Notes under the pieces: model-generated
Told to the model about the DNA's origin: nothing
What the model saw: the letters and a program-made list of their open reading frames with translations, nothing else
Databases searched by the model: none
NCBI RefSeq assembly: GCF_964213995.1
Contig: NC_135806.1
Coordinates: 139,438,001-139,502,000, forward strand
Direction of reading: 5' to 3'
Length of the DNA stretch: 64,000 bases
Source of the DNA: Mustelus asterias
Taxonomy: Eukaryota
Program-made: the position numbers and the translations under genes
Part shown: positions 1-64,000 of the stretch, piece after piece
Position numbering within the stretch: the first letter of the stretch is position 1
Layout of the letters: each line of letters starts with the position of its first letter

Positions 1-125
1 ATGATATTCACGATTGTGACTTCTGCATTGCATGGAGTGTGGGAGATTCTAGTGTGAACTCACACTTAAAAAAAGAATCGTGATTTATACCGTGAATTCA
101 GCACATACTTTGGGAGAATCGTCCT
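1..125. mobile_element. End of a GC-rich non-autonomous repeat (same family as 19460-20548)
   Basis: Aligns by eye with 20411-20548 (atgatattcacgattgtg...gggagaatcg). Confidence 0.6.
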
Positions 126-176
126 CAACAATTTTTCTAGTTTGGCATAAATATGAGGAAAGGATACTTCCTTCAA

Positions 177-320
177 ATGTGGAGATGCTGGTGTTGGACT
201 GGGGTGGACAAAATGAGAGGTCATACGTCACTGGGTTATAATCCAACAGGTTTATTTGAAATTACAAGCTTTTGGAGCGCTGCTCCTTCGTCAGGTGAAG
301 TGGAGTGAGATCCGCAGGCA
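177..320 (-). mobile_element. Penelope-like pLTR remnant with a decayed hammerhead
   Basis: Same tgtggagatgctgg.gttggactgggg terminus as 32006; minus strand CTGACGA-AGGAGC-AGC-GCTCC-AAAA-GCTT (263-298). Confidence 0.7.
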
Positions 321-825
321 CAGAATCACTCCTTCCAGGAGTGATTCCACTGGCAAAGTAGGGATGATTAATAATGAAACAAACTTTATTTAATAACACA
401 GTTTAAATATAACTCTAACAAATGAAGCAGCTTAACTATTAGTGGTTTAGTAATATTTAAAAATGAAAGGAAGCAACTTGACTTTCTAGCTTATTCCAGT
501 TCCAAATAAGCCCCATTTAATGCATAAATCAGTTTAAATAAATACAGTTACAAAACCCAGGCATACTTGCTTTAGCATTTGTTAACAGTCTTGGAGCTTT
601 CAGAGAGAGATAGAGTTCCAGAAGCCTTCAAAATCCTTCCAACTTTAACCAGGCTTCAGCTGCAAACTCACTGCTTTCTGCAAAAGCTTTTTCTCTCTGC
701 TACAGACCCAGGACTGCGCATAAACCACATCATCGCATGGCCCTGTCAATCACTTTGATCAGAAAGCTGAAGGGAACAAAGTAAACAAAAGTGATTTAAC
801 TCTACTTAACAGAACCACATGCAAG

Positions 826-1085
826 GTGAGAATCATAGAATCATTGAATGCAGAAGAGACCCTTCGGCCCATTGAGTACTCCCCAACACAGAGGACCTGC
901 AATCATATCCTTCCTATAATGTGGCGAGCAGAACACACAGTACTCCAGCTGTGGCCTCACCAAAGTTCTACACAACTCCAACATGACTTCCCTGCTTTTG
1001 TAATCTATTCCTCGATTGATAAAGACAAGTGTTCCATATGCCTTTTTCACCATCCCACTGACATCTGCCTTCAGAGACCTATGGA
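826..1085 (-). mobile_element. CR1 LINE 3' fragment
   Basis: VKKAYG...LVRPQLEYC translation, ttctatgattc tail. Confidence 0.8.
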
Positions 1086-1089
1086 CATG

Positions 1090-1376
1090 GGTGGCACGGT
1101 GGCACAATGTTTACCACTGCTGCCTCACAGTGCCAGGGAGCTGGATCCAATTCCTGGCTTGGATCACTGACTGTATGGTGTCTGCACGTTCTCCCCTGGT
1201 GCTCCGGTTTCCTCCCACAGTCCGAAAGACGTGCTGGTTAGGTGCATTGGCCGTGCTAAATTCTCCCTCAGTATACCCGAACAGGTGCCGGAGTGTGGCG
1301 ACTAGGGGATTTTCACAGTAACTTCATTGCAGTGTTAATATAAGCCTGCTTGTGACACTAATAAATAAACATAAAC
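1090..1376 (+). mobile_element. tRNA-derived V-SINE (HE1-like), tail type B ending cttgtgacactaataaataaac
   Basis: A/B-box head ggcacggtggcaca, V-domain ggtgctccggtttcctcccacagtc; other copies at 11463-11768, 16265-16527(-), 43280-43585. Confidence 0.85.
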
Positions 1377-1539
1377 TTAGCCAAACACACCAAGGCTAAA
1401 ATGAGTAATTATCCTCCTTCCCCAGAATCTGAGCTGCATTCTCACCGACTGCCGAGAGCATAAAGCTGAATTTTTAAACATACCCCTTAAACATAAAAAA
1501 CAATACATATACATTTATAGCAATTCCACTATTATTGTC

Positions 1540-2870
1540 ACCACAGTGGAGGTGAGGAATTGGAAGACATTTTTGAAACATTTCTGCCTGAGCTAAGTGA
1601 CCACAACTCAGTTTAAATTCACAAACAACTTATTTCACACAGAAACAAAGCACAGTTTATGAAACAATTGTCTTCCGAAACTCCAAGCAAGAAGCTAACC
1701 AGATAATTGGCCAATATTGTGCATGATTTTAGCAACCAGCAACTGAATGTGACTTTGGTGATTTTGAAGATGTCAAACAGGAAATCAAAGCTGAAAGAAT
1801 TAAAGGTTGTTCCTCTGGATAAATACACCAGAATCGCTGGAGAAAGACAGAAAGCTATCAGAGCAGTCTAAAACGTCTCGGGACTTTGGGAACACCAGTC
1901 TCATTCAAAGACACCAGAATAAATGCTCGATTCTATGTCACGTGTCTGGAAAATGTGACACGCTTCTCAGTTTCCACACAGCTACAGATCTAGACCCGAT
2001 TGCAGCTACATACGCAATTCCAACACGTACAAACAACAATCTCAAACTGTGCTAAACTCCTCACTGAAAGGTGTTACATACAATCTGCACGTTGGCCCCA
2101 ATGTGACCCAGTCACATATTTACAGTGACAAATCCCATTCCATGGCAGAAACAGGCAGAGAAGGAACATCAGAGTCTACCTGAGCAGGATATTATTGAGA
2201 AAGTTGGCGATGAGTCTATACCTCGGGTCTCACCATTAAGGGTCATTAGGAAACTGAAGAGTGAGAAGGAGATTAGAATCTGCATTGAAACACGATCACC
2301 AAAGCAAGGTATACAACGAGAAAGACGCTCGATACTGACAACCAATGACACCAGAGGGAACATCCATGGTGTTAAACACTTTGTTCAACTAGACCCCAAT
2401 GCAGGCGACCATCAAACTGAGCTTGCTGAAGAATCGAGGTGCCTTACAGCATTCTCCACTCACATCGGACTTTTTCGATACAAGAGGCTCAACTTTGGAG
2501 TCAGTTCAGAGCTGAGCTATTTCACACTGTGATTCGATCAGCGATTTCAGGAAATGAAACAGGCTGATCATCAGTGTTGAAATTCTCATCGGTAGTCACA
2601 CTGAGAGTCAGGCGCACACACACACAGGCCAATAACGTCTTGGAAAATGTAACCTCATGTTGAAAAAAAGACAAGTGCATGTTCAGTGAAAGCAGAATTG
2701 AATTCTGTCATGTTGTGTTCAATGGTGAAGGAACATTGCCTGATGCAGGAATGTTGTCCCCTTTGCAAACACAGCGGCGGATCACACAAATGTGCAGGAA
2801 GTCTGGAGTCTGCAAAGACTCAGCACGCACTGTGGTCACTTTATTCCTGAATTTCCTGACCTCGCAGTGC
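1540..2870 (+). mobile_element. Old degenerate Gypsy (Mag-like) gag-pol relic
   Basis: RT remnant LDPNAGDHQTELAEESRCLTAFSTHIGLFRYKRLNFGVSS in ORF 2125-2532; frameshifted and deleted. Confidence 0.7.
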
Positions 2871-3419
2871 TATTTAGAAACATAGAAACTAGAAGCAGGA
2901 GGAGGCCATTCGGCCCTTCGAGCCTGCTCCACCATTCATCTTGATCATGGCTGATCATCAAAAACAATATCCTGATCCCGCCATCCCCCCCATATCCCTG
3001 GATCCCGTTAGCCCCAAGAGCTATATCTAATTTAATTACGATGGGTGTACCAACACCACATGGACAACCTTCTCAAGGGCAACTTGAGATAGGCCATGAA
3101 TGCTGGCCTAGCCAGTGACCCCCACATCTCATGAAAGAAAATGCATTTTAAAAATTGCATTGTGTATTTTGTCCACTTGAGGCTACCATAAACACATGTA
3201 TCAGCAGAGGGAGTCTGTTAGGTAGAAGTGTTAATAAATCATCCATGTTTTTCATGTATTTCTAATTTTAAATGCCTCCAGTAGAATTTACAAATTTCAG
3301 TCCCAAAACTTCACGGGGATTCAATCCAGACATTAATCTTTGCAAACAGATTAAACTCAGTGAAACACAAGTCATTCTGTCACTTTGTCCCTTGTTTTCA
3401 CCTGTTTCTGTCCCATCAG

Positions 3420-4661
3420 TGAATGTTGGAAAACCTCAACACACAGATATCTTCCAAACCAGCAGCTGAACATATGAGCACTCTGGGTCGGGACTCCAAT
3501 GCCTATCACCAAGAGTGGCTCGGTAGTACCACCACAGACCTGCTGGCTCCACCGATCTCCCCATCCTTAATGATGGAGGAGCCCAGCACATCAGTACAAA
3601 AGATAAGGGGGAAGCATTCGCAACAATCTTCAGCCAGAAGAGCCAAATGGATGATCCATCTCGGCTTCCTCCAATTATCTCCAGCATCATAGATGCCAGT
3701 CTCCAGTCAATTCGATTCACTCCAAGTGATAACAGGAAATGGCTGAAAGCACCGGATACTGTAAAGGCAATGGACCCTGATATCATTCTGACAGTAGTTC
3801 TGAAGACTTGTACTCCAGAACTTGCCGTTCCTCTAGACAAGCTGTTCCAATACAGCTACAGCACTGACATCTACCCGGCAATGTGGAAAATTGCCCAGGT
3901 ATGTCCTATACACAAGAAACAGGACAAATCCAACCCGGCCAATTACCGCCCCATCAGTCTACTCTCGATCATCAGTAAAGTGATGGAAGGGGTCACCAAC
4001 AGTGCAATCAAGCAGCAGCTCAGCAATAACCTGCTCAGTGACGCCCAGTTTGGGTTCTGCGAAAGTCACTCAGTTCCTGACCTCATTACAGCCTTGGTTC
4101 AAACATGGACAAAAGAGTTGAACTGAAGTGATGAGGTGAGATGAACTGTCCTTTACATCGAGGCAGCATTGGACCCAGTATGGCACAAGGCAGCCCTTGC
4201 AAACTGGGAGAAACTGGGAATCGGGGGAAATGTCTCTGCTGGTTGGAATCATACCTGGCACAAAGGAAGATGGTTGTGGTGACTGGAGGTGAATCATCTC
4301 ACTTCCAGGACATCTCTGCAGGAGTTCCTCAGGGTAGTGTCCTAGGCCCAACCACCTTCAGCTGATTCATCAATGACCTTCCCTCCATCACAAGATCAGG
4401 AGTGCGGATGTTTGTAGATGATTCCACAATGTTCATTATCATTCGGGATTCCACAGATACTGAATCAGTCCATGTCCAAATGAAACAAAAGGTGGATAAG
4501 ATTCAGACTTGGGCTGATAAGTGACAAGTAACATTCATGCCACCCAACAAGAGAGAATCTGACCATCTCCCCATGACTTTCAGCTGCATTAGCATTTCTG
4601 AATCCCCCACTATCAACACCCTGGGTCTTACCATTGACCAGAAACTGAACTGGACTAGCCA
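3420..4661 (+). mobile_element. Older CR1/L2-group LINE, RT region (5' part; continues at 9089-9580)
   Basis: [38 protein letters not shown]; interrupted by CR1-A. Confidence 0.8.
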
Positions 4662-7600
4662 GGTGGTAAAAGAGGGGGAGGTGTGGCATTGTTAGTCAAG
4701 GACAGTATTACGGTGGCAGAAAGGACATTTGATGAAGACTTGTCTACTGAGGTAGTTTGGGCTGAGGTTAGAAACAGGAAAGGAGAGGTCACCCTGTTGG
4801 GAGTTTTTTATAGACCTCCGAAAAGTTCCAGAGATGTAGAGGAAAAGATTGCAAAGATGATTCTGGATAGGAGCAAAAGTAACAGGGTAGTTGTACTGGG
4901 GGACTTTAACTTTACAAATATTGACTGGAAAAGCTATAGTTCGAGTACTTTAGAGGGGTCGGTTTTTGTCCAGTGTGTGCAGGAAGGCTTCCTGACACAG
5001 TATGTAGATAGACCAACAAGAGGCGAGGCCACATTGGATTTGGTACTGGGTAATGAACCAGGCCAGGTGTTAGATTTGGAGATAGGTGAGCACTTTGGTG
5101 ACAGTGACCACAATTCGATTACGTTTACTTTAGCAATGGAAAAGGATAGGTATATACCAAAGGGCAAGAGTTATAGCTGGGGGAAAGGAAATTATGATGC
5201 GATTAGGCGAGATTTAGCTGGCATAGGTTGGGGAAGGAAACTGCAGGGGATGGGCACAATTGTAATGTGGAACTTGTTCAAGGAACAGCTACTACGCGTC
5301 CTTGATAAATACGTACCTGTCAGGCAGGGAGGAAGCAGACGTGTGAGGGAACCGTGATTTACTAAGGAGGTTGAATCTCTTGTGGAGAGGAAAAAGGAGA
5401 CTTATGTTAAGATGAGACGTGAAGGCTCAGTTAGGGAGCTTGAGAGTTACAAGTTAGCCAGGAAGGACCTAAAGAAAGAGTTAAGAAGAGCCAGGAGGGG
5501 ACATGAGAAGTCTTTGGCAGGTAGGATCAAGGAAAACCCTAAAGCTTTCTATCGGTATGTCAGGAGTAAAAGAATGACTAGGGTAAGATTAGGGCCAGTC
5601 AAGGACAGGAGTGGGAAGTTGTGCGTGGAGTCTGAAGAGATAGGAGAGGCACTAAATGAATATTTTTCGTCGGTATTCACACTGGAGAGGGACAGTGTTG
5701 TTGAGGGGAGTACTGAGATGCAGGCTGTTGGACTGGATGGGGGGATTGATGTTCATAAGGAGGAGGTGTTAGCAATTCTGGAAAGGGTAAAAATAGGTAA
5801 GTCCCCTGGGCCGGATGGGATTTATCCTAGGATTCTCTGAGAGGCTGGAGAGTAGATTGCAGAGCCTTTGGCTTTGATCTTTGTGTCGTCATTGTCTACA
5901 GGAACAGTGCCAGAAGACTGGAGGATAGCAAATGTTGTCCCCTTGTTCAAGAAGGGGAGTAGGGACAACCCTGGTAATTATAGACCGGTGAGCCTTACTT
6001 CTGTTGTGGGCAAAGTATTGGAAAGGATTATAAGAGATAGGATTTATAATCACCTAGAAAGGAATAATTTGATTAGGGATAGTCAGCACGGTTTTGTGAA
6101 GGGTAGGTCGTGCCTCACAAACCTTATTGAGTTCTTTGAAAAGGTGACCAAAGAGGTGGATGAGGGTAAAGCGGTTGATGTGGTGTATATGGATTTCAGC
6201 AAAGCGTTTGATAAGGTTCCCCATGGTGAGCTTTTGCAGAAAATACGGACACATGGGATTGAGGGTGATTTAGTGGTTTGGACCAGGAATTGGCAAGCTG
6301 TAAGAAAACAAAGGGTGGTGGTTGATGGGAAATATTCATCCTGGAGTTCAGTTACTAGTGGTGTACCGCAAGAATCTGTTTTGGGGCCACTGCTGTTTGT
6401 CATTTTTATTAATGACCTGGATGAGGACATGGAAGGATGGATTAGTAAATTTGCGGATGACACTAAAGTCGGTGGAGTTGTAGACAGTGCGGAGGGAAGT
6501 GGCAGGTTACAGAGGGACATAGATAAGCTGCAGAGCTGGGCTGAGAGGTGGCAAATGGAGTTTAATGCGGAAAAGTGTGAGGTGATTCACTTTGGAAGGA
6601 GTAACAGGAATACAGAGTACTGGGCTAATGGTAAGATACTTGGTAGTGTGGATGAAGGCCGGTCAAGGACAGTAGTGGGAACTTGTTATGGAGTCAGTAG
6701 AGATAGGCGAAGTGATGAATGAATACTTTTCTTCAGTGTTCACCAAGGAGAGGGGCCATGTTTTTGAGGAAGGGAAGGTGTTACAGGCTAATAGGCTGGA
6801 GGAAATAGATGTTCGGAGGGAGGATGTCCTGGCAGTTTTGAATAAACTGAAGGTCGATAAGTCCCCTGGGCCTGATGAAATGTATCCTAGGATTCTTTGG
6901 GAGGCAAGGGATGAGATTGCAGAGCCTTTGGCTTTGATCTTTGGGTCCTCGCTGTCCACGGGGATGGTGCCAGAGGACTGGAGAATGGCGAATGTTGTTC
7001 CTCTGTTTAAGAAAGGGAATAGAAATGATCCTGGTAATTATAGACCGGTTAGTCTTACTTCGGTGGTTGGTAAATTGATGGAAAAGGTCCTTAGAGATGG
7101 GATTTACGACCATTTAGAAAGATGCGGATTAATCCGGGATAGTCAGCACGGATTCGTGAAGGGCAAGTCGTGCCTCACAAATTTGATTGAATTTTTTGAG
7201 GAGGTAACTAAGTGTGTTGATGAAGGTAGGGCAGTTGATGTCATATACATGGATTTTAGTAAGGCCTTTGATAAGGTCCCCCATGGTCGGCTTATGATAA
7301 AAGTGAGGAAGTGTGGGATAGAGGGAAAGTTGGCCGATTGGATAGGTAACTGGCTGTCTGATCAAAGACAGAGGGTGGTGGTCGATGGAAAATTTTCGGA
7401 TTGGAGGCAGGTTGCTAGCGGAGTGCCGCAGGGATCGGTGCTTGGTCCTCTGCTCTTTGTGATTTTTATTAATGACTTAGAGGAGGGGGCTGAAGGGTGG
7501 ATCAGTAAATTTGCTGATGACACCAAGATTGGTGGAGTAGTGGATGAGGTGGAGGGGTGTTGTAGGCTGCAAAGAGACATAGATAGGATGCAAAGCTGGG

Positions 7601-9088
7601 CTGAAAAATGGCAAATGGAGTTTAACCCTGATAAATGTGAGGTGATTCATTTTGGTAGGACAAATTTAAATGTGGATTACAGGGTCAAAGGTAGGGTTCT
7701 GAAGACTGTGGAGGAACAGAGAGATCTTGGGGTCCATATCCACAGATCTCTAAAGGTTGCCACTCAAGTGGATAGAGCTGTGAAGAAGGCCTATAGTGTG
7801 TTAGCTTTTATTAACAGGGGGTTGGAGTTTAAGAGCCGTGGGGTTATGCTGCAACTGTACAGGACCTTGGTGAGACCACATTTGGTATATTGTGTGCAGT
7901 TCTGGTCACCTCACTATAAGAAGGATGTGGAAGCGCTGGAAGATTTACCATGATGCTGCCTGGTTTGGATGGTAGGTCTTATGAGGAAAGGTTGAGGGAG
8001 CTAGGGCTGTTCTCTCTGGAGTGGAGGAGGCTGAGGGGAGACTTAATAGAGGTTTATAAAATGATGAAGGGGATAGATAGAGTGAACGTTCAAAGACTAT
8101 TTCCTCGGGTGGATGGAGCTATTACAAGGGGGCATAACTATAGGGTTCGTGGTGGGAGATATAGGAAGGATATCAGAGGTAGGTTCTTTATGCAGAGAGT
8201 GGTTGGGGTGTGGAATGGACTGCCTGCAGTGATAGTGGAGTCAGACACTTTAGCAACATTTAAGCGGTTATTGGATAGGCACATGGAGCACACCAGGATG
8301 ATAGGGAGTGGGATAGCTTGATCTTGGTTTCAGATAAAACTCGGCACAACATCATGGGCCGAAGGGGCTGTACTGTTCTATGATCTATGTTCTATGAACA
8401 GAGGGATCTGGGTGTCCATGTGCATAGATCCCTGAAAGTTGGCACCCAGGTTGATAGGGTTGTTAAGAAGGCGTACGGTGTGTTAGCCTTTATTGGTAGA
8501 GGGATTGAGTTTCGGAGCCAGGAGGTCATGCTGCAACTGTACAAAACTCTGGTGCGGCCGCATTTGGAGCATTGCGTACAGTTCTGGTCGCCGTATTGTA
8601 GGAAAGATGTGGAAGTGTTGGAAAGGGTGCAGAGGAGATTTTCCAGGATGTTGCCTGATATGGTGGGAAAATCGTATGAGGAAAGGCTGAGGGGCTTGAA
8701 GTTGTTTTCGTTAGGGAGAAGAAGGTTAAGAGGTGACTTCATAGAGGCATACAAGATGATCAGAGGATTAGATAGGGTGGATAGTGAGAGCCTTTTTCCT
8801 CGGATAGTGTTGGCTAGCACGAGGGGACATAGCTTTAAATTGAGGGGTGAGAGATATAGGACAGATGTTAGAGGTAGGTTCTTTACTCAGAGAGTAGTAA
8901 GGACATGGAATGCCCTGCCTGCAGCAGTAGTGGACTCGTCAACATTAAGAGCATTCAAATGGTTATTAGATAAACATATGGATGATATTGGAATAGTGTA
9001 GATTAGAGGGGCTTTAGATTGGTACCACTGTTCGGCGCAACATTGAGGGCCGAAGGGCCTGTACTGGGCTGTAATGTTCTATGTTCTA
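4662..9088 (+). mobile_element. CR1 LINE A (APE endonuclease plus RT, 5'-truncated, with stops), split by CR1-B
   Basis: YRPP/GDFN/SDHN endonuclease motifs, FADDTK RT motif, (ttctatg)n tail; segments 4662-6656 and 8394-9088. Confidence 0.92.
6657..8393 (+). mobile_element. CR1 LINE B nested in CR1-A
   Basis: 421-aa RT ORF, tail gttctatgatctatgttct, ATGAA target duplication (6652-6656 and 8394-8398). Confidence 0.9.
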
Positions 9089-9580
9089 TATAAATACTGT
9101 GGCTACAAAGCAGGTTGGAGACTGGGAATTCTGGGTGAGTCACTCATCTCCTGACTCCTGGAACCATTCCATCATCGACAAGGCACAAGTCAGGAATGTA
9201 ACGAAATATTCTCCTGGATGAGTGCAGCTCCAACAACACTCAAGAAGCTGGACTTTGTCCAGGACAAAGCAGCCCTCTTAATTGACATCCCATCCACCAC
9301 CTTAACTATTGACTCCCTCCACCGCTGACGCACAGTGGCAGCCATTTGTACCATTTCCACGATGCATTGAAGCAACCCGGCAAGACTCCTTTGAGAGTAT
9401 TTTCCAAACCCACAATCTCTACCATCCAGATGGACAAGGGAAGCAGACACATGGGAACACCACCCTCTACAAGTTCCCCTCCAAGCTACACTCAACCTAA
9501 CTTGGAAATATGTCACTGTTCCCTCACTGTCACTGGGTCAAATCCTGGAACTCCCTTCCTAACAACACTGTGGATGTGTG
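9089..9580 (+). mobile_element. 3' continuation of the older LINE interrupted at 4661
   Basis: ctggactagcc at 4650-4660 resumes as tataaatactgtggctac. Confidence 0.7.
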
Positions 9581-9624
9581 AAAGAATAAATATAGGATCC
9601 AGTTTTTGAACTCAAACATGTTAG

Positions 9625-9796
9625 AATGCACTTCCCCATTTTAAACTGGTCAGCGATCTTGTGAAATCTCACCAGTATGTTTGTTTCTTTGTTAACACCA
9701 AGTTTACTGACGGAAGCAAGAAGATCAGATAGTGAGCAATGGTCTTAGTCCTGTCGAGTGGGTGCTGAGCCTTCAGAGAGCTCTGTGTGCTGCAGG
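9625..9796 (+). promoter_or_regulatory. Putative myeloid-type proximal promoter/5' UTR of the Siglec-like gene
   Basis: PU.1/Spi-like AAAATGGGGAAGTG on the minus strand (9629-9642), C/EBP-like TTGTGAAAT (9659-9667), ETS core CGGAAG (about 9711); short uORF 9739-9768. Confidence 0.4.
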
Positions 9797-9854
9797 ATGA
9801 AGAGAATGCTGTGGATCGTGCTGTGTACACTCACAGTGCGCAGCTCAGCAGAAT
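9797..9854 (+). CDS. Exon 1: signal peptide [19 protein letters not shown]
   Basis: ATG at 9797, basic-hydrophobic-small residue pattern, donor GTATGT at 9855 in phase 1, unique non-repeat sequence. Confidence 0.75.
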
Positions 9855-12800
9855 GTATGTATTTTCAAAGAATGAAGTCATTTTCCCTCTGCTATACTGT
9901 TTCAGTAAAATAATTCAGTGTCGAAAAAAACTGGCTCGCCGCAAGTGAGAAAGATCAGTGACTTTGTGTTACACGGAATATTATACTGAATATAAAACTT
10001 AATATTATACTGAATATTATACCAACAAGACTACTGTGGGTCGGTTTAGCTCAGTTGGATGGTCAGCTGGTGAATTATGCCAACAGTGCGGGTTCAATTC
10101 CCATATCGGCTGAGGTTATTCATGAAGGCCCTGCCTTCTCAACCCTGCCCCTTGCCTGAGATGTAATGATCCTCAGGTTAAATCAGCACCAGTTGGCTCT
10201 CCCTCTCAAAGGGTAGAGCAGCCTCTGGTCATCTGGCACTGTGGTGACTTTACTGTTCCAGAATATATATTGAATTGTATTCTGAATATTATACAGAATA
10301 CACACGGAAAATCTTGCTGAATATTATACTCAATATGACACTGAATATAATGCTTTCACACTGAATATCTTACTGAATATTGTGCTGAATTTTATACCGA
10401 TATAGGATCAGGGGCTGCCCTGTCAGAAGAATTGTTAAGAATGTGTGTTGTTAGATTTGTGTGTTTGGTTTAGCTTCCTTTGTAAGTAAGAACATTTTAC
10501 AATGCGGTAAATAAAAACCCTCAAACATAAGATACTATAACGAGAGGATAAATCAGATAGACAGGTGGATAAGATCATTGCGAAGGCATATGGGAAACTT
10601 TCCTGTTATCAATTGATACATAGAGTACGGAAAGAGGGAGGTTATTCTCGCACTGGTTAGAGGCTTTGGTCTCTGGAATGAATGAGGGATATGCTTGTGG
10701 ATCTGTACGCTAACTTTCTGTGTTCCCAGTGTGAGCACTCCCAAGTCTCTCTGAACACCAACATTTACAAGTTTCACCCTTTTTAAATAAAAATCTGGAA
10801 TTAAAAGCCGAATGATGACCAGGTCGATTGTCGCAAAAGCCCATCTGATTCACTCATGTCCTTTCGGGAAGGAAATCTGACATCCTTACCCAGCCTGGCC
10901 CACGTGACTCCAGACCCAAGGACGGTTCCAGGAAGATTCGCTGCGCCGATTCCTGGGTTCAGCATTTGGTCTTTTGGGGAAAGGGTGAGCAGATTGTGTC
11001 TATAACTTTGGAGTTTAGAAGATTGAAAGGTGATCTTCTTGAAACATATTAGAATCTGAGCGGGCCTGACATATAGACGCTGAGAGGAAGCTTTTCCGCA
11101 TCTCGAACAAGGGGGGCACATTTTCAGAATAAGGGTCTCCAGTTTAAGATGGAGATGCACAGGAACTTTTTCTCTCCGAGAGTCATTCGTTTGCAGAATT
11201 CACTTCCCCAGACAGCAGTGGAAGCTGAATCATTGAATATATCCAAGGTTTATTCAGATTTTTAACCTACAAGTCAAAGGTTATGGGAACAGGCAGGAGA
11301 ATGGGGTTAAGACCACAATCAGATCAGCCATGACCTTAATGAATGGTGGAGCAGGCTTGAAGGGCTGAATGGCCTACCCCAGGCTTATTTCTTATCATCT
11401 AATGACGTTACGAACTGTTTCACACTCTAGTTAGACTGCAGCTGGAGTACACACCTCCACAGGGGCAACATGATGGCACAGTGGTTAGCACTGCTGCCTC
11501 ACAGCGCCAACAACCCAGGTTCGATTCCTGGCTTGGGTCACTGTCTGTGCAGAGTCTGCACGCTGTCCCTGTGTCTGCGTGGGTTTGCTCCGGGTGCTCC
11601 GGTTTCCTCCCACAGTCTGAAAGATGTGCGGGTTAGGTGCATTAGCCACGCTAAATTCTTCCTCAGTGTACCCAAACATGCGCCGGAGTGTGGCGACTAG
11701 GGGATTTTCACAGTAACTTCATTGCAGTGTTAATGTAAGCCTACTTGTGACATAATAAATAAAAAAATAATCTTTTTAATCCCTGAGGGACCAAAAATCT
11801 GTCTATCCAAGAGTTAACTTTATTCAGCTCAGGAGCAGCTATAACCCTCTGGCATAGAGATTCCCAAAGGATCACTATCCTTTAGTGAAGAAATTTCTCC
11901 TCATCTCTGTCCAAAATAGTCGGCCTTTATCCTTGTAGAATCATAGAATCCCCGCAGTACAGAAGGAGGCCATTCAGCCCATCGAGTCTGTACTGACCAC
12001 AACCTAATTCAGGTTCTACCTCCGTAACCTTCATTTATCCTGTTATTCCCCCTGACACTAAGGGGCAATTTATCACGGCTAATCAATCTAACCTGCACAT
12101 CTTTGGAGTGTGCAAGGAAACCGGAGCACCCAGAGGAAACCCACGCAGACACGGAAAGAACGTGCAGACTCCACACAGACAGTGACCCGAGGCTGGAATT
12201 GAACCTGGGTCTCTGGCGCTGTGAGACAATAATCCCCCAGCCAGGGGAAACAATCTCTCAGTGTCCACCCTTTCACAATCTTGTAGCTATCGATGAGATG
12301 ACCTGTTACTCTTTAAAACTCCAGAGAATAGTGAGCGGTTTATTCAGTCTCTCGCCACAGCACAACCATCTCAACCCAGGGACCAATCTAGTGAACATTC
12401 ACTTTACCGTCTTCTATACAAGTCTATCCTTCCTAAATATGGAAAGTACAATTGTAAATATTCCAGATGCAATCCCACCAAACTCTACAATTGTAGCAAG
12501 ACTTTGTTATTCTTGTACTCCAATCCTCTTACAATAAAGGCTAACATGCCAGTTTCCTTCCTAATTGCTGGTGGACCTACACGCTAACTTTCTGTGTTCC
12601 CATTGTGAGCACTCCCAAGTCTCTCTGAACATCAACATTTACAAGTTTCACCCTTTTAAAATAAAAATCTGGAATTAAAACTCTAATGATGACCATGTTG
12701 ATTGTCATAAAAACCCATCGGATTCACTCATGTCCTTGAGGGAAGGAAATCTGACATCCTTACCCAGCCTGGCCCACATGTGACTCCAGATCCATATTGA

Positions 12801-15800
12801 TGTGACTCCTAACATTCCTCTGAAATGTCATTCCGTTCAAGGCCACATCCCATGAATGAATAAAACAAATGGCCTGCCCCGTATCCTGAGAATGTGACCC
12901 TTTGTTCTAGACACCAGCCGGGGCAAAGATCATCCCTGCATCCAGTCTGTCCAGCTCTGTCAGAATTTAAAGATTTTAATCAGATTCCCTCTCATTCTTC
13001 TAAACTCCAGTGAATAGAACATTGTCGACCCAATCTCTCCTCATACGTCAACCCTGCCTGCCCAGGAATCGGTCTGGTCAACCTTCACTGCACCCCCTCC
13101 AATGGCAAGTAAATACTTTCTTAGGCTGGAGACTCTTGGCCAATCCTGAAGGGTTGGAACCATTGCCTCTTGAGGGGGATCAATACCCATATTAATAATT
13201 ATGGAGGAAAATAATAGCCACATGAATAACTGTGTCCAGTGAAAGGGTTAACATGGACAAATCACAGAGCTTACCCAATGTGTAATTACAAGGTGGTTAT
13301 TACAAGCAACTAGTTCCGGACACTTGACCTTCAGGTAAAGAAGGGAGAAAGGTACTATGCTGGGAGAAGGCTTTTACATCCCACTGGACAAGGGAGTGAC
13401 CCGTGTTCGGGTATGTAGACACAGTTGGAATGTCTAAAGATAGAGGAAAATAATACTCAAATGAGGCAGTGAAAACCTCACGTCTATTGGATATTATAAT
13501 TAAGCAAGTGCAAGGTGATTGTGATTGGTTTTAAATATTACACTTTTATGATGTTACATTAACTATTAACTGTGATTGGATGGAGATAACTCCTATTCTG
13601 TTGTTGGTGTATGCTAATTATTTGTAATCATAGCTGAGACTTTAATTGCCTTTATATCTCTGAATTCTTTACTCTGAATGGACATTCAGGGGCCGATAGC
13701 TATTGTAAAGTTCATCTTCAAACCATTCCATTACTTTGGCTACTTGAGGGGAATACAGCAAGAAAGCCTTCGTAACAGCTTCCATCCCAGTTAGGTGTTT
13801 AAACGGCATTTTGTGTTTTCCAGTTAGCCGTCGGAATGGCTGGAGCATGGAGACAGCGGAGGAGGTGACAGGGAGGGAAGGAAAAGCTACTGTTCTGTTC
13901 TGCAAATTCACTCACCCTTACTCGGGATATAATGGCAACATCACGGTCAAATGGATAAAAGAAAAGAAAGTGATGTTTAGTTTTACAAATCATCCAACAC
14001 AAAACGCAACGGGCAGAAAGTTTCAGAATGTGATCAACCTGAATTTTAACAATCGTTACCAAATTCTGGGAAACCCGAGGAAGAACAAAATTTCAATCAT
14101 CATCAAACAGCTGAATAAAGAGGACACAAGAAATAAATACAGCTGTCGCGTGGAGTTCGATAACAAACCAAAAGCAGCTTATGAATTGGAGCACGGAGTT
14201 CTCACAATGAGAGGTGAGGAATATTTCAAATTCGATACAAGATTGTATGTAAAGTCAATCCAAACACAAACACAAAATGTTTTAAAGATGTGCAGCTGAG
14301 GTGCATTGGCCATGCTAAATTGCCCCTTAGTGTCCCGGGATGTGTAGGTTAGAGGGATTAGCGGGGTAAATACGTGGGGTTACGGGGACAGGTGGGATTG
14401 TTGTCAGTGCAGACTCGATGGGCTGAATGGCCTCCTTCTGCACTGTAAAGTTTCTATGATTCTGTGATAAAGAGTTCATTCTTGGTTTGTGGGCAATGCT
14501 GATAGTTATCGTCCATCCCAGGAAGTTTATGGGGCATCTTCTTCCTGAATCACTGATGATTCACTGGGCCACTGGGAGACGGCAACTTTAGTGTGGAATG
14601 GATTGCCCCTAAACCAGGGTGGTACAGGGCAAACTAGATGTCATTCAACATTTATTGCTCACCCCTGGTATCCCTGTAAAAGTGGTGACATAACTGAGTG
14701 GCTCACATTGACACACCCGGTGGCTGGATTGTAGAGGGAGGGATTTGGACTTGTCATGTTTCACATTGCAAAGAAATCTAAAACTGATTAAATATTGACT
14801 CCTGGACTGGGATTCTCCAATTGCACTCAGACCAGTTTTCAAACTCTGCCCGGTTCCCCTCTCTCCTTTGCAGGCTATGAGGCCGGTGAGCCTCCAGGCC
14901 CCGGGGCCTCTCTCCAAGCAGCAGCTTCCCTCTCCAGTAGCTCTCAGCTCCCAGTCTGGCACCGGCAGCAGCAGGTGCAGCAAATCCAGGGTGTAATGAA
15001 GCCAATCAGGCAGCTCCAATCCACTAGGCCCTGCTTAGGACTGCAGTTCAGCAGGCCCAGTCCAGGGCCTGCCTTATACAAGGCTCAGGTAATGGACAGG
15101 CACTGCCTGTTACCAGGGGAACTCATATTCATTGAACTCCACAGGGAAATCAATCAGTAATTTCCCATGGACCTCGCAGGGGTTATCACAAAGGTTAATG
15201 AGATACAGATGGGGAGCACACACTGGATAATGATTTGAGCACATGTAGAGGCATTTATAGATACTGGTGATGGATTGTAGAAATAAGAGTTATGCATTTG
15301 TGATTCACAGGTGAGTGATTAATCTTAAACCCAGAACAGGGAATTATTAGGTGGAATTTAATGTGATGGTGGTTTCACCCGCTGACTGGAGAGCCAGTAT
15401 CACCTAATTTGGGAAGGCTTGCACCATTCAGTGCAATCAGGCACTCACCAGGGCAGCACTGGGCCTTTCCTGTGACCAAGACCCTGGGTGAGGTCCCAAT
15501 CAGAGGCCAGCTACTCTTCATGGCTCAGTGGTGCCACTGTGGAGGATGTGGCTGCTGCTGGTACTACACCCACACAAATACCACGTTAACCAATGGAGCC
15601 AGGCACAGGTGAGTGATTGCAGGATTGGAGGAGGGGTCCCAGGGGAGGAAGTGTGGAGGCGGCGGGTCAGCAACAAACACAAGGGGTGACTCTCAGCAGG
15701 CTTCCCAGTTCCCACAATCCAGTGCTGAGTGGGACCCCCATGGAAGCCCACTAGCAACATGGGAAGCGTTTGCTTTTTGGACTTTGTAACAAGCCCCCCA

Positions 15801-18800
15801 ACCCACCACTGGATTAACATCGGACAAGGGATGAGGTCCTTACATTGACACTAATTGCTAATTAAGGGCTACATTTGTTGGCATGGTGGAAGGATTATTA
15901 TTCATGAAGCTTCTTAAGACACTAAGGGACAATTTAACATGGCCAACCCACCTAACCAGCACTTCAGAGCAGATTTAAATAGCGACTTTTTCTAATTGGA
16001 TATGAGTTGTGTTTAATTATATGTAAGGAGAGGTTTTCCCTGAACATCTTTAAAGACACATTTTCTGTAACTGTGCAATTGTGTTTGGAGATATTTGTTT
16101 GTAATGATTGACTCTGTAATTAAATATAAGACTAAGATTAGGATGAGGATCATCCTTCACTAACTGGCGCTCTGGAGTAGAATGAATTTCAAATGGGAAG
16201 GTACAAGACTGAGATTTACATCTTTGTGAGTGCCTGGGGCGCTGCCTGCTGTGACTTTAGTTAAAGTTAATTTATTAGTCGCAAATAAGGCTTCCATTAA
16301 CACTGAAATGAAGTTACTGTGAAATTCCCCTAGTCACCACACTCTGGCACCTGTTCAGGTCAGTGCACCTAACCAGCACGTCTTTCAGAATGTGGGAGGA
16401 AACCGGAGCATCCGTAGGAAACCCATGCAGACAACGTGCAGACTCCACACTAACAGTGACCCATTCCGGGAATCAAATCTAGGTCCCTGGCGCTGTGAGG
16501 CAGCAGTGCTAACCACTGTGCCACCCCATGAGGGGGGGGCAGTTGTAGACAGAGAGCAATGGGAGTATGTCTCTGTCTAGTACGGGCAGGCTGAGATGAC
16601 TTGTCCATGGTCTTAAGAACAAAGAACAGTACAGCACAGAAAACAGGCCCTTCGGCCCTCCAAGCCTGTGCCGCTCCTTGGTCCAACTAGACCAATCGTT
16701 TGTATCCCTCCATTCCCAGGCTGCTCATGTGACTATCCAGGTAAGTCTTAAACGATGTCAGCGTGCCTGCCTCCACCACCCTACTTGGCAGCGCATTCCA
16801 GGCCCCCACCACCCTCTGTGTAAAACTCTAATATCTGAGTTTTACTTCGCCCCTCTCACCTTGAGCCCGTGACCCCTCGTGAACGTCACTTCTGATCTGG
16901 GAAAAAGCTTCCCACCGTTCACCCTATCTATCCCCTTCATAATCTTGTACACCTCTATTAGATCTCCCCTCATTCTCCGTCTTTCCAGGGAGAACAACCC
17001 CAGTTTACCCAATCTCTCCTCATAGCTAAGACCCTCCATACCAGGCAACATCCTGGTAAACCTTCTCTGCACTCTCTCTAATGCCTCCACGTCCTTCTGG
17101 TAGTGCGGCGACCAGAACTGGACGCAGTACTCCAAATGTGGCCTAACCAGCGTTCTATACAGCTGCATCATCAGACTCCAGCTTTTATACTCTAGACCCC
17201 GTCTTATAAAGGCAAGCATACCATATGCCTTCTTCTCCACCTGTGTTGCCACCTTCAAGGATTTGTGGACGAGCACACCTAGGTCCCTCTGTGTTTCTAT
17301 ACTCCTGATGACTCTGCCAAAGCCGCCCCAAAAGCCACCAGCACAATCCATTTTCATCCCACCAGTCACATCTTCCATCAGACCCGGCAGGAAATCCTCT
17401 CCAATGGAGCAAGACCCATTTTCTCATCCTTTAACATCATCATCCTGATGTTTAAATCCCTCCATGTCCTTTTCTATCTCAGTGCTGTCACATCCTCCAG
17501 ACCAATTTCCCTCAAATCTCAGCACCTTTCCAACTTCACTTCCTGAAGGGAACATTGACTTCCACGTGTTTGTATAAATCTAGGTCGGTGTTGTCTGTCT
17601 TCAGGGATGTCACAGGGGAGATAAACATTGTAGAAACTACATTTAATAAAACTACACGATAGATTAATATCTGTTCTTTCAAATCCTCCCTCCCTCAGGT
17701 CAGAGCGATTCGCGGGCAGTGACTGGGGTGAAGGGAGATTCTGTCACTCTGTCCTGCACCTTCAATCCCCCTTGGCGTTCTCCCAGCTCCCTCACTGTCC
17801 TCTGGATGAAGAGGAATCTACGCAAAGATCCCACTGTTTTTAATTACACTCGTTCCCTCGGGGCTGGTTCTGGCTACACTGACCGAGTCACTGTGAATGA
17901 AGGAGATCGATATGAACTGATTGGAAACACAACCCAAGGAGACGCTTCCCTAAGGATGAGGAACCTGCAGCTGAACGACACCGATGATTACTTCTGTCAC
18001 GTACACATCAAGAATAGGAATCGGGAATGTGTGATTCAGGATGTGATGCAACTCCAGGTTGTTGGTAAGAAAACATCAATGTTTGTGATGTGGGGACATG
18101 GATAAAGCATGGTATAGCAGGTGGCACAGTGGTTAGCACTGCTGCCTCACAGTGCTAGCAATTTCCGGCTTGCATGTTGTGGAGTTTGCATGTTCTTCCT
18201 GTGTCGGTGTGGTTTACCATAAGACATAGGAGCAGAAGTAAGGCCATTCGGCCCATCGAGTCCACTCCTCCATTCAATCATGGTTGATTTCAACTCCATT
18301 TACCCGCTCTCTCCCCATAGCCCTTAATTCCTCGAGAAATCAAGAATTTATCAATTTCTGTCTTGAAGACGCTCAACGTCTCGGCCTCCACAGCCCTCTG
18401 TGGCAATGAATTCCACAGACCTACCACCCTCTGGCTGAAAAAATTTCTCCTCATCTCTGTTCTAAAGTGACTCCCTTTTATTCTAAGGCTGTGCCCCCGC
18501 GTCCTAGTCTCCCCTGCTAATGGAAACAACTTCCCTACGCCCATCCTATCTAAGCCGTTCATTATCTTGTAAGTTTCTATTAGATCTCCCCTCAACCTCC
18601 TAAACTCCAATGAATATAATCCCACGATCCTCAGACGTTCATCGTATGTCAGGCCTACCATTCCTGGGATCATCCGTGTGAATCTCCGCTGGACCCGCTC
18701 CAGTGCCAGTATGTCCTTCCTGAGGTGTGGGGCCCAAAATTGCTCACAGTACTCCAAATGGGGCCTAACCAGCGCTTTATAAAGCCTCAGAAGTACATCC

Positions 18801-21800
18801 CTGCTTTTGTATTCCAAGCCTCTTGAGATAAATGACAACATTACATTTGCTTTCTTAATTACGGACTCAACCTGCAAGTTTACCTTTAGAGAATCCTGGA
18901 CTAGGACTCCCAAGTCCCTTTGCACTTTAGCATTATGAATTTTGTCACCGTTTAGAAAATAGTCCATGCCTCTATTCTTTTTTCCAAAGTGCAAGACCTC
19001 GCACTTGTCCACGTTGAATTTCATCAGCCACTTCTTGGACCACTCTCCTAAACTGTCTAAATCTTTCTGCAGCCTCCCCACCTCCTCAATACTACCTGCC
19101 CCTCCACCTATCTTTGTATCATCGGCAAACTTGGCCAGAATGCCCCCAGTCCCGTCATCTAGATCGTTAATATATAAAGAGAACAGCTGTGGCCCCAACA
19201 CTGAACCCTGCGGGACACCACTTGTCACCGGTTGCCATTCTGAGAAAGAACCTTTTATCCCAACTCTCTGCCTTCTGTCTGACAGCCAATCGTCAATCCA
19301 TGTTAGCACCTTGCCTCGAATACCATGGGCCCTTATTTTACTCAGCAGTCTCCCGTGAGGCACCTTGTCAAAGGCCTTTTGGAAGTCAAGATAGATAACC
19401 ACAGTCCAAAGATAGATGGGTTAGGTGGATTGGCCAGGCTAAATTTCCCCTCAGTGTCCTAATTTTTTAGCATGGCGGGCTGGGAGAATCGCTGGTTGGC
19501 CGATTCACGGGATTCGCGCATGCGTTCTTGACACGTGCGCATCTCCCAGGGCCGAAGATCTGGCGCAGTCCGGACCACGCTGGAAGCCAGCGGGAGCAGC
19601 AGGTAAGTGATTTAGATCTATTTTTAATCTTAGTTAAATGTGATAATTGGACCTGGGACTGAATTCTCCGAGCCCACTAGCATCCCCTCCACCCCCACCT
19701 GTACAATTTCACTCCGGCGGGGTTTAGAGTAGCACCCCACTTTCGGGGAAGTAGCGGGAGACCCAGGGCGTCAGGCGATTGGGAGGGGGGTGCCCCCTGG
19801 ATATGGGCAGCCCCGCAGTGCCAGATTGTGCCACCTGGCACTGCCCAAGGGGCAAAGTGTCCATGCCCAGGGGGCACCTTGACACTGCCCATCAGACATC
19901 GGGCAGTGCCAAGAGGTGGGGTCTAGGGGGTAGTGCCAGGTGGGTGGGGCCTGGGGGGCAATTGGTGGGGGTGGGAGGATCCCGCTGCCACTCTGCATTG
20001 TGATCGATTGGGGCTGGAGGGAGGCCAGCGAACGGGGCGGGCTGGGGGGAGGGGTGTTCTGCCAGGTGGGTCTGCCTCCTGTGGGGCGATCTGCTGGGAG
20101 GGGGGTCTGCTGGGGGGGGGTCTGCCTCCCGAGAGGGCGGGATCGTCACTGCTGGGGGGAGGCGGGGCTGGAGATCGGGGCGCTCCTGGATGACGGGGGG
20201 GTTGGGCTGGCCCAGGAGTTCTCATGGAGTCCACGATCGGGCCATGGGGGGGGGGGGCTGGAGGGGCAGCACTGCAAGGGTCCCGGGCTGGCCAGCGATT
20301 GAGCTGTTCAGCAAACTGCAGGCTGAGAGTTCGGGGCCATTGCTCCTGCACAGAGTTCCAGAACTGACAGACGTTTGTGTGAATAGGCTCCACCCCCTCC
20401 CGAGCTTTTAATGATATTCACGATTGTGGCCTCTGCATTGCACAGAATGTGGGAGATTCGAGTGTCAACTCCCACTGAAAAAACAATCGTGATTTACACC
20501 AGTTTTCCCGCAAATTCAGCACTTAGAACCTTTTGGGAGAATCGCCCCATTGGTATCCAAGCATGTGTAGGGGTAAATATGTGGCTTATGTGGTAAGTCT
20601 GGGTAAAAGTCAGTGTAGCCTTAATGGGCCGAATGGCCCCCTTCCTGCACTGTGAAAAGTTAAGATCAGGTCAGTTCCCAGTGAGGGGCTGAGATGGAGC
20701 TGAACCTTTATTATTCCAACACAAATACCTGGGTCCTAGTGGCCACAGCTGGAAACAGCACTGAGTGAGTCAACAGGCACTGAATGATTGGCTGTGACCA
20801 ATATGGCCAGAGGTGGATTTCCATCTCGTGGTGAGTGTCACTTCCTGTCTGGCACTGTGAGTGTTAAGAACATAAGAAATAGGAGCAGGAGTAGGCCATC
20901 TAGCCCCTCGAGCCTGCCCCGCCATTCAATAAGATCATGGCTGATCTGAAGTGGATCAGTTCCACTTACCCGCCTGATCCCTATCACCCCTAATTCCCTT
21001 ACTGATCAGGAATCCATCTATCCGTGATTTAAACATATTCAACAAGGTAGCCTCCACCATTTCAGTGGGCAGAGAATTCCAGAGATTCACCACCCTCTGA
21101 GAGAAGAAGTTCCTCCTCAACTCTGTCCTAAACTGACCCCCCTTTATTCTAGTTCTAGCTTCCTTTCTAAGTGGAAAGAATCTCTCCACCTCTACCCTAT
21201 CCAGCCCCTTCATTATCTTATAGGTCTCTATAAGATCCCCCCTCAGCCTTCCAAATTCCAATGAGTACAAACCCAATCTGCTCCGTCTCTCCTCATAATC
21301 AACACCCCTCATCTCTGGTATCAACCTGGTGAACCTTCTCTGCACTCCTTCCAAGGCCAATATATCCTTCCGCAAATAAGGGGACCAATACTGCACACAG
21401 TATTCCAGCTGCGGCCTCACCAATGCCCTGTACAGATGCAGCAAGACATCTCTGCTTTTATATTCTATCCCCCTTGCGATATGGGCCAACATCCCATTTG
21501 TCTTCTTGTGTTCAGGAGACTCTTTCAGCCTCCATTCCCTGGGCTGCTCTGTTGTCAAGATCCATGGATAAACTCCAACTAATTTAATCCGCTTCCCACA
21601 TTAGCACAACCCTTGGTTTCAGAGTGGGGTGTGTCTGACCACAGTTGGCCTGTTGGTTTACAGGGACTGTGTACTTTACTGAAACCTTTATAACATAAGA
21701 TATATTTTGTAACCAGTGTTATTTCTAAAAACGCTGAACATTTGTGAGATAAGTGGGAGTGAAGGAATATTACATTCTAGTCAAACTTTTCATGATAGTT

Positions 21801-24800
21801 TTCTTTGTTGTCCAAAGCTAAATGGCAGAAGAGGATCTGGTTCCTCACTGAATATTATAATCCAGCCTCCATCTGTTGGGAAATAAACAGTTGAGGTCCA
21901 AAGAGACAAAGGGGTCCACTTATTCATAAAGGGTGATTCTGGTGTAGTGGTAATGTCACTGACTTGTAACCCAGAGACCTCAAGACATGTGTTCAAATTT
22001 CACCGCCGTCTTAACATTGCATAGAAACATAGAATAGAAACCCTACAGTGCAGAAGGAGGCCATTCGGCCCATCGAGTCTGCGCCGACCACAATCCCACC
22101 CAGGCCCTACCCCCACATATTTTACCCGCTAATCCCTCTAACCTACGCATCACAGGACTCTAAGGGACAATTTTTAACCTGGCCAATCAACCTAACCCAC
22201 ACATCTTTGGACTGTGGGAGGAAACCGGAGCACCCGGAGGAAATCCACGCAGACACGAGGAGAATGTGCAAACTCCACACAGTGACCCGAGCCGGGAATC
22301 GAACCCGGGATCCTGGAGCTGTGAAGCAGCAGTGCTAACCACTGTGCTACCGTGCCGCCCGTGCAGTTGATGTTGTGACTGGATGGGAAGGTCCCAGAAT
22401 GAAACTCTGGTACAAAGGATCTTTTTTTTAGATAACATGGCAGGATAGATTCACAACACTGCCTATTAACTTTTAACAACAAAAAAAATTATCAACATGA
22501 AAAGTTTAACAATAATAAAATGCTCCCCCACTCCCACTTATCTATACAAATATTCACCATTTTTAGGAATAACACCAGTTACAAATTATATCCTATTCTA
22601 TAAGAGTTTCAATAAAATATACAGTCCCTGTAAAACAACAGGCCAACTATGGTCAGACGCACCCCACTCTGGGTGAGCGCTATTGCTTGGTTTCAATGAA
22701 ACACCTGTGGATTTTTCCTCAAATTGCCCCTAGATTATTAACCCAAAAACATAGAAAACAGGAGCAGGACTAGGCCATTCATCTCTTCGAGCCTGTTCCA
22801 CCACTTATTATGATCATGGCTGATCATCAAATTCAATAGACTAATCCCATCTTCCCCCCATATTGTTTGATCCCTTTAGCCCCGAGAGCTTTATCTAATT
22901 TCCTCTTGAAATCAGACAACATTTTGGCCTCAACTACATTCTGTGGGAGTGAATTCCACACATTCACCACCCTCTGGGTGAATAAATTGCTCCTCACCTC
23001 AGTCCTAAAAGGTTTACCCATTATCCTCAAACTATGACCCCTAGTTCTGGATTCCCCCACCATCGGGAACATTCTTTCTGATTCTACCCTGTCTAACCCT
23101 GTTAGAATTTTATAAGTTTCCATGAGATCCCGTCTCACTCTCCTAAACTCTAGTGAATATAATCCTAACTGACTTAGTCTCTTCTCATGTGACTGGTAAA
23201 CCTCCTTCTATAGCAAGGACATCCTTCCTCGGATAGGGACACCAAAACTGCACACAATATTCCAGGTGTGGCCTCACCAACACCCAATACAATTGCAGCA
23301 AAACATCTCTATCCCTATACTCAAATCACCCTGCGTTGAAGGCCAACATACCATTCGCCTCTTTACTGCCTGCTGTTGCACGCTTACTTTCAGCGACTGA
23401 TGCATGAGGACACCAGGGCCTCGCCGAGTATCCACCTCTCTCAATTTACACCCATTCAAGTAATAATCTGTCTTCCTACCATATAAGGGATATGGGCAAA
23501 GGCAGTTCAATGGAGCTAGATCGCAGGTCAACTGTGATCTCATTGAATGAATGGTTAAACAGGCTGAAGGGGCTAAATGGCCAATCCCTGTTCCTATATT
23601 CCAGTAAGGATCAATGAATCGGAGTTAACCTCATTGTCCTTTTCCTTCCCCAAGTCCCAGCCACCATCTTGGAGCTGTCGGCAGTGAGCGATAATATAAC
23701 TGGAGAGAGCATTGTGTGCTGGGTTGAAGCTGTGCCACCTGCCAACATCACGTGGATCGATCCTGAGGGCAGCTCAGTGCCCGGGAACAGCACTGACACA
23801 ACAGTCACACGAGAGCTGGACAAGCATCAAGCCATAGGAGAGTTTCGTAACCCAATACTGAGAGGGACGTACAACTGCGTGGCTGTAAATGAACACGGGA
23901 GAGACGTCTGTCAGATCCGCCTCACCGGTGAAGATGAGGACAAGTCCACTCTCGTCCCTTACATTGTGCCCTCTCTGCTCATTATCTCCTTTTTGTTATT
24001 TGGTTTTATTATCTGGATGTTGAAGAGAGGTGAGCTTCACAATACAAATTCTACTGCTGGGAGGGATTGGTGATAATTTTGTTGCATCTTCTAGTTTCCA
24101 TAGATTAGTGGGAGCTCAGTAGCTTGGGAAAAATGTTTGAAACCAGCAAAAGGGTGACTAAAAAAAAACAAAGTGGCCATCTTACAGCTTTTTACAGGAT
24201 CTTTAATGTTATCTCAAACACGTTTTACGGGTATCATGTTTCCTTCAGTGCTTTTACAGTTAATTTAACCCTGAGCTGCTGTACCTTTAGTGGCCACTGC
24301 CTTAGCTGCTCATAGGCTAATGCTTGACTGCAGTGGTGGTGCTGTTGCATTTTCACTGATTCTTTTCCAGTTTATCTCTAAGCTTTGCCTATGAAGCAGT
24401 GATTTTGGTGTGAAAATGGCTGCAGATACAAGGCTCCGAAAACCAGCCATTGAAAGGGGCAATGTTTGTGAAAGTAGCTAGTCTGGAACGTCCCTTTGGT
24501 GGAATCTCTCATGTCCCAACAGCCATTTGCCTGTCCAAAGAGGCTCCATGTCAGGATCAAAGGCTCCGCTACTTGCCCTGAGCTCTCAATGCCATCCAAT
24601 CCTGGCACAGCATTCTTCTCTTACCCACCTCCGCTCAGTGGGCCACTTGCTCAGTAACATAGTGGCACAGAGGCATGGGTGGCATAATGGTTAGCACTGC
24701 TGCCTCACAGCGCCAGTTTGTATTTATATGGCAGCTTTAACATAAGATTACAGGAGAGATCATCCAACAGCATTGGAAACTGCGCCACGTGAGATAGGTA

Positions 24801-27800
24801 ATAGTGCCTTGGTCAGAGGGTATGTTTGAAAGAGTTTAATAAAGGAGGAGATAGCTGAGGAGAGATCGTGAGGTTTAGGGAGGGAACTCGAGAGTATTAG
24901 GTCATCAATTGCTTTTTTTATTCATTCATGAGATGTGGAGCGGATCCTCCACCGGGTGTTAAAAATCCTGCATGCCTGATTTCCTTTTGATTTCTATGGA
25001 AATTCCATCTTACATTTCCGTATCTTTGACAGATCCACGAGGAGGAGGGATTCCTGTTAACAGTGCTGTTGATTCAGTGTCACAGCAAGCGGAGACAGGT
25101 ATAGAGACAACTCGCTTTGCATTGAGAACATTCTTCAAAGTACAAGCCATGAGGCGACATGGTGGCACAGTTGTTAGCACTGCTGCCTCACAGCGCCAGG
25201 GACTCGGGTTCAATTCTGGCCTCGGGTGACTGTGTGGAGTTTGCGTGTCTGCATGGGTTTCCTCCGGGTGCTCCGGTTTCCTCCCACAGTCCAAAAATGT
25301 GTGGGTTAGGTGGATTGTCCATGCAAAATTGGCCCTTAGTGTCAGGGGGACTAGCAGGATAAATACATGGGGTTACGGGGATAGGGCCTGGTTGGGATTG
25401 TTGTCAGTGCAAGCTCGATGGGCTAAATGGCCTCCTTCTGCACTGTAGGATTCTATGATTCTACAATAAGCTTAAAATAAAAATAGAAAATGCTAGAAAT
25501 ATCCAGCATTTATTGTCTTCCCTAGTTGCCCTACAGGAGGTGCTTTTTAGTTGTGACCACACAAATAATATCCTTCCATGGCATTCTTCTATGGGAAGTG
25601 GGGTCACTGGCAAGGTCACTGTTTGTTGACGCTTGTTCCTATTTTTTCTTTATTCATTTGTGGGACATGGGCGTCACTGGCTGGACAGCATTTGTTGCCC
25701 ATCCCTAGTTGCCCTTGAAACTGTGTGTCTTGCTCGGCCATTTCAGGGGGCAGTTAAGAGTCAACCACACTGCTGTGTCTCTGGAGCCACATGTAGGCCA
25801 GACCGGGTAAGGACAGCAGATTTCCTTCTCTAAAGGACAATGGTGAACCAGATAGGTTTTTAACAACAATTCAGGAGTTCCTGGCCACCATTACTGACAC
25901 TAGCTTTTTCATTTCAGATGTATTTAATTAACTAAATTCAAATTTTACAGAGGCCTTTGAACTCATACCTCCAGATCCTTCATCCCAAAGTTTGGATTGC
26001 TAGTCCAGTAACATAACCACCATGCTACTGTACACACAAAGGGCTACTGCCATGGATGACAATAGTGGAATGGTGAAAACTGGGGAGTGCAAGAGGACAG
26101 GCTTGGAGGAGCCCAGGGAGGGGGGAGAGCTGCAGGGGTGAAACATGGCTACAGTCCTGTTGAATAGTTGGGCCGTATGTTGTGCTCAAGGTGAGAGGGT
26201 TGGGAGGAGAATGAGGAGGATAATAAATGGGGTGGAGCAGATTGTCCAGCATGCTGTTACATAACCCCCCTGCCTGATCTTCATTTTATTGATCTCTATG
26301 GACATTCCGTCGATAGGAAGGAAGCACTAGAGGGGGTACAGGAGGATTCACCAGGATGTTGCTGGGATGGAGCATTTGAGCTATAAGGAGAGACTGGATA
26401 GGCTTGGATTGTTTTCTCTCGAGCCGAGATGCTGAGGGGGACATGATTGAGGTGTACAGGGTGATGAGAGTGAGTAGGAAGCAGCTGTTCCCCTTGGTTG
26501 AAGGGTCAGTCACGAGGGGGCATTGTTTTAGGGTGAGGGGCAGGAGATTCAGAGGGGATTTGAGATTCACTCAGAGGGTGGTGAGAACCTGGAATGCACT
26601 GCCTGGGAAGGTAGTGGAGACCAGAAACCTTACAACCTTTAAAAAGTATTGGGATGAGCACTTGACTCTGTGACATTTCTGTATTTTTGACAGATCCACA
26701 GGGAGTTGGAGGGATTCCTGTTTACAGTGCCATTGATCCAGTGTCACAGCAAGCGGAAACAGGTATAGAGACGACTCACTTTGCATTGAGAACATTCTTC
26801 AAAGTATAAACCATAAGCTTAAAATAAAAACAGAAAATGCGAGAAATATCCAACGGATCAGATAGCATCAACAGAGAGGGAGATTGAAGACAAGAGCTCA
26901 CATTTCAGCTCAAAGACCTTTCATCAGGATGGGGAAAAGTTACAGATGGAGCAGAGGTAGGGGGTGAGAACAAAATCATAGAATCCCACAGTGCAGAGGG
27001 AGGCCATTCAGCCCATCCAGTCTGCACCGACCACAATCTCACCCAGGCCCTATCCCCATAACTCCATGCATTTACCCTGGTTAGTCCCCCTGACACTAAG
27101 GGGCAATTTAGCCTGGCCAATCCACCTGACCCACACATCTTTGGGAGGAAAGGGAAAGCCTGTGATAGGTCATGGTTTTTAATTTATTCTTTCACAGGAC
27201 ATGGGCATCGCTGGCTAGACCAGCATTTATCGCCCATCTCTAATTGCCCCTTGAGGAGGAGGTGGTGAGCTGCCATGTTGAACTGCTTCAGTCTGTGCGT
27301 TGTAGGTACATCCACAGTGCAGTTAGGGAGGGAGTTCCAGGACTTTTACCCACAAACACCAGAGAGAAGTCAGACTGTGTCGCTGCACTTTATCTGCAAT
27401 GATAAGAAGGTGTAACTGGGGTGATCAGTAAGTTTGCGGACGACACAAAACTGGCAGGACTTGCAGATAGTGAGGAGCATTGTCAGAGGCTACAGAATGA
27501 TATAGGTAGGCTGGAAATTTGGGCAAAGAAATGGCAGATGGAGTTCAATCCTGATAAATGCGAAGTGATGCATTTTGGTAGAAATAATGTAGGGAGGAGC
27601 TATATGATAAATGGAAGAACCATAAAGGGTGTAGATACACAGAGGGACCTGGGTGTGCAAGTCCACAGATCCTTGAAGGTGACGTCACAGGTGGAGAAGG
27701 TGGTGAAGAAGGCATATGGCATGCTTGCCTTTATAGGACGGGGCATAGAGTATAAAAGTTGGGGTCTGATGTTGCAGATGTATAGAATGTTGGTTTGGCT

Positions 27801-30800
27801 GCATTTGGAATACTGCGTCCAGTTCTGGTCGCCACACTACCAGAAGGACGTGGAGGCTTTGGAGAGAGTACAGAGGAGGTTTACCAGGATGTTGCCTGAT
27901 ATGGAGGAGCTTAATTATGAGGAGAGATTGGGTAAACTGGGGTTGTTCTCCCTGGAAAGACGGAGGATGAGGGGAGACTTAATAGAGGTGTATAAAATTA
28001 TGAAAGGCATAGATAGGATGAACGGTGGGAAGCTTTTCCCCAGGTCGGTGGTGACGTTCACGAGGGGTCATAGGTTCAAGGTGAAGGGGGGGAGGTTTAA
28101 CACAGATATCAGAAGGACATATTTTACACAGAGGGTGGTGGGGGCCTGGAATGCGCTGCCAAGCAAGGTGGTGGAGGCAGACACACTGGGAATGTTTAAG
28201 ACTTATCTAGACAGCCACATGAACAGAGTGGGAATGGAGGGATACAAAAGAATGGTCTGGTTTGGATCAGGGAGTGGCACGGGCTTGGAGGGCCGAAGGG
28301 CCTGTTCCTGTGCTGTATTGTTCTTTGTTCTTTGTTTGATGCAAGTTAAAATAGCTCCTCTATGTGAGAACAGGAGGAGGCCATTCGGCCCCTCAAGGCC
28401 ATTCCACCTTTCACAGATGGTTGGTATTTTAATTCCATTTACGTGCCTTAGTTGCTGATCCATGGATATCTTTACCCAATAATATCGATTGACCTCAGTT
28501 TTCCCGGGATGTATAATGGGCAGACACTTTACCGATTTACTGTCCAAACCATGATGGCAAAAATACTGCCCAAATTCACTCAGTTGCTAATGCTTCACAT
28601 CCTTGATTGGTCCAAACTTGTTTCTTCTTCAGTTCCTGTCATTCTTTTTTATTTTAATCTATTCAGGGATGTGGGCGTCACCAGCTGGGCCAGCACTTAT
28701 TCCAGCCAGTTTTGTGGGGGAGACCAGAATGAGGGTGCATTGTGAGATTGTCAGTGACAAATCCAATCGGGAGATGTGAAGAAACTTCAGTAACAAAAGG
28801 TTTATAAGAGCCATGTTTGATCCTCAATCACAGATTGTAATTTACCACATTCTTCCCGTGGTTATTTCATCCTGGATTAGGGGGTCCTAAACTGGCCTAA
28901 CTTCACCCATATTTCTCCATGAATAAACATCCATCTTTTCTTCTATTTTTGTATCTTTGATAGATCTGCAAGAAGCTGGAAATGATCTAGTTTACGCTGT
29001 TATAAACTTTACAAGGTCGCAACAAGAGGAAGGTAAGGAGATAAATCTATCAGCAACTACAAAACAGAAAGCAAAGTGTGACAGCTCAGGGTGGGTGCCG
29101 GGGCCACGGTTCTTCATGATTAACATAAAATGTTTGGAAACTTGGGGAAATAAGTAGTGATGTCTTGAGGAGTATACGTATTGCAGAGAAGGAGGTGCTG
29201 GAAGCCTTAAAGTGCATCAAGGTAGATAAATCCCCAGGACCTGATGAGGTGTATCCCAGGACATTGTGGGAGGCTAGGGAGGAAATTGTGGGTCCCCGAG
29301 CAGAGATATTTGAATCATCGATTGTCACGGGTGAGGTTGCTGAAGATTAGAGAGTGGCAAATGTTGAGCCTTTGTTTAAAAAGGGCTGCAGGGAAAAGCC
29401 TGGGAACTACAGGCCAGTGAGCCTCACATCTGCGGTGGGTAAGTTGTTGGAAGGTATTTTGAGAGACAGGATCTACAGGCATTTAGAGAGGCAAGTGTTG
29501 ATTAGGGACAGTCAGCATGGCTTTGTGAGTGGAAAATCATGTCTCACAAATTTGATTGAGTTTTTTGAAGGGGTAACCAAGAAGGTAGATGAGGGCATGC
29601 AGTTGATATTGTCTAGATGGACTTTAGCAAGGCCTTTGACAAGGTACCGCATGGTAGGTTGTTGCATAAGGTTAAATCTCACGGGATCCAGGGTGAGGTA
29701 GCCAAATGGATCCAAAATTGGCTTGATGACAGAAGGTGGTTGTACAGGGTTGTTTTTCAAACTGGAGGCCTGTGCCTCAGGGATTGGTGCTGGGTCCACT
29801 ATTATTTGTCATTTATATTAATGATTTGGATTAGAATTTAGTAGGTATGGTTAGTAAGTTTGCAGATGACACCAAGATTGGTGCCATAGTGGGCAGTGAA
29901 GAAGATTATCTGGGATTACAATGGGATCTTGATCAATTGGGCCAGTGGGCTGATGAATGGCAAATGGAGTTTAATTTAGATAAATGCGAGGTGATGCATT
30001 TTGGTAGGTCGAACCAGGGGAGGATTTACTCAGTTAATGGTAGAGTGTTGGGAGAGTTATAGAACAAAGAGATCTAAGGGTACAGGTTCATAGCTCCTTA
30101 AAAGTGGAGTCACAAGTGGAGAGAGTGGTGAAGAAGGTATTTGGCATGCTTGGTTTCATTGGTCAGAACATTGAATACAGGAGTTGGGGCGTCTTGTTGA
30201 AGTTCTACAAGACATTGGTAAGGCCAAACTTGGAATACTGTGTACAGTTCTGGTCACCCTATTATAGAAAGGAAGTTATTAAACTAGAAAGAATGCAGGA
30301 ACGATTTACTAGGATGCTACCGGGACTTGATAGTTTGAGTTATAAGGAGAGGCTGGGTAGACTGGGACTTTTTTCCCTGGAGTGTGGGAAGCTTAGGGGT
30401 GATCTTATAGAGGTCTATAAAATAATGAGGTGCATGGATCAGCTAGAAAGTCAACATCTTTTCCCAAAGGTAGGGGAGTCTAAAACTAGAGGGCATAGGT
30501 TTAAGGTGAGAGGGGAGAGATACAAAAGGGTCCAGAGGGGCAATTTTTTCTCACACAGGCTGGTGAGTGTCTGGAACAAGCTGCCAGAGGTAGTAGTAGA
30601 GGCGGGTCTTTTAAAAAGTTTTTGGACATTTACATGGGTAAGAAGGGTGTAGAGGGATATGGGCCAAACGCGGGCAATTGGGACTAGCCTAGTGGTTAAA
30701 AAACTGGCATCATGGACAAGTTGGGCCGAAGGGCCTGTTTCCATGCTGTAAACCTCTATGATTCTATGATTGGGAAGGTAGTGGAGGCCGGAAATCTTAG

Positions 30801-33800
30801 AACCTTTAAAAAGTATTTGGAAGAGGGCTTGAAACATAATAACATTCAAGGATATGGGATAATTACTGGAAAATGGGATTAGCGTGCCTTTAGTGGTAGT
30901 TATTGTAGGTGCAGATTTGATGAGCCAAAGGGCCTTTTCTGCACTGTCTGACTCTTTGACATTCCGTTTGGTTACTCTGCGTCCGGCATGCAGGCACACA
31001 GATCACTAGATATAGTGACACAGATTAAATAGACCAGAACAGAAGCAAAGAAAGCACTTGGACACCTTTGGGAAGCCTGTGTCCATATTGGACCTTCATT
31101 AGCTCACAGCTAGAGTTACTGCGCACATCGTAAACAGTATATAGAGGCACTGGAGAATGACTAGAGTGAAACCAGAACTGAGAGGTCATTATCTATGAGG
31201 ACTGAACAGGCTTTGATTTGATTTGATTTATTATTGTCATATGTATTAACGTACAGTGAAAAGTATTGTTTCTTGCGCGCTATACAGACAAAGCATACCG
31301 TTCATAGAGAAGGAAAGGAGAGTGCAGAATGTAGTGTTACAGTCATAGTTAGAGTGTGGAGAAAGGTCAACTTAATGCAAGGTAGGTCCATTCAAAAGTC
31401 TGACAGCAGCAGGGAAGAAGCTGGGGTTCTTTAGAAGGAAGAAGACTAAGGGAGAGTGATAGAAAGTTTTAAGATTATCAAAGGGCTTGATTGGGTAGAC
31501 AGCGAGACCAAAGCTCGGGGCTGCAAATATAAAGTAATCACTAATAAATCCCGGAGGGAATTCAGGAGAAACTTCAGGACCTTAACCCCATTAACTTATC
31601 CTAATTTTACTGGGACAGTCTTCACCTGAACTGTGCTGGGGCCAGCGTTCTGGCAATTTGAATAACTAGGGAAATAGTGAAGGTTTTAAACTAAATAGTG
31701 GGGTGGGATTACGTGAGGGAAGATGTGGTAAATTAAAGGGAGAGGACAAGGCAGGAGTGCAAGGTAGCAATAAGGATAATGATACTCAGAGAACAAAGAA
31801 CAATACAGCACAGGAACAGGCCCTTCGGCCCTCCAAGCCTGCACCGACCATGTGTTCCTAACTAGACCATCCGTTTGTATCCCTCTATTCCCAGTCTGTT
31901 CATGAACAGAGTGTTCAAAATAAAGAGTTCACCAGCAGATATGTACAGAGTTTGCAAAAATAGTAAAACCACAGAACTAAAGGCTCTGTACGTGGATGTA
32001 AATGATGTGGAGATGCTGGCGTTGGACTGGGGTAAACACAGTAAGAAGTTTAACAACACCAGGTTAAAGTCCAACAGGTTTATTTGGTAGCAAAAGCCAC
32101 ACAAGCTTTCAAAGCTCTAAGCCCCTTCTTCAGGTGAGTGGGAATTCTGTTCACAAACAGAGCTTATAAAGACACAGACTCAATTTACATGAATAATGGT
32201 TGGAATGCGAATACTTACAACTAATCCAGTCTTTAAGAAACAAAACAATGGGAGTGGAGAGAGCATCAAGACAGGCTAAAAAGATGTGTATTGTCTCCAG
32301 ACAAGACAACCAGTGAAACTCTGCAGGTCCACGCAACTGTGGGAGTTACAAATAGTGTGACATGAACCCAATATCCCGGTTGAGGCTGTCCTTGTGTGTG
32401 CGGAACTTGGCTATCAGTTTCTGCTCAGCGACTCTGCGCTGTCGTGTGTCGCGAAGGCCGCCTTGGAGAACGCTTACCCGAATATCAGAGGCCGAATGCC
32501 CGTGACCGCTGAAGTGCTCCCCAACAGGAAGAGAACAGTCTTGCCTGGTGATTGTCGAGCGGTGTTCATTCATCCGTTGTCGCAGCGTCTGCATAGTTTC
32601 CCCAATGTACCATGCCTTGGGACATCCTTTCTTGCAGCGTATCAGGTAGACAACGTTGGCCGAGTTGCAAGAGTATGTACCGTGTACCTGGTGGATGGTG
32701 TTCTCACGTGAGATGATGGCATCTGTGTCGATGATCCGGCACGTCTTGCAGAGGTTGCTGTGGCGTCTTGGTCACTGTTCTCCTGAAGGCTGGGTAGTTT
32801 GCTGCGGACAATGGTCTGTTTGAGGTTGTGCGGTTGTTTGAAGGCAAGAAGTGGGGGTGTGGGGATGGCCTTGGCGAGATGTTCGTCTTCATCAATGACA
32901 TGTTGAAGGCTCCGGAGGAGATGCCGTAGCTTCTCCGCTCCGGGGAAGTACTGGACAACGAAGGGTACTCTGTCCACTGTGTCCCGTGTTTGTCTTCTGA
33001 GGAGGTCGGTGCGGTTTTTCGCTGTGGCGTGTTGGAACTGTTGATCAATGAGTCTCGCGCCATACCTGTTCTTATGAGGGCATCTTTCAGCGTCTGGAGG
33101 TGTCTGTTGCGATCCTCCTCATCCGAGCAGATCCTGTGTATACGGAGGGCTTGTCCGTAGGGGATGGCTTCTTTAACGTGTTTAGGGTGGAAGCTGGAGA
33201 AGTGGAGCATCGTGAGGTTATCCGTGGGCTTGCGGTACAGTGAGGTGCTGAGGTGACCGTCCTTAATGGAGATGCGCGTGTCCAAGAATGCAACCGATTC
33301 CGGAGAGTAGTCTATGGTGAGCCTGATGGTGGGATGGAACTTGTTGATGTCATCATAGAGTTGTTTCAGTGATTGTTCACCATGAGTCCAAAGGAAGAAA
33401 ATGTCATCGATGTATCTAGTGTATCGCATCGGTTGAAGGTCCCGTGCAGTGAAGAAGTCTTGTTCGAACCTGTGCATGAAGATGTTTGCATATTGAGGTG
33501 CAAATTTGGTCCCCATGGCTGTTCCGTGTGTCTGGATGAAGAACTGGTTGTTGAAGGTGAAGATATTGTGGTCCAGGATGAAGCGGATGAGATGTAAAAT
33601 TGCATCTGGAAACTGGCAGTTGTTGGCGCTGAGCACTGAGGCCGTTGCAGCAATGCCATCGTCATGGGGGATGCTGGTGTAGAGTGCCGAGACATCCATT
33701 GTGATGAGGAGCGCTCCTGGTTCAACTGCTCCATGTGTGCCAAGTTTCTGTAGGAAGTCCGTCGTGTCGCGACAAAAGCTGGGGGTTCTTTGTACAATGG

Positions 33801-36800
33801 GTTTCAGGATGCCCTCGACATAGCCGGAGAGGTTCTCGCACAGGGTCCCATTGCCCGATACGATGGGACGGCCGGGTGTGTTTGCCTTGTGTATCTTCGG
33901 GAGGCAGTAGAGATCTCCAACGCGGGGAGTACGTGGGATGAGAGCACGGAGGGTGTTCTGAAGGTCCGGATCAAAGGTCTTGATCAGAGTGTTGAGTTGA
34001 CGGGTGTGTTCTTTGGTCGGATCTGCAGGTAACTGTCTGTAGTGTTCCTCGTTGTTGAGTTGTCGGTACACTTCTTTGCAGTAATCCGTTCTGTTCAGTA
34101 TGATGATGGCCCCTCCTTTGTCTGCTGGTTTGATGACAATGTTGCGGTTGGTCTTGAGAGCGTGGATGGCGTTACGTTGTGCTTGGGTGATGTTCGGGGC
34201 TGTCTTGTGAGTGCGGCTGATGAATTTGGTGTTGACGCACCTCCTGACGGCTTGGGCATACATGTCAAGTCGAGGGCAGCGGCCTTCCGGAGGAGTCCAA
34301 TTCGACTCTTTCCTCTTCGGATGCACTGCGGATCTCTCTGTCGGCTGTTCCGGTTCATTGGCTGTCTCATTGTGTTCACTGTTGGCCTCTTGTGGTTTGT
34401 GGAAGAACTCCCTCAGCCTCATTCGCCTGATGAATTCCTCTGTGTCTGCTGCGAGACTGATGGGGTCTATTTTGGTGGTGGGGCAAAAATTAAGCCCTCG
34501 GCTGAGAACTTCGATTTCATCTGGTTGAAGTGTGTAGTCGGACAAGTTGACAATGGACCGCAAGCCCACGGATAACCTCACGATGCTCCACTTCTCCAGC
34601 TTCCACCCTAAACACGTTAAAGAAGCCATCCCCTACGGACAAGCCCTCCGTATACACAGGATCTGCTCGGATGAGGAGGATCGCAACAGACACCTCCAGA
34701 CGCTGAAAGATGCCCTCATAAGAACAGGTATGGCGCTAGACTCATTGATCAACAGTTCCAACGGGCCACAGCGAAAAACCGCACCGACCTCCTCAGAAGA
34801 CAAACACGGGACACAGTGGACAGAGTACCCTTCGTTGTCCAGTACTTCCCCGGAGCAGAGAAGCTACGGCATCTCCTCCGGAGCCTTCAACATGTCATTG
34901 ATGAAGACGAACATCTCGCCAAGGCCATCCCCACACCCCCACTTCTTGCCTTCAAACAACCGCACAACCTCAAACAGACCATTGTCCGCAGCAAACTACC
35001 CAGCCTTCAGGAGAACAGTGACCAAGACACCACACAACCCTGCCACAGCAACCTCTGCAAGACGTGCCAGATCATCGACACAGATGCCATCATCTCACGT
35101 GAGAACACCATCCACCAGGTACACGGTACATACTCTTGCAACTCGGCCAACGTTGTCTACCTGATACGCTGCAAGAAAGGATGTCCCGAGGCATGGTACA
35201 TTGGGGAAACTATGCAGACGCTGCGACAACGGATGAATGAACACCGCTCGACAATCACCAGGCAAGACTGTTCTCTTCCTGTTGGGGAGCACTTCAGCGG
35301 TCACGGGCATTCGGCCTCTGATATTCGGGTAAGCGTTCTCCAAGGCGGCCTTCGCGACACACGACAGCGCAGAGTCGCTGAGCAGAAACTGATAGCCAAG
35401 TTCCGCACACACAAGGACAGCCTCAACCGGGATATTGGGTTCATGTCACACTATTTGTAACTCCCACAGTTGCGTGGACCTGCAGGGTTTCACTGGCTGT
35501 CTTGTCTGGAGACAATGCACATCTTTTTAGCCTGTCTTGATGCTCTCTCCACTCCCATTGTTTTGTTTCTTAAAGACTTGATTAGTTGTAAGTATTCGCA
35601 TTCCAACCATTATTCATGTAAATTGAGTCTGTGTCTTTATAAGCTCTGTTTGTGAACAGAATTCCCACTCACCTGAAGAAGGGGCTTAGAGCTTTGAAAG
35701 CTTGTGTGGCTTTTGCTACCAAATAAGCCTGTTGGACTTTAACCTGGTGTTGTTAAACTTCTTACTGTGTGGATGTAAATGGCATTCGTAACAAAACAGA
35801 TGAATTGTCAGCTGAAATAGAAATAAATATAGATGATCTGATGGCCATTACAGAGCTGAGGGTGGGACCTGAATATTCAAGGTTCCTTTAGGAAGGGCAG
35901 GAGGTAGTAACATTTGGAGAGGTAGCTCTGTTAATTAACGATGACAGTACAACACTCAGAGATTACCTGAGTTTGTAGACCCCATAACAATAACTACACT
36001 GTAGGATAGGGTATACAGGAAGAAGGATTGGGGGCTTTTAAGAAAGGAGCAGCAATAATCACGTGTGATTTTAATATAAGCATAGACTGGGTGAATCAGA
36101 TTGAATCTAATTGAAAAGTTCAATCAAACAAATAGGAAATGGTAGCTTGGAAAAGTGCTTTTGGGACAATTTCTTAGAGCAGCACATTTTACAATCAACC
36201 GGACAGCAGGGTATTCTGGTAATGTGCAATGAGGTGGGATTAATTAATAACTTCATCGAAAAAAAGCTTTTAGGTAGAAGTGATCATAACATGATTGAAT
36301 TTCACATTCAATTTGAGGGAGAAAAAATTGGATCGAGTGCTAGACTTGAATAAACACAATTGCAAGGATGTGAGATGCAGCTGAATAACGTAAACTGGGA
36401 AATTAGGTTCAAGGGAAGGTCAGTACAGATGTAGATGCAGACATTTAAGGAGATATTTTATAACACTAAGCAAAGTTACATTCCGCTAGGGGGCACAGGT
36501 TTAAGGTGTGAGGGGCAAGGTTTAAAGGAGATGTATGAGGCAAGTGTTTTACACAGAGGGTGGTAGGTGCCTGGAACTCGCTGCCGGGGGAGGGAGTGGA
36601 AGCAGATACGGTAGTGACTTTTAAGGGGCGAGTTGACAAGTACATGAATAGGATGGGAATAGAGGGATATGGTCCCCGGAAGGGTAGGGAGTTTTAGTTC
36701 AGTCGGGCAGTATGGTCAGTGCAGGCTTGGAGGGCCGAAGGGCCTGTTCCTGTGCTGTAATTTTCTTTGTTCTTTGTTCTAAGGAAGTTAAAGATAGTAT

Positions 36801-39800
36801 CAACTGAAAGAAAAAACGTTCAATTTCACCAAGATCAGTGGCATGTCAGAAAATTGAACAGAATATAAAAAATAACTAAAAAAAGGAGAAATTAGAGGAT
36901 GAGCGAACGATGGCTAGAAGTATAAAAGAGATGGCAAATATTCGAAAAGCGAAAAGTATAACTAAAGTAAGCATGTATTCTCGAGAGATTGAGATTGGGG
37001 AATTAATAATGGGAAATGAGGAAACATTGAACAGACATTTTGGGTGAAATTTTCCGGCAGCATGGATAGGCACATGGAGCACACCAGGATGATAGGGAGT
37101 GGGAGAGCTTGATCTTGGTTTCAGATAAAGCTCGGCACAACATCGTGGGCCGAAGGGCCTGTTCTGTGCTGTACTGTTCTATGTTCTAGCAGAGGCAGCA
37201 TACCATTGGCTGGGGGCAGGACCTTCTGGTCCCCCTGAAGTCCATGGCGTTTTGTATCTCTCGCCCACCTCACCACTGGGGAACATGCTGCAGGTGCCCG
37301 TGGGGAAGTAAGTTGTGAAGAGGACATAAGGGAGGGGCAATTCTTCCAGCCTGCTCCACTGCTCTCGCAGCGCAGCGGGGTGGACATTTGCCGAGGTCGT
37401 TCCACAGGCACCCCACTGGCCACCCGGGGCACCACCCAGACGAAGATTTGTAGCATCATCAGCGGCACGGATCTGGTTTCAATATTTATAGTTGAATTTG
37501 CATCTGATTAGCGGGCCCGGGACTGAAATCACTGGGCCCGCTAGCAGCCTCCCCCACTCCCCGCCAGGAGTGGTTCACTCCAGCTGGGTTAACAACAGAT
37601 CTCCACTCGTGAGGAACAATACTTTTCAATGAATACCAATACATGTGACAATAATAAATCAAATCAAAACAGGTGGCCGACCCCGCTGGAGGGAACAGAG
37701 GCCATTGAGCCCCGCCCCAGGAGGTCAGGGGTGAGAGGGGGTGCCCCATTGAGGCCCCCCCTCCCTCCCCCCGGGTGAATCCAGTCTACGCTGTAGGACA
37801 TTTCCTCACATCGTTAAAATCGGGACACCCAGCAGCACCATTCAGCGAGATGACCCCAGCAGAAGTACTGGTTCCTTCACTCCTCCAGACCAGGGCTCTC
37901 AGCCAGCAGGGAGTCAGACAGCACGGCGGTGTTCGAGGGCGTGGTACACGTGTGTGTCGATTATCATGACACAGTTGGGCACCATTTTCAATGAATGATG
38001 ATTGGCCAGGTGCTCCATACATGTTAGGAGTGTTGTTTGTTCTGGATATAGTTTTAAAGTTTGCTGGCTTGCACGCTGCGAGGAGATCGATGGCAGGCCC
38101 AGTAGATTTCCAGTCATTTCAAGAGGGTTCACAAAACTCACAGGAGTGTCAAGGGTTATGGGAAACAGGTCGGAAAGTGGAGTTAAACTCACAATCCAAT
38201 CAATCAGTCTCCTTATCTGAGGAAGGATGTCCTTGCTATCAAGGGAGCACAGCGAAGGTTTACCAGGCTGATTCCTGGAGTGGCAGGTCTGTCATACGAG
38301 GAGAGACTAAGTCGGTTAGGATCATATTCACTGGATTTAGAAGAGTGAGAGGGGATCTCATAGAAACTTATAAAATTCTAACAGGGTTAGACAGGGCAGA
38401 TTCAGAAAGAATGTTCCCGATGGTGGGGGGAGTCCAGAACTAGGGGTCATAGTTTGAGGATGAGGGATAAACCTTTTAGAACTGAGGTGAGGAGAAATTT
38501 CTTCACCCAGAGGGCGGTGAATGTGGGGAATTCACTACCACTGAATGTAGTTGAGTCCAAAGCATGTGATTCCAAGAAGGAGTTAGATATAGCTCTTGTG
38601 GCTAAAGGGAGGAAGGGTGTATCAGGTTACTGAGTTGGATGATCAGCCATGAAGATAATGAATGGCGGAGCAGTCTTGAAGGACCAAATGACCGACTCCT
38701 GCTCCTAATTTCTGTATTTCCATGATCTTATTAAATGGCAGAGTGGGTTTGACGGGCTGAATGGCCTACTCTGACCGCTAACCCTTGTGTCCTTATCTCT
38801 ATTATCTCTATTCTTGTCTCAGTGTCAAACTGTGTTTGATTAGCTCTCCTGTGAAGTGCCTTGGGATATTTCACTGTGTTGTGGGCGCTAGGTAAATGCG
38901 AGTCGTTGTTGGATTTATTGCTTTGCTATTCAGTTGTGTAAAAGGTTTGCAGATATCGATGACAGAGGGAAATAACTGATTGTGTCCTTTCCAGGGCCAC
39001 AGAAACCTGAAGAGGAGCCTGAGTACAGTAATGTTAACATTCAAAACCCTCACCAAGAAGAGACAGGTAAGGAATAGCAACTTAAAGATAGCCGTTAACT
39101 CAGATTCTTACTCTAACTCAGAGTTAAGCTTCTCACCTCACTATGACTGGCAAAACAGAGGGTTATGTATCCTTTAGAACAATGACTGTGAATCGGGCTT
39201 CTCATTGTGCCCCTGCACACCCCAGTGCTGGGGGTGGTTAATGAGGGGGTGTTAGGGGGTGGTGAGTGTCAGGGGTCAGCGATGGGAGAAGTCCTGGTGA
39301 AATTACTGGGATCAAGTGCAGCAGGACATTTTCTCAACCTCTCAAGGTTTTCATAGAATCCCTACATTTTTGTAGAATGAGGCCATTCGGCCCATCGAGC
39401 CTGCACCGACCACAATTCCACCCAGGCCCTATCCCCGCAACCCCATTTACCTTAATAGTCCCCCTGACACTAAGGGGCAATTTAGCATGGCAAATCAACC
39501 TAACCTGCACGTCTTTCGGACAGTGGGAGGAAACCGGAGCACCCGGAGGAAACACACACAGATACGGGGAGAACGTGCAAACTCCACGCAGACAGTGACC
39601 CAAGCCGGGAATCGAACCTAGGTCCCTGGCGCTGTGAGGCAGCAGTGCTAACCCACTGTGCCACCCGTCACTAGTCAAAAGGCAGCAGTTCTGTCGCGCT
39701 GTGTTAAATTGTGACCGGTTTATCAGACAGGGACTTTGTTTGGGCTGATCTCCAGCCTCTCAGTTATCAGCTCAGGGGGGGCAGGTTATCAGTAACAGAG

Positions 39801-42800
39801 GATACTTGGCTTCCTGATTGGATTTCTTCCAGGAAATAATACTTTTTGGATGTAGTATATGAATAATGTGAGACATGGGCCTTAAACATCCGTCCTGTTT
39901 CCAGGCTGGGATTCTCCGATGCCAGTGTGAGTGAATGGAGTTTTGGCTGGAATCTCTGTAAATTTTTCCCGTTTTTCCTAAGGCGAGCGGCAGAATCTCC
40001 TGATCAGGCCTGATGGATGTAGAATAGTGCCCCTATAGTCTCTGGTGACTGCCCAGATAGGGGTCTGTTCCAGGGAAAAATGAGCCTTCTCCATCCCTCC
40101 AAGTTGTTATTTAAAAATAGGTGAAAAAAAAAGTTGCCTCGTGTGTCTCTCGATTGGGGGAAGAGAATCAAGAATAATGGTCGGAATTTTACTATCCCGC
40201 CCGTCACGGGGAAATGGAGTGGGCGAGGGGCGGATAATGGAAAGGTCCGTTGAACTTGGACAGGGTTTTACGGTTTCAGGACGAGCGAGGTTTACAAGGG
40301 GAGCGCTTCAACAACTCATTAATATAGATAATCATACAGCACAGAAAAGGCCCTTCGGCCCATCGAGCCTGCACTGACAAAATCTGCCACTAAGGCCACA
40401 CTAATCCCATTTTCCAGCTAACCCCTTGTCCCATACCCTTGACGTATGTCAGATCGGAACATTGAAATTAGGAGTGGGAGTAGGAAATTCAGCCCTTCGA
40501 GCCTGCTCTGCAATTTAACATGATCTTGGGCAATCTTATCCTGGTCTCAACTCCACTTTCCTGCCTGCTCCCCATAGCCCTTTATCCCGCTTTTCATCAG
40601 AAACATATCTATCTCTCAAATCTGTTGATTGATTCTGTCTCCACTGCACTCTGGGGCAATGAATTCCAGAGACACTCAACCGCCTGAGAGAAGTAGTTCC
40701 TCCTCATCTCAGCTATGAACCTAACTCCTCTCACTCTATGGGCAGGAATTTTCCGGCCACGCTTGCCCTGAAATCGGAAAATCCCACCCGTGGTCAACGG
40801 ACCTTTCCATCGTCTACCCCTCGACCGCTACAGTGCCCATGGAAGGTGAATCGGGGAAATTCGCCCCAATATCTATGACCTCTCGTTCTGGACTGTTCTA
40901 CAAGGGGGAACATCTGTTCAACATCCACCTTATCAATCCCCTTTAGCATTTTATATACCTCAATCGAATCCCCCCCCCTCATTCGTACAACAGCCCTTTC
41001 ATCCCTGGAATCAATCTGGTGAACCTCCTCTGAATGGCCTCCAATGCCACCACATCCTTGTTCTGTCAGTCCCAACTTCGCACCTTCCACATCATAGAAA
41101 CATAGAAGATAGGAGCAGGAGGAGGCTATTCGGCCCTTCGAGCCTGCTCCGCCATTCATCACGATCATGACTGATCATCCAACTCAATAGCCTAATCCTG
41201 CTTTCTCCCCATAACCTTTGATCCCATTCGCCCCAAGTGCTGTATCCAGCCACCTCTTGAATGCATTTAATATTTTGGCATCAACTCCTTCCTGTGGTAA
41301 TGAATTCCACAGGCTCACCACTCTTTGGGTGAAGAAATTTCTCCTCATGTCTGTCCTAAATGGTCTACCCTGAATCCTCAGACTGTGACCCCTGGTTCTG
41401 GACTCCCCCCCCCCCCCCCCCCCCACCATCGGGAATATCCTCCCTGCATCTACCCTGTCTAGTCCTGTTAGAATTTTATCAATCTCTATGAGATCCCTCC
41501 TCATTCGTCTGAACACCAGCGAAAACAATCCTAACCTAGTCAACTTCTTCTCATACATCAGTCCCACCATCCCCGGAATCAGCCTGGTAAACCTTCGCTG
41601 CACTCCCTCGAGAGCAAGAGCATCCTTCCTCAGAAAAGGAGACCAAAACTGTACACAATACTCTAGGTGTGGTCTCACCAAGGCCCTGTATAATTGCAAC
41701 AACACATCCCTGCTCCTGTACTCGAAACCTCTCGCAATGAAGGCCAACATACCATTTGCCTTCTTTACCGCCTGCTGCACCTGCATGCTTACCTTCAGTG
41801 ACTGGTGCACAAGGACACCCAGATCCCGCTGCACACTCCCCTCTCCCAATTTACAGCCATTCAGGTAGTAATCTGCCTTCTTGTTTTTGCTTCCAAAGTG
41901 AATAACCTCTCATTTATCCAAATTATACTGCATCTGCCATTGATTAGCCCACTCACCCAACCTGTCCAGATCATTCTGAAGGATCTCTGCATCCTCGTCA
42001 CAGTTCACCCTCCCACCCAACTTGGTATCATCTGCAAACTTTGAGATGTTACATTTTGTTCCCTCATCCAAATCATTAATATATATTGTGAATAGCTGGG
42101 GTCCCAGCACCGATCCCTGTGGCACCCCACTAGTTACTGCCTGCCAGTTTGAAAAGCACCCATTAATTCATAATCTTTGTTTCCTCTCTGCCAAACAATT
42201 TTCTGTCCATCTCAATACACATCCTCCAATCACATGTACTTTAATCTTGCTCGATAATTTTTAATGCGGGACTTTGTCAAACACTTTCTGAAAGTCCAAA
42301 TATATCACATTGACTGGTTCCCCCTTGTCAACTCTACTAGTTACATCTTCAAAGAATTCCAACAGATTTGTCAAGCATGATTTCCCCTTCATAAATCCAT
42401 GCTGACTCTGTCTGATCCTGCCACTGCTTTCTAAATGCTCCGCTATAAAGTCCTTGATAATGGATTCGAGAATTTTCCCCACTACCGATGTTAAGCTTAC
42501 TGGTCTATAATTCCCTGTTTTCTCTCTACCTCCCTTTTTGAATATTGGAGTGACATTAGCTATCCTCCAATCTGCAGGGACTGTTCCAGAGTCTATAGAA
42601 CCCTGGAAGATGACCACCTATGCATCCACTATTTCTAGAGCCACTTCCTTAACTACTATGGGATATAGATTATCAGGTCGGGGGATTTATCCACCTTCAA
42701 TCCCATCAGTTTTCCTAGCACCATTTCTCTACTAATATTTATTTCCCTCGGGTCTTCCCTCTCACTAAAATCTTGCATTCTCCAACATTTCTGGCATCTG

Positions 42801-43665
42801 ATTTGCATCCTCCTTTGTGAAGACAGAACCAAAGTATATATTCAGTTGCTCGGCCATTTCTTTGTCCCCTATTATACATTCCCCCGTTTCTGTCTGTAGG
42901 GGACCTACATTTGTCTTCACCAACCTCTTCCTCTTCACGTATCTACAGAAACTCTTAGTGTCAGTCTTTATGTTCCCTGCAAGCTTAATTTCATGCTGTA
43001 TTTTCCCCTTAATCAATCCCTTGGTCCTTCTTTGCTGAATCGTGTCTGCCAATAACGTAGAGCCACCCATAAACAATTATCCAACAATTTGAATTTGCTT
43101 TCTCTCTGCAATAAATCAATTTAAGAACAGTATGATGACAATGGGCAGTCCTCATTTACAATTACAATCATTGGTAAGGCATTCTGACAGGACACAGCTC
43201 ATAACCAATTAGATTCTGAAAGATTCCCTCTCAGTTGCTCTGTTACAAAGCCGCAGAAAGTCAGGCACTTCTGATTGGAGTGGCACGGTGGCACAGTGGT
43301 TTGCACTGCTGCCTCACACCGCCAGGGACCCGGGTTCCATTCCCAGCCTTGGGTCACTGTCTGTGTGGAGTCTGCACGTTCTCCGCGTGTCTGCATGGGT
43401 TTCCTCCGGGTGCTCCGGTTTCCTCCCATGGTCCAAAAGACGTGCAGTTAGGTGGATTGGTCATGTTAAACTCTCCCTCAGTGTACCCGAACAGGCGCCA
43501 GAGTGTGGCGACCAGGGGATTTTCACAGTAACTTCACTGTAGTGTTAATGTAAGCCTACTCGTGACACTGATAAATAAACTTTAAACAATTCAATGTAAA
43601 AAAAAAACCCTGAAACCAAATTTTCTTTTCCAGCTGTAATTTATGCGACTGTCGCAAACCAGTGA
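9797..43665 (+). CDS. SIGLEC15-like: Siglec-15-like Ig-superfamily receptor, spliced gene: join(9797..9854,13824..14213,17699..18064,23655..24029,25033..25098,26694..26762,28964..29032,38995..39066,43634..43665), about 498 aa; SP-IgV-IgV-IgC2-TM-ITIM tail
   Basis: All exons have AG/GT boundaries in phase 1 and join into one open frame (1497 nt). The first V domain carries Siglec-15 hallmarks (WSM..EV, C.FTHP...Y.G, LGNPR.N, Y.CRVEF, YE..HGV). Probably a paralogue rather than the true orthologue. Confidence 0.85.
9975..10400. repeat. Degenerate AT-rich tandem repeat of about 12 bp (tgaatattatac), interrupted by a tRNA-headed SINE (about 10035-10252)
   Basis: Repeated gaatattatact units flank tagctcagttgg...gggttcaattccc. 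Confidence 0.6.
10545..13125. mobile_element. Cluster of degraded CR1 fragments and SINEs (V-SINEs 11463-11768 +, 11938-12225 -)
   Basis: CR1 3' motifs and V-SINE cores. Confidence 0.7.
13824..14213 (+). CDS. Exon 2: Siglec-15-type V-set Ig domain with the sialic-acid-binding Arg (CRVEF, CGC 14147-14149)
   Basis: Acceptor ttgtgttttccag, donor GTGAGG; translation [14 protein letters not shown]...[14 protein letters not shown]...LGNPRKN...YSCRVEF...YELEHGV. Confidence 0.92.
16615..17312 (-). mobile_element. CR1 LINE 3' fragment
   Basis: [15 protein letters not shown]...[14 protein letters not shown]. Confidence 0.88.
17699..18064 (+). CDS. Exon 3: second V-set Ig domain (no essential Arg: YFCHVH)
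   Basis: Acceptor cctccctccctcag, donor GTAAGA; GDSVTLSC...W...[21 protein letters not shown]-set motifs. Confidence 0.9.
18217..19399 (-). mobile_element. Young CR1 LINE 3' fragment (open 370-aa RT C-terminus) inserted into a V-SINE
   Basis: [13 protein letters not shown]...FADDTK...; SINE halves at 18115-18215 and 19400-19460. Confidence 0.9.
19460..20548. mobile_element. GC-rich non-autonomous element with internal palindromes and poly-G tracts
   Basis: Ends gggagaatcgcccc; related pieces at 1-125, 37380-37770, 44170-45650 and 55078-56742. Confidence 0.55.
20865..21508 (-). mobile_element. CR1 LINE 3' fragment
   Basis: [16 protein letters not shown]...WNSLP. Confidence 0.88.
22021..22360 (-). 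mobile_element. HE1-like V-SINE, tail type A (CR1-like)
   Basis: tRNA head, V-domain, tail gggccgaatggcctccttctgcactgtagggtttctat; near-identical to 45995-46340. Confidence 0.88.
22747..23480 (-). mobile_element. CR1 LINE 3' fragment
   Basis: [11 protein letters not shown]...[13 protein letters not shown]. Confidence 0.82.
23655..24029 (+). CDS. Exon 4: C2-set Ig domain plus transmembrane helix
   Basis: Acceptor tttccttccccaag (in-frame alternative AG gives a start at 23661), donor GTGAGC; C...PPANITW...[12 protein letters not shown], then hydrophobic [25 protein letters not shown]. Confidence 0.9.
25033..25098 (+). CDS. Exon 5 (candidate): cytoplasmic repeat exon [22 protein letters not shown], Tyr replaced by Asn
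   Basis: tatctttgacag acceptor, GTATAG donor, 66 nt, phase 1-1; paralogue of the exon at 26694. Confidence 0.55.
25153..25463 (+). mobile_element. HE1-like V-SINE inserted in the intron after duplicated exon 5
   Basis: Absent from the paralogous intron after 26762. Confidence 0.85.
25645..26030 (-). mobile_element. Second shark SINE family (possibly SacSINE1-like); further copies at about 60470-60690(+) and 62325-62590(-)
   Basis: Shared gaaggaaatctgc.gtccttacc.ggtctggcctacatgtg core and agggatgggcaa.aaatgctg tail. Confidence 0.55.
26694..26762 (+). CDS. Exon 6: cytoplasmic repeat exon [23 protein letters not shown] (ITIM-like)
   Basis: tatttttgacag acceptor, GTATAG donor, 69 nt, phase 1-1. 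Confidence 0.65.
26821..26970 (-). mobile_element. Penelope-type pLTR remnant with a degenerate hammerhead (about 26897-26930)
   Basis: Minus strand CTGATGA-AAGGTC-TTT-GAGCT-GAAATGT next to the aaaacagaaaatgc terminus. Confidence 0.5.
27400..28337 (+). mobile_element. CR1 LINE 3' fragment
   Basis: ISKFADDTK...; (ttctttg)n tail. Confidence 0.9.
28964..29032 (+). CDS. Exon 7: cytoplasmic ITIM exon [23 protein letters not shown]
   Basis: Long pyrimidine tract plus TAG acceptor, GTAAGG donor, 69 nt, LVYAVI motif. Confidence 0.8.
29130..30770 (+). mobile_element. CR1 LINE, frameshifted RT region
   Basis: [26 protein letters not shown] and FADDTK in separate frames. Confidence 0.88.
31212..31430 (-). 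mobile_element. L2-type LINE 3' end with (aaatc)n tail; a + copy lies at 37612-37668
   Basis: tttgatttgatttgatttattattgtca terminus. Confidence 0.6.
32097..32138 (-). ncRNA. Minimal hammerhead ribozyme motif (mirror copy)
   Basis: Reverse complement of 35668-35709. Confidence 0.7.
35668..35709 (+). ncRNA. Minimal type-I hammerhead ribozyme motif in the pLTR
   Basis: CAC-CUGAAGA-AGGGGC-UUAGA-GCUUU-GAAA-GC-UU-GUG: conserved core, stem II and palindromic AGCU stem III. Confidence 0.7.
38205..38720 (+). mobile_element. CR1 LINE 3' fragment
   Basis: [14 protein letters not shown] and CR1 3' UTR. Confidence 0.8.
38995..39066 (+). CDS. Exon 8: cytoplasmic tyrosine exon [24 protein letters not shown]
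   Basis: tgtcctttccag acceptor, GTAAGG donor, 72 nt, phase 1-1, YSNV motif. Confidence 0.78.
39351..39667 (-). mobile_element. HE1-like V-SINE (tail A); further copies at 44490-44832(+), 45995-46340(-), 58427-58730(+), 61305-61648(-)
   Basis: tRNA head, V-domain and CR1-like tail. Confidence 0.85.
40740..40866. mobile_element. Short MITE-like element with imperfect TIRs (GGGCAGGAATTTTCC / GGGGAAATTCGCCC) inserted in a CR1
   Basis: Interrupts CR1 text; relatives at about 40179-40290 and 57470-57600. Confidence 0.55.
41091..43040 (-). mobile_element. CR1 LINE RT region, degraded
   Basis: [36 protein letters not shown]. Confidence 0.9.
43634..43665 (+). CDS. Exon 9: terminal ITIM exon [10 protein letters not shown]-stop
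   Basis: ttttcttttccag acceptor, canonical VIYATV ITIM, TGA at 43663-43665. Confidence 0.78.
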
Positions 43666-46600
43666 AACAGTACCAAGAGGTGAGGGACATGTAACTCTTT
43701 ATCTGACCAAAAAACAGATCAACATATGGGACTGGAGCAGGCCATTCGGCCCCTCAGGTGTTGAGGACAATGTGTTTATAACAGTTTTGGTTGAGTTAAA
43801 GAGTGCATATTGAATTGGAGTTCCGACACACGGTACCATGTGCCCCAGAATGGAGGCTTCAGGAGTTCTCCACCTTGGTAACATCACCATGGCAACCACC
43901 ACAGAAGAGAGCAGCTAGATTCTTCTGAAGAAAGATGGACTTTTATTTCGATAGCGCCTTTCACGATCTCGGGCTATCCCTTCATGGCCAATGAAGTACT
44001 TCTGAAGGCACTGGTGTAGCGTTGGAAGCTTGATTGTCCTTTTTCAGGGGTGTGTGTGCCTTTGAGAAATATATTTTATCATATTTCTTGTGAGGGGTAT
44101 GTTTAAAATTCAGCTCTGTTTTTCAGGGTGCTGGTTTGTCTAGGCAAGTCTGTAAATCAGCAGCTGGGAGAGCAAGGTTGGTACTCATTTTAGACATGGA
44201 GAGAGCAATCTTACCAGCTCATCGCACCGGTCGATTGGTGGGATAAGCCAGTAAGATTGGCAAGAGGCTAAAAATCAGGGTGGCACCCGGTTTTTCGCTT
44301 CTCTCGATGTTACTGACACTGATTTGCTGGTGAAATCGATTTCAATGTGCATTACCTTATTCAAATGTAGTTAGTGATTCCCGGACACTATCGTCCTGGC
44401 CTGATCGCCGGGTGAGGTCCTCACTGGTGAGGACCATGTATCGGCCCCAACAACGGGGACCAGATATGTTGGCCTCACCGGTGGGACCTGGGGCGGCCCG
44501 GTGGCACAGTGGTTAGCACTGCTGCTTCACAGCTCCAGGGACCTGGGCTCGATTCCCGGCTTGGGTCACTGTCTGTGTGGAGTTTGCACATTCTCCCCGT
44601 GTCTGCGTGGGTTTCCTCCGGGTGCTCCAGTTTCCTCCCACAGTCCAAAGATGTGCGGGTTAGGTTAATTGGCCATGCTAAAATTGTCCCTTAGTGTCCT
44701 GAGATGTGTAGGTTAGAGGGATTAGCGGATAAAATATGCAGGGATATGGAGGTAGGGCCTGGGTGGGATTATGGTCGGTGCAGACTCGATGGGCCGAATG
44801 GTCTCTTTCTGCACTGTAGGGATTCTATGATTTGAAGCCCCCCAGGCTGCCCTTTTTCCCAGGGCAGAAATGACAATTACAAGGGGGCACAAGTTCAAGG
44901 TAAGGGGGGGGAGAAGGTTCAGTGGAGATGTGCGGGGGGAAGATTTTTACACAGAGGGTGGTGGGGGTCCAGAATGCACTGCCAAGTGAGGTGGTTGAGG
45001 CAGTTACGTTAATGACATTTAAGACTAATCTGGATAGGCACATGAACAGGCGGGGGATAGAGGGTACAGGCGGCTGGTCTAGAAAGGACAACATGATCGG
45101 CGCAGGTTTGGTGGGCCGAAGGGCCTGTTCATGTGCTGTTCTTTGTTCTTTGTTCTTTGTGTTTGGGAACAAGGGTGGCCTCTACATAGAAGCAGCAGTG
45201 CTAACCACTGTGCCACCTTGGGTACTGCTAACATGGCACTGCCAGCCTGGCACCCTAGCGGTGCCCGCTGGGCAGTGCAAAGGGGCGGGACCTGAGGTGT
45301 TGGGGTCTGAAGGGGCAATGTTTGAAGGAAGCAGGGTCTGAAGGGAGTGAGGCCATGTTGAGGTGAGGTGATGACAGGGGGAGGATGGGTGGAAGCTCCG
45401 TGGGGGCGGGGGGGGGGGGAGAGTAGGGAGAACTCTGCATTCTGGGAGATGGGAGTCGGCGGGGGCAGTGATCGGGAGGGTTGATTGGCCGAGTAGTGAT
45501 CAGAAGGTGGGGGGTAGAGAGATGATCGGCTGGGATGGTGAGCGAGAGGGGGGCAGGGCAATTGGTGGTGGGATGATGTCTGGGGTGGCGATCAGTGGGG
45601 GGATGGCGATGTCGGGGGCTCCCCCCCGGGTTTTCAGTGTGGAGCTTTGATTAAATTGACTGACGGAAACAGAGCCATGTGCTTAATGGGAGGAGCTAAG
45701 CTTTGCAGCAAGAAAGTTTCATTTTAAAATACCAGCAGTTGCTGCCTGCGCCACTAAAATAAACAAGTGTCTTTCTGTCTCTACAAAGTTGTTCTGAAAG
45801 TTCCAAGACTGTTAACCTAAGACAAGAAAGTATGCCTGCATTTCACTAACTAATTTTAAAGTGGGGGTTTAAGTCTATAGAGGAACATTGCTTGAATTGG
45901 AACTCATAGGGATAGATTAGCAGTTAAGAATTGTGTCTTGTCATATTTAAATACTGTTCAATTGTTAACAGTTAAGCCAATTCATTTGTTATACATAGAC
46001 ATAGAAACATAGAAACCCTACAGTGCAGAAGGAGGCCATTCGGCCCATCGAGTCTGCACCGACCACAATCCCACCCAGGCCCTACCCCCACATATTTTAC
46101 CCGCTAATCCCTCTAACCTACACATCCCAGGACTCTAAGGGGCAATTTTTAACCTGGCCAATCAACCTATCCCGCACATCTTTGGACTGTGGGAGGAAAC
46201 CGGAGCACCCGGAGGAAACCCACGCAGACACGAGGAGAATGTGCAAACTCCACACAGACAGTGACCCGAGCCGGGAATCGAACTCAGGACCCTGGAGCTG
46301 TGAAGCAGCAGTGCTAACCACTGTGCTACCGTGCCGCCCATATAGTTAAACTGTTGCAAGATAAAGTTTTGTTTGATAAAATCTTCCCAGTTTGTCAGTA
46401 GAATCGCTCCTAGGGTGAAACATAGTATGAATACCAAAATAGCAAATTCTTGGGGTCTAGTCTGGCTACACAAAATACCTTGGTGTTTCTGATCTGGTCA
46501 CTAACATGTGTTGTCACTGGCTAGGCCAGCAGTTATTGTTCATCCCTTGTTGTCCTTGAGAAGGTGGTGATGAGCGGATATCCAGGATTTTGACCCAGCG

Positions 46601-47396
46601 ACAATGTCAGAATGGTGAGTGACTTCAAGGTGAACCTCCAGGTGGTGCTGTTCCCAGGTATCTGCTGCCCTCGTTCTTCTAGGTGGTAAAGATTGTGGGT
46701 TTGGAAATCAAATTGTGCACAGCAAGATCCCAACCAACAGCAATGTAATAATGATCAGATCATCTGTTTTTCCATGTTAGCTGAGGGATACAATTTTTTG
46801 AGAACTGCCTTTGTAATCACGCATGTTCTCACATTTTGTCTGAAAAGGTATTTATTAATTAGGGAAAACTGTACAGGGGCCAGCAGTCCCCTGCTGTCCG
46901 GAGTACCCCACCAGCTGCCCCAGTCCCTTCATGCCTGCTACATGTCTGCAGTATATCTTCTGCCTAAGAGAGAGCTCCACCCCCTGAGGTGATCACCCAC
47001 TCTCATCCTCATAGGTCCTCCAAGCCAGATGACCCTTACTCTGCTGTGTTGCCCTTAAAGGGACAATGACCACAATCACCACATCCCTCCCCCTTTAACT
47101 CCTTTATGCAATCTTCATTAACTGAGTTACTCAAGTTCAAATTCTAACTAAACATTATACACGTGAGTTGGACAATTATAAGTCGAGTCTTTGGAGGGTT
47201 TTTCTATTCCTTGTAGAATGGTGTAGATCTGTTTGCAGGAGATGCTTCCACAGGACGAACATTAACAGGAACTGCAATTAATGGATTCCTCTTCTGGTCC
47301 AGGCAGTTCATTACTCATTACTCCCACAGAGACATCAATTATATCGATAACTGGTCGATCAGGTACTTCCAGGTTTGGAAACATTCCTTGATGGCT

Positions 47397-49688
47397 CATA
47401 GAACCATAGAAAATTACAGCTCAGAAACAGGCCTTTTGGCCCTTCTTGTCTGTGCCGAACCATTTTTTGCCTAGCCCCACTGACCTGCACTTGGACCATA
47501 TCCCTCCACACCCCTCTCATCCATGAACCCGTCCAAGTTTTTCCTAAATGTTAAAAGTGACCCCGCATTTACCACTTTATCCGGCAGCTCATTCCACACT
47601 CCCACCACTCTCTGCGTGAAGCAGCCCCCCCTAATATTCCCTTTAAACTTTTCTCCTTTCACCCTTAACCCATGCCCTCTGGTTTTTTTTCTCCCCTAGC
47701 CTCAGCGGAAAAAGGCTGCTTGCATTCACTCTATCTATACCCATCAAAATCTTATACACCTCTATCAAATCTCCCCTCAATCTTCTACGCTCCAGGGAAT
47801 AAAGTCCCAACCTATTCAATCTCTCTCTGTAACTCAGCTTCTCAAGTCCCGGCAACATCCTTGTGAACCTTCTCTGCACTCTTTCAACCTTATTTACATC
47901 CTTCCTGTAACTAGGTGACCAAAACTGTACACAATACTCCAAATTCGGCCTCACCAATGCCTTATATAACCTTACCATAACACTCCAACTTTTATACTCG
48001 ATACTCCGATTTATAAAGGCCAAAGTACCAAAGGCACTCTTTACGACCCTATCCACCTGTGACGTCACTTTTAGGGAATTCTGTACCTGTATTCCCAGAT
48101 CCCTCTGTTCAACTGCACTCTTCAGAGTCCTACCATTTACCCTGTACGTTCTACTTTGGTTTGTCCTTCCAATGTGCAATATCTCACACTTGTCTGCGTT
48201 AAATTCCATTTGCCATTTTTCAGCCCATTTTTCTAGTTGGTCCAAATCCCTCTGCAAGCTTTGAAAACCTTCCTCACTGTCCACTACACCTCCAATCTTT
48301 GTATCATCAGCAAACTTGCTGATCCAATTTACCACATTATTATCCAGATCATTGATATAGATGACAAACAACAATGGACCCAACACCGATCCCTGCGGCA
48401 CACCACTAGTCACAGGCCTCCACTCAGAGAAGCAATCCTCCACAACCACTCTCTGGCTTCTTCCATTGATAGAGTAAGAAGTCTCACAACACCAGGTTAA
48501 AGTCCAACAGGTTTATTTGGTAGCAAATACCATAAGCTTTCGGAGCAATGCTCCTTCGTCTCCACATCAGTTCTTCCATTGAGCCAGTGTCTAATCCAAT
48601 TTACTACCTCCCCATGTATACCTAGCGACTGAACCTTCCTAACTAACCTCCCATGAGGGACCTTGTCAAAGGCTTGTCTCCACATCAGTTCTTCCATTGA
48701 GCCAGTGTCTAATCCAATTTACTACCTCCCCATGTATACCTAGCGACTGAACCTTCCTAACTAACCTCCCATGAGGGACCTTGTCAAAGGCTTTGCTGAA
48801 ATCCAGGTTGACAACATCCACCGCCTTCCCTTCATCCACTTTCCTGGTAACCGCCTCGAAAAACTCTAATAGATTTGTCAAACATGACCTACCACGCACA
48901 AAGCCATGTTGACTCTCCCTAATAAGTCCCTGTCTATCCAAATATTTGTAGATCCTATCCCTTATCACACCTTCCAATAACTTGCCCACCACCGACGTCA
49001 AACTTACTGGCCTATAATTTCCCGGATTTCTTTTGGAACCTTTTTTAAACAACGGAACAACATGAGCCACCCTCCAATCATCCGGCACCTCCCCCGTGAA
49101 TACTGACATTTTAAATCTGTCTGCCAGGGCCCCTGCAAGTTCAACGCTAGCTTCCCTCAAGGTCCGTGGGAATACCCTGTCCGGTCCTGGGGATTTATCC
49201 ACTCTGATTTGCCTCAAGACAGCGAGCACCTCCTCCCCTTTAATCTGTAAAGGTTCCATGACCTCCCTACCTGTTTGCCCTATTTCCGTAGACTCCATGC
49301 CCGTTTCCTCAGTAAATACGGATGCAAAAAAACCATTTGGTATCTCCCCCATCTCTTTTGGTTCCATACACAGTCTACCACTCTGGTCTTCAAGAGGACC
49401 AATTTTATCCCTCACTATCCTTTTGCTCCTAACATACCTATAGAAGCTCTTTGGATTTTCCTTCACTCTGTCTGCCAAGGCAACCTCATGTCTTCTTTTA
49501 GCCCTCCTGATTTCCCTCTTAAGTAGCTTCTTGCACTTTTTATACTCCTCGAGCATCTGATCCGTTCCTTGCTGCCTGTACATTTCATACAACTCTCTCT
49601 TCCTCTTAATCAGTGTTACAATCTCCCTCGAGAACCAAGGTTCCTTATTCCTATTTACTTTGCCTTTAATCCTGACAGGAACATACAA
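47397..49688 (-). mobile_element. Young CR1 LINE interrupted by a mini-Penelope insert and a 118-bp tandem duplication
   Basis: ORFs 48666-49691 and 47643-48449 encode contiguous RT parts. Confidence 0.9.
48470..48570 (-). mobile_element. Penelope pLTR insert of about 100 bp with a partial hammerhead and 12-bp TSD TTCTTCCATTGA
   Basis: TSD at 48458-48469 and 48571-48582; minus strand GACGA-AGGAGC-ATT-GCTCC-GAAA-GCTT; homologous to 32036-32130. Confidence 0.75.
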
Positions 49689-50192
49689 CATAGGCTCATT
49701 GAGACCTTGAGGCTTGCGTGTGTTTAAACATAGACACTTCTATTGGTAAGCTTTAACAATGTACAGTACCAGATATAGTCTTGAATGGAGCTGTTCCATT
49801 CCCGGGAACATTTCAGCAAGCTTGTTCTGGCACGTAATCTCAGTTTCTCTGAGTTGCTGATTCTGCTGTCAATTTCACTGTTTTTACCTCTTCCATTAAT
49901 TTCTCATTATCAAGCTTCCTTCTTCAAGCGCTTACTCTCCAGATTCAATTCTTCACTGGGCTTGTTATTTTCTAGTTGCTTTTTCATGGAATTCAGTTTA
50001 TTCTACATTGTCTCATTCATTTAACCTACTTCTTAAGTTTATTTTGTCAATTCTTGACACTTTTCTTGAAATCTTTAAGAAGAGAGAGAGAAAAGAAATT
50101 ACAGCACAGGAACAGGTCCTTCGGCCCTCCAAGCCTGCTCCCACCATGTTTTTTTAAACAAATTCTCACTTTGTAAACGCCCTTTCTATTAC

Positions 50193-50507
50193 TGTGGTGA
50201 ACCATCGTTGGTTACCACTGTGGGGTTATTCTAATGTTGTTGTTGGGCTAGGGTGTTGACACTGTGGGGTTGTTATAATGTTGTTGGGCTAGGGTGTTTA
50301 CACTGTGGGATTAATACACCTGTGGTGGTTGCTGTTGTGGCACATCCCAGTCGGGCCCCGCCTCCTGGGAGAGGTATAAGACCCTCTGCTCGGGCGGGAC
50401 CCCTCCAGTCTGGAATGGTGTACTCCTGTTTAAATAGTTCCATTGTTAGACAATAAAAGCCTTCAATTACAGAAGCCTTGTGTCTTGTGCTCGATTATCG
50501 TGCATCA
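50193..50507 (+). repeat. 5' LTR (315 bp)
   Basis: TGTGG...CATCA, TATA-like GGTATAAG at about 50373, AATAAA 50452-50457. Confidence 0.93.
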
Positions 50508-50548
50508 ATTTTATTGTCTAACACGAAACTCTCGACAGAAAGGAGAGT

Positions 50549-51634
50549 ATGGAACAAATGCTAAAGCCAGAGCGTCTGACGCTGGATCCACGTGCGGTCG
50601 GCGCCTCTAACACCCTCGACCACTGGCTGAAGTGTTTCGAGGACTACCTGGCAGCCTCTGCAGCGGTCACCACGGATAACGACAGACTCCAGGTCCTCCA
50701 TGCGAGGGTAAGCGACACTGTCTACCTCGCGATTCGTGCGGCCACCACTTACCCGAGAGCCCTCGAGCTTTTAAAAAAGCGCTACACGAGACCTCCCAAT
50801 GAGATCCACGCTCGTTACCTCCTCGCTACACGACGTCGGCAGTCGGGCGAAACCATGGAGCATTACGCCAATGAGCTCTTGCAGCTTGCCAGGGGCTGTG
50901 ACTGCAAAGCTGTGTCGGCTGAGCAGTATATGTATGACCTCACCCGAGATGCGTTTGTGGCAGGGGTAGGGTCCTCGTACATCCGTCCCAAGCTGCTAGA
51001 AAAGGGAAATCTCAACCTGACCCAAGCTATGGAGATGGCTGAAATGCTGGAGGCGGCGTCGAAGAGCTTGGCCCTGTATCCGGAGGACCACGTGGAGACA
51101 ACGTGGCAGGAGCAGTCACAAATCCCTCCTCGCCCCACGGGCTCGCGCTCCCATATCGACCCGACGGCGGCGGCAGCCCCAGGCGGCCCGCGGTGCTATT
51201 TCTGCGGAGGAGCCAAGCATCCACGGCAAAAGTGTCCTGCTAAAGCGGTGGTCTGTAATCAATGCGGTAAAAAGGGGCACTACGCGAAAGTCTGCAGATC
51301 GAAGCCCAAGAACGGCAGTGCAGCCTGTGACCCTCCAGAACGGAGATCATCTCCATCGGCGTCGCAGTACCCACGAGGTCCGTCCACGTGCGAGCCCAGG
51401 ATGACGCCATTGTGGTTGGCGGAGTCGGAGGAGGTGACCACCAGGAGTCGCTACGCTTGGCGCCCTCAACCATGTGCGATTCATGGGGGCGGCCATTTTG
51501 GTCGACGACGACCAGGAGCGACCAGCAGGGGTCCTCAGTATCGACCTCAGCTGCCTGCAGTGACGTCCAAGGGCCAACGGTGGCGTCGATCACCCTGGAC
51601 CAGGCTAAGCACCACAGGCTTGACTGTTCAATGA
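50549..51634 (+). CDS. gag: Gypsy Gag with two CCHC zinc knuckles
   Basis: CYFCGGAKHPRQKC and CNQCGKKGHYAKVC. Confidence 0.88.
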   Translation: MEQMLKPERLTLDPRAVGASNTLDHWLKCFEDYLAASAAVTTDNDRLQVLHARVSDTVYLAIRAATTYPRALELLKKRYTRPPNEIHARYLLATRRRQSGETMEHYANELLQLARGCDCKAVSAEQYMYDLTRDAFVAGVGSSYIRPKLLEKGNLNLTQAMEMAEMLEAASKSLALYPEDHVETTWQEQSQIPPRPTGSRSHIDPTAAAAPGGPRCYFCGGAKHPRQKCPAKAVVCNQCGKKGHYAKVCRSKPKNGSAACDPPERRSSPSASQYPRGPSTCEPRMTPLWLAESEEVTTRSRYAWRPQPCAIHGGGHFGRRRPGATSRGPQYRPQLPAVTSKGQRWRRSPWTRLSTTGLTVQ

Positions 51635-54525
51635 TGAACATTAAGGTAAATGATCGTACTGTTTATTGTCTGTTTGACAGCGGGAGCACTGAGAGCTTCA
51701 TTCACCCTGACACTGTAAAGAGGTGTGGACTCCAGGTTCTACCTGCCAAACAGACAATTTCTATGGCATCACGGTCCCGGTCTGTACCGATCCAAGGACG
51801 TTGTGTGGTAACTCTGAAAGTGCAGGGCACAATTTACGAGCGATACAGGCTCCTTGTGTTGCCGCATCTTTGCGCGCCAATTCTCCTCGGACTAAACTTT
51901 ATGGTCCACATGAAGAGTGTGATCCTACAGTACGGTGGGCCACTCCCTTCGCTGACAGTAGGGGACCAGCCGCAGCCTCCAAATTGTCCAAAGCGCCCCG
52001 CATGCAATCTTTCCACACTAAAGATCACCACGCCCTCTTTATTTAAGAATCTGGTACCAGGCTGCAAGCCCATCGCTACTAAAAGTAGGCGTTACAGCGC
52101 TGAAGATCGGATCTTCATCAGATCTGAGGTTCAGCGGCTCCTCAAAGAAGGGATCATACAGCCCAGCGTTAGTCCGTGGAGAGCACAGGTCGTGGTGGTT
52201 AAGAGCGGGAACAAACCCCGGATGGTCATTGACTACAGTCAGACCATTAATCGATATACGCAACTGGATGCGTATCCTCTCCCGCGCATATCTGATATGG
52301 TCAATCAGATTGCGCAGTACCGGGTGTTCTCCACCATAGACCTTAAGTCCACCTACCACCAACTCCCCATCCGCCCAGAGGACCGACATTACACGGCTTT
52401 TGAGGCGGATGGTCGTCTGTATCAGTTTCTTAGGTTTCCATTTGGTGTCACCAATGGGGTCTCGGTCTTCCAGCGTGCTATGGACCGAATGGTGGACCAG
52501 AACGGGCTGCGGGCTACCTTCCCGTACCTGGATAATGTCACCATCTGCGGCCATGATCAGCAGGACCATGACACAAATCTCCAGAACTTTTTGCGCACTG
52601 CATCTTGCCTGAATCTGACCTACAACAGGGAGAAGTGTGTATTCCGTACGCGCCGGTTAGCCATCCTGGGATACGTAGTGGAAGACGGGGTCATTGGCCC
52701 TGATCCCGACCGTATACGCCCCCTTGCTGAACTTCCTTTGCCCGCTAGCGCAAAAGCACTGAGGAGATGCCTAGGCTTCTTCTCCTATTATGCGCAGTGG
52801 GTCCCCAACTACGCGGACAAAGCCCGTCCGCTTCTTAAGTCCACGACTTTTCCACTCACGCCAGAGGCCCAATTGGCCTTCAAGGCATTGAAAAGCGACA
52901 TTGCGAAAGCCACGATGCACGCGGTGGATGAATCCATCCCTTTTCAGGTGGAAAGTGATGCATCTGATTTCGCCCTGGCCGCCACACTAAACCAGGCAGG
53001 CAGGCCCGTCGCGTTTTTTTCCCGCACCCTTCAAGGTCCCGAAATTCGGCATTCAGCGGTGGAAAAGGAGGCTCAGGCTATTGTGGAGGCCGTCAGACAC
53101 TGGCGCCATTACCTGGCGGGGAAGCGGTTCACCCTGATCACGGACCAGCGGTCCGTGGCGTTCATGTTTAATAATACGCAGAGGGGCAAGATCAAGAATG
53201 ACAAGATCTTGCGGTGGAGAATTGAGCTCTCCACCTATAATTACGATATTATGTATTGTCCAGGGAAACTCAATGAGCCCTCGGATGCCCTCTCGCGCGG
53301 AACATGCGCTACTATGCAGGAGGATCGCTTGAACGCCCTCCATAATGACCTGTGCCATCCTGGGGTCACTCGGCTCTACCACTTCATCAAAGCCCGCAAT
53401 CTGCCCTACTCGGTGGAGGATGTCAGGTCAGTGACAAGGAGCTGTCGGATTTGCGCGGAATGCAAACCGCACTTTTACCGACCTGACCGGGCACATTTGG
53501 TCAAGGCCACTCGCCCCTTCGAGAGGCTGAGTGTGGATTTTAAGGGCCCCCTTCCCTCAACAGACCGGAACGTGTACTTTCTTAACATCATAGACGAGTA
53601 CTCCCGGTTCCCGTTTGTTGTCCCCTGTGCGGACACGTCGACTGCCACGGTGATCAAGGCATTCCGTGATCTTTTTACCCTGTTCGGGTACCCCAGCTAT
53701 ATACATAGCGACAGGGGCTCGTCGTTCATGAGTAACGACTTGAGGCAATTCCTGCTCTCATACGGGATTGCCTCTAGTAGAACCACGAGTTACAACCCTA
53801 GGGGCAATGGACAGGTGGAGAGAGAGAATGCTACAGTCTGGAAGGCTGTCCTATTGGCGCTGAAGTCCAAAGGCCTTCCAGTCTCCCATTGGCAGGAGGT
53901 CCTCCCAAATGCGCTTCACTCCATTCGCTCCCTCCTGTGTACGGCAACCAATGCTACTCCCCACGAGAGGATGTTCTCATTCCCTCGGAAGTCGTCCTCG
54001 GGGATATCTTTACCAGCCTGGTTGACGTACCCAGGACCCGTCCTTCTGCGGCGACATGTAAGGGCCCGCAAGTCCGACCCCTTGGTCGAACCGGTCCACC
54101 TCCTCCACGCCAACCCTCAGTATGCCTATGTGGCATATCCTGACAGGCGAGAGGACACAGTCTCGATCCGAGACCTGGCGCCCGCAGGGGACGTAGCAAC
54201 TCCTGTCGCTCCCATACCCCCAGTCACGAATCCCCTATCTCTTATTTCTCCCCCGGACGTGGCGCGGTCAGCACCGGGACCAGTGCATAACAGTTATACT
54301 CCACTGTACAGCTTGCCTGAGACTCGGAGATCGGCGCCATCGCAGAAGGTACTGGGATCCCCTGCACTACCGCTTCATCAGGGTCAACCGGCCCGTGAGT
54401 CCTCGAGGGGACAGCCGGACGCTGTTTTGGAGAGAACGCCACCGCAAGCACCTGCTCCGGTGTCACAGCCGGTATTGAGGAGGTCACAACGACGGTGCGG
54501 TCCTCCAGACCGTCTGGACTTGTAG
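51388..54525 (+). CDS. pol: Gypsy Pol: protease, RT, RNase H, integrase
   Basis: LFDSGS; IDLKS...YLDN; SDASD/EKE/TDQ/DALSR; H-H-C-C and VDFKGP/SDRG/VERE DDE triad. Confidence 0.92.
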   Translation: MRAQDDAIVVGGVGGGDHQESLRLAPSTMCDSWGRPFWSTTTRSDQQGSSVSTSAACSDVQGPTVASITLDQAKHHRLDCSMMNIKVNDRTVYCLFDSGSTESFIHPDTVKRCGLQVLPAKQTISMASRSRSVPIQGRCVVTLKVQGTIYERYRLLVLPHLCAPILLGLNFMVHMKSVILQYGGPLPSLTVGDQPQPPNCPKRPACNLSTLKITTPSLFKNLVPGCKPIATKSRRYSAEDRIFIRSEVQRLLKEGIIQPSVSPWRAQVVVVKSGNKPRMVIDYSQTINRYTQLDAYPLPRISDMVNQIAQYRVFSTIDLKSTYHQLPIRPEDRHYTAFEADGRLYQFLRFPFGVTNGVSVFQRAMDRMVDQNGLRATFPYLDNVTICGHDQQDHDTNLQNFLRTASCLNLTYNREKCVFRTRRLAILGYVVEDGVIGPDPDRIRPLAELPLPASAKALRRCLGFFSYYAQWVPNYADKARPLLKSTTFPLTPEAQLAFKALKSDIAKATMHAVDESIPFQVESDASDFALAATLNQAGRPVAFFSRTLQGPEIRHSAVEKEAQAIVEAVRHWRHYLAGKRFTLITDQRSVAFMFNNTQRGKIKNDKILRWRIELSTYNYDIMYCPGKLNEPSDALSRGTCATMQEDRLNALHNDLCHPGVTRLYHFIKARNLPYSVEDVRSVTRSCRICAECKPHFYRPDRAHLVKATRPFERLSVDFKGPLPSTDRNVYFLNIIDEYSRFPFVVPCADTSTATVIKAFRDLFTLFGYPSYIHSDRGSSFMSNDLRQFLLSYGIASSRTTSYNPRGNGQVERENATVWKAVLLALKSKGLPVSHWQEVLPNALHSIRSLLCTATNATPHERMFSFPRKSSSGISLPAWLTYPGPVLLRRHVRARKSDPLVEPVHLLHANPQYAYVAYPDRREDTVSIRDLAPAGDVATPVAPIPPVTNPLSLISPPDVARSAPGPVHNSYTPLYSLPETRRSAPSQKVLGSPALPLHQGQPARESSRGQPDAVLERTPPQAPAPVSQPVLRRSQRRCGPPDRLDL

Positions 54526-54599
54526 ATTGTTGATTTTTAAAATATATATATAGTCTGTTTTCGCACCCCGCCGGCCTTTGTTCTCAAAGGAGGGGTGAA

Positions 54600-54961
54600 T
54601 GTGGTGAACCATCGTTGGTTACCACTGTGGGGTTATTCCAATGTTGCTGTTGGGCTAGGGTGTTGACACTGTGGGGTTGTTATAATGTTGTTGTTGGGCT
54701 AGGGTGTTGACACTGTGGGGTTGTTATAATGTTGTTGTTGGGCTAGGGTGTTTACACTGTGGGATTAATACACCTGTGGTGGATGCTGTTGTGGCACATC
54801 CCGGTCGGGCCCCGCCTCCTGGGAGAGGTATAAGACCCTCTGCTCGGGCGGGACCCCTCCAGTCTGGAATGGTGTACTCGTGTTTAAATAGTTCCATTGT
54901 TAGACAATAAAAGCCTTCAATTACAGAAGCCTGGTGTCTTGTGCTCGATTGTCGTGCATCA
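54600..54961 (+). repeat. 3' LTR (362 bp; one extra U3 tandem unit of about 44 bp)
   Basis: About 7 substitutions versus the 5' LTR (counted by eye) plus the extra repeat unit. Confidence 0.93.
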
Positions 54962-55539
54962 ATTACACATCTTTATAACAAAGACTTTTTTTTCACTTTT
55001 GGCTAGTTTTTTTTCCTTGTAATTTAGTTGATCCTTGCTTATCAATCATTTTGTCCTTATTTGAGTTTCCTGATATTGGGGGAATTTTACCATTTTGAGT
55101 CTAAGTGCCGAATCCGGGCGTCAAATAGATCCGCGCCTGGAATCCTCTTTCCAGCGCGCCCATACGTGTTTTGCCGGCTCCGGCCCGATCCGCCCTGTGG
55201 GCGGGGCTTAGCGCTGGCGGACTGATCGGAGCTCTGAACTGCGCATGTGCGCCCGGGCGTTAAAGAAAGAAAAAGCAGAAAGCGGAGAGAGCGGCTCTCT
55301 GACGTTCATCCTCTGGTTGGGGGGCGGGGGGGGGGAGGTGCGGGGGGGCGGGGGGGGGGAGGTGCGGGGGGGCGGGGGGGGAGGTGCGGAGGAGGAGGGG
55401 GTGTGTCGTCTCATCCTCTGGGAGGGGGGGGTGGTGGGAAGAGAGGTACACTACCAGCCACAGATTACTCTTCCCTGCAGGGGCAAGAGAGCAGAAGTGA
55501 TGGCTGTGGCTGGTAGTGTACCAGTGATGGTGTGTCCCT

Positions 55540-55694
55540 TTACAGGCCCAGCTTGGTCCTTCTCCAGTGTCTCCTCTTGGACTTGTACTGATCTTGTAAC
55601 CGGTTTTCATGCGGATCAACTGTGGAATCGGCCGGTTCTGCTTCACCTTCTTAGCGAGGAATCTCTTCATCCTGAAGGTTTTGTGGGATGGGAT
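55540..55694 (-). pseudogene. RPL39: Processed pseudogene of 60S ribosomal protein L39
   Basis: [32 protein letters not shown], then after a 1-nt frameshift [15 protein letters not shown]-stop; intronless; ATG changed to ATC. Confidence 0.92.
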
Positions 55695-55782
55695 GGCCGC
55701 ACATCCACTCCGGGAGGAGGGATCGGCCGCAGAGTGGCAGTGGACCCCCCCCCCCCCCCCCCGACCAGAGGATGATTGGTCA

Positions 55783-56168
55783 CATAGAACATAGAACATA
55801 GAACAGTACAGCACAGAACAGGCCCTTCGGCCCACGATGTTGTGCCGAGCTTTATCTGAAACCAAGATCAAGCTATCCCACTCCCTATCATCCTGGTGTG
55901 CTCCATGTGCCTATCCAATAACCGCTTAAATGTTTCTAAAGTGTCTGACTCCACTATCACTGCAGGCAGTCCATTCCACACCCCAACCACTCACTGCGTA
56001 AAGAACCTACCTCTGATATCCGTCCTGTATCTCCCACCACGAACCCTATAGTTATGCCCCCTTGTAATAGCTCCATCCACCCGAGGAAATAGTCTTTGGA
56101 CGTTCACTCTATCTATCCCCTTCATCATTTTATACACCTCTATTAAGTCTCCCCTCAGCCTCCTCCGC
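55783..56168 (-). mobile_element. CR1 3' end, nearly identical to CR1-B (about 8025-8393)
   Basis: [37 protein letters not shown]; (ttctatg)n tail. Confidence 0.88.
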
Positions 56169-56889
56169 TCACACCCCCTCCCCTCCCACCCCCCCCCCCC
56201 CCCCAGAGGATGAGACGTCACACCCTCTCTTTTCCCCCCCCCCCCACCCCCACCCCACGCCCAGAGGATGATCGGTCACCCCCCCTCTCCTCCCAGCCCC
56301 CTCTCCCCCCTCCCCACCCCACCCCCAGAGGATGATCGGTCACCCCCCCTCTCCTCCCAGCCCCCTCTTCCCCCCCCCCCCCCCCCCCGCCCCCCGACCA
56401 GAGGATGACCTGGGTCAGAGAGCCGTTGCAGTCTCTGTCCCCGCTCTTCGGAAGCTGCAGCGGCGACTTCAGACTTTTATTCTGCAGGTCGGTAACAGCG
56501 CGGACGCGGATCGGGCCAGAAGACGGTAAAGTGGGATTTGGCGGTAGAGTTGGGCGCGCGGTTCATTCAGTCGATTTAAATGCAAATGCATTTAAATCGT
56601 CGGGCCGCCCGATCCGGCCCGCACCCGAATCAGGTGTCGGTAAATCCGCGATCTGCTCGGATTCGGGTGCAGATCGCGTTAAAGGCCCAACGCCCAACTT
56701 TACCGTGATTTCGAACCCGAAAGTTTTGGTAAAATCAGGCCCATTATTTCTAATCATTGAACTGCCATTTGCCTTTAGACGATTATATGTCTCTCTTTGG
56801 GTTTAACATCTTTAGTTATTCGCAGATGATGGGCCCTCCCATTGGATCTTATAATCCATCTGTACTTGTCTATTATCTTAGTCTGACAG

Positions 56890-57420
56890 TTAGGGTCTTT
56901 TTACTTAAGGAGGGATGTACTTGCATTGGAAGCAGTTCAGAGAAGGTTCACCAGCCTGATTCCTGGGACAAAGGGGTTTTATCTTATGAGGAAAGGTTGG
57001 ACCCATACTCACTGGAGTTTAGAAGAATGAGAGGTGACCTTATTAAGATCCTCAGGCTGGTTTGACAGGGTGGATGCTCGGAGGATGTTTCCCGTACTGG
57101 GGGAATCTAGAACCAGGGGAGACGGTTTCAAGAGTAAATGGCCTCCCATTTAAGCCGGAGATGAGGAGGGTTTTTTAGAGGGTTGTTAGTCAGTGTTATT
57201 CTTTTCCTCAGAGAGCAGTGGGGGCTGGGTCAAACCCAAGGCGGATTTAGACAGACTTTTGGTAAACGGGGAGGTGGCGGTTCAGGGGTTATGGGAGGGG
57301 GTGAGGGACGGGACAAGCTGGAAATTGCAATCGAGGTCACAATCCGTGACCTTGTTAAAGGGTGCAGCAAGCCCGATGGGCCAAACGGCCCACTCCTGGA
57401 TCCTATTTCGATGATCTTTC
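56890..57420 (+). mobile_element. Degraded CR1 3' fragment
   Basis: [18 protein letters not shown]. Confidence 0.7.
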
Positions 57421-59944
57421 GATCTTATTACTCAGAGCTGGCAATGGCTCAATGGACAGAAGAGTCTCAGGGTGGGATTTTACAGCCTTGCTCGGGCGAG
57501 ACCAGAAATTCCCACCCGAGGTCCACAGAGATTTCTGTTGTCGGTCCCTCGCTCGCTCCAATTCTGTGGCAGGCACGAGGTGGTGGAGTTCCGGCCTCTG
57601 CCTCCATTGTAAGATTCAGTGAGTCTGGAGTTGTGCTCCCAGTAAATACTCAGCAAATACAGGCGGGCAGCTGGAGTGTTTGATGACAGGATTGTCACCG
57701 TGTATGGGAATAAACTGATCATTGGTTATTTTGAGATGTTAACCAATGATTGAAATGTCTAAACACCGAAGCTATTGTAACACCTTCCGCTAACTCTCAA
57801 CCTTCTCCTCACGACACGTAGTCAGCTGGAGACTCTAAATCCGAGCTTTATTGTGAGTAATGTTCTTGTGTGTGGGAAATAAACAGTCTGCTGAGATTGT
57901 GCGACAAACATTGGGGACTGAGGTCATTCACGTCTCTACCGTCAATGTTGGATTTATTGTTAAGAACTGACACAGGAGTGGTTCCAATGTTTTATTCGAG
58001 ATTCACCAATGCATGTGACAAAACTCAGAAACTGCCCACTAACAATTTAAATTACCACTTATTCAACCATATGTACAATATAATTAAATTATCTGAATAA
58101 AATAGTAACACTGATTTCACACTGAGGTGAAGGGAAGCTTAGGTTTTTTGCATTGTTGTAAAGCTACTGAGTGATTGTAAAAGTCCTCAAATGGTGATTA
58201 TTTCCACCAATGTAGAGTTTCCCGCAAAGATAAAAAATCCAGAACCGATCTTAGTCTATAACGGACCATGAGTATCTCTCTCCATTTGAGAGAGACACTG
58301 GTTGTATATAGACGGAGAGGCATCACTCTGAGTGTGGGGCAAATTGGCACAGATCTGTGAATTACAAACCCACCCTGTATGACACACTAGCCAATGAGCT
58401 CACCATTCCCCAGACACGTCAGTAAACACGGTGGCACAATGGGTTAGCACTGCTGCCTCACAGCGCCAGGGACCCGCGTTCGATTCCCGGCTTGGGTCAC
58501 TGTCGGTGCACGTTCTCCCAGTATCTGTGTGGGTTTCCCTCCGGGTGCTCCGGTTTCCTCCCACAGTCTGAAAGATGTGCCGGTTAGGTGGATTGGCCAT
58601 GCTAAATTGACCCTTAGTGTTAGGGGGACTAGTTAGGGTAAATGCATGGGGTTATGGGGATCAGGCCTGGGTGGGATTGTAGTCAGTGCAGACTCGATGG
58701 GCTGAATGGCCTCCTTCTGCACTGTGGATTTTACGTTACTGAACTAATAATCCAGGGAGCGTCGGTTTGAATGCAAGTACTTGATTTCAGTTCAGTCTAG
58801 AACTTAAAAGTGATCAGTAAAAACGATCATGAAGATGCTGGATTGTCGGAAAAACCCAACTGGTTCTTGAACTTCCTCCAGGGATGGGGATTTGCTGATA
58901 TGATTGCAGTCCCACCCCAACGTGGATATGGCTCAATCAGATACCTGGTTATATCAGCAAATCTCTGCGAGGGTCTTCGAAGCTGGGTGAAGGAAGTCCA
59001 CGTCCATTGTCTCAGGCAGTGGGGAATAAATGCCAGTGACGGCCACATCCCTGAGAATGAAATCTGCAGCTGATGAATCTATGAGCAGAACCTCTACACA
59101 CATTCCCCAATCTTTGGCTTTGCCAATCTTTATGTTGGGGTTCATATAGATGACGGTGATCTTCTGCCTTCTGGGATGAGGCTGTGGTGATCCCACATCG
59201 GACAGTCAGTTGATCGGGTAGTTGGTGGCTCTCTGCGTGAGTCCAGCCAGTCCGAGGGAAGACATCTGTAGAAGTCTCAGTTCACCCACCTGCACATATT
59301 GCATCGATGCTCAGAGTGGGACTACCACGTGGTGATGGCCATTTCACACAGAATCTCACTCCTTTCAGGTGTTTTTTGTTGTTGCATTTCAGGGTAACCT
59401 CCTCCTGCAATGTCTAGTCCCAGGGTGAGGCCGCAATCACTCATCACAACCAATAAAAAGTCGTTCATTGTTAACTTCAGGAGGGGATTCTGGGACAGCG
59501 CAAGTCATCTCTGTAAAAGAGAAAGAACTAACCTCAGGATTGGAGATACTCTCACTCTCTGCCTGTCTCACAGAATGCTAAGCCAGTATTACGGATTTAG
59601 TTATTCCCAGTACATTCCACTCTTTCTAGAATATTCTTTCTAGAATAATCTGTTTCATTGAGACTCGAAATGTTGGCTCTATTCTCTCTCCTCAGATGCT
59701 GTCAGACATAAGTTCATAAGCTATAGGAGCAGAATTAGGCCATTCGGCCCATCGAGTCTGCTCCGCCATTCGATCATGGCTGATATGCTCCTCATCCCCA
59801 TTTTCCTGCCTTCTCCTCATAACCCTTCAACCCATTACCAATTAAAAATCTGTCTAACTCCTCCTTAAATTTACTCACTGTCCCAGCATCCACCGCACTT
59901 GCTGAGATTTTCCAGCATTTTCTGTTTGTGTTTCAGTTAGAAAT

Positions 59945-60470
59945 ATAGAAACATAGAAAAACTACAGCACAAACGGGCCCTTCGGCCCCACAAGTTGTGC
60001 CGAACATATCCCTACCTTTTAGGCCTACCTATAACCCTCCATCCTATTAAGTCCCGTGTACTCATCCAGGAGTCTCTTAAAAGACCCTATTGAGTTTGCC
60101 TCCACCACCACTGACGGCAGCCGATTCCACTCGCCCACCACCCTCTGTGTGAAAAACTTACCCCTAACATTTCCCCTGCACCTACCCCCCCCGCACCTTA
60201 AACCTGTGTCCTCTCGTAGCAGCCATTTTCACCCTGGGAAAAAGCCTCTGAGAGTCCACCCGATCTATGCCTCTCAACATCTTATGTACCTCTATTAGGT
60301 CTCCCCTCATCCTACGTCTCTCCAAGGAGAAAAGACCGAGCTCCCTCAGCCTATCCTCATAAGGCATGCCACTCAATCCAGGCAACATCCTTGTAAATCT
60401 CCTCTGCACCCTTTCAATCTTTTCCACATCCTTCCTGTAATGAGGCGACCAGAACTGAGCACAGTACTCC
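59945..60470 (-). mobile_element. CR1 3' fragment
   Basis: EYCAQFWSPHYRKD... Confidence 0.85.
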
Positions 60471-62599
60471 ATGACCATGAAACCATTGTCGATTGTCAGA
60501 AAAACCCATCTGATTCATTAATGTCCTTCAGGGAAGGAAATCTGCCGTCCTTACCTGGTCTGGCCTACATGTGATTCCAGAGCCACAGCAATGTGGTTGA
60601 CACTGCCCTCTGAACAAGGGCAACTAGGGATGGGCAATAAATGCTGGCCAGCCAGCGACGCCCATGACCCACGGATGAATAAGAAAAATATTTCTCAACG
60701 TGGGTAAAGATATCAAAAAATAAATCCGAGTTTCCATAAGTGTCACAAAGAGATAATTAGTGATGGGCCAGCGGCTAGAGATTTTGGGGGGAATTTTATG
60801 AAGGTGACAATGGTCTTGGCCACTAGCTGGAGAGCTGGTGAGAACCCCCATGCTGCCTCTTTTCAGGAAGGCAACTGTATCTTGTTCATTCAGGCTCTTG
60901 AGAGGGCAGCTGCAGGGCCTTCCCCCCAAGGTCAGGCACTGCACCAACCTGGGGCCTCGGATCAAGGAGGGAGCCTGGCACAGGGTAATAATGGTGGCAT
61001 TAGGTTTTTGAGGGGGGGGTGAGGGAGATCAGTAGCAAGGGCAGTAGCAAGAGCAGGGAGCGTGGCTCCCCCTACCTGCTGTCACATTCTCCATCAGGCA
61101 TTGAGTGTCTTTGAATGATTGACGCCCTACTAGAGAGCTCACAAACTTAATACCAGCAGCAACAGGATGAAGCCCTTAACTGGGTAGGAATTGGCTACTA
61201 AAGAGTGCCAATGGGGGCGAGCTGGGAAGGCTGTCCAGGACCCTGCCCCTGCACAGAGGTGGCAGGTGGCATGGTCAGAACCGCCCACATTCCCACCCAA
61301 TTAAATCATAGAATCCCCACACTGTAGAAAGAGGCCATTTGGCCCATCGAGTCTGCACTGACTTTCCAACAGAGTATCTTACTCAGGCCTTATCCCTGTA
61401 ACCCCAAATATTTACCCCGCTAATCCCTGTAACCTATCTTGGGACATTAAGGGGCAATTTAACATGGCCAATCCACCTAACCTGCACATCTTTGGACTGT
61501 GGGAGGAAACCGGAGCACCCGGAGGAAACCCACGCAGACACGGGGAGAATGTGCAGACTCGGCACTGACAGTGACCCGAGGTTGAAATTGAACCCGGGTC
61601 CCTGGCGCTGTGAGGCAGCAGTGCTAACCACCGTGCTACCATGCCACCCCTCCAATGTCCCCTCTGCCACCAAACGTGTCATGGGGGAGGGCACAAAGTT
61701 CTGCTCCGACCAATGCTGTTTTACTCTCTATTTACAAGGGAGAGAATATTGTCTGGAACTTTGCACAGTCCAAGAGTCGTCTCACCGACATTTCACTCAA
61801 GCACTCCAGCTATGGAAAGATATTTTGATAAAATGCAGTAGGAATATAATGAAGCGCTAAGCTCAATTTCTGCAGCTGTTAATGGTTAAAAATGCTGACC
61901 AGAGGATTGGGTCTGAAAGGTTTCTGTAGACATTTCATTTCCCTTTGATAATGCCTTAAAAACTATTTCAATGAATCTGCCAATAGATCAACTTCTTTAG
62001 CCACTAGAGGTCACCTTGTCTATTCAACATGGGCTCAAATCAAACACACACGTCAACCTGTTGAAAAGCCATTACATTTGAAGGAGATACTGGTGTAAAG
62101 TCACTGAGTTTAAATTCAATTAATAAATCTGGGATTGAAAGCTAGTCTCAGTAATGGTGAGTGCAACAACTATCATTGATTGTTGGAAAAACCCGTTTGG
62201 TTATTTGGTTCACTAATGTAATAAAAACAGAAAATGCTGGAAAGCTCGGCTAGTCTGGTAGCACATGGCATTCCAGCATTTTCTGTTTTCTATCCCTCAG
62301 CTAATAAAGGCAAGCATCACATTTTCTTTATTGATTCATGGGATATGGACGTCACTGGCTGGCCAGCATTTATTGCCAATCCCTAGTTTGCCTTTGAACT
62401 GAATGGCTTCTAGGCCATTTCAGAGGGCAGTTGAGAGCCAACCACATTGCTGTGGCTCTGGAGCCACATGTAGGCCAGACCGGGTAAGGATGGCAGATTT
62501 CCTTCCCTAAAGGACATTAGTGAACCAGATGGGTTTTTCTGACAATCGACAATGATTTCATGGTCATCAGTAGATTCTTAATTCCAGAAATAAATTATA

Positions 62600-63960
62600 A
62601 ATTATATTTCTTCTTAACCACCTTATCTACCTGTCCTGCTGCCTTCAGGGATCTTTTGGACATGCACCCCAAGGTCCCTCTGTTCCTCTGTACTTCCGAG
62701 TGTCCTACCATTCATTGTGTATTCCCTCCCCTTGTGAGTCCACCAAAGCACATCACCTCACGCTTTTCAGATTTAAATTCCATTTGATACTGTTCTGCCC
62801 ATCTGACCAGCCCGTCTGTATCATCCTGTAATCTAAAACTTTCCTCCTTGCTATTTACCACACCACCAATTTTCATTTCATCTGTGAACATACTGATCAT
62901 ACCACCCACATTCACATCTAGATCATCAAGGTACACGATAAACAGCAAAGGATCCAGCACCGATCCCTGTGGTACCACTGGACACAGGCTTCCAGTCACA
63001 AAACCAACCTTCCACCATCACTCTCTGCCTCCTGCCACAAAGCTAATTTTGGATTCAATTTGCCAAATTATCCTGGATCCCTGGGCTCTTCCTGAGCAGT
63101 CTCCAAATGTGGGACCTTGTCAAAAGCCTTACTGAAGTCCATGTAGACCACATCAAGTGCACTGTCCTCATCTACACACTTAGTCACCTTCTCAAAAAAT
63201 TCAATCAAATGTGTTAGATGTGATCTTCCCCTGACAAAGCCATGCTGACTATCCTTAATTAATCCTTGCCTCTCTCCAAGTAGAGATTAATTCTGCCCCT
63301 CAGAGTTTTTTCCAATAAGTTCCCTTTCACTGATGTTAGACTCACTGGCCTGTAATTTCCTGTTTTTTTCTCTACTTCCCTTCTTGAACAATGGTACCAC
63401 ATTAGCTGTTTTCCAGTCCTCTGGCACCTTTCCTGTGGCCAGAGAGGAATTGAAAATTAGTGTCAGTCTCCCACAGCAGCCTAGGGCACAATTCATCTGG
63501 ACCTGGAGATTTATCCACTTTTAAGTCTGCAACACCTCCAATACCTTGTCTTTCCCTATGTCAATTTGCTCAAAATCCTCACAGTCTCTGTCCCTGAATT
63601 CCATACCATCATCCTCATTCTCTTGGGTGAAGACAGATGTGGTGATACCTCACCTATGTCCATCAGCTCCACACAGATGTTGCACTTTAGTCCCTAATGG
63701 GGCCCACTCTTTCCCTGGTTATCCTCTTGCCCTTAAATAATTATAAAACACCTTGGGATTTTCCATTATTTTGCCTGCCAATGTTTTTTATGCCCCTCTT
63801 CACTCTCCTAATTTCTTTTTGAAGTACCCCCCTTGCACTCCCTGTTCTCCCCGAGAGCATTCACTGTTTTCAGACCCCGCTATCTGCCATAAGCCCCCTT
63901 TTTTTCCCCTTATCCAATCCTGTATACCCCTCAATATCCAGCGTTCTCTGGACTTGCTGG
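62600..63960 (-). mobile_element. Degraded CR1 RT region
   Basis: [28 protein letters not shown]. Confidence 0.8.
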
Positions 63961-64000
63961 TCCCACCCTTTACCTTTATTCTCTCTACTTCCTTTCTGAA

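What the first reader, a model, noticed from the sequence alone, without database searches (positions are those of the whole stretch)
9797..43665. Inhibitory-type Siglec-15 paralogue in a shark: V-V-C2, no TM lysine, multi-ITIM tail
Seen: nine in-frame exons give a Siglec-15-like first V domain with the essential Arg, an extra V domain, C2 plus TM in one exon, a TM with no charged residue, and a tail carrying PVYSAI, LVYAVI, EYSNV and VIYATV. Known: mammalian Siglec-15 is V-C2 and signals through a TM lysine that recruits DAP12, with no ITIM array. Inference: a cartilaginous-fish inhibitory member of a Siglec-15-derived family, possibly one half of a paired activating/inhibitory sialic-acid receptor system independent of the CD33-related expansion.
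Basis: partly seen in the sequence, partly recalled or inferred. Interest (0 to 1): 0.85.

Follow-up and report, generated by a model that had tools for sequence, protein, structure and literature searches.

The report
Inhibitory Siglec-15-like shark receptor gene
This is an intact shark gene for a Siglec-15-like immune receptor with an inhibitory-type tail, which appears to be the braking partner of an activating twin; similar genes are already predicted in other sharks and rays, though no paper describing them turned up.

Summary
Nine open exons on the + strand (9797-43665), all with AG/GT splice sites and all in phase 1, encode these parts:
- a signal peptide;
- V1, a V domain whose best solved match in sequence and fold is human Siglec-15 (7ZOZ), with the essential Arg kept;
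- V2, a second V domain with His in place of that Arg;
- C2 plus an uncharged TM, in one exon;
- five tail mini-exons.

Only two of the four Tyr motifs (LVYAVI, VIYATV) fit the ITIM consensus.

The architecture is not new to databases. RefSeq holds predicted V-V-C2 proteins with an uncharged TM and a Tyr-rich tail from Heptranchias, rays and chimaera, under misleading names. It also holds about 400-aa V-V-C2 partners with a TM Lys from 14 chondrichthyan species. The searches listed under Tried and rejected found no paper describing them.

New here:
- The window's V2 and C2 are 89-90% identical to those of the activating Mustelus asterias protein, while V1 is only 52% identical.
- V2 and C2 trees pair activating and inhibitory genes by lineage. 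Trees holding the shark inhibitory domains as one clade are rejected by AU tests, p 9e-37 and 8e-15. This points to concerted evolution of the stalk.
- 9 of 10 elasmobranch activating V1 domains have lost the Arg.

No RNA evidence could be obtained.

The scan had noted this same tail before (s1-893623), and Siglec-15-like genes 237 and 330 kb downstream.

The parts
9797..9854 (+). Exon 1: start codon and signal peptide [21 protein letters not shown] donor, phase 1
   Evidence: Same leader pattern (..SAE/K then ..NGWSME) as P0003, P0007 and P0008.
13824..14213 (+). Exon 2: V1, Siglec-15-like V-set domain. Essential Arg codon CGC at 14147-14149; Tyr at 14180-14182.
   Evidence: AlphaFold model pLDDT 92.1. 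Best PDB fold match 7zoz_A, E 7.1e-11, TM 0.81/0.83.
17699..18064 (+). Exon 3: V2, second V-set domain. His (CAC, 17998-18000) stands where V1 has the Arg.
   Evidence: 89% identical to V2 of Mustelus asterias P0143. Sister to it at 100/100.
23655..24029 (+). Exon 4: C2-type Ig domain, stalk and uncharged transmembrane segment (TM at 23951-24022), ending in KR
   Evidence: C2 is 90% identical to P0143. DNA contigs agree letter for letter.
25033..25098 (+). Exon 5a: tail mini-exon without Tyr ([22 protein letters not shown]), a duplicate of exon 5
   Evidence: 88.7% DNA identity over 142 bp with 26673-26814. A Tyr-less first mini-exon is also present in P0003 (PVHSVV) and P0149.
26694..26762 (+). 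Exon 5: tail mini-exon with IPVYSAI (ITIM-like, Pro at -2)
28964..29032 (+). Exon 6: tail mini-exon with DLVYAVI (canonical ITIM)
38995..39066 (+). Exon 8: tail mini-exon with EPEYSNV (YxN, ITIM-like; kin have SLYSNV)
43634..43665 (+). Exon 9: [10 protein letters not shown] (canonical ITIM) and stop codon TGA
   Evidence: Kin end in xIYA[TA]V.

Best explanation
The stretch is an intact gene for a type I membrane receptor of a chondrichthyan Siglec-15-like family. V1 keeps the Siglec-15 binding-site Arg and the neighbouring Tyr, so it most likely binds sialylated glycans (inferred). V2, which has no Arg, and C2 form a stalk. The uncharged TM cannot pair with DAP12-type adaptors. After ligand engagement the tail Tyr residues would be phosphorylated, and the two canonical ITIMs (LVYAVI, VIYATV) would recruit SHP-1/SHP-2 to dampen ITAM signalling. 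YSNV could also bind Grb2-type SH2 domains. All signalling steps are inferred from motif knowledge. The gene is the inhibitory partner of a TM-Lys activating V-V-C2 gene. Within each lineage the V2-C2 stalks of the two partners are kept alike by gene conversion or exon exchange. The V1 domains have been separate for a long time.
For: Gene model: nine open phase-1 exons with AG/GT sites. V1: Siglec-15 is the best solved match in sequence and fold, and the Arg and Tyr columns are kept. Every exon has a counterpart in the same order in public predicted proteins of other species, namely P0003 Heptranchias, P0149 Heterodontus, P0148 Rhinoraja and P0153 Narcine. Activating partners with the TM ..CLIPL[IVA]KFLLLL.. 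and a 4-9 aa tail occur in 13 species, and Heptranchias P0194 adds a 14th. The window holds no TM-Lys exon. Because C2 and TM share one exon, the two forms cannot be splice variants of one gene. Identity of window versus Mustelus ACT P0143: V1 52%, V2 89%, C2 90%. The same pattern (V1 49-54%, V2 76-83%, C2 74-91%) holds in the 3 other elasmobranch pairs that have a V1 (Leucoraja, Pristis, Rhinoraja). In the V2 and C2 trees ACT and INH pair by lineage (window+Mustelus 100/100 and 100/99). Trees holding the shark INH domains as one clade are rejected (lnL 204.7 lower, p-AU 9.5e-37; lnL 123.0 lower, p-AU 7.6e-15).
Against: There is no transcript evidence. No listed run is on record as RNA, and the four runs laid are genomic: their contigs run from exons into introns, and none of the 15 listed joints is an exon junction. 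The window's own activating partner was not seen. V1 sits on a long branch (0.67). Its sister relation to Heptranchias INH V1 has only 85/84 support, and a clade of window V1 with Mustelus ACT V1 is not rejected (p-AU 0.0845). The AU groups were chosen after I had seen the quick tree. Two of the four Tyr motifs have Pro at -2. Sialic acid binding is unproven: PMC7226832 (passages read) reports, citing earlier work, that cloned zebrafish Siglec-15 bound the tested glycans weakly.
Confidence: 0.72

Rival explanations
1. The gene is intact in sequence but is silent, or is a recently dead copy in a repeat-rich region. The exon chain is then a conserved relic, not a working receptor.
For: No RNA holder was found. 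The gene is missing from the protein collection: neither P0003 nor P0143 as query retrieved it. The introns are filled with LINE, Penelope and SINE-like repeats.
Against: All nine exons are open with canonical splice sites. The binding-site Arg and Tyr, the Ig cysteines and the ITIMs are kept. Exon order matches predicted proteins in other species.
Confidence: 0.08
2. It is an inhibitory receptor, but V1 does not recognise sialic acid. It binds a protein or some other ligand, and the kept Arg is structural or vestigial.
For: V1 is the most divergent part, with a long branch (0.67) and only 52-54% identity to its nearest kin. Related V1 domains tolerate loss of the Arg: 9 of 10 elasmobranch ACT domains, Mobula INH with Q and Callorhinchus P0195 with C. 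Zebrafish Siglec-15 is reported as a weak binder (PMC7226832, passages).
Against: Apart from the window, the Arg is kept in 7 of 10 INH V1 rows. Only the window and Callorhinchus P0195 keep Tyr in the Tyr column; most INH rows have Phe there. The predicted fold superposes on Siglec-15 at TM 0.81-0.83.
Confidence: 0.22
3. The tail is a mixed signalling scaffold and not a pure brake. YSNV (pYxN) would recruit Grb2, the two Pro(-2) motifs other SH2 proteins, and the net output would depend on context.
For: Only 2 of 4 Tyr motifs fit the ITIM consensus. Lungfish 'Siglec-15' P0005 combines a TM Lys with YENV. That YxN binds Grb2 is recalled knowledge, not a call.
Against: The membrane-distal xIYA[TA]V and the [LI]xYSxV ITIMs are the conserved core of the tail in kin. 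Kin have SLYSNV, itself a canonical ITIM, where the window has PEYSNV.
Confidence: 0.2
4. A main product is a short-tailed form made by reading through the E4 donor ([16 protein letters not shown]-stop). That would be a signalling-dead decoy, not the ITIM form.
For: The ORF runs 15 codons past the donor. RefSeq models in Scyliorhinus canicula (P0196..KRGELHNINSTAGR..) and Rhinoraja (P0198..KRGERHHLSSNAG..) end in just such a read-through.
Against: Such models may be truncated predictions. Full tails are modelled in 7 other species. The donor GTGAGC is a good site.
Confidence: 0.12

Closest known systems
Human Siglec-15 (PDB 7ZOZ)
   Same: V1 is its best solved match in sequence (E 2.2e-16) and fold (TM 0.81/0.83). 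Shared motifs: WSM start, FTHP, LGNPRxN, and CRVE with the essential Arg and the following Tyr.
   Different: Siglec-15 is V-C2 with a TM Lys for DAP10/12 and is classed as activating (PMC7226832, passages). The window gene is V-V-C2 with an uncharged TM and a four-Tyr tail. In the tree its V1 lies in a sister clade to the V-C2 Siglec-15 clade, not inside it.
Heptranchias perlo XP_067838218.1 (P0003), RefSeq 'Siglec-12 isoform X3'
   Same: Same parts in the same order: leader, V1 with Arg, V2 with FCHVHV, C2, uncharged TM, a Tyr-less first mini-exon, PVYSII, an ITIM, and a terminal AIYAAV.
   Different: Only 54%, 64% and 71% identical in V1, V2 and C2. It has extra tail repeats. It is an automatic prediction with a misleading name, not a described protein.
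Mustelus asterias 'Siglec-15' (P0143) and the other ~400-aa chondrichthyan TM-Lys V-V-C2 proteins
   Same: Same ectodomain plan. V2 is 89% and C2 90% identical to the window's.
   Different: TM with Lys (..CLIPLVKFLLLL..) and a 4-aa tail. V1 only 52% identical. In 9 of 10 elasmobranch members the essential Arg is Leu.
Primate paired Siglecs (Siglec-5/14, Siglec-11/16)
   Same: An ITIM-bearing receptor and a TM-charged receptor whose ectodomains are kept alike by gene conversion (PMC5701461 abstract; PMC12706041 abstract; listings).
   Different: In primates the ligand-binding end is what the partners share. Here the membrane-proximal V2-C2 is homogenised, while V1 differs at 49-54% identity in four elasmobranch pairs. 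This family belongs to the Siglec-15 branch, not the CD33-related one.
Other ITIM-bearing proteins annotated as Siglec-15 or Siglec-15-like in bony vertebrates (Conger 'siglec 15, like' P0024; Emydura 'Siglec-15' P0048; salamander 'Siglec-12' P0009 and P0011)
   Same: A Siglec-15-type V domain with a Tyr tail (IIYADI/VCYAEV; CTYADL/ITYAEL; CTYADI/VTYAVV). P0024 and P0048 also have an uncharged TM; no TM was found in the two salamander isoforms.
   Different: Different domain plans: V only, V-C2, or V-V built from two V1-type domains. Separate clades in the quick tree.

Membership tests
Siglec (I-type lectin) | N-terminal V-set Ig domain | tested here: met
   Pfam V-set E 1.3e-7, 32.2 bits against a cut-off of 26. 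Model pLDDT 92.1, with Ig V fold matches.
Siglec (I-type lectin) | Essential Arg on the F strand (human Siglec-15 R143, per PMC7226832 passages) | tested here: met
   The window's YSCRVEF aligns with the human YFCRVEF of 7zoz. The Arg column is kept. Codon at 14147-14149.
Siglec (I-type lectin) | Binds sialylated glycans | not testable with these tools
   Needs an Fc-fusion glycan array with an Arg mutant.
Siglec-15 proper | Lys in the TM that pairs with DAP10/12 | tested here: not met
   [26 protein letters not shown] has no charged residue. No TM-Lys exon anywhere in the window.
Siglec-15 proper | V-C2 architecture | tested here: not met
   V-V-C2.
Siglec-15 proper | V domain falls inside the Siglec-15 orthologue clade | tested here: inconclusive
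   V1 lies in an 18-row chondrichthyan V-V-C2 clade (SH-aLRT 93). That clade sits beside a 19-row clade of V-C2 Siglec-15 proteins from sharks to mammals (89). Both are within a 65-row clade (87) whose inner order is unresolved (quick tree, 128 columns).
ITIM-bearing inhibitory receptor | Cytoplasmic (I/V/L/S)xYxx(I/V/L) motif or motifs | tested here: met
   DLVYAVI and AVIYATV fit. IPVYSAI and EPEYSNV do not, having Pro at -2. By the stricter signature in PMC7226832 ([I/V/L/S]xYxx[L/V]) only VIYATV fits.
ITIM-bearing inhibitory receptor | Recruits SHP-1/SHP-2 and inhibits ITAM signalling | not testable with these tools
   Needs pull-down and reporter assays.
Paired activating/inhibitory receptors | A counterpart with a near-identical ectodomain part and a charged TM | tested here: met
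   P0143 (Mustelus asterias) is 89-90% identical in V2 and C2 and has a TM Lys. Similar pairs occur in Heptranchias, Heterodontus, Pristis, Leucoraja, Rhinoraja and Callorhinchus.
Paired activating/inhibitory receptors | Both partners in the same genome, linked | not tested
   There are only leads. Earlier scan notes s1-893206 and s1-891846 report such genes 330 and 237 kb downstream.

The most novel reading that the evidence does not exclude
Cartilaginous fishes carry an ancient Siglec-15-branch paired receptor system, present in chimaera, sharks and rays, that runs the opposite way to the primate pairs. Gene conversion keeps the membrane-proximal V2-C2 stalk of the activating and inhibitory partners alike within each lineage, while the ligand-binding V1 domains stay apart. 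The activating V1 is the best conserved domain across sharks (74-80%), yet it has lost the sialic-acid Arg in most elasmobranchs. If so, the brake reads self sialic acid and the accelerator reads something else, while a shared stalk is needed for a common cis partner or geometry.
Probability: 0.4. Interest if true: 0.65.

Novelty: new member of a known kind. Interest (0 to 1): 0.45.

Why it matters
The literature I could read treats Siglec-15 as a conserved, purely activating, single-V receptor (PMC7226832). This gene and its database kin show that the Siglec-15 branch also produced ITIM-bearing receptors and full activating/inhibitory pairs. These pairs were already present in cartilaginous fishes and arose independently of the mammalian CD33-related expansion.

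The domain-wise pattern gives a testable case for how paired immune receptors evolve under pathogen pressure: the stalk is homogenised, the binding domain has diverged, and the Arg is lost in the activating partner. The gene is also missing from the protein collection searched, so it adds an unannotated member to a family that RefSeq names inconsistently ('Siglec-12', 'CXADR-like', 'CD276 homolog', 'uncharacterized').

Tried and rejected
RNA support. The look-up of sequencing runs listed 15 runs, none on record as RNA. Eleven tiny runs guessed to be RNA hold only 0.05-0.14 of the words. The four good holders (X12-X15) turned out to be genomic when laid: even depth of about 20-27 across exons and unique intron, and no exon-exon joint among the 15 joints listed (665 more were not shown). 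Splicing therefore stays unproven.

More exons or paralogues in the window. tblastn of each exon peptide against the window found no other Ig exon. A scan for further phase-1 Tyr mini-exons between 24030 and 43640 gave only the known ones plus implausible repeat-derived candidates. tblastn with the TM-Lys C-termini of P0143 and P0141 found nothing (best E 0.26).

Finding the window's own annotated protein. Searches with P0003 (39 hits at E<=1e-10) and P0143 (32 hits at E<=1e-20) returned no near-identical protein. Both see only proteins of 0.55-1.75 times the query length.

V1 history. An AU test holding window V1 and Mustelus ACT V1 together did not reject that clade (p 0.0845), so 'V1 lineages are ancient and separate' is likely but not shown for this gene.

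The search of earlier findings by sequence was blank.

Literature. 'Siglec-15'+shark gave 15 papers, none relevant by title or abstract. 'Siglec-15'+cartilaginous+siglecs gave 3, none relevant. Siglec+'elephant shark' gave 5, none on this. 'Siglec-15-like' gave 0. For siglecs/sharks/ITIM/paired receptors with at least 3 of 4 terms, the 15 listed of 71 papers all lack 'sharks'. I read passages of PMC7226832 only; all other papers were seen as listings or abstracts. I did not ask for supplements, and subscription papers are not covered (for example the original Siglec-15 paper cited there as ref. 17).

Each exon was handled on its own. Full-length kin were reached with the public proteins P0003 and P0143 as queries.
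Full report
WHAT IS THERE.

The + strand between 9797 and 43665 holds nine open exons. Every acceptor is AG, every donor is GT and every intron is in phase 1.
- E1, 9797-9854: leader [19 protein letters not shown].
- E2, 13824-14213: V1.
- E3, 17699-18064: V2.
- E4, 23655-24029: C2, stalk and TM, ending in KR.
- E5a, 25033-25098: ..IPVNSAV.., no Tyr.
- E5, 26694-26762: ..IPVYSAI..
- E6, 28964-29032: ..DLVYAVI..
- E8, 38995-39066: ..EPEYSNV..
- E9, 43634-43665: [10 protein letters not shown], then the stop codon.

The rest of the window is transposon debris. It consists of LINE reverse-transcriptase pieces, an inverted Penelope-like pair at about 32-35.8 kb, a gypsy-type element at 50.5-54.5 kb and SINE-like copies. 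tblastn with each exon finds no further Ig exon.

Genomic contigs of public runs X12 and X13 reproduce E4, E5a, E5 and E6 without a difference inside the exons.

THE DOMAINS.

V1 is a V-set domain (Pfam E 1.3e-7). Among all solved structures its best sequence match by far is human Siglec-15, 7zoz_A (E 2.2e-16, 63.4 bits). CD33 follows at 4e-6 and 30.2 bits, out of 41 sequences matched at E<=10.

The alignment puts the window's YSCRVEF on the human YFCRVEF. This is the essential Arg, R143 according to the passages of PMC7226832 read. The Tyr twelve columns later is kept as well.

An AlphaFold model of V1, built from a 40-row alignment, has mean pLDDT 92.1. Its best PDB fold match is again 7zoz_A (E 7.1e-11, TM 0.81/0.83, rmsd 2.6). 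The next match is four orders of magnitude weaker.

V2 is V-set (E 2.8e-18) and carries FCHVHI at the Arg position. Its best single-domain match is also the Siglec-15 V domain (36 bits). CD276 scores higher only because two of its domains are summed. V1 and V2 are 25% identical.

C2 gives weak Ig_3 and I-set matches below the Pfam cut-offs, plus I-set-type PDB matches. The [26 protein letters not shown], has no charged residue.

By the consensus (I/V/L/S)xYxx(I/V/L), two of the four Tyr motifs are ITIMs (LVYAVI, VIYATV). The other two have Pro at -2.

RELATIVES.

The third-best hit is P0003, Heptranchias perlo XP_067838218.1, named 'Siglec-12 isoform X3' in RefSeq. It has the same parts in the same order: leader, V1 with Arg, V2 with FCHVHV, C2, uncharged TM, a Tyr-less first mini-exon (PVHSVV), PVYSII, ITIMs, and a terminal AIYAAV.

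Searching with the public proteins P0003 and P0143, then scoring TM and tails, shows two classes across chimaera, sharks and rays.

(a) Proteins of about 400 aa, V-V-C2, with the TM ..CLIPL[IVA]KFLLLL.. (Lys) and a tail of 4-9 residues. These come from 13 species, and Heptranchias P0194 makes 14.

(b) V-V-C2 proteins, or versions with extra V copies, with an uncharged TM and a long tail carrying PxYSxV, [LI]xYSxV, SLYSNV and xIYATV. These are Heptranchias, Mobula birostris, Leucoraja, Rhinoraja, Heterodontus, Narcine and Callorhinchus (P0195, P0130). There is also a truncated Scyliorhinus canicula model (P0196).

None of the hits is the window's own protein, so this gene is not in that collection.

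Separate V-C2 'Siglec-15' proteins also exist in sharks and rays (P0029, P0170, P0100). ITIM-bearing 'Siglec-15(-like)' predictions exist in an eel, in turtles and in salamanders.

The inhibitory Siglec-15-type receptor is therefore already present in databases, under inconsistent names. My searches found no paper describing it. PMC7226832 treats fish Siglec-15 as activating with a conserved Lys and does not mention sharks (passages).

THE PAIR.

The window's V2 and C2 are 89% (108/121) and 90% (84/93) identical to the activating Mustelus asterias protein P0143. V1 is only 52% (59/113) identical.

The same split is seen inside other lineages:
- Pristis: V1 54%, V2 83%, C2 91%.
- Leucoraja: V1 49%, V2 76%, C2 78%.
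- Rhinoraja: V1 51%, V2 76%, C2 74%.
- Heptranchias: V2 95%, C2 91%, no V1 modelled.
- Heterodontus: V2 85%, C2 99%, no V1 modelled.
- Callorhinchus: V1 87%, V2 93%, C2 89%. Here all three domains are alike.

Careful trees agree. In V2, activating and inhibitory domains pair by lineage: window+Mustelus 100/100, Heterodontus 99/96, Scyliorhinus 99/95, Heptranchias 95/99, Callorhinchus 100/100. A tree holding the four shark inhibitory V2 domains together is 204.7 lnL units worse (p-AU 9.5e-37). C2 behaves the same way, with window+Mustelus at 100/99, a 123.0 lnL deficit and p-AU 7.6e-15.

I chose these test groups after seeing the quick tree, which weakens the formal p-values but not the size of the effect.

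In V1, the window groups with the Heptranchias inhibitory V1 (85/84). In the quick tree the elasmobranch activating V1 domains form their own clade (SH-aLRT 93). The careful V1 tree leaves that part unresolved, and holding window V1 with Mustelus ACT V1 is not rejected (p-AU 0.0845).

Because C2 and the TM share one exon and the window has no TM-Lys exon, the two forms are separate genes and not splice variants. The simplest reading is recurrent gene conversion or exon exchange confined to the V2-C2 stalk.

A hint that the partner lies in the same genome comes from run X12. A 344-letter contig matches 23844-23931 with 4 differences, then departs from the window exactly where the C2 of P0143 and of the window part ways (..IRLT | ..). 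Two unchecked earlier scan notes report Siglec-15-like genes 237 and 330 kb downstream.

THE BINDING SITE.

In the Arg column, 9 of 10 elasmobranch activating V1 domains have Leu; only Mustelus keeps Arg. They have Ser, Ala or Thr in the Tyr column, with Phe in Mustelus.

Inhibitory V1 domains keep Arg in the window and in 7 of the 10 other rows. Mobula birostris has Gln twice and Callorhinchus P0195 has Cys.

Even so, the activating V1 is the most conserved domain between shark orders. Between Mustelus and Cetorhinus or Heterodontus it is 74-80% identical, against 68-74% for V2 and C2.

HOW IT MOST LIKELY WORKS.

Shown:
- an intact open gene model;
- a Siglec-15-type V1 with the binding Arg;
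- an uncharged TM;
- two canonical ITIMs;
- activating twins in related species.

Inferred:
- V1 binds sialoglycans.
- Src-family kinases phosphorylate the tail.
- SHP-1/2 dock on LVYAVI and VIYATV and damp ITAM signals, including those of the DAP12-coupled partner.
- YSNV may add Grb2 binding (recalled motif knowledge).

Open questions:
- Expression and isoforms are unknown. No RNA run held the stretch.
- A read-through of the E4 donor would give a short tail, as in the models P0196 and P0198.

VERDICT.

This is a new, unannotated member of a family that automatic annotation has already predicted in other cartilaginous fishes, and it belongs to the well-known kind 'ITIM-bearing Siglec paired with a TM-charged twin'.

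What is worth following up is the domain-wise evolution of the pair: stalk homogenised, V1 apart, Arg lost in the activating partner. I could not find this described.

I did not ask for supplementary files.

Noticed in passing
window 23844-23931: Run X12 holds a second 344-letter contig (depth 14, against 24 for the main contig). It matches only these 88 letters, with 4 differences, and then runs on unlike the window. The break falls exactly at the C2/stalk boundary, where the activating Mustelus protein and the window gene diverge. It may be the C2 exon of the activating partner in the same individual.
   Followed up: partly
window 24030-24074: The reading frame continues 15 codons past the E4 donor ([14 protein letters not shown], stop). 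RefSeq models in Scyliorhinus canicula (P0196) and Rhinoraja (P0198) end in a similar read-through peptide. This may be a conserved short-tail isoform or a shared annotation artefact.
   Followed up: partly
window 25012-25150 and 26673-26814: The Tyr-less mini-exon E5a and the Tyr-bearing E5 are a local duplicate, 88.7% identical over 142 bp including the intron flanks. Yet a Tyr-less mini-exon followed by a Tyr-bearing one also stands in the Heptranchias and Heterodontus proteins. Either the duplication is old and homogenised, or it has recurred.
   Followed up: partly
window 32346-32977 (-) and 34816-35460 (+): Two identical ORF sets in opposite orientation (GIY-YIG-like end of a Penelope-type element; the 641-aa reverse-transcriptase ORF at 32704-34629 lies between them) form a long inverted repeat in the intron between E6 and E8. 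An earlier scan note (s1-893799) also recorded it.
   Followed up: no
window 50549-54525: A gypsy/Ty3-type LTR retrotransposon with open gag-like (361 aa) and pol (1045 aa) frames lies downstream of the gene. I only describe it.
   Followed up: no
window 11470, 16450, 22187, 25010, 39334, 43288, 46162, 61434 (ORF starts): At least eight copies, on both strands, of a SINE-like repeat whose translation reads ..[28 protein letters not shown].. In the genomic runs it reaches depths in the millions (bins at 25072-25439).
   Followed up: no
proteins P0141-P0152 (other species): The TM of the activating V-V-C2 proteins (..CLIPL[IV]KFLLLLITGIILF.KIK.) is nearly invariant from sharks to rays, far more conserved than their Ig domains. 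Nine of ten of them carry Leu in place of the sialic-acid Arg.
   Followed up: partly
proteins P0029, P0170, P0100, P0203 (other species): The V-C2 proteins that RefSeq names Siglec-15 in sharks and rays have no mid-TM Lys (lamnid sharks have one at the outer edge, rays none) and carry one tail Tyr motif (LDYSEV, QQYSKV). It is therefore unclear which chondrichthyan gene is the true orthologue of tetrapod Siglec-15.
   Followed up: partly

Follow-up and report, generated by a model that had tools for sequence, protein, structure and literature searches.

Siglec-15 has been treated as a single activating receptor, and a study of teleosts proposed that fish lack canonical inhibitory Siglecs, with sharks unmentioned in the available part of its text (PMC7226832). 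In primates, paired Siglecs have ectodomains homogenised by repeated gene conversion in each lineage (PMC6288428, PMC4042635, PMC5701461), and the converted stretch spans the first two domains, including the one that binds sialic acid (PMC4042635, PMC5701461). PECAM-1 has two ITIMs (PMC5314882) and an alternatively spliced tail, in which loss of exon 14 abolishes SHP-2 binding (PMC5664058). These accounts follow the accessible portions of the cited papers.

The window analysed here is a stretch of 64,000 nucleotides of the Mustelus asterias genome (contig NC_135806.1, positions 139,438,001 to 139,502,000 of the forward strand). It most probably holds an intact Siglec-15-like V-V-C2 receptor gene with a tail of four duplicate exons, likely inhibitory, with a likely activating partner 104 kb away on the opposite strand (rough probability 0.72). 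The pairing is the more valuable result; the tail observation from which the work started is real, was partly misdescribed, and is of a known sort, that of spliceable multi-exon ITIM tails as in PECAM-1.

Splice-joined reading of the window DNA gives a single open frame of 498 amino acids from nine exons with canonical AG/GT splice ends (Table 1). The product has the order V-V-C2-TM, with an uncharged transmembrane (TM) segment and two canonical ITIMs, and its N-terminus, encoded by exon 1, resembles by eye that of the Heptranchias protein P0016. Among the proteins listed by a search of the collection, none carries the V1 domain of the window gene. Intron 7 contains, at 32036-35770, an element whose 1.2-kb inverted arms are 97.9% identical. 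It has a minus-strand reverse-transcriptase frame of 642 amino acids and, in one arm, a GIY-YIG frame, and we take it to be a Penelope-like retrotransposon. A perfect 118-bp tandem duplication lies within a repeat at 48558-48793.

Table 1. Features of the window gene and of its duplicated tail unit (positions in the window).
Feature	Position	Strand	Evidence or remark
Exon 1, signal peptide	9797..9854	+	ATG frame, GT donor, in-frame join
Exon 2, V1, Siglec-15-like V-set	13824..14213	+	Pfam V-set; PDB 7zoz match
Exon 3, V2, V-set	17699..18064	+	Pfam; DNA 96.0% identical to Lys-type paralog, tract 17675-18076
Exon 4, C2-type Ig domain and uncharged transmembrane segment	23655..24029	+	Pfam; paralog alignment
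Exon 5, tail module 1, 66 nt, without Tyr (Asn instead)	25033..25098	+	
Exon 6, tail module 2, 69 nt, PVYSAI non-canonical, near copy of exon 5	26694..26762	+	
Exon 7, tail module 3, 69 nt, canonical ITIM LVYAVI	28964..29032	+	
Exon 8, tail module 4, 72 nt, PEYSNV non-canonical	38995..39066	+	
Exon 9, last exon (coding part), with canonical ITIM VIYATV and stop codon	43634..43665	+	
Copy 1 of duplicated unit, around exon 5	24935..25505	+	downstream dispersed repeat ~25150-25462 interrupts
Copy 2 of duplicated unit, around exon 6	26232..26852	+	upstream repeat fragment ~26320-26665 interrupts

The best solved relative of V1 is Siglec-15 (PDB 7zoz, E 2.2e-16; chain and protein numbering differ by an offset of 19, inferred from the construct start). 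V1 keeps the residues aligned to human Siglec-15 W44, C64, C142, R143, Y154 and E155, the essential F-strand Arg (R143) standing beside C142 in the aligned motif CRVEF; the C95-C104 disulfide pair is absent, V1 having two Cys only. The roles of these residues are those described in the available text of PMC10264397. The window gene is classed as Siglec-15-like and not as Siglec-15 because it combines V-V-C2, an uncharged TM and two ITIMs, while Siglec-15 is V-C2, with a TM Lys and ITIM-free. It lies on G000:C6 within a cluster of Siglec-15-like V exons, where the best 8 of 25 genome matches of a lungfish protein named Siglec-15 fall. Urea-transporter genes, which neighbour SIGLEC15 in human, gave 10 of 10 matches on C1 and not on C6, where the receptor cluster is, although this is one synteny marker only.

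The earlier note had described the tail as four internal exons of 66, 69, 69 and 72 nt, all of phase 1-1, built around a common tyrosine motif. The four exons are present (Table 1), with AG/GT ends and an open frame. The common motif did not hold, the codon that is TAC (Tyr) in exon 6 being AAC (Asn) in exon 5, and the phase is no peculiarity of the tail, being 1-1 in every internal exon, Ig exons 2-4 included. The GTATAG donors of exons 5 and 6, which had been called weak, match 6 of 9 consensus positions, as many as donors 1-4, in a crude count that uses no splice-strength model. Scored with the ITIM signature used in the accessible part of PMC7226832, the four tail tyrosines include only two that fit, in exons 7 and 9.

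That the tail grew through duplication of exons is supported by the DNA of exons 5, 6 and 7 and by the varying number of modules in the predicted tails of relatives. Exons 5 and 6 with their flanks are identical at 128 of 145 positions (88%), with a score of 221 where 300 shuffles gave at most 36. None of 300 shuffles reaches the score of exon 7 against either of them, and exon 7 is, judged on its DNA, their older relative. Exon 8 is borderline: its scores against exons 5, 6 and 7 are reached by 0, 4 and 0 of 300 shuffles, and where it passes it does so by 1-4 points over the shuffle maximum. DNA similarity of exon 9 to the other tail exons is absent (55-169 of 300 shuffles reach the score). 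The sequence comparison indicates that the four tail exons derive from one module, with the DNA similarity of exon 8 borderline. It offers a tidy example of how exon duplication changes the number of signalling motifs, but in a kind of tail already known.

Exons 5 and 6 had also been put down as recent duplicates together with their flanking intron. The flanks are indeed included: homology of the unit reaches about 100 nt upstream and about 90 nt downstream, skipping one insertion per copy. 'Recent' needs qualification, as the far-upstream block is identical at only 59 of 80 positions, compared with 159 of 178 in the core around the exons (Fisher p 0.0025); an older duplication whose core was later converted therefore fits, although a plain recent duplication with uneven divergence may account for the same pattern. 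The final 33-nt block of the core belongs to a dispersed repeat. An assembly artefact was considered and rejected, given the 12% divergence and the differing insertions of the two copies. A profile of the four exons matched only those four in 582 kb of the cluster, and the exon 6 stretch, searched against the genome DNA, returned exons 5 and 6 and two short matches. A crude splice filter for additional tail modules gave six candidates, three of them real exons and three in repeats, and missed exon 6.

In relatives, tails are known from predicted proteins, with exon borders inferred from peptide repeats and not from DNA. The tail-region protein search matched only Heptranchias and Heterodontus (three matches), and the predicted tails differ in the number of the same module. 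In Heptranchias, the tail of isoform X1 carries six tyrosines, and two of its modules, of 23 aa each, are identical; isoform X2, a computational model, differs by the exact loss of one 24-aa module at the position of exon 6, and the module dropped carries a non-canonical Tyr. The Heterodontus tail has three modules and two tyrosines, those of Mobula birostris and Narcine have five tyrosines each, Callorhinchus has 20-aa repeats of its own, and the models of Pristis and Hemitrygon, which may be incomplete, have zero, so that counts run from 0 to 6. In all six species whose models have tail tyrosines, the first one stands at an offset of 33-41 residues (in Narcine counted from the V2 end, the isoform being without C2-TM). 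The first module is Tyr-free in three ways, by Asn in the window gene, His in Heptranchias and a deletion in Heterodontus. We read exon 5 as a spacer kept Tyr-free, which probably holds the first Tyr 33-41 residues off the membrane. Downstream of it, module number seems to evolve freely, and gain and loss of modules there would set the number of tyrosines between species.

The reading originally offered for M. asterias, that every tail exon is a tyrosine cassette and that regulated skipping adjusts the count and the spacing of the ITIMs offered to tandem-SH2 phosphatases, is possible but doubtful. Skipping of any tail exon keeps the frame, which is arithmetically true, all four exons being symmetric, but the Ig exons have the identical phase. 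The donors of exons 5 and 6 depart from consensus at +4 to +6 and the pyrimidine tract of exon 6 is 0.63, against which their donor match counts equal those of exons 1-4. Precedent exists in PECAM-1 (PMC5664058, in its accessible part) and in the Heptranchias isoform predicted to omit the module at the exon 6 position. On the other side, exon 5 has no Tyr and a canonical ITIM is absent from exons 5, 6 and 8, so that skipping any of these three leaves both canonical ITIMs. Module skipping is thus possible, predicted in one ortholog, and here it would mostly alter spacing and non-canonical tyrosines. A lack of isoform or copy-number variation had been named as evidence against tuning; at the level of the family such variation is found, in the predicted Heptranchias isoform and in the module counts. 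Contigs of runs from related organisms, whose RNA status is guessed, cover exon 4: two end at 23931, which is also the end of the tract shared with the paralog, and two others continue to 23976 and 24030, into the uncharged TM. Among the entries listed for exon 4, none was an RNA data set. No splice joint was found among the joints listed, with contigs of 4 of 15 runs, swamped by repeats, on 23640-29100. On the exon 6 stretch there are contigs from four runs, from other organisms and about 90% alike, none of them over the exon, which at such a distance says little.

Under neutral turnover, drift would govern the duplication, conversion and decay of modules in an unstructured tail that tolerates such change, exon 5 would be a decaying copy and only the ITIM exons would be of importance; we judge this reading improbable. 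It would agree with the differences between exons 5 and 6, which are mostly amino-acid changing (four residue changes and a one-codon indel versus two silent codons) and about as dense in the exon as in its flanks, and with the wide range of tyrosine counts in relatives' models. Against drift speak the in-frame state of that indel and the persistence of both splice ends, the C-terminal motif of the module kept in Heptranchias and Heterodontus (12-15 identical residues), and the Tyr-free first module reached by different routes.

What the earlier account of the locus missed is an activating-type partner gene. It lies on the opposite strand, in convergent orientation, at G000:C6 ~139,585,400-139,600,400, 103,763 bases from the stop of the window gene, and encodes P0004, a V-V-C2 protein that has a Lys in its TM and a tail just a few residues long. 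The partner's V2 and C2-TM exons match P0004 letter for letter. Two linked genes are therefore present, one with ITIMs and the other with a charged TM and a short tail. Their V2 DNA agrees at 96.0% over 402 nt and their C2 DNA at 95.9% over 290 nt (23642 to 23931), both tracts with sharp ends and the sequence of exon 4 unrelated beyond 23931; in the introns nothing is alignable past ~24 nt. Homogenisation of the ectodomain thus includes V2 and C2 and not V1, where the DNA is 74.9% identical over 287 nt and the partners are 49% identical. Within V2 (17701-18063), 15 of 16 base changes alter an amino acid and one is silent (p 0.077), and in C2 the ratio is 7 amino-acid-changing to 4 silent. Positive selection in V2 was considered on these counts and not adopted. 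The 13 residue differences in V2 lie mostly in the predicted BC, CC' and FG loops, as placed by motif landmarks.

Other members of the cluster were observed as well. A third gene lies between the pair (G000:C6:139509213-139518626, minus strand; L003, L016), with a single V that has the Arg, a C2 and an uncharged TM, 65-71% identical to the Carcharodon protein P0065; its tail exons were looked for and not found. A Siglec-15-like gene at G000:C6:140.75-140.80 Mb (L064-L069), which matches P0075, is V-V-TM; it has the Arg and a Cys pair like C95-C104, and the repeated Tyr motifs of its multi-exon tail are unrelated to the module of the window gene. More copies of this V-V type occupy G000:C6:139.74-139.85 Mb (L046-L056), some with stops or frame breaks, which suggests birth-and-death in the cluster. 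Duplication extends to ectodomain exons, as relatives (P0012, P0042, P0014, P0053) have internally duplicated V domains: an extra V2 in Heptranchias X1/X2, several extra V in Amblyraja and, in lungfish, a long array of V.

Among cartilaginous fishes, all seven within-species pairs of an uncharged and a Lys-type gene are 73-93% identical in V2 and 66-99% in C2, that of Scyliorhinus canicula sharing only 66% in C2. The window gene compared with same-type genes of four other species gives 53-68% for V2 and 55-74% for C2, and between species the TM regions of Lys-type genes agree at 86-89%. In a V2+C2 tree built from 24 rows (23 of 51 proteins plus the window gene, leaving out redundant isoforms and partial or unclassifiable models) the two types were joined by species or genus in six starred forks, and a clade of uncharged-TM genes was rejected (p-AU 4e-79); skates were the exception, each type forming a subclade of its own. 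On 39 columns the TM tree divides the genes by type (94/100), a result partly circular because type labels were set by the TM Lys. Five rows labelled inhibitory (Pristis, Scyliorhinus canicula and three of Rhinoraja) have an uncharged TM and no tail Tyr in their models. Since V2+C2 group by lineage and the TM by type, repeated gene conversion is indicated, and we infer that V2 and C2 of the two genes have been kept alike by conversion limited to exons, lineage by lineage. Such domain swapping appears to have taken place in each shark, ray and chimaera lineage compared, with the predicted sugar-binding site mostly spared.

That site is in V1, where the F-G strands largely group with their own type (94/95) and one Callorhinchus row of Lys type joins the uncharged group. 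Of 11 elasmobranch V1 domains of Lys type, 10 have Leu at the place of the essential Arg, which is present in four of five of the uncharged type. Exceptions to this pattern are the Lys-type partner in M. asterias, which keeps the Arg, Mobula birostris with Gln, and Callorhinchus, with Cys in the uncharged gene and Arg in one Lys gene. Strands A-E give a by-eye hint of partial conversion, and a type clade was unrejected by the tree (p-AU 0.14). The V1 of the window gene (13826-14212) is on a long branch (0.62), and its first 100 nt are identical to the partner's at 88 positions, perhaps from an older partial conversion.

Another reading, with neither a common ligand nor pairing, is passive conversion of neighbouring paralogs or exon shuffling of recent date. 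Conversion would need homology alone, and the reading would suit both the divergence of V1, the predicted glycan-binding domain, and the excess of amino-acid changes in V2, as if selection separates the two genes. It is unlikely given that inhibitory-type and Lys-type genes are found paired again and again, in chimaera, sharks and sawfish, that the shared tracts end abruptly at the edges of exons and immediately before the TM, and that the pattern is as reported for proven pairs in the available text of PMC5701461.

For the preferred reading of two paired receptors, the steps proposed are those of Siglec biology as given in the accessible part of PMC6288428. V1 would bind self sialic acid through its Arg, the phosphorylated ITIMs of exons 7 and 9 would recruit SHP-1/2, and the partner would signal through DAP12/DAP10 by way of its TM Lys. 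More speculatively, conversion may maintain a shared non-glycan surface gripped by microbes, the partner acting as a counter-trap that ignores self sialic acid. Extended to the whole group, a tentative scheme that we hold less probable than the pairing itself is of an inverted decoy: a Siglec-15-derived pair would predate the chimaera-shark split, with a brake that reads self sialic acid through a private V1 site and an accelerator, usually Arg-less, whose V2/C2 are continually re-copied from the brake and which fires only on microbial proteins gripping the brake away from the sugar site. The strength of the brake would be set by adding, losing or skipping tyrosine modules behind a protected Tyr-free spacer exon. 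The spared glycan site makes the counter-trap idea testable, as a ligand driving conversion should bind V2/C2 independently of sialic acid. In the literature searched, with most subscription journals outside its scope, none of the titles and abstract openings listed describes this shark receptor pair.

Compared with known systems, the window gene shares with human Siglec-15 a V1 with the B-F disulfide, a Cys beside the essential Arg and equivalents of W44, Y154 and E155, and the partner carries a Lys in its TM, as is typical for Siglec-15 (PMC7226832, available text). It differs in its extra V2 and missing C95-C104 pair, in an uncharged TM and ITIM tail where Siglec-15 is described as ITIM-free and activating, and in belonging to a multi-gene cluster where Siglec-15 is a single gene. 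With PECAM-1 the likeness is an ITIM tail from many short exons, frame-preserving in the shark gene. The PECAM-1 ectodomain is unrelated, however, and in the shark the modules are plainly copies of one unit, with numbers that differ from species to species; the counterpart of PECAM-1 alternative splicing is a predicted ortholog isoform only. Closest in arrangement are primate Siglec-5/14 and Siglec-11/16, in which an inhibitory ITIM gene likewise stands beside a DAP12-type gene. These primate genes are CD33-related, whereas an ITIM-bearing Siglec-15-like gene with a Lys-type gene would extend the logic of paired Siglecs far past primates and to a different Siglec branch. Whereas conversion in primates takes in the domain that binds sialic acid, in the shark arrangement it is in V2 and C2, the F-G strands of V1 are type-specific and most Lys-type copies are without the Arg; this pattern extends over all the cartilaginous fishes that were sampled.

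Follow-up and report, generated by a model that had tools for sequence, protein, structure and literature searches.

Fold-back pairing at the 5′ LTR junction of a Mustelus asterias Ty3/gypsy element points to probable tRNA-independent self-priming in an animal lineage without a chromodomain

Introduction

Self-priming of reverse transcription is usually regarded as characteristic of Ty3/gypsy elements of the Tf1/sushi group, and to our knowledge it has been demonstrated for Tf1 only. Members of this group, including Tf1 and Tf2 of Schizosaccharomyces pombe and Tj1, have no tRNA primer-binding site (PBS) and carry instead a PBS complementary to their own 5′ LTR, an arrangement that recurs in the element described here. 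The self-priming mechanism of Tf1 is set out in the accessible portions of PMC7175516, PMC4600332 and PMC5341516.

Related arrangements have been described elsewhere. In the available portion of PMC6317226, self-priming is predicted for the plant lineages Tcn1 (Gypsy) and TAR (Copia) from a complementary stretch, 10 bp or longer, that begins 0–5 bp after the 5′ LTR, and self-priming had therefore already been inferred outside the Tf1/sushi group. The pairing reported here resembles those predictions in kind, whereas the lineages and hosts are different, and for Tcn1 and TAR the same portion of that paper presents neither covariation nor integrated fold-back products. Retroviruses keep a TGG-type tRNA PBS, whereas the lineage described here pairs the PBS itself, and its poly(A) hexamer is not always in the stem. 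The retroviral U5-IR stem is mentioned, and hairpin priming is discussed, in the accessible text of PMC3601003.

Among animal Gypsy elements the named clades include Mag A/B/C, Cigr-1, CsRN1, MolGy, PolGy and Tor. Animal Gypsy clades have been surveyed in PMC6238403 and PMC8556966, which in their accessible parts do so without discussion of primers. Our search of openly accessible papers brought up work on Tf1/sushi, plant and fungal elements and clade surveys, and none of it described self-priming in animal Gypsy elements outside the chromoviruses. Repbase entries reportedly describe “self-primed” animal Gypsy families, and these may be prior art.

Results and Discussion

A complete element with fold-back pairing at its 5′ LTR junction

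The window, by which we mean the whole 64,000-nucleotide stretch of Mustelus asterias DNA that was analyzed, contains a complete Ty3/gypsy element, recognized by its TG...CA LTRs, target-site duplication (TSD), polypurine tract (PPT) and pol domain order PR-RT-RH-IN. All features of the element lie on the plus strand. The 5′ LTR (TGTGG...CATCA, 50193..50507, from LTR comparison) is preceded by the left TSD, ATTAC (50188..50192), and the identical 5-mer forms the right TSD (54962..54966). Between the LTRs are gag (50549..51634), with two CCHC-type knuckles, and the pol frame (51331..54525), which encodes protease, RT (YLDN at 52525), RNase H and integrase, without a chromodomain. A PPT (54586..54599) leads into the 3′ LTR (54600..54961). 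The gag and pol frames are separate in the window copy, and most relatives have a single long gag-pol frame. The best solved relative is Ty3 Gag-Pol (E 1e-66), and inspection of the pol sequence finds the RNase H acidic residues present. The 5′ and 3′ LTRs show 310 matches and 5 mismatches over 315 aligned bases outside a tandem-unit indel; the element is young. The tandem unit, of ~44 bp, lies in U3 (50216..50310; 54623..54760), and the 3′ LTR contains one more unit than the 5′ LTR.

Arm 1 of the fold-back, TGTTAGACAATAAAA (50444..50458), is the predicted self-primer and contains AATAAA (50452..50457). Arm 2, TTTTATTGTCTAACA (50509..50523), is the putative PBS and contains no TGG. An earlier note on this DNA had described the two segments as exact 15-bp reverse complements, and both the positions and the sequence are right: 15/15 bases are complementary, 50 nt apart. 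The loop between the arms (50459..50508) consists of the rest of R/U5, the LTR-end CA and one unpaired A, and two small hairpins are predicted inside it. The LTR end, CATCA at 50507, is fixed by the second LTR and by the ATTAC TSD on both sides, and it follows that a single unpaired A (50508) separates the LTR from arm 2. The chance of a 15-mer complement anywhere in the window's LTR is ~1e-7.

The predicted RNA fold of the 5′ LTR junction is far more stable than that of shuffled sequences (z = −5.1; 0/200 shuffles equally stable), whereas the 3′ LTR with its flank folds no better than shuffles (z = −0.2). The hairpin had been proposed to form at the 5′ LTR only. This stands for the local hairpin but not for pairing in general: arm 1 is also found in the 3′ LTR, at 54898..54912, so the PBS may also pair at long range or between molecules, and the 5′-specificity applies to the local hairpin only. 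Inspection of the bases next to the 5′ LTR of the window's element found no TGG-type PBS. Across the sampled junctions of the same genome, 3/100 have a TGG no more than 30 nt from the LTR end. In a set of 40 anchored rows, which includes a row without the fold-back, TGG stands next to the LTR in 1.

Covariation within the shark genome

Among the 30 copies closest to the window's element, both arms are unchanged in 28, and one arm-1 change is found in 2. To reach beyond these copies we used a sequence pattern whose anchors flank each arm, with 8 bases per arm left free, which matches 2058 junctions in the shark's own genome. Pairing was scored in the first 100 listed. Of these, 96 pair perfectly over 15 bp, as eight different arm pairs; when the PBSs were shuffled among the 100 copies (10000 shuffles), the number of perfect pairs averaged 15.5 and never exceeded 30. 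Four of the eight free pairs vary, always on both sides. The two-sided swaps include G-C to C-G and A-U to U-A or C-G, and a swap such as G-C to C-G has no G-U intermediate; G-U occupies 1/400 variable cells. The pairing also ends sharply, with the next base pairing in 1/100 junctions. Since the subfamilies are related, the 100 copies represent about eight independent observations. Watson-Crick swaps on both sides and hardly any G-U are what re-copying of the PBS from the LTR arm would produce.

More distant shark families were found with gag pieces of two relatives. This set comprises 60 loci, 2 of which were entered twice; 59/60 could be anchored, and 58 have at least 12/14 Watson-Crick pairs, with further arm sequences. 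The earlier note had named covariation among family members as one check on its proposal, and loss of the complementarity in related elements as one outcome that would count against it. What is seen is two-sided change within the family and pairing that is kept across the shark families and, as described below, in most metagenome regions.

Several copies carry changes on one side only. The arm-1 variant TGCTC, taken from read data, was predicted to have a converted PBS. This prediction failed: a search of the genome found the variant in 13 places with an unconverted PBS, and no instance of the converted form. The matching arm is present in the 3′ LTR of 5/5 loci checked, which represent 4 insertions, and for this reason these variants look like later single-LTR mutations. 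One further copy, L297, has an identical change in both LTRs and an unconverted PBS, which is the intermediate expected under re-copying; no converted sister copy was found in the shark's own genome. A single chimeric 5′ LTR (L294), with its TSD intact, is broken between position 8 of arm 1 and position 7 of the loop, at the border at which strong-stop DNA would terminate. Just 3′ of arm 2 there is a suggestive hot spot of non-templated addition, which is inseparable from subfamily structure.

Fold-back pairing in other animals

The named relatives of the element are found in rays, catsharks, a nematode, corals, a tunicate and a damselfly. A further 90 loci from metagenomes and metagenome-assembled genomes (MAGs) were screened, 39 of which include a gag start and sufficient upstream DNA. 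At least 10/11 Watson-Crick pairs, in the register CA+1 and with the partner 24–68 nt upstream, are found in 35 of these 39 regions, a level reached by 14/8000 in the shuffled null; the fold-back is absent from two of the 39, L056 and L088. Where a locus has two LTRs, the second LTR confirms the CA as the LTR end. Comparison of L032 with L040 reveals a two-sided arm change inside one family, and in three decayed copies (L042, L043 and L087) the match is still visible.

For comparisons among families, 26 representatives were hand-picked from the stem-bearing loci, leaving out near-duplicates, decayed copies and stemless loci. The first 11 pairs of these 26 comprise 285 Watson-Crick pairs, no G-U and 1 mismatch. 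The predicted stems internal to the loop, found in 21 of the same 26, contain G-U in 31/206 pairs (15%). This contrast between arms and loop stems fits copying better than selection on the RNA stem. An RCCT-like word lies 3′ of arm 1 in most families, and some families, but not all, have a hairpin starting directly 3′ of arm 1 (mean stem 4.0, against 3.0 after shuffling).

No relative was found among the viral contigs searched. Contigs of this animal retrotransposon clade are also present in several prokaryotic genome bins (L111–L117, L119 and L120), and these are most likely eukaryotic contamination.

Proposed mechanism

These comparisons, all of them of DNA, make it likely, in our view, that arm 1 of the element's own RNA would prime reverse transcription in place of a tRNA. 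In the DNA, arm 1 is complementary to arm 2, and arm 2 lies one base 3′ of the LTR CA in nearly every family. The transcript is predicted to fold so that arm 1 sits on the PBS. By analogy with Tf1, cleavage, probably by the RNase H of the element, would then give arm 1 a free 3′ end, from which minus-strand synthesis would start at the unpaired A. Plus-strand strong-stop DNA would copy the primer and in doing so rewrite the PBS from arm 1, a step that the run-through copies described below support. Rewriting of this kind would keep the arms matched while their middle drifts. The conserved NNTAAA at the primer end would be kept because the same bases would act as a poly(A) signal in the 3′ LTR, and hiding that signal at the 5′ end could be a side benefit. 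The 5′ end of the primer would either be the first base of arm 1, as in Tf1, or be trimmed from a transcript starting ~37 nt upstream.

Predicted transcription start

Conservation points to two promoter motifs upstream of arm 1 in the window's element: a putative TATA box (TATAAGA, 50375..50381), 69 nt upstream of the arm, and a predicted initiator (YCAGT, 50404..50410) whose A at 50407 is a candidate start 37 nt upstream of it. Within the window's group, TATAA lies 67–69 nt upstream of arm 1 in 38/38 junctions and YCAGT 36–37 nt upstream in 37/38. In the larger own-genome sample, CAGTC is found 35–37 nt upstream in 99/100 junctions. In the other shark families a TATA motif is present in 55/60 loci, and YCAGT follows it by 31–35 nt in 48/60; the arm is mostly 36–40 nt downstream of YCAGT, and ~60 nt downstream in one family.

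The shark TATA and initiator predict a start at 50407, and the primer may accordingly be internal rather than the RNA 5′ end. The Tf1 primer is the first 11 nt, whereas the predicted start of the shark families lies 35–60 nt upstream of the primer. A start ~37 nt upstream misfits the Tf1 geometry and would require an additional cut, another start or some stop signal. None of the 12 run-through copies described below ends near −37. A weaker initiator-like word is found at the arm start in 10/26 families (background 2–5). According to the accessible part of PMC5341516, Tf2 alternates between transcription start sites, of which a single one supports reverse transcription, and on this precedent a second start is possible in the shark element as well.

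One shark family (L140, L144) has a 12–13 bp inverted repeat with one half in U3 and the other in R immediately upstream of arm 1, and the window's family has a weaker counterpart (50340..50350 with 50410..50420). This structure could form only at the RNA 3′ end, beside the poly(A) signal.

The poly(A) signal within arm 1

The 5′ poly(A) hairpin of HIV-1 is the retroviral model for a stem that masks a poly(A) signal, and the chief role of the fold-back could likewise be to conceal the 5′ signal so that transcripts do not terminate too early, with priming by other means. Consistent with this, AATAAA or ATTAAA lies within arm 1 in 18 of the 26 family representatives and the arm ends in TAAA(A) in 25, the local hairpin forms at the 5′ end only, and a start at 50407 would put the poly(A) signal inside the transcript. 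However, the hexamer is absent from the arm in the remaining 8/26, and poly(A) masking therefore cannot be the general purpose of the pairing. In two loci (L035 and L036) the hexamer is found in the unpaired loop instead, and in L060 the arm ends in GAAGA yet pairs over 15 bp. Moreover, masking requires neither a fixed register to the LTR end nor the exclusion of G-U, and it leaves the element without a primer site, TGG being so rare near the LTR end. Masking as the main role of the stem is, in our judgment, very unlikely.

The usual NNTAAA arm end suggests that, in the 3′ LTR, arm 1 may also act as the poly(A) signal. An additional masking role alongside priming is conceivable, if on balance doubtful, and it may be real in sharks. 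The earlier note had offered self-priming and masking as possibly joint functions of one structure. Its tRNA-independent self-priming finds good support in the covariation, the fixed register and the run-through copies, while masking, given the families without an arm hexamer, is reduced to a second use at best.

Run-through copies

In one sampled copy (L257) the PBS continues as a mirror of the LTR upstream of arm 1, and a genome search found 12 copies in which the PBS continues into mirrored LTR sequence. Three of the 12 extend 7–8 nt and then jump at a microhomology; the other nine pass through U3 to the LTR start or beyond. Their TSDs are perfect over 5 bp in 9/12, and match at 4/5 positions in one, while two copies could not be followed to both of their ends. 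The perfect TSDs imply that the run-through copies were made before integration, integrase having inserted finished reverse transcripts with the plus strand ending in arm 2. Such copies would place the plus-strand strong-stop end (that is, the functional PBS), or a template-switch site, in arm 2. They do not by themselves identify the primer, as a 15-bp inverted repeat of any kind might fold back when it lies at a DNA end. Because arm 2 always tracks arm 1, the primer is most likely arm 1.

In the shark's own genome, L335–L337 and L339–L344 are hairpin-shaped LTR insertions, ~250–600 bp long or longer, that end in TG...CA and are flanked by 5-bp TSDs. From their structure, integrase appears to accept aberrant fold-back cDNA. 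In L341 and L342 the palindromic U5 end serves as the second terminus.

The longest run-through copies bear on which arm 1 is used. In L335 and L339 the run-through goes past U3 and takes in the PPT as well as internal sequence. The two halves of L343, mirrored and forward, come from different LTR variants. Such products would be expected if the primer were arm 1 of the 3′ LTR, through circularization of the genome, or arm 1 of a co-packaged second RNA. Priming would be tRNA-independent still, and the problem of the upstream start would be removed. Long products are rare, however (9, against 2058 normal junctions), and are equally explained by plus-strand strong-stop DNA annealing to another plus strand; in addition, with a genome-long primer, copying to a 15-nt PBS would need a further cut. 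We regard a primer from the 3′ LTR or a second RNA as highly improbable.

The idea that arm 2 binds a host RNA, such as an internal tRNA fragment or other small RNA, with the LTR match incidental or a packaging or dimerization stem, has a precedent in the half-tRNA primers of Copia lineages (in the accessible part of PMC6317226), but it is very unlikely here, since the PBS core takes at least 8 sequences in one own-genome group, and a far larger number across families, and in every case follows the LTR, so that no single host RNA could fit arm 2, and since no Rfam family reaches threshold across the fold-back region. Taken as sequence evidence, the absent TGG and the LTR-tracking PBS argue against priming by a tRNA or half-tRNA. 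Self-priming from arm 1 is the reading that we carry forward.

Relationship to Tf1 and other Ty3/gypsy elements

The phylogenetic position of the element was examined in an RT-RH tree of 108 rows (FastTree), in which algal, plant and metagenomic chromoviruses served as stand-ins, with no Tf1 or sushi row. The window's element, its relatives and all 20 fold-back loci used form a clade of 46 rows, on a long branch with SH-like support of 100. This clade is separate from the 14 chromodomain-bearing rows and the 47 other Gypsy rows. A search for the Chromo domain gave no match at E 0.01 in the window pol and none among 120 relatives. The RT motif YLDN (52525..52536) is found in the window copy and in 9/9 full copies checked, and YxDN stands in place of YxDD in 92 of the 120 closest relatives, in a young, abundant family. 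A literature search on the YxDN RT motif found no paper.

Like the Tf1/sushi group, the window's lineage has extra small stems in R/U5 and the Ty3/gypsy domain order. Unlike that group, it is without a chromodomain, falls in a separate RT-RH clade and mostly has YxDN, and its primer, 11–18 nt long, overlaps the poly(A) signal through a terminal TAAA. On the features tested, the lineage would work like Tf1 and is no member of the Tf1/sushi group. The label “Tf1-type” given in the earlier note thus fits the self-priming logic of the element but not its descent, as judged from the missing chromodomain and the separate RT-RH clade, nor perhaps its primer position, with the predicted start lying upstream.

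A broader proposal, which we make tentatively and hold to be possible rather than probable, is that this is a second, independently evolved form of Ty3/gypsy self-priming that extends from corals, tunicates and insects to sharks. It would combine an internal primer cut out of R (~+37 to +51 in sharks) that is also the 3′ LTR poly(A) signal, a PBS rewritten in each cycle with a core that drifts freely, and a YxDN RT. If self-priming is true of this large non-chromovirus animal lineage, then it has had two or more origins in Gypsy or is an ancestral trait, and either outcome would bear on which came first, hairpin or tRNA priming. Self-primed elements would escape silencing by PBS-directed tRNA fragments, and PBS-based annotation tools would overlook them. 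An internal primer and an active YxDN polymerase, if true, would be new biochemistry, and these two possibilities are the points most worth testing. The thousands of young shark copies could allow primer drift, PBS rewriting and aborted intermediates to be read from DNA.

Sequence surrounding the element

Many short dispersed repeats surround the window's element. Fragments at 47643..49739 and elsewhere around it resemble ORF2 of a CR1-type LINE. Downstream of the element, within a minus-strand region at 55260..55910, the minus-strand text of 55700..55900 resembles a processed pseudogene of ribosomal protein L39.
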